Below are positions 1-50,278 of a stretch of 50,278 nucleotides of DNA, one piece after another. The notes under the pieces were generated by a model that was not told the DNA's origin, made no database searches, and was given only the letters and a program-made list of their open reading frames with translations. This stretch comes from a virus (lineage: Duplodnaviria; Caudoviricetes), in the IMG/VR virus record IMGVR_UViG_3300025082_000010, positions 1-50,278 of that record, one strand, 5' to 3'. The position numbers were made by a program, and so were the translations under genes. Numbering within the stretch: the first letter of the stretch is position 1; each line of letters opens with the position of its first letter.

Positions 1-127
1 CATTTGAAGAATACGTATGCATGGTTTCCGTATTCTTCTGCTATCCATACATTTTGATTCTTCTTGAATCGATGGGTGTCTTTTTTGGCCTTGAACATTT
101 TTACTTCCATAATTATCTAGTGTTTTA
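1..127. repeat. Exact direct repeat of 49607-49733 (contig end overlap, part A)
   Basis: Base-by-base identity over 127 bp; diverges at 128 vs 49734. Confidence 0.95.
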
Positions 128-131
128 ATTT

Positions 132-269
132 CTAAATCAATAGCGTTTCTATCTCGTAGCCTCGTGGGGTTTTGTGGGGCATGTGGAAATAAGGTTTATA
201 TCCTAGTTTGATACATCGCTCAAATAATCCCATTATCGTTTTGTCGTATTTTATTCTGTATTCGCTCAT
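132..269 (-). pseudogene. Truncated 45-aa allele of the 49964..50257 gene
   Basis: Manual translation MSEYRIKYDKTIMGLFERC...YEIETLLI*; same N-terminus as the end-of-window ORF, early TAG. Confidence 0.7.
142..254. repeat. Exact direct repeat of 50166-50278 (contig end overlap, part B)
   Basis: 113 bp identity running to the last base of the window. Confidence 0.95.
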
Positions 270-400
270 TTTGGTAGGTGTTTATCAATTAACACCTCTA
301 TTAAATTGTTTACGCTTCTATTCTGCTTCTTAGCTTCTGTCTTTAGTCGCAAAAGTAAACCCTCCGAAATACGGAAGGCTGTTTGTTTTTTTGTGGTCAT
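266..400 (-). CDS. Arc-like ribbon-helix-helix DNA-binding protein (44 aa, not in ORF track)
   Basis: MTTKKQTAFRISEGLLLRLKTEAKKQNRSVNNLIEVLIDKHLPK; FRI..L...LK..A....RS.N pattern; ATGA overlap with next gene. Confidence 0.75.
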   Translation of the reverse strand: MTTKKQTAFRISEGLLLRLKTEAKKQNRSVNNLIEVLIDKHLPK

Positions 401-401
401 G

Positions 402-803
402 TTAAAATTCATATCCTGAGTTTATCAAGTCTTTAGTGTATAGTTTAATGTCTGCTTCTGCTCCTCTCATGCCGTTCATTTTTCTTTTGTGGTTGATCTT
501 CCCTACATTGTAGTAAGAACCTCCAACTTCATCACCAACAAAAACACTTTTTGAAGAACCTTTGTAGCTTTTAGCGTCCCAAAATGCAAACTCTTTTTTC
601 GCAGTTTCTAAAAGAGATAAAGTTAAGATTTGAAAAGCAGTTAATTCTTTAACCTCTACTTCTTCAACAAACACATCGTCAGAAAATAAAATATCTAAAT
701 CAAAACCAGCTTCTTCTTTAGAATCGTGAGCCTCTATTTTTGCGATCATTTCAGCTTCTGTGTACTCTTTGCAGTTGTCTTCGTTTAAGATGATAGTTTC
801 CAT
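402..803 (-). CDS. Hypothetical protein
   Basis: 133-aa ORF with A-rich leader, abuts the Arc-like gene. Confidence 0.7.
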   Translation of the reverse strand: METIILNEDNCKEYTEAEMIAKIEAHDSKEEAGFDLDILFSDDVFVEEVEVKELTAFQILTLSLLETAKKEFAFWDAKSYKGSSKSVFVGDEVGGSYYNVGKINHKRKMNGMRGAEADIKLYTKDLINSGYEF

Positions 804-884
804 AGTTTCTTTTTGTTATGATGTAAATATAGATGTTATATATATGTTATACAAGTATTATACAAAAAAGGTTTCAAAATAATT

Positions 885-917
885 AAAAAAACTACTCCCA
901 TCCCTACAGGGAGTAGT
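885..917 (-). terminator. Intrinsic terminator
   Basis: ACTACTCCC-9nt-GGGAGTAGT perfect stem followed by T7 on the minus strand, downstream of the MazG-like gene. Confidence 0.7.
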
Positions 918-1012
918 AAAACCGTCTGTTTTTAGTTTGCCAAGGTTTTAGGATTAATTTGAATTGTTAAAATTAATTATTACAATAGGGTACAATGGCA
1001 ACTATCGACCCT

Positions 1013-1282
1013 TTAATCTAAATCTAGCTTATCAGGTAAATGTTTTATTATCTTATCTCTGGCATCTACTACGCGCCCTTCAATGTCATGAATACACGCT
1101 ATTTGTTCGATGATAATACTAACATCCGAAACCTCATTAACAAGGTCATCAGATGTTATCTCTTTGCTTCTCGATTTCTGCAATAGTGTTGCAAGTTCTA
1201 GAAGCTCCTCTATCCACTTATTAAGCATAGCATCATATCCATATTTTGAGTAGATACGGTTGTATAGGTCTGTGTTTTTCAT
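1013..1282 (-). CDS. MazG-like NTP pyrophosphohydrolase-family protein
   Basis: EELLEL...EVSDV acidic helical motifs. Confidence 0.6.
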   Translation of the reverse strand: MKNTDLYNRIYSKYGYDAMLNKWIEELLELATLLQKSRSKEITSDDLVNEVSDVSIIIEQIACIHDIEGRVVDARDKIIKHLPDKLDLD

Positions 1283-2298
1283 TAGAATAATTCTTTTTGT
1301 TCTGCAACTTCTGTAAACCTATTATTAACCCCTTTTAGGTTCATTATTGCTTGGTTATAGTAACTATCTTTAAGCTCCACACCTATTGCCTTACGCCCCA
1401 TTGAAACAGCTCCGTAAACCTCTGTACCACACCCCATAAAAGGAGTTAAAACCGTTTCGCCTTCATTAGAATATAAATCTATAATTCTATCAACAACATC
1501 TAGCTGAGTCGGTGTAACGTGTTTTTCGTCTTCTTCATCTTTTGATTCTTTATATTTTAAACAGTTTTCTACCCTTATGTCATCCCAAACAGCACTAGCA
1601 TACCTTTGCCAAATCATATGACTAAGTTTATTCGTTTTAGGGTCTTCATGATCTTTATACTTCTTGTTTATGTGTTCCCAAAGATCTTCACCATTAATAA
1701 AATTTGTTCCGTTAGCTCTGTTATAAATCCCTACTGTTTCTGGTAAAACAGGGGTAGCACCAGCATAGTGAGTTAAGCCAAATTCATGAGTAACGGGTGT
1801 TTTATTTTCTCCTTTTTTCTTAAACAAAAGAATATAGTCAGGCATAGCTGGATAATTTTTAGTAGAATCTTCTACTATAAATTTGTGCATTAATGACTGA
1901 ACCATTGTTTTTATTCTAACTTTTAAGGGTTCTTTCCAAGTTGTTATTTTACTCATATAAGTAAAGCCGTTAGCCTCATAAAGTTTGATTATTTCAGCTG
2001 GGAAATCAGTCAAAGCTCCATTATATTTGAAAAGATCAGTACAATGAACGGCATTAATACGACCATTTTTAGTAACTCTTGAAAGCTCTTTTACTAAGTA
2101 TTCATATTGCTTATAAAACTCTTCATTGCTAGAAACATTGCTCATATCACGCTCTGAACTTGAATAAGTATAAAGGCTTGCAAAGGGTGGAGAGTAAACC
2201 GATAAATCAACAGACTCATTAGGCATCTCTTTTATTACTTCCATAACATCACTATTATAGATAGCATAATCTTTTGTTATAATTTGTTCTTTAGTCAT
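1282..2298 (-). CDS. DNA amino-methyltransferase (beta class, probably N4-cytosine)
   Basis: Catalytic SPPF near N-terminus, SAM-binding PFMGCGT near C-terminus. Confidence 0.9.
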   Translation of the reverse strand: MTKEQIITKDYAIYNSDVMEVIKEMPNESVDLSVYSPPFASLYTYSSSERDMSNVSSNEEFYKQYEYLVKELSRVTKNGRINAVHCTDLFKYNGALTDFPAEIIKLYEANGFTYMSKITTWKEPLKVRIKTMVQSLMHKFIVEDSTKNYPAMPDYILLFKKKGENKTPVTHEFGLTHYAGATPVLPETVGIYNRANGTNFINGEDLWEHINKKYKDHEDPKTNKLSHMIWQRYASAVWDDIRVENCLKYKESKDEEDEKHVTPTQLDVVDRIIDLYSNEGETVLTPFMGCGTEVYGAVSMGRKAIGVELKDSYYNQAIMNLKGVNNRFTEVAEQKELF

Positions 2299-2299
2299 C

Positions 2300-3667
2300 T
2301 TAAATAAATTTAGGTAGCTGTACTTTTTTATTAAATTCTTTTACTTTTTGGTTAAACGATCCGTTAACATTATCAACCAAATTCTTATAAAGTTCTTTCG
2401 CTTTTTTTGTTTTTTGTTTCAGTGATTCTATAATTCTAGTTTGGCCGTCAGAAATAACAAGATCAACAGTTACCTCATTCTTTTGTCCAAATCTCCAAAA
2501 CCTCCTATAAGCTTGATACATTTGTTCATAACTCCAAGTAGGAAAGAACACACAGTGATTACAGTGTTGCCAGTTTAACCCCATCCCTGTCATTTTAGCC
2601 TTGGTAATAATTCTCTTTATTTTACCATTTGCAAAATCTAACAATATTTGCTCTTTTTTCTCTATAGATAAAGAACCTATTATCTCTACTGCTTCTGGGT
2701 CAAGTTCTTTCAATATTTCACTTTCTTTATTTGTATTACACCAATACACAGAGGTTTTGTCATGAGCCAGCTCTACAGCTTTTTCACATCGTTGTTGTTC
2801 TGTCTGTTTTTGCTCATGCCTAACCTCTGTCATTGTTTTTGCTATAGGGGTAAACATCTGTACCTGACCATCAACACTAATTAAAGATTGATTTTTTATT
2901 GTATGAGTATTTATAGTTAATTCAGGTAATACATATTTTTCATCTGAAAAACCTAAGTCACTAGGCATTTTAACCATTATTGCCCACTGATTAACCCATG
3001 AGAAAAAATCGTTTTCAGCATGTGGTTTTAGATAAAATTTATTACCTATATTATTTCTTCCTCCTGTATCATTTTGGTTATTTTTAAAAAAAGTGGCTAA
3101 CATATCCATATAACCCATATGTCCAAGAACCTCCGAGCTTGTCCCCAATTCAATAAAATCGTTAGGGCTGGGGGTCGCAGTTGACAGAAATCTATAAGGA
3201 ACTTTCTTTACAAAAGATGTAACTTGAGTTTTAATTTTGCCGTTAAAGTTTTTAAGAATGCTTGACTCATCTAATATCACACCTTCAAAATCTGATTTAT
3301 CAAAGTAGTGTAAGCGTTCATAGTTACATATTACAATACTTTTTGTATGAGAACCATGTTTTGAATATTCAACATCATCAATACCTAGTTTTTCAGCTTC
3401 TAGGATAAACTGAAACGCAACGGCAAGAGGGGTTAATATCAAAACCTTTCCTTTTGTGTGGTTTACAATGTTCTGAGCTAATGAAATTTGTATCAATGTC
3501 TTTCCTAGTCCAGTATCAGCGAAAACAGCCATACGACCTTTTAAAGTAGCTCTTTTTATTATCTCAGCTTGGAAATCAAAAGCAATATCAGGGATATAAT
3601 TAGCCTCAAAACCAGCGTTACCTATAGAGTGTCTTTTTGATTTTAATAGTTCGTAATATTCCTTCAT
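2300..3667 (-). CDS. SF2 (SNF2-like) helicase
   Basis: DTGLGKT Walker A, DESS Walker B, TATP motif III, GMGLNWQ and QAYRRFWRFGQ C-terminal motifs. Confidence 0.9.
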   Translation of the reverse strand: MKEYYELLKSKRHSIGNAGFEANYIPDIAFDFQAEIIKRATLKGRMAVFADTGLGKTLIQISLAQNIVNHTKGKVLILTPLAVAFQFILEAEKLGIDDVEYSKHGSHTKSIVICNYERLHYFDKSDFEGVILDESSILKNFNGKIKTQVTSFVKKVPYRFLSTATPSPNDFIELGTSSEVLGHMGYMDMLATFFKNNQNDTGGRNNIGNKFYLKPHAENDFFSWVNQWAIMVKMPSDLGFSDEKYVLPELTINTHTIKNQSLISVDGQVQMFTPIAKTMTEVRHEQKQTEQQRCEKAVELAHDKTSVYWCNTNKESEILKELDPEAVEIIGSLSIEKKEQILLDFANGKIKRIITKAKMTGMGLNWQHCNHCVFFPTWSYEQMYQAYRRFWRFGQKNEVTVDLVISDGQTRIIESLKQKTKKAKELYKNLVDNVNGSFNQKVKEFNKKVQLPKFI

Positions 3668-3749
3668 GCTGTCAAGTATTTTAATAGTTCGTAAAGTGCG
3701 GTTAATATAACCGCTGTTATTGTTATAGTCCAGAAGTATTTATTATCTA

Positions 3750-4094
3750 TCATAGTAGTGGCTTTGCTTGTTCTGGTAGGTCTATCTTCCTATAAATCTC
3801 CACCAACTCACATAAAGCCTCAAAAGCTGGCCATAGTTCTTGTTGTGTTTCTGTTAGGTAAGTGTTTAGAATCACCTCTCTCTTAGGCCAATCTATAACC
3901 GTATCTAGGTCTAGTCCGCTGTGAGGTTGTGGGGTGATTGCTTCATTTGCTTCTTTAACCTGCTTAAGTAGTTCGAATGCTTCTACTCGCTTTTTTAGAT
4001 CTTCAATAGGCTTGTAAAAGTGTTCGTCAACATATTCCTTCAGTTTTTTTATTTTCTTCTTTTTCATCTTTATTTGTTTAAGTCTACATTGCAA
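3750..4094 (-). CDS. Hypothetical protein
   Basis: First ORF of the leftward unit; start uncertain. Confidence 0.55.
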   Translation of the reverse strand: MQCRLKQIKMKKKKIKKLKEYVDEHFYKPIEDLKKRVEAFELLKQVKEANEAITPQPHSGLDLDTVIDWPKREVILNTYLTETQQELWPAFEALCELVEIYRKIDLPEQAKPLL

Positions 4095-4202
4095 TTATAC
4101 GCGCTTTAAAATTAAAAGACTAACATTATTTTACTTTTTTGGTAAATTAATTTTACTTGAAAGTTTTTGCAACCTTTACTTTGATGGTAACGTTTCTTAT
4201 CA

Positions 4203-4210
4203 TATATTTG
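4203..4210 (+). promoter_or_regulatory. Bacteroidota-type -7 promoter box
   Basis: TATATTTG matches TAnnTTTG, 27 nt before the first rightward gene in a divergent intergenic region. Confidence 0.6.
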
Positions 4211-4237
4211 AAGCATACAAAAAATGAACAGATGTAA

Positions 4238-4435
4238 ATGGACCTAAATCAAGAGATAACGGTAAGGGTCAATAAATGGCTAACAGACAACGGTATCCAG
4301 AAACAAAAACTACAAGAGATACTAAGTATTAGTAGGCCATCTTTGACCGCAAAATTAAACAATGATAGCACGTGGAAGAATAAAGAGATTGAGGTGCTCA
4401 AGCAAAACAAGATAATCAAAATAACAGTAAGATGA
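4238..4435 (+). CDS. Cro/XRE-like helix-turn-helix protein
   Basis: GIQKQKLQEILSISRPSLTAKLN HTH pattern; first gene of rightward operon. Confidence 0.7.
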   Translation: MDLNQEITVRVNKWLTDNGIQKQKLQEILSISRPSLTAKLNNDSTWKNKEIEVLKQNKIIKITVR

Positions 4436-4662
4436 AATTACAGACAGATATTAAAGTTTCCGATATTAAATCAGGGGACAAGATACATATAGTCGAATTA
4501 CTGACTAACTCGGATACAATATATAATGTCGAGTATGGACACGCTACGCCTATAGGAATAGACCCATTTGGAGTATATCTAGAGGGTTCGTATGTTGGTG
4601 AGCTTAGAACCTTTCTAACGATGCATGAAGAAGTAAACAACACTATAACCGTAATAAGATGA
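4432..4662 (+). CDS. Hypothetical protein
   Basis: ATGA overlaps on both sides. Confidence 0.65.
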   Translation: MKLQTDIKVSDIKSGDKIHIVELLTNSDTIYNVEYGHATPIGIDPFGVYLEGSYVGELRTFLTMHEEVNNTITVIR

Positions 4663-5168
4663 GTATTTACAAGAAACTATTTGAACTACAAAAAGAGATA
4701 GGCACGATAAGCAAGAGCACAACTAACCCGTTCTTCAAGTCTAAGTACTTTGATATAAACGCATTGATTGAGCATGTACAGCCATTACTAGAAAAACACG
4801 GGTTATTACTAACACAACCAATATCAAACGGTAGGGTTTATAGTATAATTCATGATGTAGGTAGCGAAAAAATTGACTTTACAGAAAGCTCTATAGATTT
4901 ACCTCAAATATCAGACCCTCAAAAACTAGGTTCTGCAATCACATATTATAGGAGGTATACGCTTGCTTCTTTGCTTGCTTTACAGGCTGAGGATGATGAT
5001 GGAAATAAAGCTTCTAGATCAGAACCAAAGCAACCCGCAAAACCCATTCTTTCAGATAAACAATATCAATCAGCATTAAAAGGTACTAAAAAACAGATTA
5101 AAAATGTTTTAGCATCTTATGAGTTGAGCCAATACAAAAGACAAGAACTAGAAAAACTAATAAAATAA
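4659..5168 (+). CDS. erf: ERF-family ssDNA annealing recombinase
   Basis: NPFFKSKY and GSAITYYRRYTL...EDDDGN motifs. Confidence 0.9.
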   Translation: MSIYKKLFELQKEIGTISKSTTNPFFKSKYFDINALIEHVQPLLEKHGLLLTQPISNGRVYSIIHDVGSEKIDFTESSIDLPQISDPQKLGSAITYYRRYTLASLLALQAEDDDGNKASRSEPKQPAKPILSDKQYQSALKGTKKQIKNVLASYELSQYKRQELEKLIK

Positions 5169-5170
5169 TT

Positions 5171-5518
5171 ATGTCACATACAATAGAGGGAAAACTACTA
5201 GTAAAATACGATACACAAGCTGTAAGTGATCGGTTTAGAAAAAGAGAGTTTGTTTTATACACAGAGGAAAACAACAACGGTACTATTTACGAAAACACCC
5301 CAAAATTTCAACTAACACAAGATAGATGTGATATACTTGATAATTTTAATCAAGGTGATAATATAAAGATCAATTTCAATGTAAGAGGCAACAAGTGGGA
5401 AAAAGACGGTACAACGTCTTATTTTACAAATCTTGATGCTTGGAAAATTGAGGCTATGGATAGTGTACAAAATCATGATTCACCAGTTCCAGAAGATGAA
5501 AAAATGCCTTGGGATTGA
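5171..5518 (+). CDS. DUF3127-type ssDNA-binding protein
   Basis: FRKREFV, FNVRGNKW, YFTNLDAWKI motifs, acidic aromatic tail, follows ERF. Confidence 0.85.
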   Translation: MSHTIEGKLLVKYDTQAVSDRFRKREFVLYTEENNNGTIYENTPKFQLTQDRCDILDNFNQGDNIKINFNVRGNKWEKDGTTSYFTNLDAWKIEAMDSVQNHDSPVPEDEKMPWD

Positions 5519-5721
5519 ACGAGTATATCATTATAGAGGGTAGTGACTATAAGAATATGTTTTTCATAGAGGCTAAGTTCTGGGTGATTTGCAACGACAC
5601 CCGTCACTATCTTTTCTACACAGAAGACCAGCATAAGCCTATAATATCGCTTAACTATTACAAGTGGACTATTATAGGGGAGAATGGGGAAATAAGAATG
5701 AACCCGTTTGATTACGTGGAG

Positions 5722-5848
5722 GTATAATATTGAGTGTTTGGGTAGTTGGGAATTGAAACACTACCCTACCAAATATTGACAACTTAAAATTGAAACACGA
5801 TGGAACAAAATACAGATAAAACCCAATTACCTAAACATATTGTTAGCA
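5722..5848 (+). repeat. attC-like palindromic site S1
   Basis: TAAT (stop of 5509..5727)-attgag-TGTTTGGGTAGTTGGG ... CCCAATTACCTAAACA-tatt-GTTAGCA. Confidence 0.65.
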
Positions 5849-5988
5849 ATAGCACATTAGATAAATGTATTGAATTGTTTGACAAATTAACGCCAATGGA
5901 AAGGTTGATTGTAATGGATAAGACTTGTAAAAATTGCGGAAACACTATTGAAGAATGGGTGTGTAGTAAATGTGATAACCCTTGCTAG
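5800..5988 (+). CDS. Small Cys-rich (CxxC...CxxC) cassette protein
   Basis: CKNC/CSKC; start codon lies inside site S1. Confidence 0.65.
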   Translation: MEQNTDKTQLPKHIVSNSTLDKCIELFDKLTPMERLIVMDKTCKNCGNTIEEWVCSKCDNPC

Positions 5989-6001
5989 TATTAATGCTAA
6001 C
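5842..6001 (+). mobile_element. Putative gene cassette C1
   Basis: Ends GTTAGCAATAGCAC / GTATTAATGCTAAC are complementary at 11/14 positions. Confidence 0.65.
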
Positions 6002-6062
6002 GTTTAAGCTAAAATTATGTTTATGAGCAAAGCGAAGAAATTAAATTTAGGTATTGTTATAA
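5995..6062 (+). repeat. attC-like palindromic site S2
   Basis: TGCTAAC-gtttaag-CTAAAATTA ... TAAATTTAG-gtatt-GTTATAA. Confidence 0.7.
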
Positions 6063-6175
6063 ACCCGAAGGGTGAGCAGTTGGTTTGTCCTGTATGTAGA
6101 AGCAGAAGAATAAAACAAGACCCTAAATGGGAGGATAATGAATGTTTGAATTGTAATAAGATTTGGACAAACTAA
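6023..6175 (+). CDS. Zinc-ribbon-like cassette protein (50 aa, not in ORF track)
   Basis: MSKAKKLNLGIVINPKGEQLVCPVCRSRRIKQDPKWEDNECLNCNKIWTN; start inside site S2. Confidence 0.65.
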   Translation: MSKAKKLNLGIVINPKGEQLVCPVCRSRRIKQDPKWEDNECLNCNKIWTN

Positions 6176-6186
6176 TTGTTTATAAC
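6056..6186 (+). mobile_element. Putative gene cassette C2
   Basis: Perfect 9-bp complementary ends GTTATAAAC / GTTTATAAC. Confidence 0.75.
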
Positions 6187-6230
6187 ATTGAAATAAAGCG
6201 CGTTTTAATGCGCATTATGGAATGTTATCA
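6180..6230 (+). repeat. attC-like palindromic site S3
   Basis: TTATAAC-attgaa-ATAAAGCGC-gttttaat-GCGCATTAT-ggaat-GTTATCA. Confidence 0.7.
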
Positions 6231-6704
6231 GGCGTTTTAATGCCTTTATTTAAAAATAAGAAAATGACAATAGAAGAGAAAGTAGAACAAGCCCTACCGC
6301 TACACATACCTTTTAGCGCGTACGGAATAGCAGAAATAGTTTACCCCAACCTAAGGAGGAAACACCCTAAAGGACACTTTATTAACACAGGGGAGGGTGA
6401 TGTTAAGATAGTTCTTGCTAAATTGGACTATGTAGAGGATCTTGGTGACGGGATGTATTGTATAGAAAAAATAGAGTTATGACACAGAGTAAAGCATTTG
6501 AATACTTAATCGAAAACAAAGAGAATTGCAGAATAGCAATGGGCATGCTGACAAGCTCAGAGGAAAGCGCTCCTATTTGGGAGGCACTCAGAGAAACCCT
6601 GTTAAACCTTCAACAAGCGATTGCACAAGATAACTATGATGAGGTTGTTGAGTCAATAGATAGGAGTGAGGTTATTTGGGAATCTATAAAAAAGGATATA
6701 AAAA

Positions 6705-6732
6705 AAGCCTAGGAAGATGAAAACCTAGGCTT
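6705..6732. terminator. Stem-loop, possible terminator
   Basis: AAGCCTAGG-10nt-CCTAGGCTT at the end of 6458..6712, A-run on the left. Confidence 0.45.
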
Positions 6733-7132
6733 CATTAATAAGACACTTTAAACAAAGTAATAAAACTATGGTACAAATGTACAAAAAAACAACTACAATA
6801 AACGAGCTTCACCGTAAGTTTTCAACAACTGACTATCCAGCTTGTAAACATTTATGGGATTCTATGGATAGAATGGGGTTCGAATTATGGCAATCAATAG
6901 TTGATGAAACATATGATAGAGGAGGTGGTTTTGACCTTCTTAACTTTATGGAAGATCACTCCTACAGTTATGATTTAAGAGATGTATTCTTTGACCTGCA
7001 AGACTTAGGGTTTTGCGAGATTCACGCACATAAAATATTAAAGAGACCCTTTGTATATTTTATACCTATTATAGATTCTATGTATAATCTCACTGAGTGT
7101 AATTTAATACAGCATGTAAACGAGGATGTAAA

Positions 7133-7504
7133 TTGAAGGCGATAGTAAGACGGGTTACGCTACATAAAGCCAGTAGGCGCGCAGATGATTCAGTAGCAAT
7201 TACCTTCATAACCGACACAGAGCAAAGCTCTAAGCAGCTAACAGAGCTAGACGAAGCCAGAAAGCAGGGAGGAGCGCTATACTTCAAGCCTAACGGGATA
7301 TTAAACGAAGAGGAGGCCAAAGCCATAGACAACGCTGGTATCAAGCCAGAAGGCAAGAGTAAGAGCCAACAGTTAAGGGGTGCTATTTGGGCAACTTGGA
7401 AGACAAAGAAGGGTTTAGGGCTTACAGAATTAACAGAAGAGCAGTATTATAACGCTAGGATGGAGCATTACAAGGCTATGGAGCGAGAAGAAAGAGAGAT
7501 TTAA
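7133..7504 (+). CDS. Phage hypothetical protein
   Basis: 123-aa ORF overlapping upstream stop; KSQQLR...W...YY...ME pattern. Confidence 0.6.
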   Translation: MKAIVRRVTLHKASRRADDSVAITFITDTEQSSKQLTELDEARKQGGALYFKPNGILNEEEAKAIDNAGIKPEGKSKSQQLRGAIWATWKTKKGLGLTELTEEQYYNARMEHYKAMEREEREI

Positions 7505-7745
7505 ACAGATAAAAAGATGGCAAGATATAGAATTACTAATTATAAAAACGAAGGGTATATTGTTCAAGATAGGTCATGGAGAGATGTACCATTTACATGG
7601 AACACACACAGAGAACCCTATTACTGGTGTTATCGTATTTTTGGTACAATAGAAGAAGCTAAAAAGTATTTAAAAGAATATATTGAAAAAGAGAAGAAAT
7701 ACAAAGAGGAAGTAAAGAAAATGAAATACACTGAATACTTGTAAT

Positions 7746-7886
7746 ATGTACATAGTAAATAAATTTAAACCATTTTATAGGTTTCTAAAAAAAGAGGATA
7801 TACTACAAAACAATGTAGTAAATTACGCTGAAATGCAGCATTACAAGGCTATAGAGAGAGATGAAAGGGAGCTGTTAAACAGGTAA
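7746..7886 (+). pseudogene. Chimeric 46-aa ORF: diverged VRR-NUC 5' end fused to 3' end of the 7133..7504 gene
   Basis: MYIVNKFKPF...VVNYAEMQH (cf. 8432) continues in frame as HYKAIERDERE (cf. HYKAMEREERE). Confidence 0.8.
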
Positions 7887-8431
7887 AAAAATGAATAAGA
7901 AAGATTTTATAAACCTATTAATAAGGTTTTACGAAGAGTCTACAATTACAGAAGATGATTTTAATGTGATAATGAGTATGCTAAACCACGGATACGCAAA
8001 GGGGTATATTGATAAAACTGTGTCAGTGTTTTTAGATTCCTCAGATGATTATTATGAGTTAATAGAAAACCTGTATGGATTATGCAGCAGAATGGATGAA
8101 AAAGACTTTTAAACAGATAAAACGATGAATGACAAAACATTTAAAGAAGACGCAAAACAGATAGTAGATATAGTATTTAATGGTAATCTATTTAAGGCTG
8201 AAATTACAAGAGACGATATGAATTGTCTTCAAGACTTTATAGAAAACTCTTTAAAACGAAGGTACGGAACTTATAAAAGAGCTGATCAATTTATTAAATC
8301 TATTGAAAGATTAGATAATATGCCTAGATGGGATTTATCTGTTTCTGAGAGTCATGGACATGGTGAGATTTCCATTGATGAAGATATAGATGGGGATTGG
8401 GTTAAGTTTGAGGATGTAAAAAAACTAAACG

Positions 8432-8845
8432 ATGTACATAGTAAATAAATTCAACCCCTTCTTTAAAAAGTTGGGAAAAGAGGACTTACTACAAAATGCT
8501 GTAGTAAATTACGCTGAAATGCAGCACCAAGCAATTGCAATTCCATGTAATACTGAGGGCAAGAAAACAACATTTGTCAGGTGGTTATATTTAGTTATAG
8601 GAGGTAGAAAAGGCACTTTAGATTTATTCTTTCCGTATGCTAGAGGTGGGTTTCATGGGTTGTTTATTGAGCTTAAAAAAGATGGTGTAAAGATCTTTAA
8701 AAAGGATGGTTCCATGAGGTCTAACGAACATTTAGAACGCCAACATAAAACCATCCAAGCACATCGTAAAAACGGATACAAAGCAGAATTTGCAATAGGA
8801 TTTGAGGAATCAAAAGACATTTTAGACAACTATTTTAAGAAATAA
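8432..8845 (+). CDS. VRR-NUC / PD-(D/E)xK nuclease
   Basis: E..LQ, G..DLF, GLFIELK, Q....GY motifs. Confidence 0.85.
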   Translation: MYIVNKFNPFFKKLGKEDLLQNAVVNYAEMQHQAIAIPCNTEGKKTTFVRWLYLVIGGRKGTLDLFFPYARGGFHGLFIELKKDGVKIFKKDGSMRSNEHLERQHKTIQAHRKNGYKAEFAIGFEESKDILDNYFKK

Positions 8846-9130
8846 TATGAACTACGCAGAAACAAAAAAGAGACGAACAGAGCTGAAAAACAAGCTTGAA
8901 CACTGGACGGGTAGAGTACAAGAACGTACGGAGCTGGTCGACAAAATACAATCAGACATTAAAGAGAAAATGAAAATGTTTTCTAACGCTGACCAGCTAA
9001 CACACGCGGAAACATCACAACTACAGGCCGATCTATTACAGCTTAAAAAAGATCAAAGCAAGGCAACCCAAATGCTTTCTAAAGCAATGGATTTGAAGGA
9101 AGAGACACAAGAGAAACTGCTAAAATTGTC

Positions 9131-9472
9131 ATGAAACACAGCGATCTATACTTACATTTAAGAGAGCATATAACAGATGAGACATGGCAAAAGGTAGAAG
9201 ATATCATGACGTATTTCGGCACTTATTGGGAGGATCTAAAATCACATAGAAACCATTCAGTCAACACTTTGAAGTATATACATATTCGATATGCTAGGTT
9301 TTTAATCATACATTACCTACATAAAGAGTATAGCGTGCCGTTTAGGTTGCTAGCATCAATATTGTTCTCAGGATATAACTATAGATCATATTCTTACATT
9401 AGTCGTTGTGTAAACACAATGTTTACCAGACACATGTTTATAGAAAGATTTTACAAAGGATTAATAGAATAA
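9131..9472 (+). CDS. Hypothetical protein, possibly DnaA domain IV-like HTH
   Basis: YARFLIIHYL...PFRLLASIL resembles the AR..AMYL....SL..IG pattern. Confidence 0.35.
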   Translation: MKHSDLYLHLREHITDETWQKVEDIMTYFGTYWEDLKSHRNHSVNTLKYIHIRYARFLIIHYLHKEYSVPFRLLASILFSGYNYRSYSYISRCVNTMFTRHMFIERFYKGLIE

Positions 9473-9635
9473 CACACGCACCCACATAGACGGCTTGGGT
9501 GCTCTAACTAAAATAGGATTATGGATGAATATACATTAATGATAATATCCCTTAGTGCCTACTGGTTCATGGCAGGGTTTATTTGGGGGCAATTAAAAGA
9601 AAGATGGGACGAATGGGAAACAAAACGACAATAAT

Positions 9636-9803
9636 ATGCTAGGATTAATGGATGAAATGCCTGTAGGCAAATATAAAGGGGTGACAATAGAAGAGATAAT
9701 ACTAGAAGATGTTGACTATATCCATTGGGCTATTGATAACATTGACTGGTTTGAGGGCGAATTAACAGAAGAGGTTTTTGATTTTATTGAAGATGAGGCA
9801 TGA
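9636..9803 (+). CDS. Small MPxGKYKG-motif protein (DUF3820/ExoX C-terminal-like, 55 aa, not in ORF track)
   Basis: Manual translation MLGLMDEMPVGKYKGVTIEEIILEDVDYIHWAIDN... Confidence 0.6.
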   Translation: MLGLMDEMPVGKYKGVTIEEIILEDVDYIHWAIDNIDWFEGELTEEVFDFIEDEA

Positions 9804-10482
9804 AGTTAAAGAAGCAGATGAGGTTAATGGTAGCATATTTATTACAGACAGAAGACAAAGAGGTAATAGAATCTTATACCAAAACGTTCTGTAATATTGC
9901 TATAGAGTATTATCAAGACAAAGTAAAAAAACAAAACAATAAGACATGAAAGCATACACAATGATATCTACGGATTTTACCGTATCTAGCAATCAAGTAA
10001 AAGAAATCTTTTTAGAAGCGATGGTTAAAGAGGGACAGATAACAAAAGAACAACAAGACGCAATGAATAATTATTGTATTACTGTTGTTGAGAAAGGGTT
10101 CTTCGGTAAGTTGTGGGACAAATTATGGAGTGATAGCGAGGATAATTATTTTAATATTGTAGTTGTAAAAATAGTAGAATAAGTAAAATAGATGAATAAT
10201 TATGGAAGATGAAATACAAGAGTTAATCGACGTTTATGGAATGTTTTTATCGATTAATTATCAATGTCGTAATGAGTTGTTTTATATTCAAATTTATGAC
10301 CTAGAATCATCAACAGAGTTTTTTGGATATGATATTTACGGTTATAAAACTTATAAAGAAGCTCTTGATTTTGGGTATTCTTTAGTGATGAATTTAGCTG
10401 GAGATATTCAGAAAGAAGTAGATAAGGTAATAAAATCGATAGAAATATAACCAAATGTAAAAACTATTCGTATATTTGTACA

Positions 10483-10575
10483 GGTGATTAATTTGAATGT
10501 GAGTAGAGGCTCATTGAAATTAGTCACCGAAATTACCAAACCCTAATACTCCTCTACAGTGTTAGGGTTTTTTTT
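10483..10575 (+). ncRNA. Candidate structured RNA: two hairpins with complementary loops, ending in a terminator
   Basis: TATATTTG box at 10471-10478; hairpin 10483-10528 (loop GTAGAGG); hairpin 10538-10570 (loop CCTCTAC) plus T-run. Confidence 0.6.
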
Positions 10576-11490
10576 GGTCTATACCTTAAAAAACTCAACT
10601 CACAAATTAAAGACTTAGCCAAAATGGCTATTCAATGCGGTACGTTATCGCTGGTAATACGGAGTAAACCCTATACCACTACTATAGGAAACCATCTTCT
10701 CGATATTGGGGAGATGGTCTTATTTGATATTCTTTAGTACGGGAATTAAAATACTTACCGAAACCTAGCATATAGTTAGGCTTCTTATGATCAAGGGGCG
10801 AGAAACTCTCCGTTGTAAGAAGTAGGCTCAAGGAGACAGGGGCAGGCCAAATGCAAAGAGGATGGCTGGAAGGGGATGCAAGGTAACGCAGTGAGCATCC
10901 AAAACCTCTAAGTCTGTACATTGTTGTTATCTTGTAGTACAGATGTTTGATAAAGGGCGTAGCTCAAGGCGTAAGCAATTATCGAAACACATTAATTTTT
11001 TTACTAAGGGATTAATGTGTTTAAACAGAACGAAACTAAGACGAAGCAATTAACTAAACAACAATAAGATGAAAGCAACAGACATACAACGCATAATAGC
11101 AAGCACAAACGCACAATCTGCAAGTAAGGAAATATCGGATATAATAAACAACAAGATGAGTCACGATTACACGCTCATGATTAACGAGGTTTATCAAATA
11201 CTTGGCAAGTATGGCCCTGACAGGGAAGATATTAAAACAGACTTTAGAAAACTATGTGAACACTATAAAACTAAACAACAATAAGATGATAGTAACAGTA
11301 ATAAACTGGAGTGCAATATATGCCCCTATCAAGGAATATGTAAAGAGGCTATGGATAACAAAACGAGCATATAAAGGATACTGTGAGTATATTAGTGCTG
11401 TAAGAGGCAAGCCAAAACCATATAGCGAGTTTAAGAACTTTGAATTATGGAAGATCGAAACAGGTTATAACGCATACAAACATAAATAGC

Positions 11491-11967
11491 ATGAATTTAG
11501 ATAAAGCAATAGACGGAGCTGATAAGCTCATGAACACAGTAGGCAATCAGATAGACCAGAACACAGAATCAAAGCAAGATAGACGGCATAGGTTAGATCT
11601 TACCAGCCCTTTTAAACTACCTCACCTTATTAGACCTCTAATATTAGCAGGTACATTTATTTTGTTTGCCATGAGTGTAATTTGGGCGTTTGCAATAGCT
11701 ACGATTTTGATTAGTAAAGTAGGCATAGCAGAAACAGGCAACCAAATGCTTTCTACTGATTCAATTATATTATACCTCCTAGGGGCTACAGGTACAGCTT
11801 TTGCTACTCCGTGTGGATTCTATTACAACTCACGTAAAAACGAGAAGATTAACGCCAACAAAGCAAAAGCAGCTATAGAAATTGAAGAGATAAAACTAAA
11901 ACAGCAGATCAAAACAGATAGGATTGAAGCTAGAAGAGATCGAAGGGATAAAAGAAAAGACAAATAA
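11491..11967 (+). CDS. Holin-like membrane protein (resembles GTA 3TM holin family)
   Basis: D..S....LIRP followed by hydrophobic helices, GFYYNSR..EK and a basic tail. Confidence 0.5.
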   Translation: MNLDKAIDGADKLMNTVGNQIDQNTESKQDRRHRLDLTSPFKLPHLIRPLILAGTFILFAMSVIWAFAIATILISKVGIAETGNQMLSTDSIILYLLGATGTAFATPCGFYYNSRKNEKINANKAKAAIEIEEIKLKQQIKTDRIEARRDRRDKRKDK

Positions 11968-11970
11968 TAA

Positions 11971-12021
11971 TTGCATGTACGTAACATTTGTATTATGTTT
12001 ACGTTATAGTAAGTAAGACAC
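11971..12021 (+). promoter_or_regulatory. 51-bp repeated promoter/operator, copy 1
   Basis: TTG-N5-ACGTAACATTTGT-N2-TATGTTTACGTT...TAAGACAC; also at 30305 and 44228. Confidence 0.75.
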
Positions 12022-12918
12022 TAATTAATAACACTATGAAAATTGTACAAATAGAGCGATTGCAAGAGACGGTAAGAGAGGATTATACATTAATAACCTT
12101 TAGAACATGGTGGGGTAAAGAGTTTTCTGAAATTTGTATTACTCCAAACTGGGGCATAGGGACTGATTTTGCTAGTAGTGGAATGAGTATAGGTGTAAGC
12201 CTTTGGCCTGTCGTTAAGGGTTTTTTAAATACCAGTGATAAAATGCATAATTACAGAAGAAGACCAGTAAATACATTAGCATCATTAGAAGAATAAAGCA
12301 CTATGACACAAGGAGATAAATACGAGTACAACACCCAATACAGAGAGCAGTATATCTTAGAGGTGAAAAGCTACAATGATAAGAGCATTAAATTTAAGGC
12401 CATGTATAAACATCCTGAGGATGGAGATTCTTTTAATCTTGACATACCACAAGATATATTAAGGAAGATGATTAAGCGCAACAACATAAGACTAATAACA
12501 GAATGAAAGTATTAAAAAAGATTTACAGATTCTTTGAAAAAGCATGGCTATTAGCATTAGGACTAATAGCCGTTACAATAGGAGAGATGATCAGAAATGA
12601 TATTCACTGGACTTGGTTATTCTTGCCTGTATCATACCTAGCATTCACAGTTTACAACAACTTAACAAAAAATAATGAATCTAGAAGAACTTAAAAAGGA
12701 TAGCATCCCAAATAGAAACTTCTTCGTGAAATACTCAAACCACATTTTTACGTTTAAAAACCTCTTTAAATATACTGTAATTTATGAGATGAAGGATGAA
12801 AACAAAACAATAACGATATATGGGAAAATAGAGTATAGGAGTGATTTAAATATGAAAGAAACGTTAAAAAATCTAGTATTCGAACTAGAAGAAATTACAC
12901 ACATAGACATAAAAAACA

Positions 12919-13287
12919 ATGATTAGTTTAATATTAATAATCCTATCCTCCTTCTTTAACGCTATAATGGATCTATCCAGTGAAGGAAAGTTGAAAGATA
13001 AGTATAACAAAAATAAGACTTGGGAGAATAAATATAAGGAAGGTACTTTACAGCCTAAGTTCTTTGGGTCTACTTCGTGGCTTGTATGGACTACTGATCT
13101 CTGGCACCTTACAAAGATGCTTATGATAGTGTGCTTGATTGGCTCTATTGTATTTTACTCACCTCTTACACAATGGGGAAATGATGCGCATTACTACTAC
13201 AAGGCTCTAGATGCTTTCTTGTATCTCTTTGCGTGGCATGTAATGCATGAGGGAGTAAGAAAGGTTTATAAGTGGGTTAATAGGTAA
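12919..13287 (+). CDS. Membrane protein, hypothetical
   Basis: Several hydrophobic segments; TDLWHL motif. Confidence 0.6.
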   Translation: MISLILIILSSFFNAIMDLSSEGKLKDKYNKNKTWENKYKEGTLQPKFFGSTSWLVWTTDLWHLTKMLMIVCLIGSIVFYSPLTQWGNDAHYYYKALDAFLYLFAWHVMHEGVRKVYKWVNR

Positions 13288-13346
13288 CGAACGATCTGGC
13301 TAAACGTCTGCGGCTGAAAGGAGTTGCGTTTTAGCTCGTGTTAGCT
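13282..13346 (+). repeat. attC-like palindromic site S4
   Basis: GGTAAC(stop)GAAC-gatctg-GCTAAA ... TTTAGC-tcgt-GTTAGCT. Confidence 0.7.
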
Positions 13347-13562
13347 TTTCGTTTATCATATACCACAAATTTAATAAAATGGACTTACTGAAACGTAAAA
13401 TAAAAAGTTGGGATTTCACCGATAGTAGTGAGTGGAAGATAAATAGATGTGCTTCTAAATATCAACGTAAATTAATAAAGAAGATGTACCGAAGACTTAA
13501 GAGGTCAGTAAAAGGACACGAAAAAAGGGAAATAAAGAGATACTTAGACAATGAATGCTAAC
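13340..13562 (+). mobile_element. Putative gene cassette C3 (basic 60-aa ORF 13379..13561)
   Basis: Ends GTTAGC / GCTAAC; ORF stop is the TAA of TAAC. Confidence 0.65.
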
Positions 13563-13626
13563 GCCGCTTGTATACCAGCTTGAGCGACGTACGAGGTACG
13601 AGTATGGGGTATACAATTTGTTAAGC
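13556..13626 (+). repeat. attC-like palindromic site S5
   Basis: TGCTAAC-gccgc-TTGTATACC ... GGTATACAA-ttt-GTTAAGC (fits GTTRRRY). Confidence 0.75.
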
Positions 13627-13902
13627 AAATAGAAAAGATGAAAGAAGTAAAAGAAGAGTTAGTAAGCTATGAGCTTGCAGTGATGTTGCAAAAAGCAGGG
13701 TTTGATGGTTTTGTACATAATTACTATTGCTCAGTAAAAGGGCTACAGGAAAACCAAGATCTAAGCAATTACAATAGTGATGACCATTGTTTTGGTGTAT
13801 ATTCAGCACCAACGCTTTCACATGTTCAAACATGGCTGCGAGTGGTGTATATTCAGCACCCAAACTTAGGATAATTAAAGAAGAACTTAACTTAATAGAA
13901 AA

Positions 13903-14652
13903 ATGAATGAGTTTATAATCATAAAAACTATCGAGGTTTCGGCACTAGAAATAACGGCGCAAGGGATGATTGCTGAAAACAAACAAAGGGAAATTGAAGG
14001 CGCTTCGATGGCTTACACTGAGGAAGACTTTGTGTTGATAGCTAAGCAAATCCAGGATGTTGCACAACAAATCAGGTTAAAAAAAAATAGAACTATGAAA
14101 ACTATTTGGAAAGAAAAAGATGTAGTCATGTTGGGCACTAGCGATCAAAACTGCCCTATCTTTAAGCATCCGACAGAAGAGAAGCTTAGGGTTGGGCTTG
14201 GCGTTCAAAACCACGAACCCCTACATCCTCGTGATAGATCACAACACCTCTACATCCTATCAGATGAGGAGATAAAAGAGGGTGATTGGTACTATTCGAG
14301 TTTGGACATATGTAGTAGAGATGATCGAGGGATTAGGAATTTCATGCCAGAACCAGAGGATTTAAAGTATTCTAAAAAGATCATAGCAACTACTAATCCG
14401 AAACTACTAACTACTCGGATTAGTGTTGACCAAGATTTCAATGAATCTTACATACCTGTACCACAAGTACCTCAATCATTTGTGGAGTTATTTGCTAAGG
14501 AGCAAGGTATTGATAAGGTGTTGGTGGAGTATAAAGAAACAGGGATTTCTCAAGAAAGAGGAGGTAGAACAGTCGGAATGACAACAGAATCATACGGATT
14601 TAAGCAAGCACTCAAACTAACCAACAACGAGATAAACATTAAACTAATATAA
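13903..14652 (+). CDS. Hypothetical protein, probably two fused phage modules
   Basis: GMIAENKQR..AY.EEDF module, then internal MKTIWK and LYILSDEEIKEGDW...KIIATT module. Confidence 0.55.
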   Translation: MNEFIIIKTIEVSALEITAQGMIAENKQREIEGASMAYTEEDFVLIAKQIQDVAQQIRLKKNRTMKTIWKEKDVVMLGTSDQNCPIFKHPTEEKLRVGLGVQNHEPLHPRDRSQHLYILSDEEIKEGDWYYSSLDICSRDDRGIRNFMPEPEDLKYSKKIIATTNPKLLTTRISVDQDFNESYIPVPQVPQSFVELFAKEQGIDKVLVEYKETGISQERGGRTVGMTTESYGFKQALKLTNNEINIKLI

Positions 14653-14657
14653 AAATC

Positions 14658-15167
14658 ATGAATAAATTTGGTAAAGCAAGCGCGCGAAACATCGCCACGG
14701 TACACAGTATACTACAAACACTAGCTTACAGGACACTAGAAAAGGTATCTACAAAACACTCATGGATAGACATGACAGTTTTAAAAAGTGGGGGTCTTCG
14801 TACAGCAATGGAGCAAAACGCGCTATTCAAAGAGAACCCACCGAAAACATCACTAGACGGCTATTCCAAAAAGAGCTATCATCAGTCAGGTTTAGCAATT
14901 GACCTAGTGCCATATCTTGACGGTCGAGCAGATTGGAGCAATGCAGAAGCCTTTTTATTGATCGCTGAGGCTGGTCTGGAAGTCTGGGAGGAAATGAAAG
15001 AAGAGGGACAGACGAGTATTTACTTTCTCCATTGGGGCGGCTTTTGGGGCGCTAAGGATTTAAACGATAATGGCCTGCTTGATGTTGATGATAAGCAAGG
15101 CTGGGACAGGCCACACTGGGAGCTTAGGACGTATGAGCAGACAAGGGGAGTTATGCCTATTTGGTAA
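14658..15167 (+). CDS. Endolysin, M15-family (L-Ala-D-Glu-type) peptidase
   Basis: GLRT..EQ, SYHQSGLAIDL, WGGFW, DRPHWEL zinc-peptidase motifs. Confidence 0.88.
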   Translation: MNKFGKASARNIATVHSILQTLAYRTLEKVSTKHSWIDMTVLKSGGLRTAMEQNALFKENPPKTSLDGYSKKSYHQSGLAIDLVPYLDGRADWSNAEAFLLIAEAGLEVWEEMKEEGQTSIYFLHWGGFWGAKDLNDNGLLDVDDKQGWDRPHWELRTYEQTRGVMPIW

Positions 15168-15229
15168 CATCCGTATAAAACAGCCTGCGCAACGTCGAGG
15201 AACGAGATGGGTTTTATATTATGTTAAAG
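15162..15229 (+). repeat. attC-like palindromic site S6 (solo)
   Basis: TGGTAAC (endolysin stop)-atccg-TATAAAAC ... GTTTTATA-ttat-GTTAAAG. Confidence 0.7.
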
Positions 15230-16430
15230 ATTAGATTATGAAAGAACAACATTACAATTTTGACCCGTCAATATGGGGGGTAAGATTTAAAGAAGAGGGG
15301 AATAGTATCACGTGTATAATTAAGTCAAAACACGAGGATATAATAAAATGCTGTCACGACTATACACAGTATGATATAAATAAGCATGATATGAGAAAAC
15401 AACTGTTATTAGAGGCTATGGTAAAATACTACGATAGAGAGATGAGAGAGTATATTGATTCAAAACAATTGTAATGAAAGCACAGCCTGAATTAGATCTA
15501 TTTTTGGAGCCGTATTTATCAAACATAATAACGGCACACAATACTCATCAATCTAATAGATACCAACCAAAAATTAAACTTGACATGAATTGTCCATACC
15601 TACTAAATCATCGCCCTTTACCAGTTCCAGAAGTACATTTTAGTAATAATGATCTAGAAACTAACCATAGGATTGAGAAATATGAACCTATAATATGTCA
15701 GGACTGGTCTAGAGAATATGGTGATGATCTAACATATGAAGAGAAAAGAGATCTTGATAATTTTATGAATGAGTTGGGGGAGTTTACAAAGGTGAGGGAA
15801 GAAGTAAAAAGCAAGCGTTTTGATATAGATTGGTGGGAAAAGAATATAGTATGGTTTTTTGCGAGTAGTATAACTTTTTTCCTTTGGCTATTATATTTTA
15901 GCGCTAGTTATTAAAACCAAGCAAAGATTAGGAATTTATTGTATATTTACGTAAAGACATGAAAACACTATCAAAAATAACATCTCTAAAACAATATGTT
16001 GAGTATGGAAACATGCTTGAGGTGCTTGGAGATCTAAAAGAACTTACAGAAGAACAGGATAAGCAGATTGAAGAGCTAGAAATGCTTATAAATGAGTATA
16101 ATCATAGTTACTTTTTCACGAAAGAAGAAATTGTTTGGAAGAATCGTGTTGATGATGTGTTGAGTAAAATGATAAGGTAAAGACATGAAGATGGATTTAA
16201 TTAAGATGGATTTGAAAATGGGATCATTTAAAAGCAATGGATCAACGAGGAAACCTGAACCTTTCGAGTATAAGACAGAGATAGAGATGGTGGAGACTGA
16301 TAGATCGTGTGATAAAATTGATTGCACGTTCAATATTTACGAAGAAAAAAGGTGCTTCAATGAACAGACACATAAAGAATGTGATAGAAGAGAAGTAAAA
16401 TAATTTAAAAACCTAAACTAAAAGGCAGTT

Positions 16431-16811
16431 ATGGGAGCAGAGAAAGGAAATAGATACGCAGAAAAACACAATTTAGAAGAGTGGGAAAAGATTTTTAATG
16501 AAATATATGATAACGCTGCAAAGGGTAAATACAATAGCCTGCAAGATGCTTGGATAAGTAACGGGGTTAGACAAAGTACAGCTACTTGGTTGTGTGACAA
16601 GTATGAAGTATTGGCAAGTATTAAAAAAGATATTGCATCAGCGATCATTAGAGAGATCAATGATAGGGGTTTAACTGGTGACTATAACCCTGCAATGTGT
16701 ATTTGGAGAAACAAGCAACTAGGGGAGAAAGATACGCAATATCAGGAGCAGAATATTGTAGTAAAAGAGTTCGACCTAGACAAAACCCTAAAAGGATTTA
16801 TAGGTGATTAA
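16431..16811 (+). CDS. terS: Terminase small subunit
   Basis: MGAEKGNRYA N-terminus, overlaps TerL start. Confidence 0.7.
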   Translation: MGAEKGNRYAEKHNLEEWEKIFNEIYDNAAKGKYNSLQDAWISNGVRQSTATWLCDKYEVLASIKKDIASAIIREINDRGLTGDYNPAMCIWRNKQLGEKDTQYQEQNIVVKEFDLDKTLKGFIGD

Positions 16812-18132
16812 AGGCACTCCAAAACAAAAAGAGTGCTTTAAGGTTTTACTAGACAAAGAGACAAAGACAATCGCATACGGCGGGGCCGCTGGAGGGGGTA
16901 AGTCTTTTTTAGGATGTTTCTGGCTGTTTGTTATGTGTAAAGCTTACCCAGGTACAAGATGGTTTATAGGTCGCCAAGAGTTAAAGCGTATACGACAATC
17001 AACACTTATATCATGGTCAAAGTTGTGTCAATTAATAGGGTATTCTGAATATTCGTTAAACGGTAAAGACAATTTTATTAAACTAGATAATGGGTCACAT
17101 ATTGATTTACTTGATTTAGAATATAAACCTTCAGATCCTTTGTATGAAAGATTTGGTTCGTTAGAATATACAGGAGGATGGATTGAAGAAGGTGGAGAAA
17201 TAAACTTTGGTGCGTATGATGTTCTTAGAACCCGAATAGGTAGGCATTTGAATAAGGAGCTAGGTATAACATCAAAGATTCTAGTAACATGTAACCCTAA
17301 GAAAAACTGGCTTTATTCAGAGATATATGTTAAATGGAAGCAAGGACGTTTACCTTCTCACACCAAGTTTATTCAGGCTTTTGTACAAGATAATGAGCAT
17401 GTAGGAGAAGATTACATTGATAACCTTCAATCGATTAAAGATAAGGCTACCAAAGAAAGGCTGTTGTTAGGTAATTGGGAATATGACGATGATCCTAGTG
17501 CTTTGTTTCAATACGATAACATTTTAAACAGTTTCTCCAATACTTTTATAACACAGAAAAATGCAAAATCATACCTAACATGTGACGTAGCTAGATTTGG
17601 TAAGGATAAAAGCGTTATAATGTTGTGGCGTGGGTTTCATTGTTATAAAATAATTAAGATAGACAAGAACTCAATAACCGAACTTGCAGACATTATCAAA
17701 GGGCTTATGAGAAAAGAAAGGATACCTCTGTCAAATGTAATATGTGATGAAGATGGTGTAGGAGGTGGGGTAGTCGACATACTTAAATGCAAGGGGTTTA
17801 TTGCTAATAGTAGGCAAATAGACAGGAAATCAAACAAACAAAACTTTAACAACCTAAAATCACAATGTGCTTTTTCTCTCGCTCAACAATACGAAGAAAA
17901 CAAATACTACATAGAATGTTCTACAGCAGATCAAGACATTATTACAGAGGAATTAGAAGTAGTAAAAGACGCAGGTTTCGACGACGACAATAAGCAAAGA
18001 ATAACTCCAAAAAAGGAAATGAAGGATATAATTGGGCGGTCACCTGATTATTTTGATACTATCAATATGCGTGAATGGTTTAATGTAAAAGAAACGAGGA
18101 AACCAAAAAAAGCGGGAATTACTACATATTAA
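16804..18132 (+). CDS. terL: Terminase large subunit
   Basis: YGGAAGGGKS Walker A, WIEE Walker B, TCNP motif III, DVARFGKD and SPDYFD nuclease motifs. Confidence 0.95.
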   Translation: MIKGTPKQKECFKVLLDKETKTIAYGGAAGGGKSFLGCFWLFVMCKAYPGTRWFIGRQELKRIRQSTLISWSKLCQLIGYSEYSLNGKDNFIKLDNGSHIDLLDLEYKPSDPLYERFGSLEYTGGWIEEGGEINFGAYDVLRTRIGRHLNKELGITSKILVTCNPKKNWLYSEIYVKWKQGRLPSHTKFIQAFVQDNEHVGEDYIDNLQSIKDKATKERLLLGNWEYDDDPSALFQYDNILNSFSNTFITQKNAKSYLTCDVARFGKDKSVIMLWRGFHCYKIIKIDKNSITELADIIKGLMRKERIPLSNVICDEDGVGGGVVDILKCKGFIANSRQIDRKSNKQNFNNLKSQCAFSLAQQYEENKYYIECSTADQDIITEELEVVKDAGFDDDNKQRITPKKEMKDIIGRSPDYFDTINMREWFNVKETRKPKKAGITTY

Positions 18133-18191
18133 TTAAATATTTTTTGCATATTTGGGAAAATGTGTTATTAATTATATAAAAATATTGAAAT

Positions 18192-18815
18192 ATGGCTAAT
18201 CCAGTATGTGCATGTCCAGATGATGGAATAATCGGAGCTTTAGGTGAGCAATCATGCGGTTTTACTCTACGGCAAGTATCGGGCTTAATGTTCATGATCA
18301 AGGGGCAAACTTGGACAGACGGAACAGTACCAGCAACAGACATTCAAGAACTAGCAGCTTGGACAACAAGAGAAGCAGCAGCAGACGTCACAAAAATACA
18401 GGTGTTGCAAAACGTTTCATCCTTCTTAATCAATGGTTCGGAGTCTATTAATGTAGCACCTGACACCAACGATACACCAGAGGGAAAACAAATAAATCTT
18501 TCTGAAACTACTCAAATTGCTACTTGCATGGTAAGAGATTTGCCTATTGGAATGATTGATACAATCAAAGCTCTTGAGTGTAAGGATGATTTAAGCGTGG
18601 TTTTCTTGACAAGCAATTCAGCAACGGGTATTGTAGATGCTGGTGTTTCATTCGATGGAATTAGTATTGATTCGTTTTTCTGTGGGTCTCCTTCATTGGG
18701 TGGTAAGACAGAAACAAACAACACTAACATAACATTTAACATGGCGTCTGATTGGTACAGTTCAATGGCTCAAGAGTCTGTGAACTTCAATCCATTATCT
18801 GTAAGCAATACTTAA
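18192..18815 (+). CDS. Virion structural protein, possibly tail tube
   Basis: 207 aa, acidic, beta-rich, first gene after TerL; no other tube candidate seen. Confidence 0.4.
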   Translation: MANPVCACPDDGIIGALGEQSCGFTLRQVSGLMFMIKGQTWTDGTVPATDIQELAAWTTREAAADVTKIQVLQNVSSFLINGSESINVAPDTNDTPEGKQINLSETTQIATCMVRDLPIGMIDTIKALECKDDLSVVFLTSNSATGIVDAGVSFDGISIDSFFCGSPSLGGKTETNNTNITFNMASDWYSSMAQESVNFNPLSVSNT

Positions 18816-18963
18816 GATATGGCTGAGGATAAGGTAAAACTAAGTCTTAGAGGCGTGGACTATTCAATAGGGATAGTTCTCGCTCAAAGGATTCTTTCTA
18901 GTCCAAACAACTTAAGAGATCCACAAGGTTACAAATTGAATGATGATAAATATACCCTAAATA

Positions 18964-20763
18964 ATGGCCAACTTATTAAACGAAAGTCAAATAAGGGAAA
19001 TAGCAGCAAATCCACCACACAAGGATCAGATACAGAGGGCTAGGGAATATCAAGACAAGTTACTACGTCACTCTAACCCATATCTAAACCGCGCTGAGGG
19101 GGTTCGCTACAATTCATCTATTCGTAAGCATTTTGAGTATGTGGAAAGTGATCTTGATCCTAGGCAGTATGCCAAGTATGAGAACTATTATCAATTTCCA
19201 CAATGTACGCTACCTATCACAGACACAATCTACGATGATCAGTTTAGGGTCTTTAAGACTCCTGATCGTATAGATGATATTGAGATAACCAACCCACAAG
19301 ACAAAGAGGACTATTCTCTTTACTACAAGGAATTAAAAGGGTGGTTATCTACTGTAGGATGGGAAATGTACAGGCAAAGGACTTGTAACCTTGTATACCT
19401 TGATACCACGGAGGAGGGTAAGGCCTATCACGAAGAAGTTTCTATTTGGGATGCTATTGACTACCAGCCAGATGGTAAAGGCGGTTTGATTTATGCCTTA
19501 TTCGAAAAGAAAGGATATGGCTATATTTGGGTAGATGCTGAGAAGTATATTTTATTCGATTACAAAGATGATCAAACAGAATCAGAATACGATCAGGTTA
19601 CAGGTGTAGAGTTAGGGGTAGTTTTAAATGAGTCTTTTCATGAGTTAGACTTTGTACCCATTCGCCAATTCTGGACATCTAAATTCGACGATGAGTTTAC
19701 TAAAGAAACCGCTATAAGCAGAAAGTTAGCCTCTTTAGATTCTTACGATTACTTTTATAATGGCAAAGATCACAACGACCTTACCAACGCTTTCCCTAAA
19801 GGGTGGCAGGTACGCGCTAAGTGTGATTATAATAATCCTGATAATGGTGATAAATGTGGTAGTGGTTTTTTAGTAGATAAGAATGGAGGTTTAACGGGAG
19901 ACCCTGCAAGCCCTACTGTATGTCCAGGATGTAAAGGAGGTAACGCGGTTAAATTCGTAGGGGGTACATTGTTAGTAGACCCACCTACAGAGGATGTTTC
20001 ACAAATCACAGAACCCGCTGGATGGGTAACAATAGATCCAAAGGTTTTAGAGCATCTTAATGCTGAACTAGACAGAAGAGAGTCAAGGATTATCACCGCC
20101 TCAATTGGTGATGACATCAGCGACAACAACCAAGCGAAGAATGAAAAGCAGGTTTTACTAGGCACTGAATCTAGGGAGGCTAAGCTTTTAAAAGTGGTTA
20201 AGAACTTAGATATAATCACCACTTGGATAGTTGAGGGTACTGCTAAGATGATGTACGGTGAGAAGTTTGTTAGTGCTAACATTGATAGCGGTCGTAAATT
20301 TCACCTTGAAACGATGGGTGAACTTAAAGATAATTATGTTGACTCGGTACAGAAAGGACTACCTGCGACAGTCTCATTAAATGACCTTGATAGGATTATC
20401 GACTCAGAATACAGAAGCGATGAGAAAGGGAAAGCCGAGGCTAAGCAATGGATTAAATTAGAGCCATTTGTAGGGAAGAGCTTTGATCAGATCGCAGCAT
20501 TAAAAGAGAAGAGTATGATTACCTCTTTAGAATGGGATTACTACAAATACTTCTCGCAACTAAAAGGACGCTTTGAAAGTGAGTTCATGAGCATCGCACT
20601 ATTTGACAGTGCTAATGAATCAGAACATTTGAAGCTTAAAAAGATAAAAGACAAACTAATAGAATGGCTTAAGGAGATGACCGAGGAAATGAAAGGAGAT
20701 GAGCCAGAAGTACAACCAGAATTGCAACCAAATAATAATTTAAACAATAATAACGATGAGTAA
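18964..20763 (+). CDS. Portal protein
   Basis: 599 aa, between TerL and scaffold/capsid; internal Cys cluster (C..C..CPGC). Confidence 0.65.
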   Translation: MANLLNESQIREIAANPPHKDQIQRAREYQDKLLRHSNPYLNRAEGVRYNSSIRKHFEYVESDLDPRQYAKYENYYQFPQCTLPITDTIYDDQFRVFKTPDRIDDIEITNPQDKEDYSLYYKELKGWLSTVGWEMYRQRTCNLVYLDTTEEGKAYHEEVSIWDAIDYQPDGKGGLIYALFEKKGYGYIWVDAEKYILFDYKDDQTESEYDQVTGVELGVVLNESFHELDFVPIRQFWTSKFDDEFTKETAISRKLASLDSYDYFYNGKDHNDLTNAFPKGWQVRAKCDYNNPDNGDKCGSGFLVDKNGGLTGDPASPTVCPGCKGGNAVKFVGGTLLVDPPTEDVSQITEPAGWVTIDPKVLEHLNAELDRRESRIITASIGDDISDNNQAKNEKQVLLGTESREAKLLKVVKNLDIITTWIVEGTAKMMYGEKFVSANIDSGRKFHLETMGELKDNYVDSVQKGLPATVSLNDLDRIIDSEYRSDEKGKAEAKQWIKLEPFVGKSFDQIAALKEKSMITSLEWDYYKYFSQLKGRFESEFMSIALFDSANESEHLKLKKIKDKLIEWLKEMTEEMKGDEPEVQPELQPNNNLNNNNDE

Positions 20764-21283
20764 AAAGGTTATTCACGGGAATACGAAGCAAGGGAAAGCC
20801 GAGGGCTATTCTTTTGAGCTCAAGAAAAGGACAACTGATAATACAAAGATGTATCACATGGCTTTATATCGTCATAAGGTTGTTAAAACAGGTGATCGAA
20901 CAATACACACAGAAGACAAACAAATTAGACTGTACACGCCTACAGATTATGATTTGTTGTTTGTCCCTAAGGTAATCAAAAGAGGTGATATAGTGGTTAG
21001 AGATGTAGGAAATACAATGTGGCATAAAAACTTGTCTAAAAAAGACGGGGGTGAAGGTGTAGAGATGTTATTCAATCCTACGTTATCATTTGAAAGTGAG
21101 GGCGAAGATTCTCCAATAATTGAGAAGCCTAAAGAGTTTGAGTTTACCAGCAAAAGCCAAGTATCACAGGCTAAGAATGATGTACTACTTGATTATTGTC
21201 AAGGGCATTTCCAGCTTCATGAGTTCGAAGGGTTAAGCGGTGCAAAAATGAAAGAATTAATAATTGAAAAACTAAATTTCTAA
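20756..21283 (+). CDS. Head-module hypothetical protein
   Basis: 175-aa ORF overlapping the portal stop. Confidence 0.55.
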   Translation: MSKKVIHGNTKQGKAEGYSFELKKRTTDNTKMYHMALYRHKVVKTGDRTIHTEDKQIRLYTPTDYDLLFVPKVIKRGDIVVRDVGNTMWHKNLSKKDGGEGVEMLFNPTLSFESEGEDSPIIEKPKEFEFTSKSQVSQAKNDVLLDYCQGHFQLHEFEGLSGAKMKELIIEKLNF

Positions 21284-21284
21284 A

Positions 21285-22172
21285 ATGGAAGCTAACGAGA
21301 TAAAAGGTATCTTTGAAGGTGATAATGCATCAGCAAATATTGAGGCTGTAAAGGGAATACTTAAAGAGAAAGGCTACGATGTGTTAAATGAGGACAGCAA
21401 AAAAGCCTTGTTTAGCGAGAACACCAAGAAAGCTGTTAGCAGCGTGCATGAAGATCTAGGTAAAAGAGGTTTAGAGATTCTTAAGAATGAGCAAGGAGAG
21501 GAAGTGAAATATTCACAGCAAGCTTTTCAGCACATCGATAGGATGACCGCCACCATCACAAACCTAGAAAACAAGATTGCAAATCAAGAGAAAGCCCAAA
21601 AGTCAGAAGATCCAGATAAGCTTAAAATAGCTAATCAGGAATTAAACGAAACTAGAAAGCTTTTAAAAGATGAGCAAGAAAAGTATGCTAAACAGGCATC
21701 AGAGTTTGAGTCTAAGTATAAAGAGCAACAACAAACCGAGGCTATCAGAGGAGGTTTAGAGGGTTTGAAATACAAAGACGGTGTGAAACCTGAGGACGTA
21801 GAAAGCGCGCAAGCGTTCGCAATAAGTCAAGTTAAGGGAATGCCAACGCAGGACCGTAACGGTGTAAATGTATTCTTGAGTGCTGATGGTGATGCGTTAA
21901 GAGATTCACAAGGGAATTACAAGACAGCAAAGGACATTCTTAAAGAAAAGCTTTATTTCATTCTTGACACGCATACACCACCATCAGGAACAGGAACAGG
22001 TGAAGCCAAATACGAGAGTAACAACAATTCAAGTACATATATTTATCAAGGTGAGACTACTAAATCTCAACTATGTATTAACATGAAGAAATTCAGCGCG
22101 GCAAAAGGAGTCGAGTGGTCAACTCTTCAGCCATTATACAGAGAATTAGCAGCGACTCACAAATTACAATAA
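21285..22172 (+). CDS. Capsid scaffolding protein
   Basis: Charged coiled coil, G/T-rich linker near C-terminus, directly before capsid gene. Confidence 0.65.
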   Translation: MEANEIKGIFEGDNASANIEAVKGILKEKGYDVLNEDSKKALFSENTKKAVSSVHEDLGKRGLEILKNEQGEEVKYSQQAFQHIDRMTATITNLENKIANQEKAQKSEDPDKLKIANQELNETRKLLKDEQEKYAKQASEFESKYKEQQQTEAIRGGLEGLKYKDGVKPEDVESAQAFAISQVKGMPTQDRNGVNVFLSADGDALRDSQGNYKTAKDILKEKLYFILDTHTPPSGTGTGEAKYESNNNSSTYIYQGETTKSQLCINMKKFSAAKGVEWSTLQPLYRELAATHKLQ

Positions 22173-22223
22173 TGCAAAAGGCGCATTACTCAACTAATAA
22201 TTAACATTTAAAAAACAAAAATC

Positions 22224-23264
22224 ATGAGTAAAGCATTAACTAACCTAGAGGATTATCTAGGAACATACAAAGGAGGTAATAATGACAGCCTAGAAAATAG
22301 ACCTGATTTATATCCATATTTAGCACTGGCACTTAAGTACGGCAATAATGGAGGTGTAGTGTCTCAAGATGTACTGCAAGAATACATTGATAAAGGGTGG
22401 GATGATTCAAGAGATATTAACTATCCGTTGATTGATGAGCTTGTAACAACTGTAAATGCAGCAAAACTATCTACATGTGAGGCGTCAGTAACAGCCATAG
22501 ATACGGCAATAGGGACTATTACGTCAGTAGCCTATAACTTTGAGTTTACAATGGCTCCGATGGATTCAGATGTAAACGCAGTAGGTTACGGAGCAGAGTT
22601 TAAAACAAAGTACGAAAGTGGGTCTAGAGGCTTGGCTGAAATACTTAATACATATGTAACTACTCAAGTAGAAGGGGTTGCAAACACGTACTTTCCACCA
22701 GCTTTACAAACTGCCTATTGGCAAGATAACGTTGCAGGTGATGCGTTCTTGATACCTAACACTGGCATTCCAAGAATATACAACAACCTTCAAGGGGTGA
22801 TGAGAGAAATGAACATGGACACAATAACATCTAATTGGGATGTACTATGTACTACTCCACACTTTACCGAGGTGGTAGATTTGTTAAACCAAGGAGCTGG
22901 TAATGATACAAATACAGGTTACCAATTTGGGCCCTTTAATTTCCAAATGGAGAAAGGTTTACCATTAGGAGAGGCAACAAGTGGGCAGGCTGCTATGGTG
23001 ATAATGCCTGATTCGTTTGGGTTGTTTAATACTAATAAACCAACCGCAAAGCGATTTGATACCGCAGGAGACGGTACAGAGTGGGCAATAGTGCAAGATC
23101 CCCTGACAGGAATGGAATTAAGTGCTCAATTCCATAGTAAGTGTATTAACGCTGATAAGCTAGAATCGTATCAGTATGAAGGAAAGTTCTCTTTCATATC
23201 TAAATACAATTCGGATACAGCAGCTAGATACTCTCCATGGTTGAAACTAGAAATAGAAGCATAA
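22224..23264 (+). CDS. Major capsid protein
   Basis: 346 aa after scaffold, A-rich leader, followed by terminator. Confidence 0.65.
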   Translation: MSKALTNLEDYLGTYKGGNNDSLENRPDLYPYLALALKYGNNGGVVSQDVLQEYIDKGWDDSRDINYPLIDELVTTVNAAKLSTCEASVTAIDTAIGTITSVAYNFEFTMAPMDSDVNAVGYGAEFKTKYESGSRGLAEILNTYVTTQVEGVANTYFPPALQTAYWQDNVAGDAFLIPNTGIPRIYNNLQGVMREMNMDTITSNWDVLCTTPHFTEVVDLLNQGAGNDTNTGYQFGPFNFQMEKGLPLGEATSGQAAMVIMPDSFGLFNTNKPTAKRFDTAGDGTEWAIVQDPLTGMELSAQFHSKCINADKLESYQYEGKFSFISKYNSDTAARYSPWLKLEIEA

Positions 23265-23281
23265 ACAACTAATCAATTAAC

Positions 23282-23308
23282 GAGGGTGTAAAAAGCCCTC
23301 TTAATTTT
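23282..23308 (+). terminator. Intrinsic terminator after capsid gene
   Basis: GAGGGT-7nt-GCCCTC-TTAATTTT. Confidence 0.55.
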
Positions 23309-23312
23309 CCCT

Positions 23313-24605
23313 ATGATAGACATACAGAGGTTTATAAGTAATATGTACGGTTATATTGGATGGCAAAAAGGAAGCCGACCAACAGACCCTAAAATAAATG
23401 GTACGGTGTTAGATTCTACATCACTCCTTTATTTTAATTCTATGTCTAACAATTTGGAGCTTGAGAACTTACAAGCAATAGCACCAGAGTATAAAAACCT
23501 TGGTTATGCTGATTATGATGTGGCTACAAGTTATAGCATAGGTGATATAATTGTTTATGAAGATGATATTTATACGTCTCTAACTAATGGCAATTTAGGC
23601 AATACACCAAGTACAGATTTAACCAACTGGCAACACAATTTCAGTAAGTGGCTTGAAGACAAGACGAAAAACAGCCTTGTAAATGTTGCTAATAAGATTG
23701 TAAGCCTAAAACAACTTCATACACAAACCAAGTCACTATTAGATACGGTTCATTTATTCGATTCAAAAGGTAGTTCGAATGATATTGAGTCTAAGTCTGG
23801 TAGGATCGTTGGCTTTTCGTTTGAGGTTATGGATAAAGAGGGGTTAATGATGTTACTCCAAAAAGTAGGGGTACAATTTACAGCAGTGGAAAGTCTTAAT
23901 CTATATCTATATCATACTTCACAAGATCAGCCAATAGGGACGCTTGCAGTAAGTGGTAACACTGCTAATAGGTTTCAATGGTATGACTTCCAAGAGCGTA
24001 TGACATATGAAGGTGATTATAATTTTGCAGGGGAATATAAGTTGGTTTATTATGAAGATGATTTAGTAGGTAATGCAATAAAATACAGCCTTGATACTAA
24101 CGGTAATAACTTACCTTGTGGTACTTGCAGCGGTGGGAATAAGAGCCGTCAATATTACAACTCGTATACTCGATATATGACCGCGCAACCCTTTTACGTA
24201 GATGCTGCAAACATTCCAGTAACACCGCTTGAAATGTGGGATACTGACAATGAGAACAACGTAAACCTACAGAACTGGGGTTTAAATGTAAAGATTGATA
24301 TTAGGTGCGACATTACCGATACTATTACACGAAATAAGGATATATTTACGCAGCTTATCATCATGCAGATGGAGGCAGATATGGCTCACGAGGCTATCAA
24401 TAGCACGCGTACATCTACTAATAAAGATAAAATTATGAAAAGCTCATTTCTTTCATTAGAAGGAGGCGACAAAGATTTTAAAAGCCTTACAAAGAAAATA
24501 GAAGATGAGGTAAAGAAAATGGACTTCAATATATCAAGCATAAGTAACAGCCCTTGTTTTTCATGTGAGAAGCAAGGCGGTTTATCAGGAATAATATACA
24601 ACTAA
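23313..24605 (+). CDS. Head-tail/neck structural protein with CBM5/12-like insert
   Basis: Position after capsid; YDVATSYSIGDIIVYEDDIY...GNTP.....W motif. Confidence 0.5.
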   Translation: MIDIQRFISNMYGYIGWQKGSRPTDPKINGTVLDSTSLLYFNSMSNNLELENLQAIAPEYKNLGYADYDVATSYSIGDIIVYEDDIYTSLTNGNLGNTPSTDLTNWQHNFSKWLEDKTKNSLVNVANKIVSLKQLHTQTKSLLDTVHLFDSKGSSNDIESKSGRIVGFSFEVMDKEGLMMLLQKVGVQFTAVESLNLYLYHTSQDQPIGTLAVSGNTANRFQWYDFQERMTYEGDYNFAGEYKLVYYEDDLVGNAIKYSLDTNGNNLPCGTCSGGNKSRQYYNSYTRYMTAQPFYVDAANIPVTPLEMWDTDNENNVNLQNWGLNVKIDIRCDITDTITRNKDIFTQLIIMQMEADMAHEAINSTRTSTNKDKIMKSSFLSLEGGDKDFKSLTKKIEDEVKKMDFNISSISNSPCFSCEKQGGLSGIIYN

Positions 24606-25058
24606 ATGAACGCAGCCGAACACCTTATTAAAAGCCTCCAATCATTACAGCGTGAAATACCTGTGATATTTGGTAGTGTTATGGATGACCATAAAGATGA
24701 GGTGGAGGATATTAACGCAGATCAGTTGAATCATGGGAAGGATGCTGAGGGGTTAGATTTGTCTGAATATAGAAGTGATTCATATGCTAGGTTTAAAAAG
24801 AGTAGAGGTTCAATAAGTTCGCCTGTTGCAGATTTAAACCTGACAGGGAAATATCATAAAGCAATTACCTTAAAAAAGACGGGTGTAAGTGATTTCCAGA
24901 TTACCAACACAGATAGCAAGTTCAAAGAGTTAATAGGAAAATACCCAGATCACTTAGGGCTTAACAGCCTAGGAAAACAAGAGGTAGTTGAGGACTTTCT
25001 ACAATCTGGAATGCTACAAGAAATAGAGGAATATCTAAACAAACAGCTACGTAAATGA
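24606..25058 (+). CDS. Putative neck/tail completion protein
   Basis: Position; Y...K......DLNLTGKY pattern. Confidence 0.5.
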   Translation: MNAAEHLIKSLQSLQREIPVIFGSVMDDHKDEVEDINADQLNHGKDAEGLDLSEYRSDSYARFKKSRGSISSPVADLNLTGKYHKAITLKKTGVSDFQITNTDSKFKELIGKYPDHLGLNSLGKQEVVEDFLQSGMLQEIEEYLNKQLRK

Positions 25059-25639
25059 GCAAGAAGCAAACTATAAGCGTACCATTAATTGCAGACCCCA
25101 GGGGTGTAAACGTGCCTATTCAGGAAATGCAAGAGGCGTTATCTGCTTTGCCGTGGTTAGAGTTTTCATATGGCCAGGCGTTTAGGAATGTTACAGAAGT
25201 AGATGGTAGTAGGTATATAATGCCACAAGTATATGCAGGGCTTAGAGAGTTTTTATCTGTGGAGCCAGACGACTCAACTAGTGCATTTAGCTTCTTCGAG
25301 GTGGTAGAGAGGGGAACTCAAGCACATGAGTTTGCTAGTGAATGGGTACAACGCGTAAACCTTGTCGTGTACTGCAACCTTGAGATTATAAACCAAATCG
25401 AGGGGGTAGATAGAGATTACATTTATACAGAAGAGTTACGAGAAGAGGTTTCTAACATAATAAGAGAGGGTAATTTATCTTTTATTGATGGCGAAACAAT
25501 GGACATTGAAAGAGGTATAGAAAATGCTTTTAGCAATTATTCATACTGGACTTTTGACGAAAGATACATTAAGCGTAATTATGATGCTTTTAAATTGAGC
25601 TTTGACATTAGGTTTGATGATAGATGTGAAGAGATCTAG
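25055..25639 (+). CDS. Putative tail terminator/completion protein
   Basis: Position, acidic 194 aa. Confidence 0.4.
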   Translation: MSKKQTISVPLIADPRGVNVPIQEMQEALSALPWLEFSYGQAFRNVTEVDGSRYIMPQVYAGLREFLSVEPDDSTSAFSFFEVVERGTQAHEFASEWVQRVNLVVYCNLEIINQIEGVDRDYIYTEELREEVSNIIREGNLSFIDGETMDIERGIENAFSNYSYWTFDERYIKRNYDAFKLSFDIRFDDRCEEI

Positions 25640-25705
25640 CGAGTTACTCAAAACATTAACAACAAGAGATATTAGTGAAGAGTATTTTATTAAAGACGTA
25701 GAATA

Positions 25706-26122
25706 ATGCCACAGATAGAAGAAGGAGAAACACCTGGATCATTTTTAATTGATAAACAGCCGTACACAGTAGGAGGGTATGCAATTAAGTTTGATGATCC
25801 TATTAAGACTAGTACTACTTCTAATATAAGTATTAACCAAGGCGGTACATCTATAGCGAACGATGTATTGTCGACTTGGACAGATAACAACGGTAATACA
25901 TTTACTAATTTAGGTGAGTTCTGGAGCTACATAGATGGTTTTTTTTTCTTTAGATCTGAGAATAATATAACTGTAGAAAGTGAAGCTGATGAGGATTTAA
26001 GCGTGTTATTACTTAGAGATATAGTGTTGCAATTAAAGATAAACAATGAATTAATGAGGATAGCGTTTGATATCGACTACATTTATACTGATTTTGATTT
26101 AAATAAAGATGACTTAATTTAA
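25706..26122 (+). CDS. Structural accessory protein, N-terminus paralogous to 28097..29248
   Basis: MP.IE.G...G.FLID..PY ... L.TWTDN....FT.L..F..YI.GFFF shared. Confidence 0.6.
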   Translation: MPQIEEGETPGSFLIDKQPYTVGGYAIKFDDPIKTSTTSNISINQGGTSIANDVLSTWTDNNGNTFTNLGEFWSYIDGFFFFRSENNITVESEADEDLSVLLLRDIVLQLKINNELMRIAFDIDYIYTDFDLNKDDLI

Positions 26123-26127
26123 AAAAC

Positions 26128-26694
26128 ATGGCTAGAATAGAATATAAAAACGACCAAACAAAAAACATTCAAGAAGTAGAAGGATCTGACGGGAGGCTAA
26201 ACACGTCGAGCCGAAGTGACGGTCGAAGGTATTATAATTCGCGAGACGTAGAAAGATGCTTTACAGTACCTTTTGATTTTCAAGACGCACAATCAGGTGA
26301 ATTTGCTGCGTATTGGCGGAATACATCATCTACAGATGATTTAGTCATTTCGTCTATAGGGGTTAATGCTGCCGTAGCATCTAGAGTTAAATTATGGTTT
26401 GTATCAGGTACAGCTACTGGTGGGACCACTATTATTCCTACAAACCTAAATAAATCATCATCTAAGGCCGCCGAAGGGGTAGCGATGGAGGGAGCAAGTG
26501 CTGCCACTGGTATAACGGGGCTCACAGGTGAAAAGCTGATTGATTTCGTTGGTGTTTCGGCGGATTGTCACGAAGAATTCAGGCTAAACGATTCTTTAAG
26601 ATTGGGGCAAAATGATGCCATAGCTATAGAGGTGGACGAAACAGCAGGAGGAGATGTATTTGGTGTTATCTTTGGGTTTTATGAAGTAAAATAA
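26128..26694 (+). CDS. Putative fibre/decoration protein
   Basis: G/A/T-rich beta-type sequence in the structural module. Confidence 0.45.
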   Translation: MARIEYKNDQTKNIQEVEGSDGRLNTSSRSDGRRYYNSRDVERCFTVPFDFQDAQSGEFAAYWRNTSSTDDLVISSIGVNAAVASRVKLWFVSGTATGGTTIIPTNLNKSSSKAAEGVAMEGASAATGITGLTGEKLIDFVGVSADCHEEFRLNDSLRLGQNDAIAIEVDETAGGDVFGVIFGFYEVK

Positions 26695-26695
26695 A

Positions 26696-28072
26696 ATGCC
26701 AATATCAGCAGAAAATATAGGGTCGGATTATAAAGGCAACAAAGTAGCTCAAGAGTATTACTGTAAGGAAGACACTAGGGTGGGAGCTATAATGTATACA
26801 GAGGCCTTAAGAGACTTTAGGCCGTTCGTACGAACATTCATAAATGATGAGTTTGGTAGTGCAATGAATCAAGGTGTTGCATTTAGTGGTGATCCTGAGA
26901 AAGTATATGATGGTCAAGATCTTGCGTTATGGACTGTAAGTACAGTTGTGGGTAATGCTGGTGATTTCGATGAAACATCAACAGATCATGCTCATGGTGG
27001 TGTTGTTACTATAGATGATTACACGGGGTTAAGCGGTGACACTATACAGATCAACGGGGCAGGAATAACAAACACAACCTTAACAGAGGGTGTAGAATGG
27101 ATTGCCGCTACAAGTAACAATGATACAGCAACAAGCTTAGCCGATGCAATTACTGCTATTGACGGGGTGTCAGCAACAGTAACTACTAATGTTATAATAG
27201 TTACGGCTGATTTAGAAGCAGATATAACAACCTTTGCAGAAAGCAATAGTGCAGACATGCCATCCACAGCACAGTGTATAGCAGCGATTTCATCAGAGAA
27301 TGATGATGTAGTACAATTTGCTAAAGGTAGCGAGGTCACCATAGATGATTATACGGCAGCAACTGGATGGATTTACTTAACTGGATGGTCAACAGGAGGC
27401 ACGAAAGGGGTTAATATCTTTTGTTATGATGACAGTGGAGGCACTAGTATAGGTGATGAATTGAATATAGGCAATTATATTAGCACGACAACCTTTGGTG
27501 TCTGGCAAAAATTCACAATACCATTATCAGACTTTAACTTAACAACCCTTGATTTTGACGCTATAAGAGTTAGGACGGTAGATATAGGAAGTGGCGCCCC
27601 ACCTAACTACTTTCTAGATGATTTACAAGTTGAAGAGTCAGGAAAGGTATTAGATTTTCTTGTTGAATCTCAAGGTAATGATTATATCAAAATTCATTCA
27701 ATCAGACTAGTGATAGTAGGTTTAATTGCGGGAACGTTAGCAGATGGGACAAAGAGTAATATTGTTTATGATTCTTTTTTGTCAATACCTAGGCTTACTA
27801 ACGGTGTAGTATTTCAAACTGAACACGCGCACAAGGTTTCTACATCACTAACAATAAGGGGTGTAGATGATTTCATGATTGTTGGATGTAATACGGTAGG
27901 GGATTTTTCAGATGGTACTAACTCAATGTTAGTATTAGAAATAGCTTTTCCAGATCCGATAATATTAAAAGGCAAAGATAGCGGTAAACTAAGAATCAGA
28001 ATAAACGATGACTTATCAGGCTTGACAGAGTTTAAAGCCTCGGTTAGAGGTTCTATACAAACGATAGTTTAA
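26696..28072 (+). CDS. Putative fibre/appendage protein
   Basis: 458 aa, T/D/G-rich, TATSLADAI repeat-like segment and possible carbohydrate-binding beta-sandwich. Confidence 0.45.
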   Translation: MPISAENIGSDYKGNKVAQEYYCKEDTRVGAIMYTEALRDFRPFVRTFINDEFGSAMNQGVAFSGDPEKVYDGQDLALWTVSTVVGNAGDFDETSTDHAHGGVVTIDDYTGLSGDTIQINGAGITNTTLTEGVEWIAATSNNDTATSLADAITAIDGVSATVTTNVIIVTADLEADITTFAESNSADMPSTAQCIAAISSENDDVVQFAKGSEVTIDDYTAATGWIYLTGWSTGGTKGVNIFCYDDSGGTSIGDELNIGNYISTTTFGVWQKFTIPLSDFNLTTLDFDAIRVRTVDIGSGAPPNYFLDDLQVEESGKVLDFLVESQGNDYIKIHSIRLVIVGLIAGTLADGTKSNIVYDSFLSIPRLTNGVVFQTEHAHKVSTSLTIRGVDDFMIVGCNTVGDFSDGTNSMLVLEIAFPDPIILKGKDSGKLRIRINDDLSGLTEFKASVRGSIQTIV

Positions 28073-28096
28073 AACTAAAATATAAAATATACAATT

Positions 28097-29248
28097 ATGC
28101 CAAAAATAGAAGCAGGAGCAAATGTAGGGATATTTCTAATAGATGGGATACCATACCCCACTACGCAATATGTACCTTTTTATAACACTAAAGACCTTAC
28201 AAAACTAGCAGCAGAGGTTAAGGTAGACATAAAGCAGACTCAAGGGGATCAGTTATCTATAGCGTCAGGAACGCTAGACACATGGACAGATAATCTAGAC
28301 ACTGGTTTTACCGATCTTCAAGCGTTTGTTACATACATCCAAGGGTTTTTTTTTGAGAAATCGGGAGGTGGTGGAGGTGGTGGACTGACTGCGTCCGCTA
28401 ATGGATTAAGTGATGATGGTACAACCGTAGAATTAGGCGGCACCATTACTAAGGCTACCACCGTAACAGGTGTTAGCCAAGATTTATGCTTTCAAATTAC
28501 AAAGGCAGGTATTCCACCCGTAGCCTCTACAGCTAAAATCAACATATTAGAAGGGACTGTAGCCTCTTACGCTAGTTTAAACGCAACTAACGCGGGAGGG
28601 TTTTACACGCTAACAACAAGTAGTACACATGTGGGACAAGTAGACGCATTAACTAATCTTACTGAATTGCACATTCCTATTGCTGGAACAATTATCGCTA
28701 AAGATGAGATAGCACTAAAAGGATTAGTAGGAGCATCAGATTATACTACAGCCGCGCTTGCAGACCCTAACGCGTACTTGCAGACAAGAGGAGTCCAAGA
28801 ACTTATAAAAACCACTGATACTATAACATTTAGCTGGGATGATATTGCAGAAGGGTCAAGTGTTGGTTTTCTTAGTATATTATCAGTAGATGGTTTTACG
28901 GCTGCCAATGCAGCAGGCAAGGCTATTCCAAGCACGGCAACTATTAATGCTATAACAGTGAATTTACAAGGATCAAGTTCGGCCGCTGCCGCTGGTAATG
29001 TAGATATAACTATACAAAGAAGAGAGGCGGGTAATGCAGCGGTATACACCGTTGGATCTGGAACAACTATAACAACAGGGTCTTACACTATAGGAGGCGT
29101 ATTAGGTGCTTTAAACGATAGGGCAGAAAGAACAACAGGTATAGCTGCTAGCGTAGGAGGAACAAACCCCGTATTATACGCTTATGTGTCGGCAATTGGA
29201 TTTGCTACACTATCTAGTTTAATTGTTGATGTTGAATATTCATATTAA
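28097..29248 (+). CDS. Putative fibre protein (anchor + Gly7 hinge + A/T/G-rich body)
   Basis: Anchor domain, SGGGGGGG hinge, ANGLS....VELGG motif. Confidence 0.55.
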   Translation: MPKIEAGANVGIFLIDGIPYPTTQYVPFYNTKDLTKLAAEVKVDIKQTQGDQLSIASGTLDTWTDNLDTGFTDLQAFVTYIQGFFFEKSGGGGGGGLTASANGLSDDGTTVELGGTITKATTVTGVSQDLCFQITKAGIPPVASTAKINILEGTVASYASLNATNAGGFYTLTTSSTHVGQVDALTNLTELHIPIAGTIIAKDEIALKGLVGASDYTTAALADPNAYLQTRGVQELIKTTDTITFSWDDIAEGSSVGFLSILSVDGFTAANAAGKAIPSTATINAITVNLQGSSSAAAAGNVDITIQRREAGNAAVYTVGSGTTITTGSYTIGGVLGALNDRAERTTGIAASVGGTNPVLYAYVSAIGFATLSSLIVDVEYSY

Positions 29249-29636
29249 AAAAATATAAACAATGGGTACATTTTATTATAAATCAAAGGGCGATGACTTA
29301 ACGACATCATTCCAAGTAACATTAGATAACTGTGTTATAGATTTAGACTCAATTACAGATGGAGAGAACACATATAAAGCGGTTGTTACTAATGCAAATC
29401 AAACTGAATTAGATGACTTTGAAACTAAAATAACAGCAGCCGCAGGCGTCACTATAATCAACGAAACAGATTATAATAATTTATCTTAGCGTGAATAATT
29501 CAAAACAAAGATTTATCTTACACGCATATTACAGCCAGAAAAGTACGTTTGTTAAAATTAATGTTGTGAATCAGTAAGATAAGAGGGTAGTATTTTCGTA
29601 ATAGTAAGAGAATAATTAGTTATATTACATGTTTAG

Positions 29637-29667
29637 AAACACCCTAGAAAATCGGGGTGTTTGTTTT
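29637..29667 (+). terminator. Intrinsic terminator
   Basis: AAACACCC-10nt-GGGTGTTT-GTTTT. Confidence 0.6.
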
Positions 29668-29720
29668 CTCAATTTAAATTAATTACCTTACATATGTTAC
29701 AGTTAGGAAAAATATATTTG

Positions 29721-29927
29721 ATGGATGATTTTATGTTGACTATAGGCGTGTTTGCGCTTACGGTCAGTGAGGTATTAAATAATTATGAGATTATGTTGAG
29801 TCACCATGAGCCATATGTTACCGCTTTAACTGTAGTTGCAAGGTTGTTGTCAATTGCATCGGCTTCTATATTTATATACTCTAAATGGAAAGCTTGGAAG
29901 AAAAGCAGAAATGAAAAACCTAAGTGA
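29721..29927 (+). CDS. Small membrane protein, holin-like
   Basis: Two hydrophobic segments and basic C-terminus. Confidence 0.4.
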   Translation: MDDFMLTIGVFALTVSEVLNNYEIMLSHHEPYVTALTVVARLLSIASASIFIYSKWKAWKKSRNEKPK

Positions 29928-30294
29928 TATACATATAGTTGTATTAGTGTTGGGAATCGTTTTAAGGTTCCTACGGTCTTACAAAGTTGAGTCTATTAAA
30001 CCAGATTTCCAGCCATTGCAGTATTGGAGTGTTTCAAGGCTTCTTATATGGTTTGCAGATGTTACGGCAAGTATTACAGCCCTAATCTTATTACCTGAGT
30101 TCATCCAAATTGTAGTTACTTTTTTCCCTAATTGGGCCGACTACATAAAGGCGTCTGATCTTATTATTACCTTTTCTATTGGCTTTGCTGGTTATGATAT
30201 TTTTAAATACGGCTCAAGGCACACAGCTATATTAGGTCGTAAGGCATGGGAAATGCTCTTATCAAAGTTTTCTACCTCCTCCAAAAAAAAATAG
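29911..30294 (+). CDS. Three-TM membrane protein, holin-like
   Basis: Three hydrophobic helices, IGFAGY motif, basic tail. Confidence 0.45.
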   Translation: MKNLSDIHIVVLVLGIVLRFLRSYKVESIKPDFQPLQYWSVSRLLIWFADVTASITALILLPEFIQIVVTFFPNWADYIKASDLIITFSIGFAGYDIFKYGSRHTAILGRKAWEMLLSKFSTSSKKK

Positions 30295-30304
30295 TAATCT
30301 TTTC

Positions 30305-30355
30305 TTGTGATAACGTAACATTTGTAGTATGTTTACGTTTATATAATTAAGACAC
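30305..30355 (+). promoter_or_regulatory. 51-bp repeated promoter/operator, copy 2
   Basis: TTGTGATAACGTAACATTTGTAGTATGTTTACGTTTATATAATTAAGACAC. Confidence 0.75.
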
Positions 30356-31373
30356 ACATTTAAACACAAGAAGATGGATAATATAATAGAAACTTTAAGA
30401 GCAAAAAAGACAGGTTATGGTCACTTTAGAATTTCAATAGAGAATAATAATAGTGAAATGTTAGAAACTACTACAACTAATACTATGGCTATTGATTGCG
30501 CATTTGATGATTGTTACGATGATGAAGATAACTCAGGAAGATATTACGAATCACAGAGAGAGGCACAAGAGGATTTAGTTAATGAAATATTGAGAGCTAA
30601 TAATCTTTAAATGAAAACTTTCAAACTAACAATTTCGGGCAACACTATCTACAAGCGCGTAGATCCTAAGAACATGGAACAATTCAAAGCATTCTGCAAA
30701 GACATTCAAGCAACATTCACAGAGATAAACTAAAGAGATGATACTAGAAAAACACATACCAGAAGACTTATTAAAAACAGGTTATTGGTTTAGAGCTTCA
30801 TGTGACCATATTTATATAGTTACTTTAGAGTATAAGTATTCTGATATAGATGGTGATTTAAACTCAGTGTTAGCCATAGCATCAGAGATAGACACCAACT
30901 ACATTGATAACGATGTAGACATAACCGAGATTAAAAACGGAGACAAGGTAATGGCTTTTTCATTATTTAGCGATTGGGTTTTAGAGATAAAAATATGGGG
31001 CAAGTACTATTTTCCTACATTTAACGAAGACAAAAACCAATGGTACCACGCAGATGATAATGCAAGCGATATTGATGACTTCATTTTCATATTAAAAGAG
31101 ACTTACAATATCGCAATGAAGATTAGCGGATTAAAAACATACTAATGGAACTAGAAATATATTGTGAAACCGAAAACTACAGGGTGATAAGCGACCCTCA
31201 CCAGCTTATAGGTGAGCGTGTAAAATACATCCTAGAAAATAAGTTCAAGCGTAATGGCTCTGATTGGACATTTCTATTCAGCAAAGATATAGCGATTATT
31301 GCATGCAGCATAACAGAGGTCACAAAGTCAATAAGTGAAGGGGTGAGATTAGCCAAAACATTAAACAAACAAT

Positions 31374-31697
31374 ATGATACTGAAAGAAATTGAAATACTA
31401 CTAACCGCGTTAATAGGCGCGTGTGTTTGGATGTTCCTAAAAATGGGACTCGATAAACTACACATACTTAAAGGGGGTAATACTATCCTAGAGTGGTGGA
31501 GCAACAAAGCTTTAAAGCATAGCAAATTTCCTCATTGGTGTGATTATTGTTTTTCGTTTTGGGCATCGATAGCAGCATTAACAATTATACAACCGCCTTG
31601 GTATCTTTGGATATCGACGCCAATAGTAGCGGTAATTGTACACTTTATAAACAAGCAATATGAAAGACACATACAAGATAATAACAGACCCCTATAA
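31374..31697 (+). CDS. Membrane protein with CxxC (DUF1360-like)
   Basis: Hydrophobic helices flanking WCDYCFSFW. Confidence 0.5.
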   Translation: MILKEIEILLTALIGACVWMFLKMGLDKLHILKGGNTILEWWSNKALKHSKFPHWCDYCFSFWASIAALTIIQPPWYLWISTPIVAVIVHFINKQYERHIQDNNRPL

Positions 31698-32396
31698 GAT
31701 CACAGCTGAGAAGTTCAGCAAGTTTACTAAGGCCACAATGATAGCAATAGCGCAAGGCGACACTTTCAGCGGTTTTATATCTAAGTTTAGCAAACTAAGC
31801 TCTTACATATCAAATAAAGATGATGTAAACGGGCTGCGAGAACTGCAAAACATAATATCAAATGTGTTTGCCATGTATGAAGAGCACGACCTAGATAGTG
31901 ATGCCCTCAAGCACTTAGTAGTGTTTAATGATGCAAGTGATAAGGTTAGATATGTAGATGAAGACACGGCCTATCAATGGCTTAATAAGAACCATACAAA
32001 AGAGGTGTTGATCAACATATCAAACGAGGTAAAAAAAAAGTTTATAGAGAATTAGAGCTTAAGTTTCCTCATCGATACCAGAAACAAGACGGATTTTTTG
32101 AGAGTTATAAACAGTATCGAATACTAGCAACTAAACAGATATTAGGTAAGGCAACCGTTGAAGCGGTAGAGATGGCGCGTAAACTAGTTGAAAAACACAA
32201 CGAGCCTTTAAACCTTAGTTACAACGATCCCGCAAGCTTTTACCATACTTTTGATAGGAATTTCGAGAAAAATGTTGCTTATTTGGCTAAATATGCTAAC
32301 GGTAGAAACGTGAGAGAGTTTAACTTGATTGCATTTAATACTGAAATAGAAATAGCAGAAAAGCAAAACGAGCAAAACAATGCCAAACTTCGATAA
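31660..32396 (+). CDS. Tail assembly chaperone with programmed -1 frameshift (gpG 31660..32055 / gpGT to 32396)
   Basis: A AAA AAG at 32034-32040; -1 frame is open from 32040 into ORF 32172..32396; directly before tape measure. Confidence 0.85.
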
Positions 32397-35118
32397 ACTT
32401 AGTTTTGATGATTTCTTCGACCCGTCCAAGGGTAAAAACGCATTTAATAATATCATAAAAGCACTTGAAGAATTAAACAAATTACTAGGCACTACAGAAG
32501 ACAATATAAAAGGATTATCGAAAGAAGTTGAAAAGGATTTAATAAAGGCGCTTGATAAGTTTGAGAGTATTAATTCAGCAAGTAACAAGGAGCTTTCTGA
32601 AACAGATAAGAAGCTTGAAAGCGTATCAAAGGAATTAGTATCAGTAAAAAAGGCTCTTTCAGAAGTAAATAAGCAGCAAGAGAAAGTTAATGACACCACC
32701 AAGCAAGCGAACGCGGTTAATACTGAGGCCGAGAGACTTTTAAAAGAACGCACAAAACTAGAAGCGAAACTTGCAGCGTCAACAACTGAACAAGCAAAAG
32801 CAAATGCAGAAATAAAACTACAGATTTCGGAGGCTAATAAGCAGCTTAAAGAAAATGCAAAAGAGTCTCTAGGATTGATAGATAACTATACCAAGCTTTC
32901 AAAGGAACTAAACGACAATCGTAAGAAGTGGAAAAACCTTGCGGCAGCAGAAAAACAAAACACTAAAGAAGGCAAAGAGTTATTAAAGACAATAGAGAAA
33001 CAAGACAAAGCTCTAAAAGACATAGATGAATCGGTTGGACAATATCAAAGGAATGTAGGGAATTACGCTGATGCTGTAGGAGATTTAGAGCAAGCCTTTG
33101 ACGGGTTGCAAGGTAATCTAGACGGCATTGCTAGCGGATTAAACAGCCTTAATGATAAAATGAACATATCTAATGTGCTGTCTTTCGCTGGGGCGATGGA
33201 TACTCTTAGTGGGTCGTTAACATCTGGATCGGATACTGCCGAAGATATGCGAAGGGCAGGCGGTAAACTTGAAGCGGTCTGGGATACATGGACTGGGGCA
33301 TTAGGAAGATCTGCAAGCGGAGTTATTGATTTAACTGAGGCAATAGTAGACGGCAACGTAACCACAGGCAAGTTGTTTTCGGCTTATGATAAAATAATTG
33401 GGAGTTATAAAAACATGAGCGACAAAACACAAAAACAAGTTGACGCTCAGACCAAACTTGTTGATATAACAATAAAATCAGAAAAAGAACTTAGAAAACT
33501 ACTAATAACGCAAGCGCAACAAGAAGGGGAATTACAACGTCTAGAAATTTTACGAGACCAAGAGAGTATTTCCCTTCAGGAGCGTTTAGTTTTTGCAAAA
33601 CAAGCATCTCAAGCATCCGTAAATCTTTTTGAAACAAATAGAAAGATTGCTTTAGAAGAACTACAACTGGCTCATAAGCGTGTATCTGTACAAAAACAAG
33701 CAGACAAGGTGTCTTTGGAATTATTAGATGCTCTTGCGAATGCTCAAGCAGAATATATTAGAGTAAATAATGATAGACAAAACGCAGCCTTAGAAGCGGA
33801 TAAAGAAAGAAAAACCCTTCGTGATGACATTATTGAGCAAGATCTAGATTTGATGATTGATGGCGCTGATAAGATTAAGTCTATAGGTGAACGCATAATT
33901 GCAGATGAAAGGATACCATTAGAAGAACGAAAGAAAATCGCTGAAAAATTAAGGGTTTTACAAGATAAAACTTTAGCAGATCAGGTAGAAACATTACAAA
34001 AAGGAGCGAAAACGAAAATAGATATAGATAGTCTTCTTATAGAGTCTGACAGTAAGAAACTAAAAAATCAAATACAAAGTACTGGTTTGTCAGAGCGTTT
34101 AACCTTGCGCCTTTTAGGGATAATAAAAGAAGAAAAAACAGCAACTCAAGACCTTATAGATGTTAAAAAAGACTTGTTTGATGTAAACCAAGAACAATCA
34201 ACAAACCCAGCAGTAATAAAAGCACAAAAAGAAAGGCTTGAGGAATTAAAAACTTTCAAGCAAAAAGAAAGTGAAACACTCGACGAGTTTCAAACAAGAC
34301 AAGAAGAAAGCGCGCTAGATTACGAAGAAACTCTTTTACAAATAGAAATAGACGGGTTAAACGCTGAAATCGCAGCAAGAGAAAAACTAGGACAAGAGAT
34401 AAACGATTTAGTGATTGAGCGTAATGATTTATTACTAGAACAAGCAGAAACCACAGCAGAAAGAGAAGTAGCTATCACAGAAAGGAAAAACGAAGCATTA
34501 ACAGCGTCGGATAAAAAGCGTGTAGAAGATCAAAAGAAAATAGCCAATTCTGCACCCGTTCAAGCTTTATTAGATGGTCTTGAATCGCGTATAAATGCAC
34601 AATTTGCGCTTGCTGCTGCACAAGCATTTAGAATGGCTATAGAACAAGGTGAAGACGTTAAAACAGCTACAAAACGTGCTGCGTCTGCGGTTGCTGCGGC
34701 TGCTATAACGAAGGCTTTTATGGCTGCGTCTGCGCAAGGCTTTCACGATGGAGGTTATACGGGTGACAATGGAGAGTATCAAGCGGTTGGAGTAGTTCAC
34801 GGTCAAGAGCATGTGATCACCAAGAACCAAACCGACAAATACAGTATGAAAGGGTGGACTGCAAGCGACCTAGACACAGCAATACAAAATGATTACTTCT
34901 CACAATTCGCTATATCAAACAATTCTGTAATAGATCAAAAACCCGTAGTAGTCCAACAACGCGAAGAAATAGACTATAAAAAGATAGGGCAAGAAGTAGG
35001 TAAAAACATTCCTTCACATAACTTTAAACCGCTTATTAACGGACATTTCCAACACTCAGAAACTAGAGGGAGTAAAACAATAAGTACAATTTTCAAAGAT
35101 AAAAAAAGGCTACGATGA
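32380..35118 (+). CDS. Tail tape measure protein
   Basis: 912-aa coiled coil, QRNVGNY and GFHDGGYTG...GVVHGQEHV motifs. Confidence 0.85.
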   Translation: MPNFDKLSFDDFFDPSKGKNAFNNIIKALEELNKLLGTTEDNIKGLSKEVEKDLIKALDKFESINSASNKELSETDKKLESVSKELVSVKKALSEVNKQQEKVNDTTKQANAVNTEAERLLKERTKLEAKLAASTTEQAKANAEIKLQISEANKQLKENAKESLGLIDNYTKLSKELNDNRKKWKNLAAAEKQNTKEGKELLKTIEKQDKALKDIDESVGQYQRNVGNYADAVGDLEQAFDGLQGNLDGIASGLNSLNDKMNISNVLSFAGAMDTLSGSLTSGSDTAEDMRRAGGKLEAVWDTWTGALGRSASGVIDLTEAIVDGNVTTGKLFSAYDKIIGSYKNMSDKTQKQVDAQTKLVDITIKSEKELRKLLITQAQQEGELQRLEILRDQESISLQERLVFAKQASQASVNLFETNRKIALEELQLAHKRVSVQKQADKVSLELLDALANAQAEYIRVNNDRQNAALEADKERKTLRDDIIEQDLDLMIDGADKIKSIGERIIADERIPLEERKKIAEKLRVLQDKTLADQVETLQKGAKTKIDIDSLLIESDSKKLKNQIQSTGLSERLTLRLLGIIKEEKTATQDLIDVKKDLFDVNQEQSTNPAVIKAQKERLEELKTFKQKESETLDEFQTRQEESALDYEETLLQIEIDGLNAEIAAREKLGQEINDLVIERNDLLLEQAETTAEREVAITERKNEALTASDKKRVEDQKKIANSAPVQALLDGLESRINAQFALAAAQAFRMAIEQGEDVKTATKRAASAVAAAAITKAFMAASAQGFHDGGYTGDNGEYQAVGVVHGQEHVITKNQTDKYSMKGWTASDLDTAIQNDYFSQFAISNNSVIDQKPVVVQQREEIDYKKIGQEVGKNIPSHNFKPLINGHFQHSETRGSKTISTIFKDKKRLR

Positions 35119-35395
35119 AACTACAAGACTTAGATGGGTTAGACCTCGGAAACATAGGGGGTGTATTGCAAAACTATATGAAGCAATTAACAGACGCACA
35201 AAACGACGTGAAGAAAAACGCACAAGCATTAGAACCTAAGTTTACAATCTTACCTAATGGCAGTAAACTTCAAACCAACAATATAGTATCAGTAAAGGCT
35301 TATAAAAAATGGTGGTGGTCAAAGATCCAAACAGAAATTACACTAAATACAGGCGTTAAGTTTATTGAGAACTGCTTACCCGAGGACATCAAACT

Positions 35396-37192
35396 GTGAA
35401 CATACAATTACTCCTAAATAATGCCCTTAGCGTACCTGTTGCAAATTCGGATGAGTTTAATCTTAACTTCTCCTTCGATGATTTCAGCCCTAACCCTAAT
35501 ATATTATCTGATTTCAGCCCCGAATTTTACGCAACCGCTGATGATGTTGACGCGGTTAATTTTATAAACAATTGGATTGTAAAATATGGTATAGGTCAGA
35601 ATATCCCTGCGCCTGCAATTGATGTAGATAGCGGTTTAGAGATCAGTAACACCTTTCTAAACCTTGCCGATTCTGGGAATCAATTTGATACTAAACGGGG
35701 TAGAATTAAAGTAAAATTAGACGTACAAAACAATACTTGGTTTGAGCTTGCCGATGGATTAAACCTTAGAAACTATTACGATGAGAGTGATTTTGTAAAG
35801 ACTAGGTATGTACGGGAAAGTGTACCTGATTACTTAGAATCTGCTATACTGGTTATTGCTATTTATGTGACTGTTAAAGAGTTGATTCAAACAGTACGAG
35901 ACACTATAGACACAATAAAAAACTCAACCCCAGAAGGACCGACATCTTTTCTAATAGCCCTTAAAATAGCATTACAAATCTTAATGCTTGCTATTTATGT
36001 TGCTGCTATACTTCTAGCTCTTTATGTAATGCTTAAAGATCTAAGTGAAGCCATATTTGGCAAGCCTAGAGCCTATTACGCGGTCGATGTTGTTGATGTA
36101 ATTACACAAGGATGTAATGAGTTAGGGTTTGCGTTTGAGTCTAATACGCTAGATGATTTGCCTGGGGAATTAACCTTTATGGCAGACACCACAGAGGTAG
36201 GAGTTTTAAAGAAGACCCCTAAAAACAACCCTCTTCCTGATATATCATTACTCGAGTTCTGCAATATGATAGGCTTGCAATTCAATCTTAAACTGAAAGC
36301 AGGCATTGATAAGATTGTTCAATTTGAACACAAAAGCCATTTTGAACAAACACCAAGTAATCTAGCACTACAGGATATTTGGGATAAAGGAACATTTGCC
36401 TATAATGCAGATGATTTATATCAAGCAATTAGCCTAAGTTATGCAAATGCGTATACAGATGGTAACGTAACTGATAACAAGTTTACGGTGATGTTTTTGA
36501 CTGATGATGTAAAGGAGAACACAAACCTATCTATTCCAAATGACTTACTAGACAGTTACACAGATGTAAATACAAATATTGATTCACAGCGTATTTACTC
36601 TAATCTAAAGAACAAATTAGACATTACCCTACCATTTGCAGCAGCAACACGAAAGAACAAGGATAGGCCAATAGAGAAGGTATTTAATAGCATCTTTGAC
36701 ATCCTAACAGGGATTAATAAGGATGCTAAACTAAAGATAGGAGAGCGGAAGGGTTTAATGGTTTTGCAAACTGACCGTGTACCTGTAAATATGATCTATT
36801 TTAGGGACGGGCAAAAGATAGCAAAGAATAGCGAGGAGTTCTTCAAGGCTAAAAACATATTTAACACCTATTACCAAAATGAAACACCCTTTGAAAACCA
36901 GTATGTAAAGCACTCTTCTAGAGGTCAAGAGCCTTTGTTTAACGAGGAAACAGCCTTACAGATTATTAATAACAATGTTGCAAGGAATGAAGAGGGGCGA
37001 ACGGTTACAATCACCAAAAACATAAGAAATTCACGCACAAATTTGTATGAGTTCGAATATATGATGAAATTACAAGCTGGTGACTTTGGCTTCATTGAAG
37101 ATAAGAATTTTGAAGTAATAGTAGTAGAAGATACAGAACCAGAGCGCAAGAAATTCAATTGGAAAGAATTTTGGGCATACATGCAAGGATAA
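35396..37192 (+). CDS. Tail tip/hub protein
   Basis: 598 aa after tape measure, internal hydrophobic helices. Confidence 0.5.
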   Translation: MNIQLLLNNALSVPVANSDEFNLNFSFDDFSPNPNILSDFSPEFYATADDVDAVNFINNWIVKYGIGQNIPAPAIDVDSGLEISNTFLNLADSGNQFDTKRGRIKVKLDVQNNTWFELADGLNLRNYYDESDFVKTRYVRESVPDYLESAILVIAIYVTVKELIQTVRDTIDTIKNSTPEGPTSFLIALKIALQILMLAIYVAAILLALYVMLKDLSEAIFGKPRAYYAVDVVDVITQGCNELGFAFESNTLDDLPGELTFMADTTEVGVLKKTPKNNPLPDISLLEFCNMIGLQFNLKLKAGIDKIVQFEHKSHFEQTPSNLALQDIWDKGTFAYNADDLYQAISLSYANAYTDGNVTDNKFTVMFLTDDVKENTNLSIPNDLLDSYTDVNTNIDSQRIYSNLKNKLDITLPFAAATRKNKDRPIEKVFNSIFDILTGINKDAKLKIGERKGLMVLQTDRVPVNMIYFRDGQKIAKNSEEFFKAKNIFNTYYQNETPFENQYVKHSSRGQEPLFNEETALQIINNNVARNEEGRTVTITKNIRNSRTNLYEFEYMMKLQAGDFGFIEDKNFEVIVVEDTEPERKKFNWKEFWAYMQG

Positions 37193-37195
37193 ATT

Positions 37196-40100
37196 ATGGC
37201 TACGAAATTAACAATAAGCGTACTAAAATTAAGGGCAGGCGATAGCTTTTACATAAAAAGTAATACAGCTTCGCCTAACTGGAATAGTCAAATAAATATA
37301 GTAGCCACTAATCCAGACATGTTAGAGGCTCAAGATACTAGTGGAATAGTACCAGCAAGTGAAGAGTGGATTGCAGCAGTTGAGAACCTTGTAGTACCTT
37401 TGCAAGACGTGCCTTTCTTCAATAGTGTTAGTTATGACATCGCGAAGAATAAGACGTTAATAACAATCAATTCCAGCGAACAGATAGAAACAGATAAGTT
37501 TTTTAAATCGGTTGCAAACGGTACGGAATTAGAGTTTATAAGTTACATAGATGCTGATGGAGCAAAGATTGACGCTACAAGTGGCCATGCTCAATCTGTG
37601 TATTTTGGATCTCTTCTAGTTCCAAATATAACCGTGACAGAAATTACCCATGAGTTAAATGAATTCACGGGTTTATCAGATAAAACCTACATTAGAGGCA
37701 ACCCATCAAACGAGATAAAGACAGAAATCTTTTTCACCACAAAGGAGAATTTAGCAGGTAAGCAAGTAGAGTTTAGTTATGGCTTGCTTCAGAACACTAC
37801 CAACCCATATACAGGCTCAACTACTACAGTCTCGGAACCCTATAAGATAGATCCTGACTATTTCACAAACAGACTTACAGGCACTATACAAACTTATAGA
37901 GGCGAATTTGCATCACCTTCAAACCCTTTAACTCCTGTTAACTGGGACACTGGAAGCTTCACGATAGTAAATGTTGTAAACAACGATTACAAAGCAACTC
38001 ATATACACAGGCTTTTAGATCTTGGCACCGATAACGTAAGTGACGATGCAACAGATATATTCACGCCATCAGTACTAGACGGTAAGAAGTCGATTAAATA
38101 CGTTTTTGAGGTTGTTGTATATCCTGACAACATTAGCTCCATGGTGGACGAAACCACCGCAAAAGAGGATTTAACCCTATTTATGAATCAGGGTGCTATA
38201 GGCTGGTTTGATCAGGTTTATAATTCGCCTACAAAGCAATATACGCTTAATAGTTTTACATGGGATACACCCAGCGGAGAACTAAACCCAGCCTTTAACA
38301 GTGTGGGTGATGCGGTTGTTGCTATTGATACTGGTACATGGAACGCAGCTGATCAAGTAATAATTGCTATTCAGAGCATAATTGAGGAAGATGAATATGC
38401 TGTGAATGTCAATTTAAGCAACAACATACAGTTTGAAAATGTTGTTTTGGTTGCTGATGGGACGCCTGTTTCTGGTACAAACCTGATAAATGTCAGTGCA
38501 ACGATAGATGCAGGTGATAGCACCCTGTTAAATATCAGTTTAGAAGTTGTAGACTCAAATTACACTGATCGATATTCGGTAACAGCGCAGATCTTAAGTA
38601 ACTCGCTTACTAGTACTATATCTTTGAAGAGTGGTACAGTATTAACAGCAGCTGATGAAAGCGTAATTACATTCGGTACTTATCCGAGTGCTGCACTTAC
38701 AGAATATAACTTCAATTTCCATTGGAATAAAGACATTACACAAGCTTTTAACCAAGTAATAGCGTTTACAGAGGATAATTATATAGCCCGTTGGAGGGTA
38801 GTTAATTCGGACACCTCCAACACTTCATTATCTAGGTTTCGAATTAGGATAATGAACAGGGAAACAAACATTCAATACGAATCTTTGTCTATATCTGCAA
38901 GTGATATGCCCTCATATACACAAGAGAGAGACTTTCTAATAGATGATGCATCGGAAACTGAATATGTAGAAATCATAGTAACCGACAATTTAGACGGCAC
39001 ATATGATTTTCAATACCCTTTTCAGGTCTGGAAATCTTGGTTTCAAGAGGCTAATATGGTTTTTAGAATTGAATGCAGGTTTGATCAAATTCTAGCAACT
39101 GGCGAAACCGTAACGTTTACAAATACCTTTGATTCTCCTGACTTTCAGATGGGGAATTATGACACCACATTAAACACCGCTCTAGAGCCTCAAGCGTTAA
39201 GAAAACCCCCTTCTATTCAATTCCAAGACGAGGCCACGGGGGACCCTTTAACGATCATTAAGAATGAAGGTTTAACACGTGTAATAGCAACATTTGAAGA
39301 CAACAATCTAAACGATTTGCAAGTCTTTCCAGCGGCTCCGTATACATACACTACGGTAATTCAAAACGGTCTGACAGGGTATCTCAGTATTAACGATAAA
39401 ACAGGAGCTCAAAGTAAAGAATTGCAATTCCATAATTTTAGAGTAAATCAGACTACTGTAGGGACGGTTTCTAATCCGTGGCAAGTTGCAGATGCCCACC
39501 CTACTTATAATTCTAGGATTACACGTACGGATATTAAAACCGCTACAATTGAAGCTATTTTGAATGCTGAGAAGCTGAAAGCGTTGTTTGGTGATGATCT
39601 ACAATGCGTTAAGGTTTCTGGCAGGCTGGACGCTTACAGGATACCTGAGGTTTGTTTTTCTTATATGACTGATGGAGTAGTTGACGCTGTTACATCTTAT
39701 TCAGCCACACTTTCAGGCTCCGAGGTTCCGACATGGTCCTTTGTAAGTGGTGATTCCATAGCGGTAAACGTACTTAATCTGATTGATAGGACAAACCCTA
39801 TATCTTTAAACGCTTTAGATTTTAATGGCAATGATCAAATAGTAAAAGCATGTATGACAGATTATTCCACTGTAACATTGTTGCAGTTCAATGAGACATC
39901 TATTTTAGGTACATTTGATATTGAGTTGTTCACGGGTGTAATAGATATAAGCATTGTTGATAACCCTGATTTATTAGACATTAAATTTCCTACACACGCT
40001 ATAGCAACAACGGGAATAGTTATAACTGATAATGATTTATTGTCAGATCTTGACCTAACACCATTATCATCTATTGGAGGTAATTTATCTGTAGAAAGAA

Positions 40101-40966
40101 ATACTAGTTTAGCAACGGCAAGCATTCCTGCAAGTACTGAATTAATTACACAGTGTGTGTTTGAGGTTCTTGATAGTATTGTGGCTATTGATCTAACAGG
40201 TCTTTCAAGGCTCTCTGGTATATTTAGAATAGGTGGTAATGATTTAATGACAACATTATCAATACCTGCAAGTACTGATTTATTTTCGCTTGTACAAATT
40301 CACCAAAATGATATAATTAGCGTTATAGATATTAGCGGTTTTAGCAAGCTGGGAGGTAGTTTATTAATTAATGTTAATGTAGGGTGTACTTCTTTATTGC
40401 TGCCGACGAGTTCAGAATCTATTACGGTTACGAATATAACAAGCAACACATCATTACCGTCTGTAAGTTTATTGAACCTAACAAATATTAGCGGATCTGT
40501 AGAAATAAGCCTTAACACAGTGTTAACTACTATTACATGGCCTCTTTCATCGGGGAATATTACTAATATAAATATCTTTAATAATGCTCTTACTTCTCTA
40601 TTGCTTCCTTCTACTCTTACGATTAGCGGTATATTAGTTGCTAAGAACATGCCTACATTAACGTCTATTGCGTTACCATCAGGCACAGGGGTGCACACAG
40701 CTATAACATTAAATGGATGCTCTTTGACCGCTTTTGACATTACGCCTAGAACAGGGGCTAATAACAATATAAATATAAATTTAAATGGTAACGCTTTAGA
40801 CACTGCAAGCGTAGACACTGTGTTGTCTGACCTTGTTACTACTGGATGGACAGGAGGAGTGTTAAACATTCAACAAACCCCTTCAGCGGTTCCTTCAGCA
40901 TCAGGTATAGCAGATAAAGACACTTTAGTAGATTTTAGAGGATGGACAATAACGTATGACACTTAA
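37196..40966 (+). CDS. Large tail protein with C-terminal LRR/L-domain-like solenoid (putative receptor binding)
   Basis: 1256 aa; recurring L..L.L..L..I.G.L.I..N..L..L..P units near C-terminus. Confidence 0.6.
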   Translation: MATKLTISVLKLRAGDSFYIKSNTASPNWNSQINIVATNPDMLEAQDTSGIVPASEEWIAAVENLVVPLQDVPFFNSVSYDIAKNKTLITINSSEQIETDKFFKSVANGTELEFISYIDADGAKIDATSGHAQSVYFGSLLVPNITVTEITHELNEFTGLSDKTYIRGNPSNEIKTEIFFTTKENLAGKQVEFSYGLLQNTTNPYTGSTTTVSEPYKIDPDYFTNRLTGTIQTYRGEFASPSNPLTPVNWDTGSFTIVNVVNNDYKATHIHRLLDLGTDNVSDDATDIFTPSVLDGKKSIKYVFEVVVYPDNISSMVDETTAKEDLTLFMNQGAIGWFDQVYNSPTKQYTLNSFTWDTPSGELNPAFNSVGDAVVAIDTGTWNAADQVIIAIQSIIEEDEYAVNVNLSNNIQFENVVLVADGTPVSGTNLINVSATIDAGDSTLLNISLEVVDSNYTDRYSVTAQILSNSLTSTISLKSGTVLTAADESVITFGTYPSAALTEYNFNFHWNKDITQAFNQVIAFTEDNYIARWRVVNSDTSNTSLSRFRIRIMNRETNIQYESLSISASDMPSYTQERDFLIDDASETEYVEIIVTDNLDGTYDFQYPFQVWKSWFQEANMVFRIECRFDQILATGETVTFTNTFDSPDFQMGNYDTTLNTALEPQALRKPPSIQFQDEATGDPLTIIKNEGLTRVIATFEDNNLNDLQVFPAAPYTYTTVIQNGLTGYLSINDKTGAQSKELQFHNFRVNQTTVGTVSNPWQVADAHPTYNSRITRTDIKTATIEAILNAEKLKALFGDDLQCVKVSGRLDAYRIPEVCFSYMTDGVVDAVTSYSATLSGSEVPTWSFVSGDSIAVNVLNLIDRTNPISLNALDFNGNDQIVKACMTDYSTVTLLQFNETSILGTFDIELFTGVIDISIVDNPDLLDIKFPTHAIATTGIVITDNDLLSDLDLTPLSSIGGNLSVERNTSLATASIPASTELITQCVFEVLDSIVAIDLTGLSRLSGIFRIGGNDLMTTLSIPASTDLFSLVQIHQNDIISVIDISGFSKLGGSLLINVNVGCTSLLLPTSSESITVTNITSNTSLPSVSLLNLTNISGSVEISLNTVLTTITWPLSSGNITNINIFNNALTSLLLPSTLTISGILVAKNMPTLTSIALPSGTGVHTAITLNGCSLTAFDITPRTGANNNININLNGNALDTASVDTVLSDLVTTGWTGGVLNIQQTPSAVPSASGIADKDTLVDFRGWTITYDT

Positions 40967-41183
40967 TAATTATGGAAACTTTCGCGAGAATAATTTACAA
41001 CATCAACACGCATACAGTTCTACATGTTGCTGAACACACTGATAAAGGCGTTACAAGCTTTAACATCTTAGACACTGATATAGGCCATTGTTCTACATTA
41101 CACCCTATACTAGTTGCTCAAGGGTATAATGTAGATGTATTAGAAGCTTACATGAATGATAAAAACATTGCAATCCCTGAATA

Positions 41184-42134
41184 ATGGCATATACTCAATT
41201 TGTACCTGATAACATGCTGCAGCCGTACGGCACGAATCAGCTAGAAACGTGTATAAAGTTTGCAACTCCACTACCTGAGCAGCTTGTTGGTATGGTTCCA
41301 ACAACAGCAACTAATACCGATTGCGTGCAAGATCCTTGCTATACGCTTTGTGTGTTTGATGAAGATAAGAGTTCATTCCTATACGACTATCCAGATACTA
41401 CAGGAACAGCAACCTTTGAACTACAAAAATATAACGGGTCTGTATGGGTTACGGCTGCTAATCCAATGGGTGCAACGGAGGGCGTACTTTCTCCTATCGG
41501 AACATTTCCAGATTATCCAAGTTATGCAGGCTTTGAGATAGATTGGTCTTTAGTTTATGCTAATCATGGTGGAGTTGGAAAGTATAGATTTGTAGTAAAA
41601 ACCACAGATCCAGCAAACGACATGTTTTCATTACCTTTTGATTTAAAGGAAAACACATGCGATAATAAGAATTTGACGGTTAAGATTGAGATGGTAAACC
41701 AAGGTAGTTACTTCAATCTGAATTATACACCAGACAATAAAACGAGGCGTATCTATGACCTTATTAATATGACTTGGTATGATAGTGTAAGGTATTACGG
41801 GGTAACTGTCAAGGGAGACATTGAGACAGAAGAAACCAACGTAAATTATAATGACTACGCTGATTTAAACGTATACAGTGAAGACCGCGACACTTATGAT
41901 GTAAAGATCCCTTTGATATCTCAAGACCTTATACAAAGGTTGTACGCATATGGATTGCGTAGTGAAGATATAAAGTTGACAGATAACAACACGCTTAATC
42001 AAACGTTTTATGAACAGTTACCTATTGTATCAAATGGCGCGTATACGTTTGAAAGACAACCTAGAAAACAAGTCCTAAACACGGTAAGCATTCCGATAAA
42101 GCATCGATATGCACGAAGGTACAAAAAAAGCTGA
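41184..42134 (+). CDS. Tail-associated protein
   Basis: Last gene of the structural operon, 316 aa. Confidence 0.45.
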   Translation: MAYTQFVPDNMLQPYGTNQLETCIKFATPLPEQLVGMVPTTATNTDCVQDPCYTLCVFDEDKSSFLYDYPDTTGTATFELQKYNGSVWVTAANPMGATEGVLSPIGTFPDYPSYAGFEIDWSLVYANHGGVGKYRFVVKTTDPANDMFSLPFDLKENTCDNKNLTVKIEMVNQGSYFNLNYTPDNKTRRIYDLINMTWYDSVRYYGVTVKGDIETEETNVNYNDYADLNVYSEDRDTYDVKIPLISQDLIQRLYAYGLRSEDIKLTDNNTLNQTFYEQLPIVSNGAYTFERQPRKQVLNTVSIPIKHRYARRYKKS

Positions 42135-42169
42135 TCTACAAGGTAGACAGCGTTTCCGTAGCTGGACAA

Positions 42170-42196
42170 CCTCCACCTGTATAAAACGGGTGGAGG
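42170..42196. terminator. Stem-loop at convergence of the two transcription arms
   Basis: CCTCCACCTGT-ATAAA-ACGGGTGGAGG. Confidence 0.6.
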
Positions 42197-42222
42197 ACAT
42201 TTAAAAAAGGCATTAAAACGCC

Positions 42223-42278
42223 TTATAACACTTTATATAAACTATTCGTCCCTCACTGTTTATATGCCGATGTTATAA
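42223..42278 (-). repeat. attC-like palindromic site M6
   Basis: Minus: TTATAAC-atcggc-ATATAAAC ... GTTTATAT-aaagt-GTTATAA. Confidence 0.72.
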
Positions 42279-42503
42279 ACAATAAAATTATTCCTTTGGT
42301 GCTTCTGGTAAGGGCATCCAATATTTTATTTCTATAGTTTCATAATCTAAGTTTTGAAAAATATTAGTTTTATTGTTATACATTGCTTCATGTACTACAT
42401 TTGGAGATAATCTATCGCTTACTACTAAACATCTAGTAAATCCTATCCCCTCAGGTAATTTTTTGTGTGGGTCTATCCAATCCATAATTTTCCAGTTTAT
42501 AAC
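42272..42503 (-). mobile_element. Putative gene cassette C7
   Basis: Perfect 9-bp complementary ends GTTATAAAC / GTTTATAAC. Confidence 0.75.
42288..42485 (-). CDS. DUF551-like protein
   Basis: MDWI....LP ... YWMPLPEAP. Confidence 0.8.
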   Translation of the reverse strand: MDWIDPHKKLPEGIGFTRCLVVSDRLSPNVVHEAMYNNKTNIFQNLDYETIEIKYWMPLPEAPKE

Positions 42504-42548
42504 ATTATTTAAAAATCATTAAAACGCTTTTTACATTTACCGTTATCA
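42497..42548 (-). repeat. attC-like palindromic site M5
   Basis: Minus: TGATAAC-ggtaaatg-TAAAAA-gcgttttaatga-TTTTTA-aataat-GTTATAA. Confidence 0.65.
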
Positions 42549-43007
42549 TCAATTAGCCCAACGCTCCCACGCTTCGAGTAATTGAATTAATCTATCTACT
42601 TTCTTTTTGTACTTCTTAGGTACTTTGTTTGGTCTAATAGAGTTGTCTGAACCGCTTAATTTACGGCTCAGTTCACTCCATTTTATTATTTTAGTACACT
42701 CTTTCAATTCTTGGTTTTCTTGATATTGCTTTGATTGCTTCATTTATTGCAGATTTCTTTGTTAAATGACATTCTTCATAGATGTGTATTGATTCAAAGT
42801 CAGAATCTCCCATGTATATTTTTAAAAAAAATTCGTATTGAGTTTTAGTTCTATACACTTTTTCAATTACTACTTTATTTCCCTCTATTACCGTTGTGTA
42901 TTTTGTGTTGTTCATAATTGTTTTTCCGTTTTTGTATGATACAAATATACAGTATTCTGTAATTACTACCAAATAAAAATACAGAAAAATGTAAAAAAGA
43001 TGATAAC
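42542..43007 (-). mobile_element. Putative two-gene cassette C6 (42691..42915 and 42549..42743) with own promoter
   Basis: Perfect 9-bp complementary ends GTTATCATC / GATGATAAC; TATATTTG at 42949-42942. Confidence 0.75.
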
Positions 43008-43054
43008 ACGGTATAAAACGCCATTAAACAGGCGTTTATACAATACCGTTACCT
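43001..43054 (-). repeat. attC-like palindromic site M4
   Basis: Minus: AGGTAAC(stop)-ggtatt-GTATAAACGCC-tgtttaat-GGCGTTTTATAC-cgt-GTTATCA. Confidence 0.75.
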
Positions 43055-43558
43055 ATAAACTACGTTCTCAAAACTACCTGAAACACTAAACAAAGTATCT
43101 TGCTGATACACCCACCCACTACCGTAAAACGTACCAGACACCATATTAGCACTGTCTTTGGTTATGATGATAGCGCCCTCGGAGCATTGTTGTGCTGTTA
43201 TAGATGACCCTCCGTTCCATGTTATAGGTATAGAGTTAGACAATATAGCTGGCCATTTTATGTTATTAGTATCAAGTCCTTCTTCAAAAGACATTCCAAC
43301 ACTATAGAACTCATCACTAGAAAACAATATTCCAATTCTATCATCATCAATATAAGCCGTATCCACTGTAAAACACTGCTCATCATAAACAACAGTATCA
43401 ACATCATGCATCACATACGTTTTAGAGATACATATTTGATTAGTCGTAATCTCAATAGGGTCTACAGTTACAATCTGTGGTTGTGGCTCCTCCTCCTTAT
43501 TACAGGAAGTGAAGACTATCACAGTTACAATCGCGGTTAAAAGTTCTGGTAATTTCAT
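43049..43558 (-). CDS. Lipoprotein
   Basis: Signal peptide with lipobox VFTS-C followed by NKEEE. Confidence 0.8.
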   Translation of the reverse strand: MKLPELLTAIVTVIVFTSCNKEEEPQPQIVTVDPIEITTNQICISKTYVMHDVDTVVYDEQCFTVDTAYIDDDRIGILFSSDEFYSVGMSFEEGLDTNNIKWPAILSNSIPITWNGGSSITAQQCSEGAIIITKDSANMVSGTFYGSGWVYQQDTLFSVSGSFENVVYR

Positions 43559-43811
43559 AATTTTGATAGTTTTGATAATACTATTGTAAGATAGGTTTGT
43601 AGGTCGTTACTACCTATTCTATAGGGTACTAATTTGTCAATCTCATTAGGCAATACCTCAATAACCCAATCTTTATAGATAATAGGATATTTAATAGGCT
43701 TATTCCCGTGACCTCTTAAAGCCCTGTATGATATGTTGTTTTCAATACAAAACCCCCTCAATGATCTAGAAAGGGTTTTAGTATTGCTACTTGTTATTAA
43801 GTATAATGCCA

Positions 43812-44177
43812 TTAATCTACGGTTTTAATTGTTATATCATCTTGGTAATGCTTCATAGCATGCTTAACTATCCCTTTTAAGTCTTCGTTGTCACAAGCAG
43901 CCTCGAAGGTGTCATAACTAAAAAACTTTTCAGCTTGAAAGTCTAGCTCTACCTCTGAATGATCAACTTGATAGCACTCTTCAAACAAAAGAGGGTGAAA
44001 CTTCTTAGACCATATTTTAACGATTTCAAGAGGCATTTTTATGTCGAAAAAAGTGTTTTCCTGATCGTAGTATCTAATTTCGATATTCTCAGTACGTTGG
44101 TTGTCTGTGATAGTGTAGTCTTCTATTTTAATTTTTGAAGCAATCATCTTTTTAAGTTTTTTAAGTCTCTTAATCAT
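43812..44177 (-). CDS. Hypothetical protein
   Basis: Starts immediately after promoter repeat copy 3. Confidence 0.6.
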   Translation of the reverse strand: MIKRLKKLKKMIASKIKIEDYTITDNQRTENIEIRYYDQENTFFDIKMPLEIVKIWSKKFHPLLFEECYQVDHSEVELDFQAEKFFSYDTFEAACDNEDLKGIVKHAMKHYQDDITIKTVD

Positions 44178-44228
44178 GTGTCTTAATTATATAAACGTAA
44201 AGATATAACAAATGTTACGTATCTGCAA
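44178..44228 (-). promoter_or_regulatory. 51-bp repeated promoter/operator, copy 3
   Basis: Minus: TTGCAGATACGTAACATTTGTTATATCTTTACGTTTATATAATTAAGACAC. Confidence 0.75.
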
Positions 44229-44235
44229 GGATTAT

Positions 44236-44301
44236 TTACAACAAAGAATAAAAAATACTCGTACCTCGCAACGCTCAAGCTTTTTTATTCGGATGTTATG
44301 A
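44236..44301 (-). repeat. attC-like palindromic site M3
   Basis: Minus: TCATAAC-atcc-GAATAAAAAA ... TTTTTTATTC-ttt-GTTGTAA. Confidence 0.75.
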
Positions 44302-44589
44302 GTAATTGTGATATTCACCACCATTAATAATATACTTTCTTAATTTTCTCAACTCCTTTTTAGCCCCCCAGCTTTTCTTTTTCACGGATATTAATTGTTG
44401 TGGGTATATCTCATAACTATCATCTATCTTGTAATCACCTCCTTGATTACGTATCACACATACAATTACGCTTTTTCCGTATTGGTCTTGTCTAACAAAT
44501 GCAGGTTCAGCTTCTAAGAATCCACCATTTGAAAAAGACTGCAACGACCAAATCAATACTCTATCTCCTTTCTTTAACATACTCATAAC
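44295..44589 (-). mobile_element. Putative gene cassette C5 (ORF 44296..44586)
   Basis: Perfect 10-bp complementary ends GTTATGAGTA / TACTCATAAC. Confidence 0.8.
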
Positions 44590-44678
44590 AACGGCTAAAA
44601 ATTAATAGCCTTATTTACATTATCACTTAACTAATTAGTTCATTACTTAGGCTACTAATCTTAGCCAAAACGTTAGCA
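44583..44678 (-). repeat. attC-like palindromic site M2
   Basis: Minus: TGCTAAC-gtttt-GGCTAAGATTAGTAGCCT ... AGGCTATTAATTTTTAGCC-gtt-GTTATGA. Confidence 0.78.
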
Positions 44679-44966
44679 TTAATACTACTTTCGTATGCTG
44701 TCTAAGTATATACCAGTTAAATCTTCATAATCAACCCCTTTTGGTAATTTTCCTATTGGTTCTACATTTACTTTAATATAAATAGGTTCTCCTTTGTCTT
44801 GGAAATAATAGTCATCTATATGTAAATCAATTATTTTACACTTAATGTCAATATCATTACCTTTTTCATCTTCAGCTATTATAGCTGTTACTGTTTGTCC
44901 AATTAATTCTCTTAAATCATTCATTTTTATAAAATTTATTTGTTAATAATCCGTACTAATGCTAAC
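44672..44966 (-). mobile_element. Putative gene cassette C4 (ORF 44685..44924)
   Basis: Ends GTTAGCATTAGTAC / GTATTAATGCTAAC complementary at 13/14. Confidence 0.8.
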
Positions 44967-45013
44967 AATGGCTAAAACGGCATTAAAACAACCGTTTAGC
45001 CTAAGCGTTACCC
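44960..45013 (-). repeat. attC-like palindromic site M1
   Basis: Minus: GGGTAAC(stop)-gcttag-GCTAAACGG-ttgttttaatg-CCGTTTTAGC-catt-GTTAGCA. Confidence 0.75.
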
Positions 45014-45630
45014 CCTCAAATACTCGTCAACAAATTGTTCTATAGTCATTCCTATGTGCTTCTCTCCATTGTCTCGAAAGTACTTAAAGAAGTCACATAA
45101 TAGAGTTTTGTTATTTTCCTTTATAATATCACCCATTAAATCAATAATGTCTTCGCCTAACATGCTTTGTTTTTCGATGTCGGTGGCTTCAATGCTAGTT
45201 GTTTTGTCTAGCAGCCATTTTTTTATTTCTTCTCTATTCATAATTCTTTTATTCTCTTATATATTTCTATAACCCTAGGCAATTGTTTGAAGTCTTTAAC
45301 AAGCATATTAGGATGGTTGTCAATAAGATAATCGCGTTCAGCAAGCAAATCAAAGTATTCTTTGTTATTATCTGTAATAATAGGTTTAGGCACCTCGTAG
45401 TTTTTAAAAGCGTCTATAGATTCAGTCAGTAACTTAGCTGTCTTATCAAGCCCTAAAACCGCAGAAACCTTACCGATAAAAAGCTGGCGTATTAATTTGT
45501 CTTTATTACTCATCTATTTAAATTGTTTAATCATTTCCTTAATTGTTTTTTGTTCTCTTCTTATGAATGGAGTTTGCTCGGCCTTGTCTAGCTCCCTAAG
45601 ATACTCCTTCATTTCTTCAATTGCTTTCTC

Positions 45631-45692
45631 GTGATGTGTCATGTGTCAGGTGTCATGTTTAGGTGTGATGTGTGATGTGTGATGTGTTGTGT
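45631..45692. repeat. Degenerate 7-bp tandem repeat GT(G/C)ATGT, about 9 units
   Basis: gtgatgt gtcatgt gtcaggt gtcatgt ttaggt gtgatgt gtgatgt gtgatgt gttgtgt. Confidence 0.85.
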
Positions 45693-47441
45693 TTAATCCC
45701 ATTCGGTAGGGTATCCAAGTTCTAAGGGTTTTAACTCCTCTTCTGGTTCAATACAATAACCTGTATAGGCGTGTGTTTTTGTGTAATACCTTCCACTAGG
45801 GATATGATAATTAAAGCTTTTCATTTGTCCTATTTCCCCTTGAAAAGAGAATTTAGTTTTTAGGTTTACGAACTTGGTTTCGGCAGAGTTGTTTTCATCT
45901 TCAAAGATCCGATAGATACAAAACCCGTCATGTGTTTGGTTCCTAAAGTCGGCACTACCTGAAACATTGTACAAGTTTGGTATGTCATAAACACCATCGT
46001 CATTTTTTCTCATCTTGGTAGGGTGAGCTATTAGGAAAATGATAACATTGTTTTGTTGGGCGAATGAAGTTAATCTAGTAAGTACCTCGTTTATCAGATT
46101 TCTGTTTTCACCCTCCTTATCAAATAGAACTTTGTTAAAGGCGTCTATTACAAATATGTCTATCCCAAAATTATACATTTGCTCTTTAAACTTTTCAAAC
46201 AACCAATTCCACGTAGGAGACTCATTTTGTTCGGGGGCTGTGAGGTATATCTTTTCATTTGCCCACTTCTTATATTTTGCAATGTCTTTACGTGTTACCC
46301 TTTCAATTCCATCCATGGAACTAAAAAACGGCTTGCCCGTGTATTTCTGTATAAGGTTGGTTTGGTGTAACTCCATAGGGTGATGCTCTGGACTAAACCA
46401 ACTCGCTTTCATGTCATAATCTTGTAACAAGTTCAAAACGTACCAGTCTGTGAAGTTTGACTTACCGTGGCTAGGTATACCCGTACCTGTTACTAGGTGG
46501 CCACGCATTACCGAGAATATACTTTCTAAACCTTCAAACCATATGCTTTTAGGGTAAATTGTTTCTGGTAGTCCGTTGTCGTATAGTCTGTAAATGTCAT
46601 CTTCTAGATCTTCGACTTTGAATGTGCCTGATACTGGATAGCCTTTTGAGTTTTTGAGCGACTCTTCTAGGGTTAATACGCTTTCTTGTAGGTCTTCATT
46701 GGCGTCTTTGTGCTTAAAGCTTACTCGCTCGCACCTCCAACGTCCCAACCTTTGCGCTATCTTCTCAGATACTTCATTTCCTTTCTGATCCATGTCAGTA
46801 CAGATATAGAACTTTTCTACGTCTGCTAAATAATCCGCGCAATTAGTCCATACATCATCATGATCATTGGCCCCATTTGGCAAGCTGATACAATTTTTTA
46901 TACCTGCCTCCCATAAGCTTAATTTATCAATTTCACCCTCTACAATGTATACCTCTTTTTGTCCTATGATGTCATTAATTCCGTAGAAAATACGCCTTGC
47001 ATCTTTGGACTGTGTAAACTGCTTTCCTCTGCTTCTGTATTTCTTATTTATTAGCGTGTCACCTTCAAAATAATTAAAGACTAAATTTGATACATTTTTC
47101 TGAATTGCTGGTTGGTAGTATGTTTCCTCTGTTAGTTTGTTCTCTATTATCGTTTTTTGGCTAATTCCACGCGTTTTAAGGTATACTTGGAGTTTATCTG
47201 ATAGTTTGGTATAGTTGACTATGTTTTGAGGCGGTAAGACGAAATTTTGCGATTGTTGTTTTTCTTTGAAATCTCTTATTGAAATCTCTTCGCAGTAGTG
47301 GCACTTTGCTAGTCCTTTATCTAGATTTACGCTCAAAGCCCTATCTCTTTTATTCTTTCGCCTGTCAACACAAGCAGGGCAAACGATTTTGATATTGCCT
47401 GAAACTTTACCTTTGCAATCTATGTCTTTCCAGTCGATCAT
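45693..47441 (-). CDS. T7 gp4/Twinkle-like primase-helicase
   Basis: CPAC/CHYC zinc finger, TOPRIM EGEIDKLS and DMD, TGIPSHGKS Walker A, AHPTK, SGSADF. Confidence 0.92.
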   Translation of the reverse strand: MIDWKDIDCKGKVSGNIKIVCPACVDRRKNKRDRALSVNLDKGLAKCHYCEEISIRDFKEKQQSQNFVLPPQNIVNYTKLSDKLQVYLKTRGISQKTIIENKLTEETYYQPAIQKNVSNLVFNYFEGDTLINKKYRSRGKQFTQSKDARRIFYGINDIIGQKEVYIVEGEIDKLSLWEAGIKNCISLPNGANDHDDVWTNCADYLADVEKFYICTDMDQKGNEVSEKIAQRLGRWRCERVSFKHKDANEDLQESVLTLEESLKNSKGYPVSGTFKVEDLEDDIYRLYDNGLPETIYPKSIWFEGLESIFSVMRGHLVTGTGIPSHGKSNFTDWYVLNLLQDYDMKASWFSPEHHPMELHQTNLIQKYTGKPFFSSMDGIERVTRKDIAKYKKWANEKIYLTAPEQNESPTWNWLFEKFKEQMYNFGIDIFVIDAFNKVLFDKEGENRNLINEVLTRLTSFAQQNNVIIFLIAHPTKMRKNDDGVYDIPNLYNVSGSADFRNQTHDGFCIYRIFEDENNSAETKFVNLKTKFSFQGEIGQMKSFNYHIPSGRYYTKTHAYTGYCIEPEEELKPLELGYPTEWD

Positions 47442-48064
47442 TAGAATGTGAGGTTAGAAGTGTTTAGACCTTTTTTAACTTTCTTTTGTTCGCCTTTGTA
47501 ACTCTCCCATATTAAACCTTGATAGGTGTTTTCAATTGAATTGTTTACCACGTGGTCAAGTTTATCAAATGATGTTTCATTGAATTTCTTAACCAGAGCT
47601 TTGAGAGTTGCTTCTACTGTGATTGGCTTTTTTATATCCTTTCGGTATTGAATCCATTTATCAAAAACCCCTCTTTTGTTTATATCATTAACTGTATCTA
47701 TAACTGTATCTGTTACTGTTACTGTAACTGTATCAGGTTTTCTGGGTTCGTCTGGGTTTCTAGAAAACCCAGTGGGTTTCTTTGGGTTTGTCTGGGTTCC
47801 TTTGGGTTTCGGTGGTCTGCCCCCCTTTTTTCCGTTCTTACGGCTTCTCTCAGCGCTTTTTTCATATTTTGCTAAGTCTCTTTTCATTTGTCTTTTGATT
47901 GGCTCAAAAACTAAATCAACTATCATATCTTCAGTTGTTGGATTCAAATCATTGACATATTCCAGAATTATAGTAAGCAATTCACCTCTTTTTTCCATTG
48001 GCATCTTTTGCACCGTATGGATCAAATCTGCGTATAAAACAAATGCTTTTTTGTCTTCTGCCAT
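47441..48064 (-). CDS. Replication initiator-like protein (DUF6291-type N-terminus) with internal repeats (possible origin)
   Basis: KKAFVLY, NGKKGGRP, DTVTVTVTDTV linker; repeated ACTGTA/CTGGGTT units at ~47690-47810; adjacent to helicase. Confidence 0.7.
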   Translation of the reverse strand: MAEDKKAFVLYADLIHTVQKMPMEKRGELLTIILEYVNDLNPTTEDMIVDLVFEPIKRQMKRDLAKYEKSAERSRKNGKKGGRPPKPKGTQTNPKKPTGFSRNPDEPRKPDTVTVTVTDTVIDTVNDINKRGVFDKWIQYRKDIKKPITVEATLKALVKKFNETSFDKLDHVVNNSIENTYQGLIWESYKGEQKKVKKGLNTSNLTF

Positions 48065-48098
48065 GTTTAAACTTTTTTAACTTTGTTGATAAAATTTT

Positions 48099-48254
48099 TT
48101 AAGCTAGGATCTCTTTTAGTTTTATATCTATGTGTTGAGGCATAGGTCTTGTTTTTGTTAGATAGTAGCTCAATAAAACCTGACTAATACCAATTTGTTT
48201 TGCAATCCATCCTTTTTTTAAACCCCTCTCTTCAATTGCTTTTTGAAAATCCAT
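48099..48254 (-). CDS. Cro-like HTH protein (51 aa, not in ORF track)
   Basis: MDFQKAIEERGLKKGWIAKQIGISQVLLSYYLTKTRPMP... Confidence 0.75.
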   Translation of the reverse strand: MDFQKAIEERGLKKGWIAKQIGISQVLLSYYLTKTRPMPQHIDIKLKEILA

Positions 48255-48289
48255 ATACAAATATGTTTAAAATTCTTTAACTTTCCTAA

Positions 48290-49105
48290 TTATCCGTTTA
48301 CTTTTTCGTATTCATTTGTTTTTATTACCATGCGTGAAACAGGATAATCTGTTGTTGAGAAAATGTTCCAGCACTTTATAATAAGATTGCTTTTATAAAT
48401 ACTCTTCATTTTAGTATTGCTTATTTTAGAGTGTAAAAGCTTTTTGTATGCGTAATTAGTTGATGAATCTTCATTATTTCCGTTAGACAATAGTAATGAT
48501 TTCATGAAATCAATATGTTGTTCAGTTGCATTAAATGATTTAGCTATAATGTATAAGTAAGTTACAACCTCGGTAAGGGTTAAAAGCTTAATGCGTTGTT
48601 TTTTAAATATAGGCAGCCCAATTGAAACTAATGAACTTAAAGAATCTGAGTTTTTACTTGCAAAATTCAAGCCCTTTGAATTTGTGATAGACCATCTAGT
48701 TACTCCGTTAGTGCCTAGGTGTAGCATGGTTTGCTCGTATTTTAAAACCTGTTTAACAACAGAAGCTTTTAAAGAATGATATTTAAACCCATTTAGCTTA
48801 AGAACATCGTGTAAGCTTCTGTTAGTGCCAGTATCAATAGTGTCCATTACATCAGGCTCAACACCTGAAATCAAAGGCACTTTATAGGTGTGGTTTGCCT
48901 CAATTACAGCATATAATCTATGTTGACCGTCTTTTACAACTCCATTTACATCTATGATTATAGGCTCTCCATTCTCTTTCCATGCTCCGCTTTTCATTTG
49001 GGATACATAAGAATTTTTAATGCCTTTTAAATCTCTATTTCCAATGTTCTTTTTTAGCAATTCTTTTGCTAGTTCTGGTGTTAGTGTTATAATTTCTGCT
49101 TTCAT
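48290..49105 (-). CDS. ParB/Srx-like (DGQHR) domain protein
   Basis: TPELAKELL..N..NR, GEPIIID, DGQHRLYAV, IDTG..RS motifs. Confidence 0.7.
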   Translation of the reverse strand: MKAEIITLTPELAKELLKKNIGNRDLKGIKNSYVSQMKSGAWKENGEPIIIDVNGVVKDGQHRLYAVIEANHTYKVPLISGVEPDVMDTIDTGTNRSLHDVLKLNGFKYHSLKASVVKQVLKYEQTMLHLGTNGVTRWSITNSKGLNFASKNSDSLSSLVSIGLPIFKKQRIKLLTLTEVVTYLYIIAKSFNATEQHIDFMKSLLLSNGNNEDSSTNYAYKKLLHSKISNTKMKSIYKSNLIIKCWNIFSTTDYPVSRMVIKTNEYEKVNG

Positions 49106-49138
49106 CTTTTTTGTTTTTATGTTTAATTATCTAGTGTT

Positions 49139-49447
49139 TTATCTTATACCCAAACTATTAATATTGTAAAGTATCTCGTTAATTATATCTAGCTCTTCTA
49201 TTTTTTTTCTTTGAAAGTGAAACATTTTAAGTTTTAAATACTCTAACTCTGGTTTGTCTAATGGAACTAATAAACCAGAATCATAATATACGTTTTGTGT
49301 ATTATTAGTGTCTTTTAAGAAGTATTCCCTATGTGTACATACTATAATATGCGTTGTAGGATGACCATTCCTAATACCGTCTATCTTTACCACTCTAAAT
49401 GTTGGATTGTCTTCTTTTATGTACTGCGCTATTAACTCTCTATCCAT
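49139..49447 (-). CDS. Hypothetical protein
   Basis: Bounded by 17-bp linkers. Confidence 0.7.
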   Translation of the reverse strand: MDRELIAQYIKEDNPTFRVVKIDGIRNGHPTTHIIVCTHREYFLKDTNNTQNVYYDSGLLVPLDKPELEYLKLKMFHFQRKKIEELDIINEILYNINSLGIR

Positions 49448-49461
49448 AATTATATAGTGTT

Positions 49462-49716
49462 TTATTTTACCATTGATATCTCAATTCTATTTGCAAAACT
49501 CTCTTCTACGTCTACAGTCTTAAAGCCGTCACCTATTGCACTATTCCAGTCGCCTTTATGATCCCATTTACTAATGACCCCAGAAACAAACCTTCCACTA
49601 CCTCTCCATTTGAAGAATACGTATGCATGGTTTCCGTATTCTTCTGCTATCCATACATTTTGATTCTTCTTGAATCGATGGGTGTCTTTTTTGGCCTTGA
49701 ACATTTTTACTTCCAT
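49462..49716 (-). CDS. Hypothetical protein
   Basis: Bounded by 17-bp linkers. Confidence 0.7.
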   Translation of the reverse strand: MEVKMFKAKKDTHRFKKNQNVWIAEEYGNHAYVFFKWRGSGRFVSGVISKWDHKGDWNSAIGDGFKTVDVEESFANRIEISMVK

Positions 49717-49730
49717 AATTATCTAGTGTT

Positions 49731-49952
49731 TTATTTACCGTACAGTGACAATTGTAACTCTTTAGTAAGATCATTCATATGAGCCACTAGCGTAGAGCAA
49801 TAAGCACTTTCTAACGTAGTCAATAATATAAGTTTAACGGTGTCACTATCCTTTTTGCACCTCTTAGCGTGGTGTATGAAATACTTTACTTTCCTTGATG
49901 ACATCTTGATTTGTTCGGATGTGTGGTATAGGTTTCTTATGGTGTTCATCAT
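49731..49952 (-). CDS. Hypothetical protein, absent from the allele at the window start
   Basis: Lies in the 432-bp segment missing between positions 127 and 142. Confidence 0.6.
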   Translation of the reverse strand: MMNTIRNLYHTSEQIKMSSRKVKYFIHHAKRCKKDSDTVKLILLTTLESAYCSTLVAHMNDLTKELQLSLYGK

Positions 49953-49963
49953 AATTTAATTAT

Positions 49964-50257
49964 CTAGCTTTCTAAAATTTCCAATCCTTTTTCTATCGCT
50001 GCTAGTTGGGCTTCTTGTTTGGTTGTGAAATAATCTTCATCTTTTAATATAAAACTAAAATCACAAGTTCTTGAGTTAACACATAAACCCCATCTATCAG
50101 GGTTGTTTGTGTCCATGCCAATAATCATATCTATTCGATGGCCTTCAATCCACCCAATAATCAAGAGCGTTTCTATCTCGTAGCCTCGTGGGGTTTTGTG
50201 GGGCATGTGGAAATAAGGTTTATATCCTAGTTTGATACATCGCTCAAATAATCCCAT
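49964..50257 (-). CDS. Hypothetical protein (5' end probably extends to the ATG seen at 269)
   Basis: C-terminal T.QEAQLAAIEKGL pattern; overlap with window start. Confidence 0.65.
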   Translation of the reverse strand: MGLFERCIKLGYKPYFHMPHKTPRGYEIETLLIIGWIEGHRIDMIIGMDTNNPDRWGLCVNSRTCDFSFILKDEDYFTTKQEAQLAAIEKGLEILES

Positions 50258-50278
50258 TATCGTTTTGTCGTATTTTAT

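What the first reader, a model, noticed from the sequence alone, without database searches (positions are those of the whole stretch)
5722..45013. Integron-like gene-cassette system in a phage with no integrase: 12 attC-like sites, at least 7 cassettes, 5 loci
Seen: twelve 50-130 bp imperfect palindromes of form TAAC-spacer-stem...stem-spacer-GTT at 5722, 5995, 6180, 13282, 13556, 15162 (+) and 45013, 44678, 44301, 43054, 42548, 42278 (-). They start at or just after stop codons. All are polarised with transcription: the left spacer is 1-3 nt longer than the right in every case. Every segment between adjacent sites has its own complementary ends: 11/14, 9/9, 6/6, 13/14, 10/10, 9/9 and 9/9 bp. 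Established: in integron arrays the bases after G^TT belong to the next cassette and pair with that cassette's own inverse core (RYYYAAC), which gives this pattern. The cores here often deviate from GTTRRRY. Inference: the phage acquires, loses and reorders small accessory genes as circular cassettes using a host or helper IntI-like recombinase that acts on folded ssDNA, giving it a cassette-based accessory genome. I cannot verify novelty without a literature or database search.
Basis: partly seen in the sequence, partly recalled or inferred. Interest (0 to 1): 0.93.

Follow-up and report, generated by a model that had tools for sequence, protein, structure and literature searches.

The report
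Hairpin-bounded mobile gene cassettes in phage
A marine phage carries small accessory genes as swappable units, each led by an integron-like DNA hairpin and cut out exactly at a four-letter TAAC core, yet the phage has no enzyme known to do this.

Summary
Eleven of the twelve sites (all but 5722) belong to one family: TAAC, a 4-9 nt spacer, a 7-11 bp stem, a loop, the stem's other arm, a 3-4 nt spacer, GTTA. All are intergenic and point with transcription.

The sequence after each hairpin pairs with the sequence before the next hairpin (17 of 21 neighbour pairs). It does not pair with the same hairpin's own other flank (0 of 28). No permutation of 100,000 matched this. An automatically defined set from 12 other viral contigs gave the same result.

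The family occurs in Polaribacter phage P12002L, where two attC sites were already published, and in many IMG/VR contigs. I found none in bacterial genomes, but tested only one loop type.

Units are exchanged exactly at TAAC:
- Two independent metagenomes hold a variant lacking precisely two units (712 nt).
- P12002L and an unrelated contig share a methyltransferase unit running from one TAAC to the next.

Unlike canonical integrons, the hairpin leads its gene, the coding strand folds best, RYYYAAC/GTTRRRY are not met, and no recombinase was found in the two complete phage records. I read it as an integron-like cassette system of reversed polarity with an unknown enzyme.

The parts
5998..6059 (+). 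Element E2: TAAC core, stem, loop, stem, GTTA core. The ATG of ORF 6017-6175 lies in its loop.
   Evidence: R2 34.5 bits, E 7e-5. Sequence. Its left flank and 5' arm closely match those of E8, by my own comparison of the sequences.
6183..6227 (+). Element E3, with a loop of the GTTTTAATG type. It is followed by a terminator-like hairpin at 6230-6245.
   Evidence: R2 31.3 bits. The terminator scan lists 6230-6245. It shares both outer flanks with E12 but has a different hairpin.
13285..13343 (+). Element E4, a weak member with a bulged stem of the GGCTAAACG type.
   Evidence: R2 13.4 bits, E 4.7. Constrained fold -14.3 kcal/mol. The TAA of its core is the stop codon of ORF 12919-13287.
13559..13623 (+). 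Element E5, with the conserved ~30-nt loop ('type B').
   Evidence: R1 75.5 bits. 9-bp perfect stem, spacers 5/3.
15165..15226 (+). Element E6 (type B loop), just after the endolysin gene.
   Evidence: R1 71.1 bits. Stem 8 bp, spacers 5/4. Endolysin 14658-15167.
44963..45010 (-). Element E7. A 28-nt block of it, taken exactly, occurs in 15 IMG/VR contigs, and a near-identical hairpin sits in phage P12002L.
   Evidence: R2 27.7 bits, not in the training set..
44586..44675 (-). Element E8 (long loop).
   Evidence: R2 25.6 bits, not in the training set. Coordinates.
44239..44298 (-). Element E9 (type B loop). Its right core is GTTG.
   Evidence: R1 70.5 bits. 10-bp stem, spacers 4/3.
43004..43051 (-). 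Element E10. By eye it is followed by a promoter of the TTTG...TAnnTTTG form at about 42990-42945; that consensus is recalled, not tested.
   Evidence: R2 24.8 bits, not in the training set. Sequence.
42500..42545 (-). Element E11.
   Evidence: R2 33.2 bits. Coordinates.
42226..42275 (-). Element E12, last of the array. It is followed by a terminator-like hairpin at 42207-42224.
   Evidence: R2 38.6 bits. Terminator scan.
44296..45007 (-). Two units: E7 hairpin + ORF 44685-44924 (335 nt), and E8 hairpin + ORF 44296-44586 (377 nt). Both are absent as one 712-nt block from variants in other metagenomes.
   Evidence: Joint 44294->45007 skips 712 nt. It is seen in 1 contig of run X4 (side 32) and 1 contig of run X7 (side 97), from two studies. 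Four letters fit both sides, and these are the TAAC of E7 and of E9.
42273..42542 (-). Unit: E11 hairpin + ORF 42288-42485 (DUF551). Its ends are complementary 9/9.
42543..43048 (-). Unit: E10 hairpin + ORFs 42691-42972 and 42549-42743. Its ends are complementary 9/9.
13288..13561 (+). Unit: E4 hairpin + ORF 13379-13561. Its ends are complementary 6/6.
13562..15167 (+). Larger unit: E5 hairpin + three ORFs, including the M15-type endolysin. Its ends pair only with a 1-nt shift.
4659..5518 (+). Erf-family single-strand annealing protein (4659-5168) and SSB (5171-5518). These are the only recombination proteins recognised in the phage.
   Evidence: PHROGs 2e-37 and 1e-23. Pfam ERF 2e-24.
5722..5790 (+). 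Hairpin after ORF 5509-5727.
   Evidence: No TAAC or GTT cores, and found by neither model.

Best explanation
The window is a complete 50.3-kb virulent phage genome. From its promoter form and its relatives I infer that it infects marine Flavobacteriia. Part of its accessory genome is built from mobile units of this layout: C, spacer, hairpin, spacer, GTTA-N5, leader, one or a few ORFs, N5'-TAA.

In an array, the TAA that ends one unit and the C that starts the next form a TAAC core. N5' at the end of a unit is complementary to N5 just after that unit's own hairpin. If the unit is closed into a circle or folded, this makes an integron-attC-like structure: a 10-11 bp outer stem, an asymmetric unpaired spacer, an inner stem and a loop.

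Most likely mechanism (inferred): a recombinase that reads this folded single strand, here the coding strand, cuts and rejoins at TAA|C. Units are thereby excised, inserted beside other hairpins, and exchanged between phages co-infecting one host.

SHOWN: the architecture, unit-specific end complementarity, exact TAAC borders of indels and of shared units, coding-strand folding bias, and no known recombinase found in the phage.

INFERRED: strand exchange on folded single-stranded DNA, a circular intermediate, and a host-encoded or unrecognised enzyme. A tyrosine recombinase is the leading guess; an HUH/Y1 enzyme is the alternative.

The hairpins probably also act in the mRNA, as stabilisers, weak terminators or processing sites. 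The wobble pairs are all of the G.U kind on the transcript strand, and some loops are conserved in sequence.
For: ARCHITECTURE AND NUMBERS.
- 10 window hits at E <= 0.012, all in the sense orientation.
- 18 perfect-stem hits against 5.6 +/- 2.2 in shuffles.

UNIT-SPECIFIC ENDS.
- Watson-Crick run of >= 5 beyond AAC/GTT in 17 of 21 neighbour pairs across four genomes.
- The same measure gives 0 of 28 for one element's own two flanks and 14 of 819 for non-neighbours.
- 0 of 100,000 permutations reach the observed sum.
- Elements of that set were picked by eye. An automatic set of 51 model hits in 12 further loci (50 with cores in register) gave 17 of 36 neighbours, 1 of 50 own and 72 of 2414 non-neighbours, with 0 of 50,000 permutations.
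- The fourth core base co-varies, GTTG with the next CAAC, at G001 gg->gh, P12002L p5->p6 and L001 x3->x4.

EXACT BORDERS.
- A 712-nt joint, equal to two units, appears in contigs of two studies with TAAC fitting both sides.
- 6 of the 24 listed loose ends lie within 3 nt of a TAAC core: 42539, 42545, 42272, 45010, 45011, 43049.
- Similarity of 15 IMG/VR contigs to the window is confined to the E7 hairpin. It starts at 45010 or 45009 in 15 of 15, and in 6 of 15 it runs on into the downstream leader.

SHARED UNITS.
- P12002L and L133 are homologous from C-3 of one TAAC to C-1 of the next (816 and 874 nt; methyltransferase gp35). There is no collinear similarity in the 2.5 kb upstream or the 491 nt downstream.
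- L140 and L131 are 89.7% alike over 699 nt, which is exactly core to core.

FOLDED STRAND.
- G.U pairs 71 (sense) against 13 (antisense). The sense strand is more stable in 23 of 26 elements, mean -4.8 kcal/mol, p = 3e-5.
- The first non-Watson-Crick position of the flank stems is G.T in 8 of 21 pairs and A.C in 0.

NO ENZYME FOUND IN CIS. PF00589, TIGR02249, PF00239 and PF01797 each give 0 matches in the 5 records searched. G000 and G001 are rated 100% complete.

PRECEDENT. One predicted attC of P12002L recombined with attI1 under IntI1 in E. coli (PMC9892861, sections 2.1 and 3.4 read).
Against: - No recombinase is identified, and no circle junction or empty site was observed directly.
- The read evidence is from assembled contigs at >= 85% likeness, not raw reads.
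- 4 of 21 hand-picked neighbour pairs and 19 of 36 automatic ones lack the complementarity.
- One loose end lies 2 nt before a GTTA core (44968). E3 and E12 share both outer flanks yet differ in the hairpin. So exchange at the right core, or hairpin replacement, also happens.
- Between G001 and G004 the whole array differs as one block, and its border lies at another conserved hairpin/promoter motif, not at TAAC.
- Sequence-conserved loops and G.U-only wobbles would also fit a purely RNA-level role.
- The extra spacer bases sit on the 5' arm of the better-folding strand. As I recall the canonical attC bottom strand, this is the opposite arrangement.
- Homologues of one cassette gene occur in three phages without any element.
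Confidence: 0.55

Rival explanations
1. These are canonical integron attC sites forming a cluster without an integrase (CALIN). A host IntI recombines the folded bottom strand at G|TT, and each attC belongs to the gene upstream of it.
For: - The layout is the same: AAC/GTT cores, an unpaired spacer, an inner stem and a variable loop.
- The left arm is longer in 6 of the 6 window sites measured.
- Cassette ends are self-complementary.
- HattCI/Infernal predicted two attC sites in P12002L, and IntI1 recombined the bottom strand of one (PMC9892861).
Against: - Borders of indels and of shared units lie at the left core. Similarity stops at TAAC on the left in 15 of 15 contigs but passes GTTA on the right in 6 of 15. 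So the hairpin goes with the downstream gene.
- RYYYAAC is met in 0 of 28 elements and GTTRRRY in 3 of 28.
- The sense strand folds better in 23 of 26 elements.
- The IntegronFinder 2.0 paper names only Salinibacter ruber M1 as a Bacteroidetes genome with a complete integron (PMC9024848, passage).
- The type-B loop pattern gave only 2 hits in 185,579 species genomes, and both are chance hits.
Confidence: 0.12
2. These are conserved regulatory hairpins that act as short homology patches. General or relaxed homologous recombination between phages, for instance by the phage Erf annealing protein, crosses over there, as with the PeSL promoter/stem-loop cassettes of T4-type phages. No site-specific enzyme is involved.
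For: - The phage encodes Erf and SSB next to one array.
- Hairpins of 45-60 nt are nearly identical between unrelated phages.
- One element (L046/L048) has non-matching arms, as if crossed over inside the conserved loop.
- The G001/G004 block difference ends at another conserved hairpin motif.
- The PeSL precedent: PMC2839356 and PMC4122927, seen only in the search listing.
Against: - The 712-nt joint shares only the 4 letters TAAC.
- The right border of the P12002L/L133 unit lies at a TAA followed by unlike sequence.
- Homologous exchange does not explain why each unit's two ends are complementary to each other while one hairpin's own flanks are not (0 of 28).
- G001 and P12002L showed no match to the window's Erf in my tblastn at 1e-3.
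Confidence: 0.12
3. The units move by single-strand 'peel and paste' transposition by an HUH/Y1 enzyme of the IS200/IS605 or REP/RAYT kind. The enzyme recognises the hairpin and finds its cleavage sites by base pairing with neighbouring guide bases, here GTTA-N5.
For: - One strand is strongly preferred.
- A four-letter cleavage/target core lies a few bases 5' of a hairpin.
- The distal end of the unit is complementary to bases next to the hairpin. This resembles guide-sequence recognition in IS608 as I recall it.
- Insertions are all in one orientation.
Against: - PF01797 gives 0 matches in the 5 phage records searched.
- Units have one hairpin, not two subterminal ones.
- No member of that family is known to me that carries variable cargo in arrays.
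- IntI1, a tyrosine recombinase, can use one P12002L site (PMC9892861).
Confidence: 0.1
4. The hairpins are purely RNA-level elements: terminators, mRNA stabilisers, or processing sites with cistron-closing stems. The exact borders are by-products, for example of polymerase template switching at hairpin bases.
For: - All elements follow stop codons in the sense orientation.
- Wobbles are G.U on the transcript strand only: 71 against 13 in the hairpins, and 8 against 0 in the flank stems.
- Loop sequences are conserved.
- E3 and E12 are followed by T-tract hairpins.
Against: - No Rfam family matches.
- Most elements lack a T tract.
- An RNA role does not explain whole units shared core to core between unrelated phages.
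- It also does not explain 15 contigs whose only similarity to this genome is one hairpin starting exactly at TAAC.
Confidence: 0.06

Closest known systems
Integron gene cassettes and attC sites; clusters of attC without an integrase (CALIN) in virulent phages (Qi et al. 2023, PMC9892861)
   Same: - An imperfect palindrome with AAC...GTT cores, an unpaired asymmetric spacer, an inner stem and a variable loop.
- Promoter-poor small ORFs in co-oriented arrays.
- Each cassette's two ends are complementary.
- No integrase sits beside the array.
- The family is present in P12002L, the very phage in which two attC sites were published.
   Different: - The hairpin leads its gene instead of following it; borders are at TAA|C.
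- The coding strand folds best.
- RYYYAAC is met in 0 of 28 elements and GTTRRRY in 3 of 28.
- The outer stem is 10-11 bp with a unit-specific N5.
- Some loops are conserved in sequence.
- Arrays are far larger than published: about 20 elements in 12.9 kb of L132, against 2 sites predicted in P12002L.
- The host phylum is reported to have almost no integrons.
PeSL (promoter-early stem-loop) mobile regulatory cassettes of T4-type phages (PMC2839356, PMC4122927; search listing only)
   Same: Repeated intergenic stem-loops flank small variable genes in hyperplastic regions of virulent phages, and indels between relatives end at them.
   Different: PeSLs work by homologous recombination between longer conserved promoter and terminator sequences. 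Here the shared letters at a joint can be only TAAC, and each unit carries its own complementary ends.
IS200/IS605 and REP/RAYT hairpin-directed single-strand HUH systems (recalled, not tested)
   Same: - Strand-specific hairpins.
- A four-letter cleavage/target site next to the hairpin.
- Recognition aided by base pairing with bases beside the hairpin foot.
   Different: No Y1 transposase gene in the phages. Each unit has a single hairpin, and the units carry variable cargo genes in arrays.
Folded single-strand attP of CTX phage used by host XerCD (recalled, not tested)
   Same: A phage relies on a host tyrosine recombinase that acts on a hairpin folded from one DNA strand and encodes no recombinase itself.
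   Different: That system integrates a whole phage at dif. It does not shuffle gene cassettes in arrays. No dif-like site was tested here.

Membership tests
Integron (complete) | An IntI tyrosine recombinase gene next to the array | tested here: not met
   TIGR02249 and PF00589 gave 0 matches in six-frame searches. TIGR02249 was run on G001-G005 and PF00589 on G000-G003 and G005. G000 and G001 are rated 100% complete.
Integron (complete) | An attI site and a Pc promoter at the head of the array | not tested
   No model for attI was available. The first hairpin of each array follows an ordinary phage gene.
attC site / CALIN | Architecture R''-spacer-L''-loop-L'-spacer-R' with AAC and GTT cores | tested here: met
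   Covariance models R1 and R2. 10 window hits at E <= 0.012. 50 of 51 hits in other loci have both cores in register.
attC site / CALIN | R boxes fit RYYYAAC and GTTRRRY | tested here: not met
   RYYYAAC in 0 of 28 elements and GTTRRRY in 3 of 28. Only TAAC/GTTA is conserved.
attC site / CALIN | Bases beyond the crossover belong to the neighbouring cassette and pair with that cassette's own far end | tested here: met
   17 of 21 neighbour pairs, against 0 of 28 own pairs and 14 of 819 others. The independent set gave 17 of 36, 1 of 50 and 72 of 2414.
attC site / CALIN | Crossover at G|TT of R', so that the attC travels with the ORF upstream of it | tested here: not met
   Borders lie at the left core. 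See the 712-nt joint inside TAAC, the left limit of similarity at TAAC in 15 of 15 contigs, and shared units running from TAAC to TAAC. One loose end lies near a GTTA core.
attC site / CALIN | The strand opposite to the cassette ORF (the bottom strand) is the folded substrate | tested here: inconclusive
   The sense strand folds better in 23 of 26 elements, and all flank-stem wobbles are G.T on the sense strand. The spacer asymmetry matches the canonical orientation as I recall it. For one published P12002L site IntI1 used the strand that paper calls 'bottom', but its coordinates are in a supplement I could not open.
attC site / CALIN | Detected by the IntegronFinder or HattCI attC models | not testable with these tools
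   No Rfam family matched the arrays at any threshold tried. The literature reports 2 predicted sites in P12002L (PMC9892861), whereas I find at least 5 family members there.
IS200/IS605 or REP/RAYT | A Y1 HUH transposase associated with the hairpins | tested here: not met
   PF01797 gave 0 matches in 5 phage records. Host genomes were not searched.
T4-type PeSL cassettes | Exchange by homology within conserved promoter/terminator repeats | tested here: not met
   Only 4 letters are shared at the 712-nt joint. The right border of the shared methyltransferase unit is followed by unlike sequence.

The most novel reading that the evidence does not exclude
These hairpins define a phage-specific cassette system that is a mirror image of the integron. 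The recombination hairpin sits at the 5' end of each unit, the coding strand is the substrate, the cut is at TAA|C, and each unit carries its own 5-nt 'address' that closes the outer stem. It would be run by a recombinase that is not a canonical IntI: either a host enzyme of Flavobacteriia or an unrecognised phage protein.

One cassette gene also exists as an ordinary gene in other phages. The cassette copy differs by short terminal extensions that supply the inverted repeat. The system could therefore show how cassettes are born, which is an open question for integrons.
Probability: 0.35. Interest if true: 0.92.

Novelty: new variant of a known kind. Interest (0 to 1): 0.8.

Why it matters
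- It would explain how virulent marine phages gain, lose and trade small accessory genes, such as DNA methyltransferases, a Mom-like protein, an endolysin module and many orphan genes, with base-pair precision and without their own integrase.
- It extends the published note of two attC sites in one Polaribacter phage to a widespread family with arrays of about 20 sites.
- It shows natural exchange of whole units between phages.
- It points to a recombination activity in a phylum reported to have almost no integrons.
- The reversed polarity and the unit-specific address suggest either a new use of a known enzyme class or a new enzyme.
- The pairing of cassette and non-cassette copies of one gene gives a handle on cassette genesis.
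- Any RNA role of the same hairpins would link gene mobility to expression control.

Tried and rejected
NO CLOSE RELATIVE. Nothing close to the phage was found in GenBank phages by megablast or blastn. The portal protein found nothing in IMG/VR. The best primase relatives are 68% identical at the protein level in IMG/VR and in metagenomes. A cassette-by-cassette comparison with a near-identical genome was therefore impossible.

SCREENS THAT DID NOT HELP.
- A fold-energy screen of every TAAC...GTTA pair was too noisy to use.
- Rfam gave nothing at the gathering threshold or at the E-value threshold. No tRNA was found.

HOMOLOGUES OF CASSETTE GENES.
- ORF 44685-44924 had no tblastn match in GenBank phages.
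- ORF 44296-44586 had one, in a Vibrio phage at 40%, and 4 metagenome relatives.
- Its three IMG/VR homologues carry no elements.
- Cassette proteins are mostly orphans in PHROGs and Pfam.

OTHER SEARCHES.
- No protein shared with the other element-bearing phages could be a common recombinase.
- The type-B element has no match in GenBank phages. The E7-type hairpin matches only P12002L.
- G004 against G001: the array differs as one block, with a border that is not at TAAC.
- Joints 42294->42482 and 44688->44947 have sides of only 22-23 letters. I do not use them.
- Parts of the window without contig cover are not used as evidence.

NOT DONE.
- Host genomes (Flavobacteriia) could not be searched for IntI, Y1 transposases or the elements.
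- Literature: searches found no description of this family beyond PMC9892861. I therefore cannot say which of my elements are its attC1 and attC2.

CAVEATS ON MY OWN COUNTS.
- In one search I dropped 3 of the 29 rows of alignment A3 before counting: L114:39119(+), L015:17342(-) and window:5992. The last later proved to be a full element.
- In one search the strand of each hit was chosen by the model, so that strand test is not independent.
- The attC polarity rules, IS608 guide pairing, the CTX/Xer system and the Bacteroidetes promoter consensus are recalled. They come from no call.

Full report
WHAT THE WINDOW IS. The window is a whole virus record of 50,278 bases, rated 100% complete. It encodes a large terminase, a portal, a primase/helicase, a helicase, a DNA methyltransferase and an M15-type endolysin. 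It also encodes an Erf-family annealing protein and an SSB. Genes run leftward at 1-4.1 kb and 42.2-50.3 kb, and rightward in between. By eye, the region after one element has a promoter of the form I recall for Bacteroidota. The nearest named relative by terminase is Polaribacter phage P12002L at 41% amino-acid identity.

THE OBSERVATION. Reading the twelve places shows one architecture: xxTAAC, a 4-9 nt spacer, a 7-11 bp stem, a loop, the other stem arm, a 3-4 nt spacer, GTTAxx.
- A strict scan for perfect stems gave 18 hits (each palindromic site counts on both strands), against 5.6 +/- 2.2 in 30 dinucleotide shuffles.
- A covariance model built from the four window members with a conserved loop, plus four copies from other contigs (R1), found the other loop types too, always scoring higher on the transcribed strand.
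- A general model (R2) finds ten window sites at E <= 0.012. Three of them were not in its training set. After them comes a clear gap.
- Site 13285 is weak for the model but fits by eye.
- Site 5722 has no cores and is not a member.
- Site 5995 is a full element whose loop holds the start codon of the next ORF.
So 11 of the 12 sites are confirmed. The TAA of TAAC is the stop codon at six of them.

COMPLEMENTARY SEGMENT ENDS: THE KEY CLAIM. I measured the Watson-Crick run beyond the AAC/GTT triplets between the right flank of one element and the left flank of another.
The claimed 11/14 is not reproduced.
- Over four genomes (the window, the IMG/VR record G001, P12002L and L001), 17 of 21 neighbour pairs have a run of five or more. 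The two flanks of one and the same element give 0 of 28, and non-neighbours give 14 of 819. No permutation of 100,000 reaches the observed sum.
- Those elements were picked by eye, so I repeated the test on all 51 R2 hits in 12 further IMG/VR loci. Of these, 50 have both cores in register. Seventeen of 36 neighbours reach five, against 1 of 50 own pairs and 72 of 2414 others, with 0 of 50,000 permutations. Some failures probably reflect elements the model missed.
- The fourth core letter co-varies across a unit, GTTG with the next CAAC, in three cases.
- Beyond the variable five letters both flanks carry conserved A/T-rich motifs.

HOW WIDESPREAD IT IS.
- The conserved loop pattern found true copies in six low-GC IMG/VR loci (two of them with the same sequence); the other 14 of the 20 hits are chance hits. 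In 185,579 bacterial and archaeal species genomes it gave only two chance hits.
- G001, a 70.7-kb record rated complete, has an array of about ten small ORFs, each separated from the next by such an element.
- A 12.9-kb piece of a 71-kb contig (L132) has about twenty.
- P12002L has at least five, beside its methyltransferase and Mom-like genes. One has a stem-loop almost identical to the window's element at 45010.
- A 28-letter block of that hairpin, taken exactly, is in 15 IMG/VR contigs. Among 50,697 GenBank phage records the 55-base query spanning that hairpin matched only P12002L.

WHERE THE UNITS BREAK. I laid contigs of four marine metagenome runs from four studies on 40500-48000.
- One contig each from two studies joins 44294 to 45007, skipping 712 bases. 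Four letters fit on both sides. These are the TAAC of the elements at 45010 and 44298. The skipped part equals exactly two units of 335 and 377 bases, each a hairpin plus its downstream ORF.
- Six of the 24 listed loose ends lie within three bases of a TAAC core, and one lies two bases before a GTTA core.
- The tool warns that joints at likeness under 95 can come from other organisms. Here that is the point, since these are related phages. But this is contig evidence, not read evidence.
- The 15 contigs with the shared hairpin have no other similarity to the window's array. In 15 of 15 the similarity begins at 45010 or 45009, the first letters of TAAC. On the other side it stops just past GTTA in 9 and runs on for 10-50 bases into the leader in 6.
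- P12002L and L133 share a segment running from three bases before the C of one TAAC to one base before the C of the next (816 and 874 bases; it holds the gp35 methyltransferase). There is no collinear similarity in 2.5 kb upstream or in the 491 bases available downstream.
- L140 and L131 share 699 bases at 89.7%, exactly core to core, with nothing shared upstream.
So the unit is [C-hairpin-GTTA-N5-leader-ORF-N5'-TAA]. The hairpin leads its gene.

WHICH STRAND FOLDS. In 26 elements the minimum-energy fold of the coding strand has 71 G.U pairs, against 13 for the opposite strand. The coding strand is more stable in 23 of the 26 (mean 4.8 kcal/mol, p = 3e-5). In the flank stems the first non-Watson-Crick position is G.T in 8 of 21 pairs and never A.C. 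Selection therefore acts on pairing in the coding strand, either as single-stranded DNA or as RNA.

THE ENZYME. Six-frame searches found no tyrosine recombinase, IntI, serine recombinase or Y1 transposase in the five records searched. The element-bearing phages share almost no proteins. The enzyme is therefore host-encoded or unrecognised.

WHAT IS IN PRINT.
- Qi et al. 2023 (PMC9892861; abstract, sections 2.1 and 3.4 and passages read) screened 10,705 phage genomes and found 17 attC clusters without an integrase. One was in P12002L, with two predicted sites flanking methyltransferase genes. They showed that IntI1 recombines one of these with attI1 in E. coli. Their supplementary coordinates were not open to me.
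- The IntegronFinder 2.0 paper (PMC9024848, passage) names only Salinibacter ruber M1 as a Bacteroidetes genome with a complete integron.
- My four literature searches found no description of the family, its arrays, its polarity or its shared units.

READING. The data fit integron-like, structure-directed, site-specific exchange of cassettes. They depart from canonical integrons in polarity, folded strand, core consensus, outer-stem length and the lack of an integrase.
- Homologous exchange at conserved hairpins, as with the PeSL cassettes of T4-type phages, may add to the mosaicism. The chimeric element in L046/L048 and the G001/G004 block difference point that way. But it does not explain four-letter joints or unit-specific ends.
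- A role of the same hairpins in mRNA is likely, but it cannot be the whole story.

AGAINST MY READING.
- Some neighbour pairs lack complementarity.
- There is one break near GTTA.
- E3 and E12 share both flanks but have different hairpins.
- No circle junction or enzyme is in hand.

TOOLS.

Noticed in passing
L115 (G001) 8900-14200: A second repeated intergenic motif sits upstream of the cassette array. It is a hairpin of the form ..GCACAAAGGG..CCCTTTGTGC.. followed by TTTGAACTTTAAAT-like A/T-rich sequence, placed before many small ORFs. It looks like a promoter/terminator cassette of the PeSL kind. The G001/G004 block difference ends at one copy.
   Followed up: partly
L036 2745-3683 (= G001 about 18354-19920): A complete 70.7-kb phage record carries a P-II-like gene and an ammonium-transporter-like gene directly after its cassette array. 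I identified them by reading the translation only. A tRNA-like 3' end lies near G001 14000.
   Followed up: no
window 6230-6245 (+) and 42207-42224 (-): Two near-identical short hairpins with a GTTTTAATG loop and a T tract follow the last element of two arrays. The same loop recurs inside several elements here, in L001, L021 and G001, and in P12002L.
   Followed up: partly
window 44296-44586 (-), against L125-L127: This cassette gene has 62-66% homologues in three other viral contigs that have no hairpin elements. One of those contigs is 340 kb. The window copy has two extra N-terminal and about four extra C-terminal codons, and these carry the unit's 10-letter inverted repeat.
   Followed up: partly
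L128 about 10100-10140 (the same sequence in L130, and in an X9 loose end at window 45010): An 'empty' unit: a GTTA-N5 and its complementary N5'-TAAC are separated by only 11 bases, directly in front of the next hairpin.
   Followed up: no
L046 2780-2855 / L048 11990-12065: An element whose two stem arms are not complementary. The left arm resembles one element type, while the loop and right arm resemble another. It looks like a crossover inside the conserved loop.
   Followed up: no
window 13580-13610, 15185-15215, 44255-44280: The conserved 'type B' loop contains a tandem heptad of the form GnACGAG. That looks like a binding site for a protein or an RNA partner.
   Followed up: no
window 45103-45227: Contigs of two studies replace 123 bases inside ORF 45008-45241 with 9 other letters. 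This is an allelic form of that small gene.
   Followed up: no
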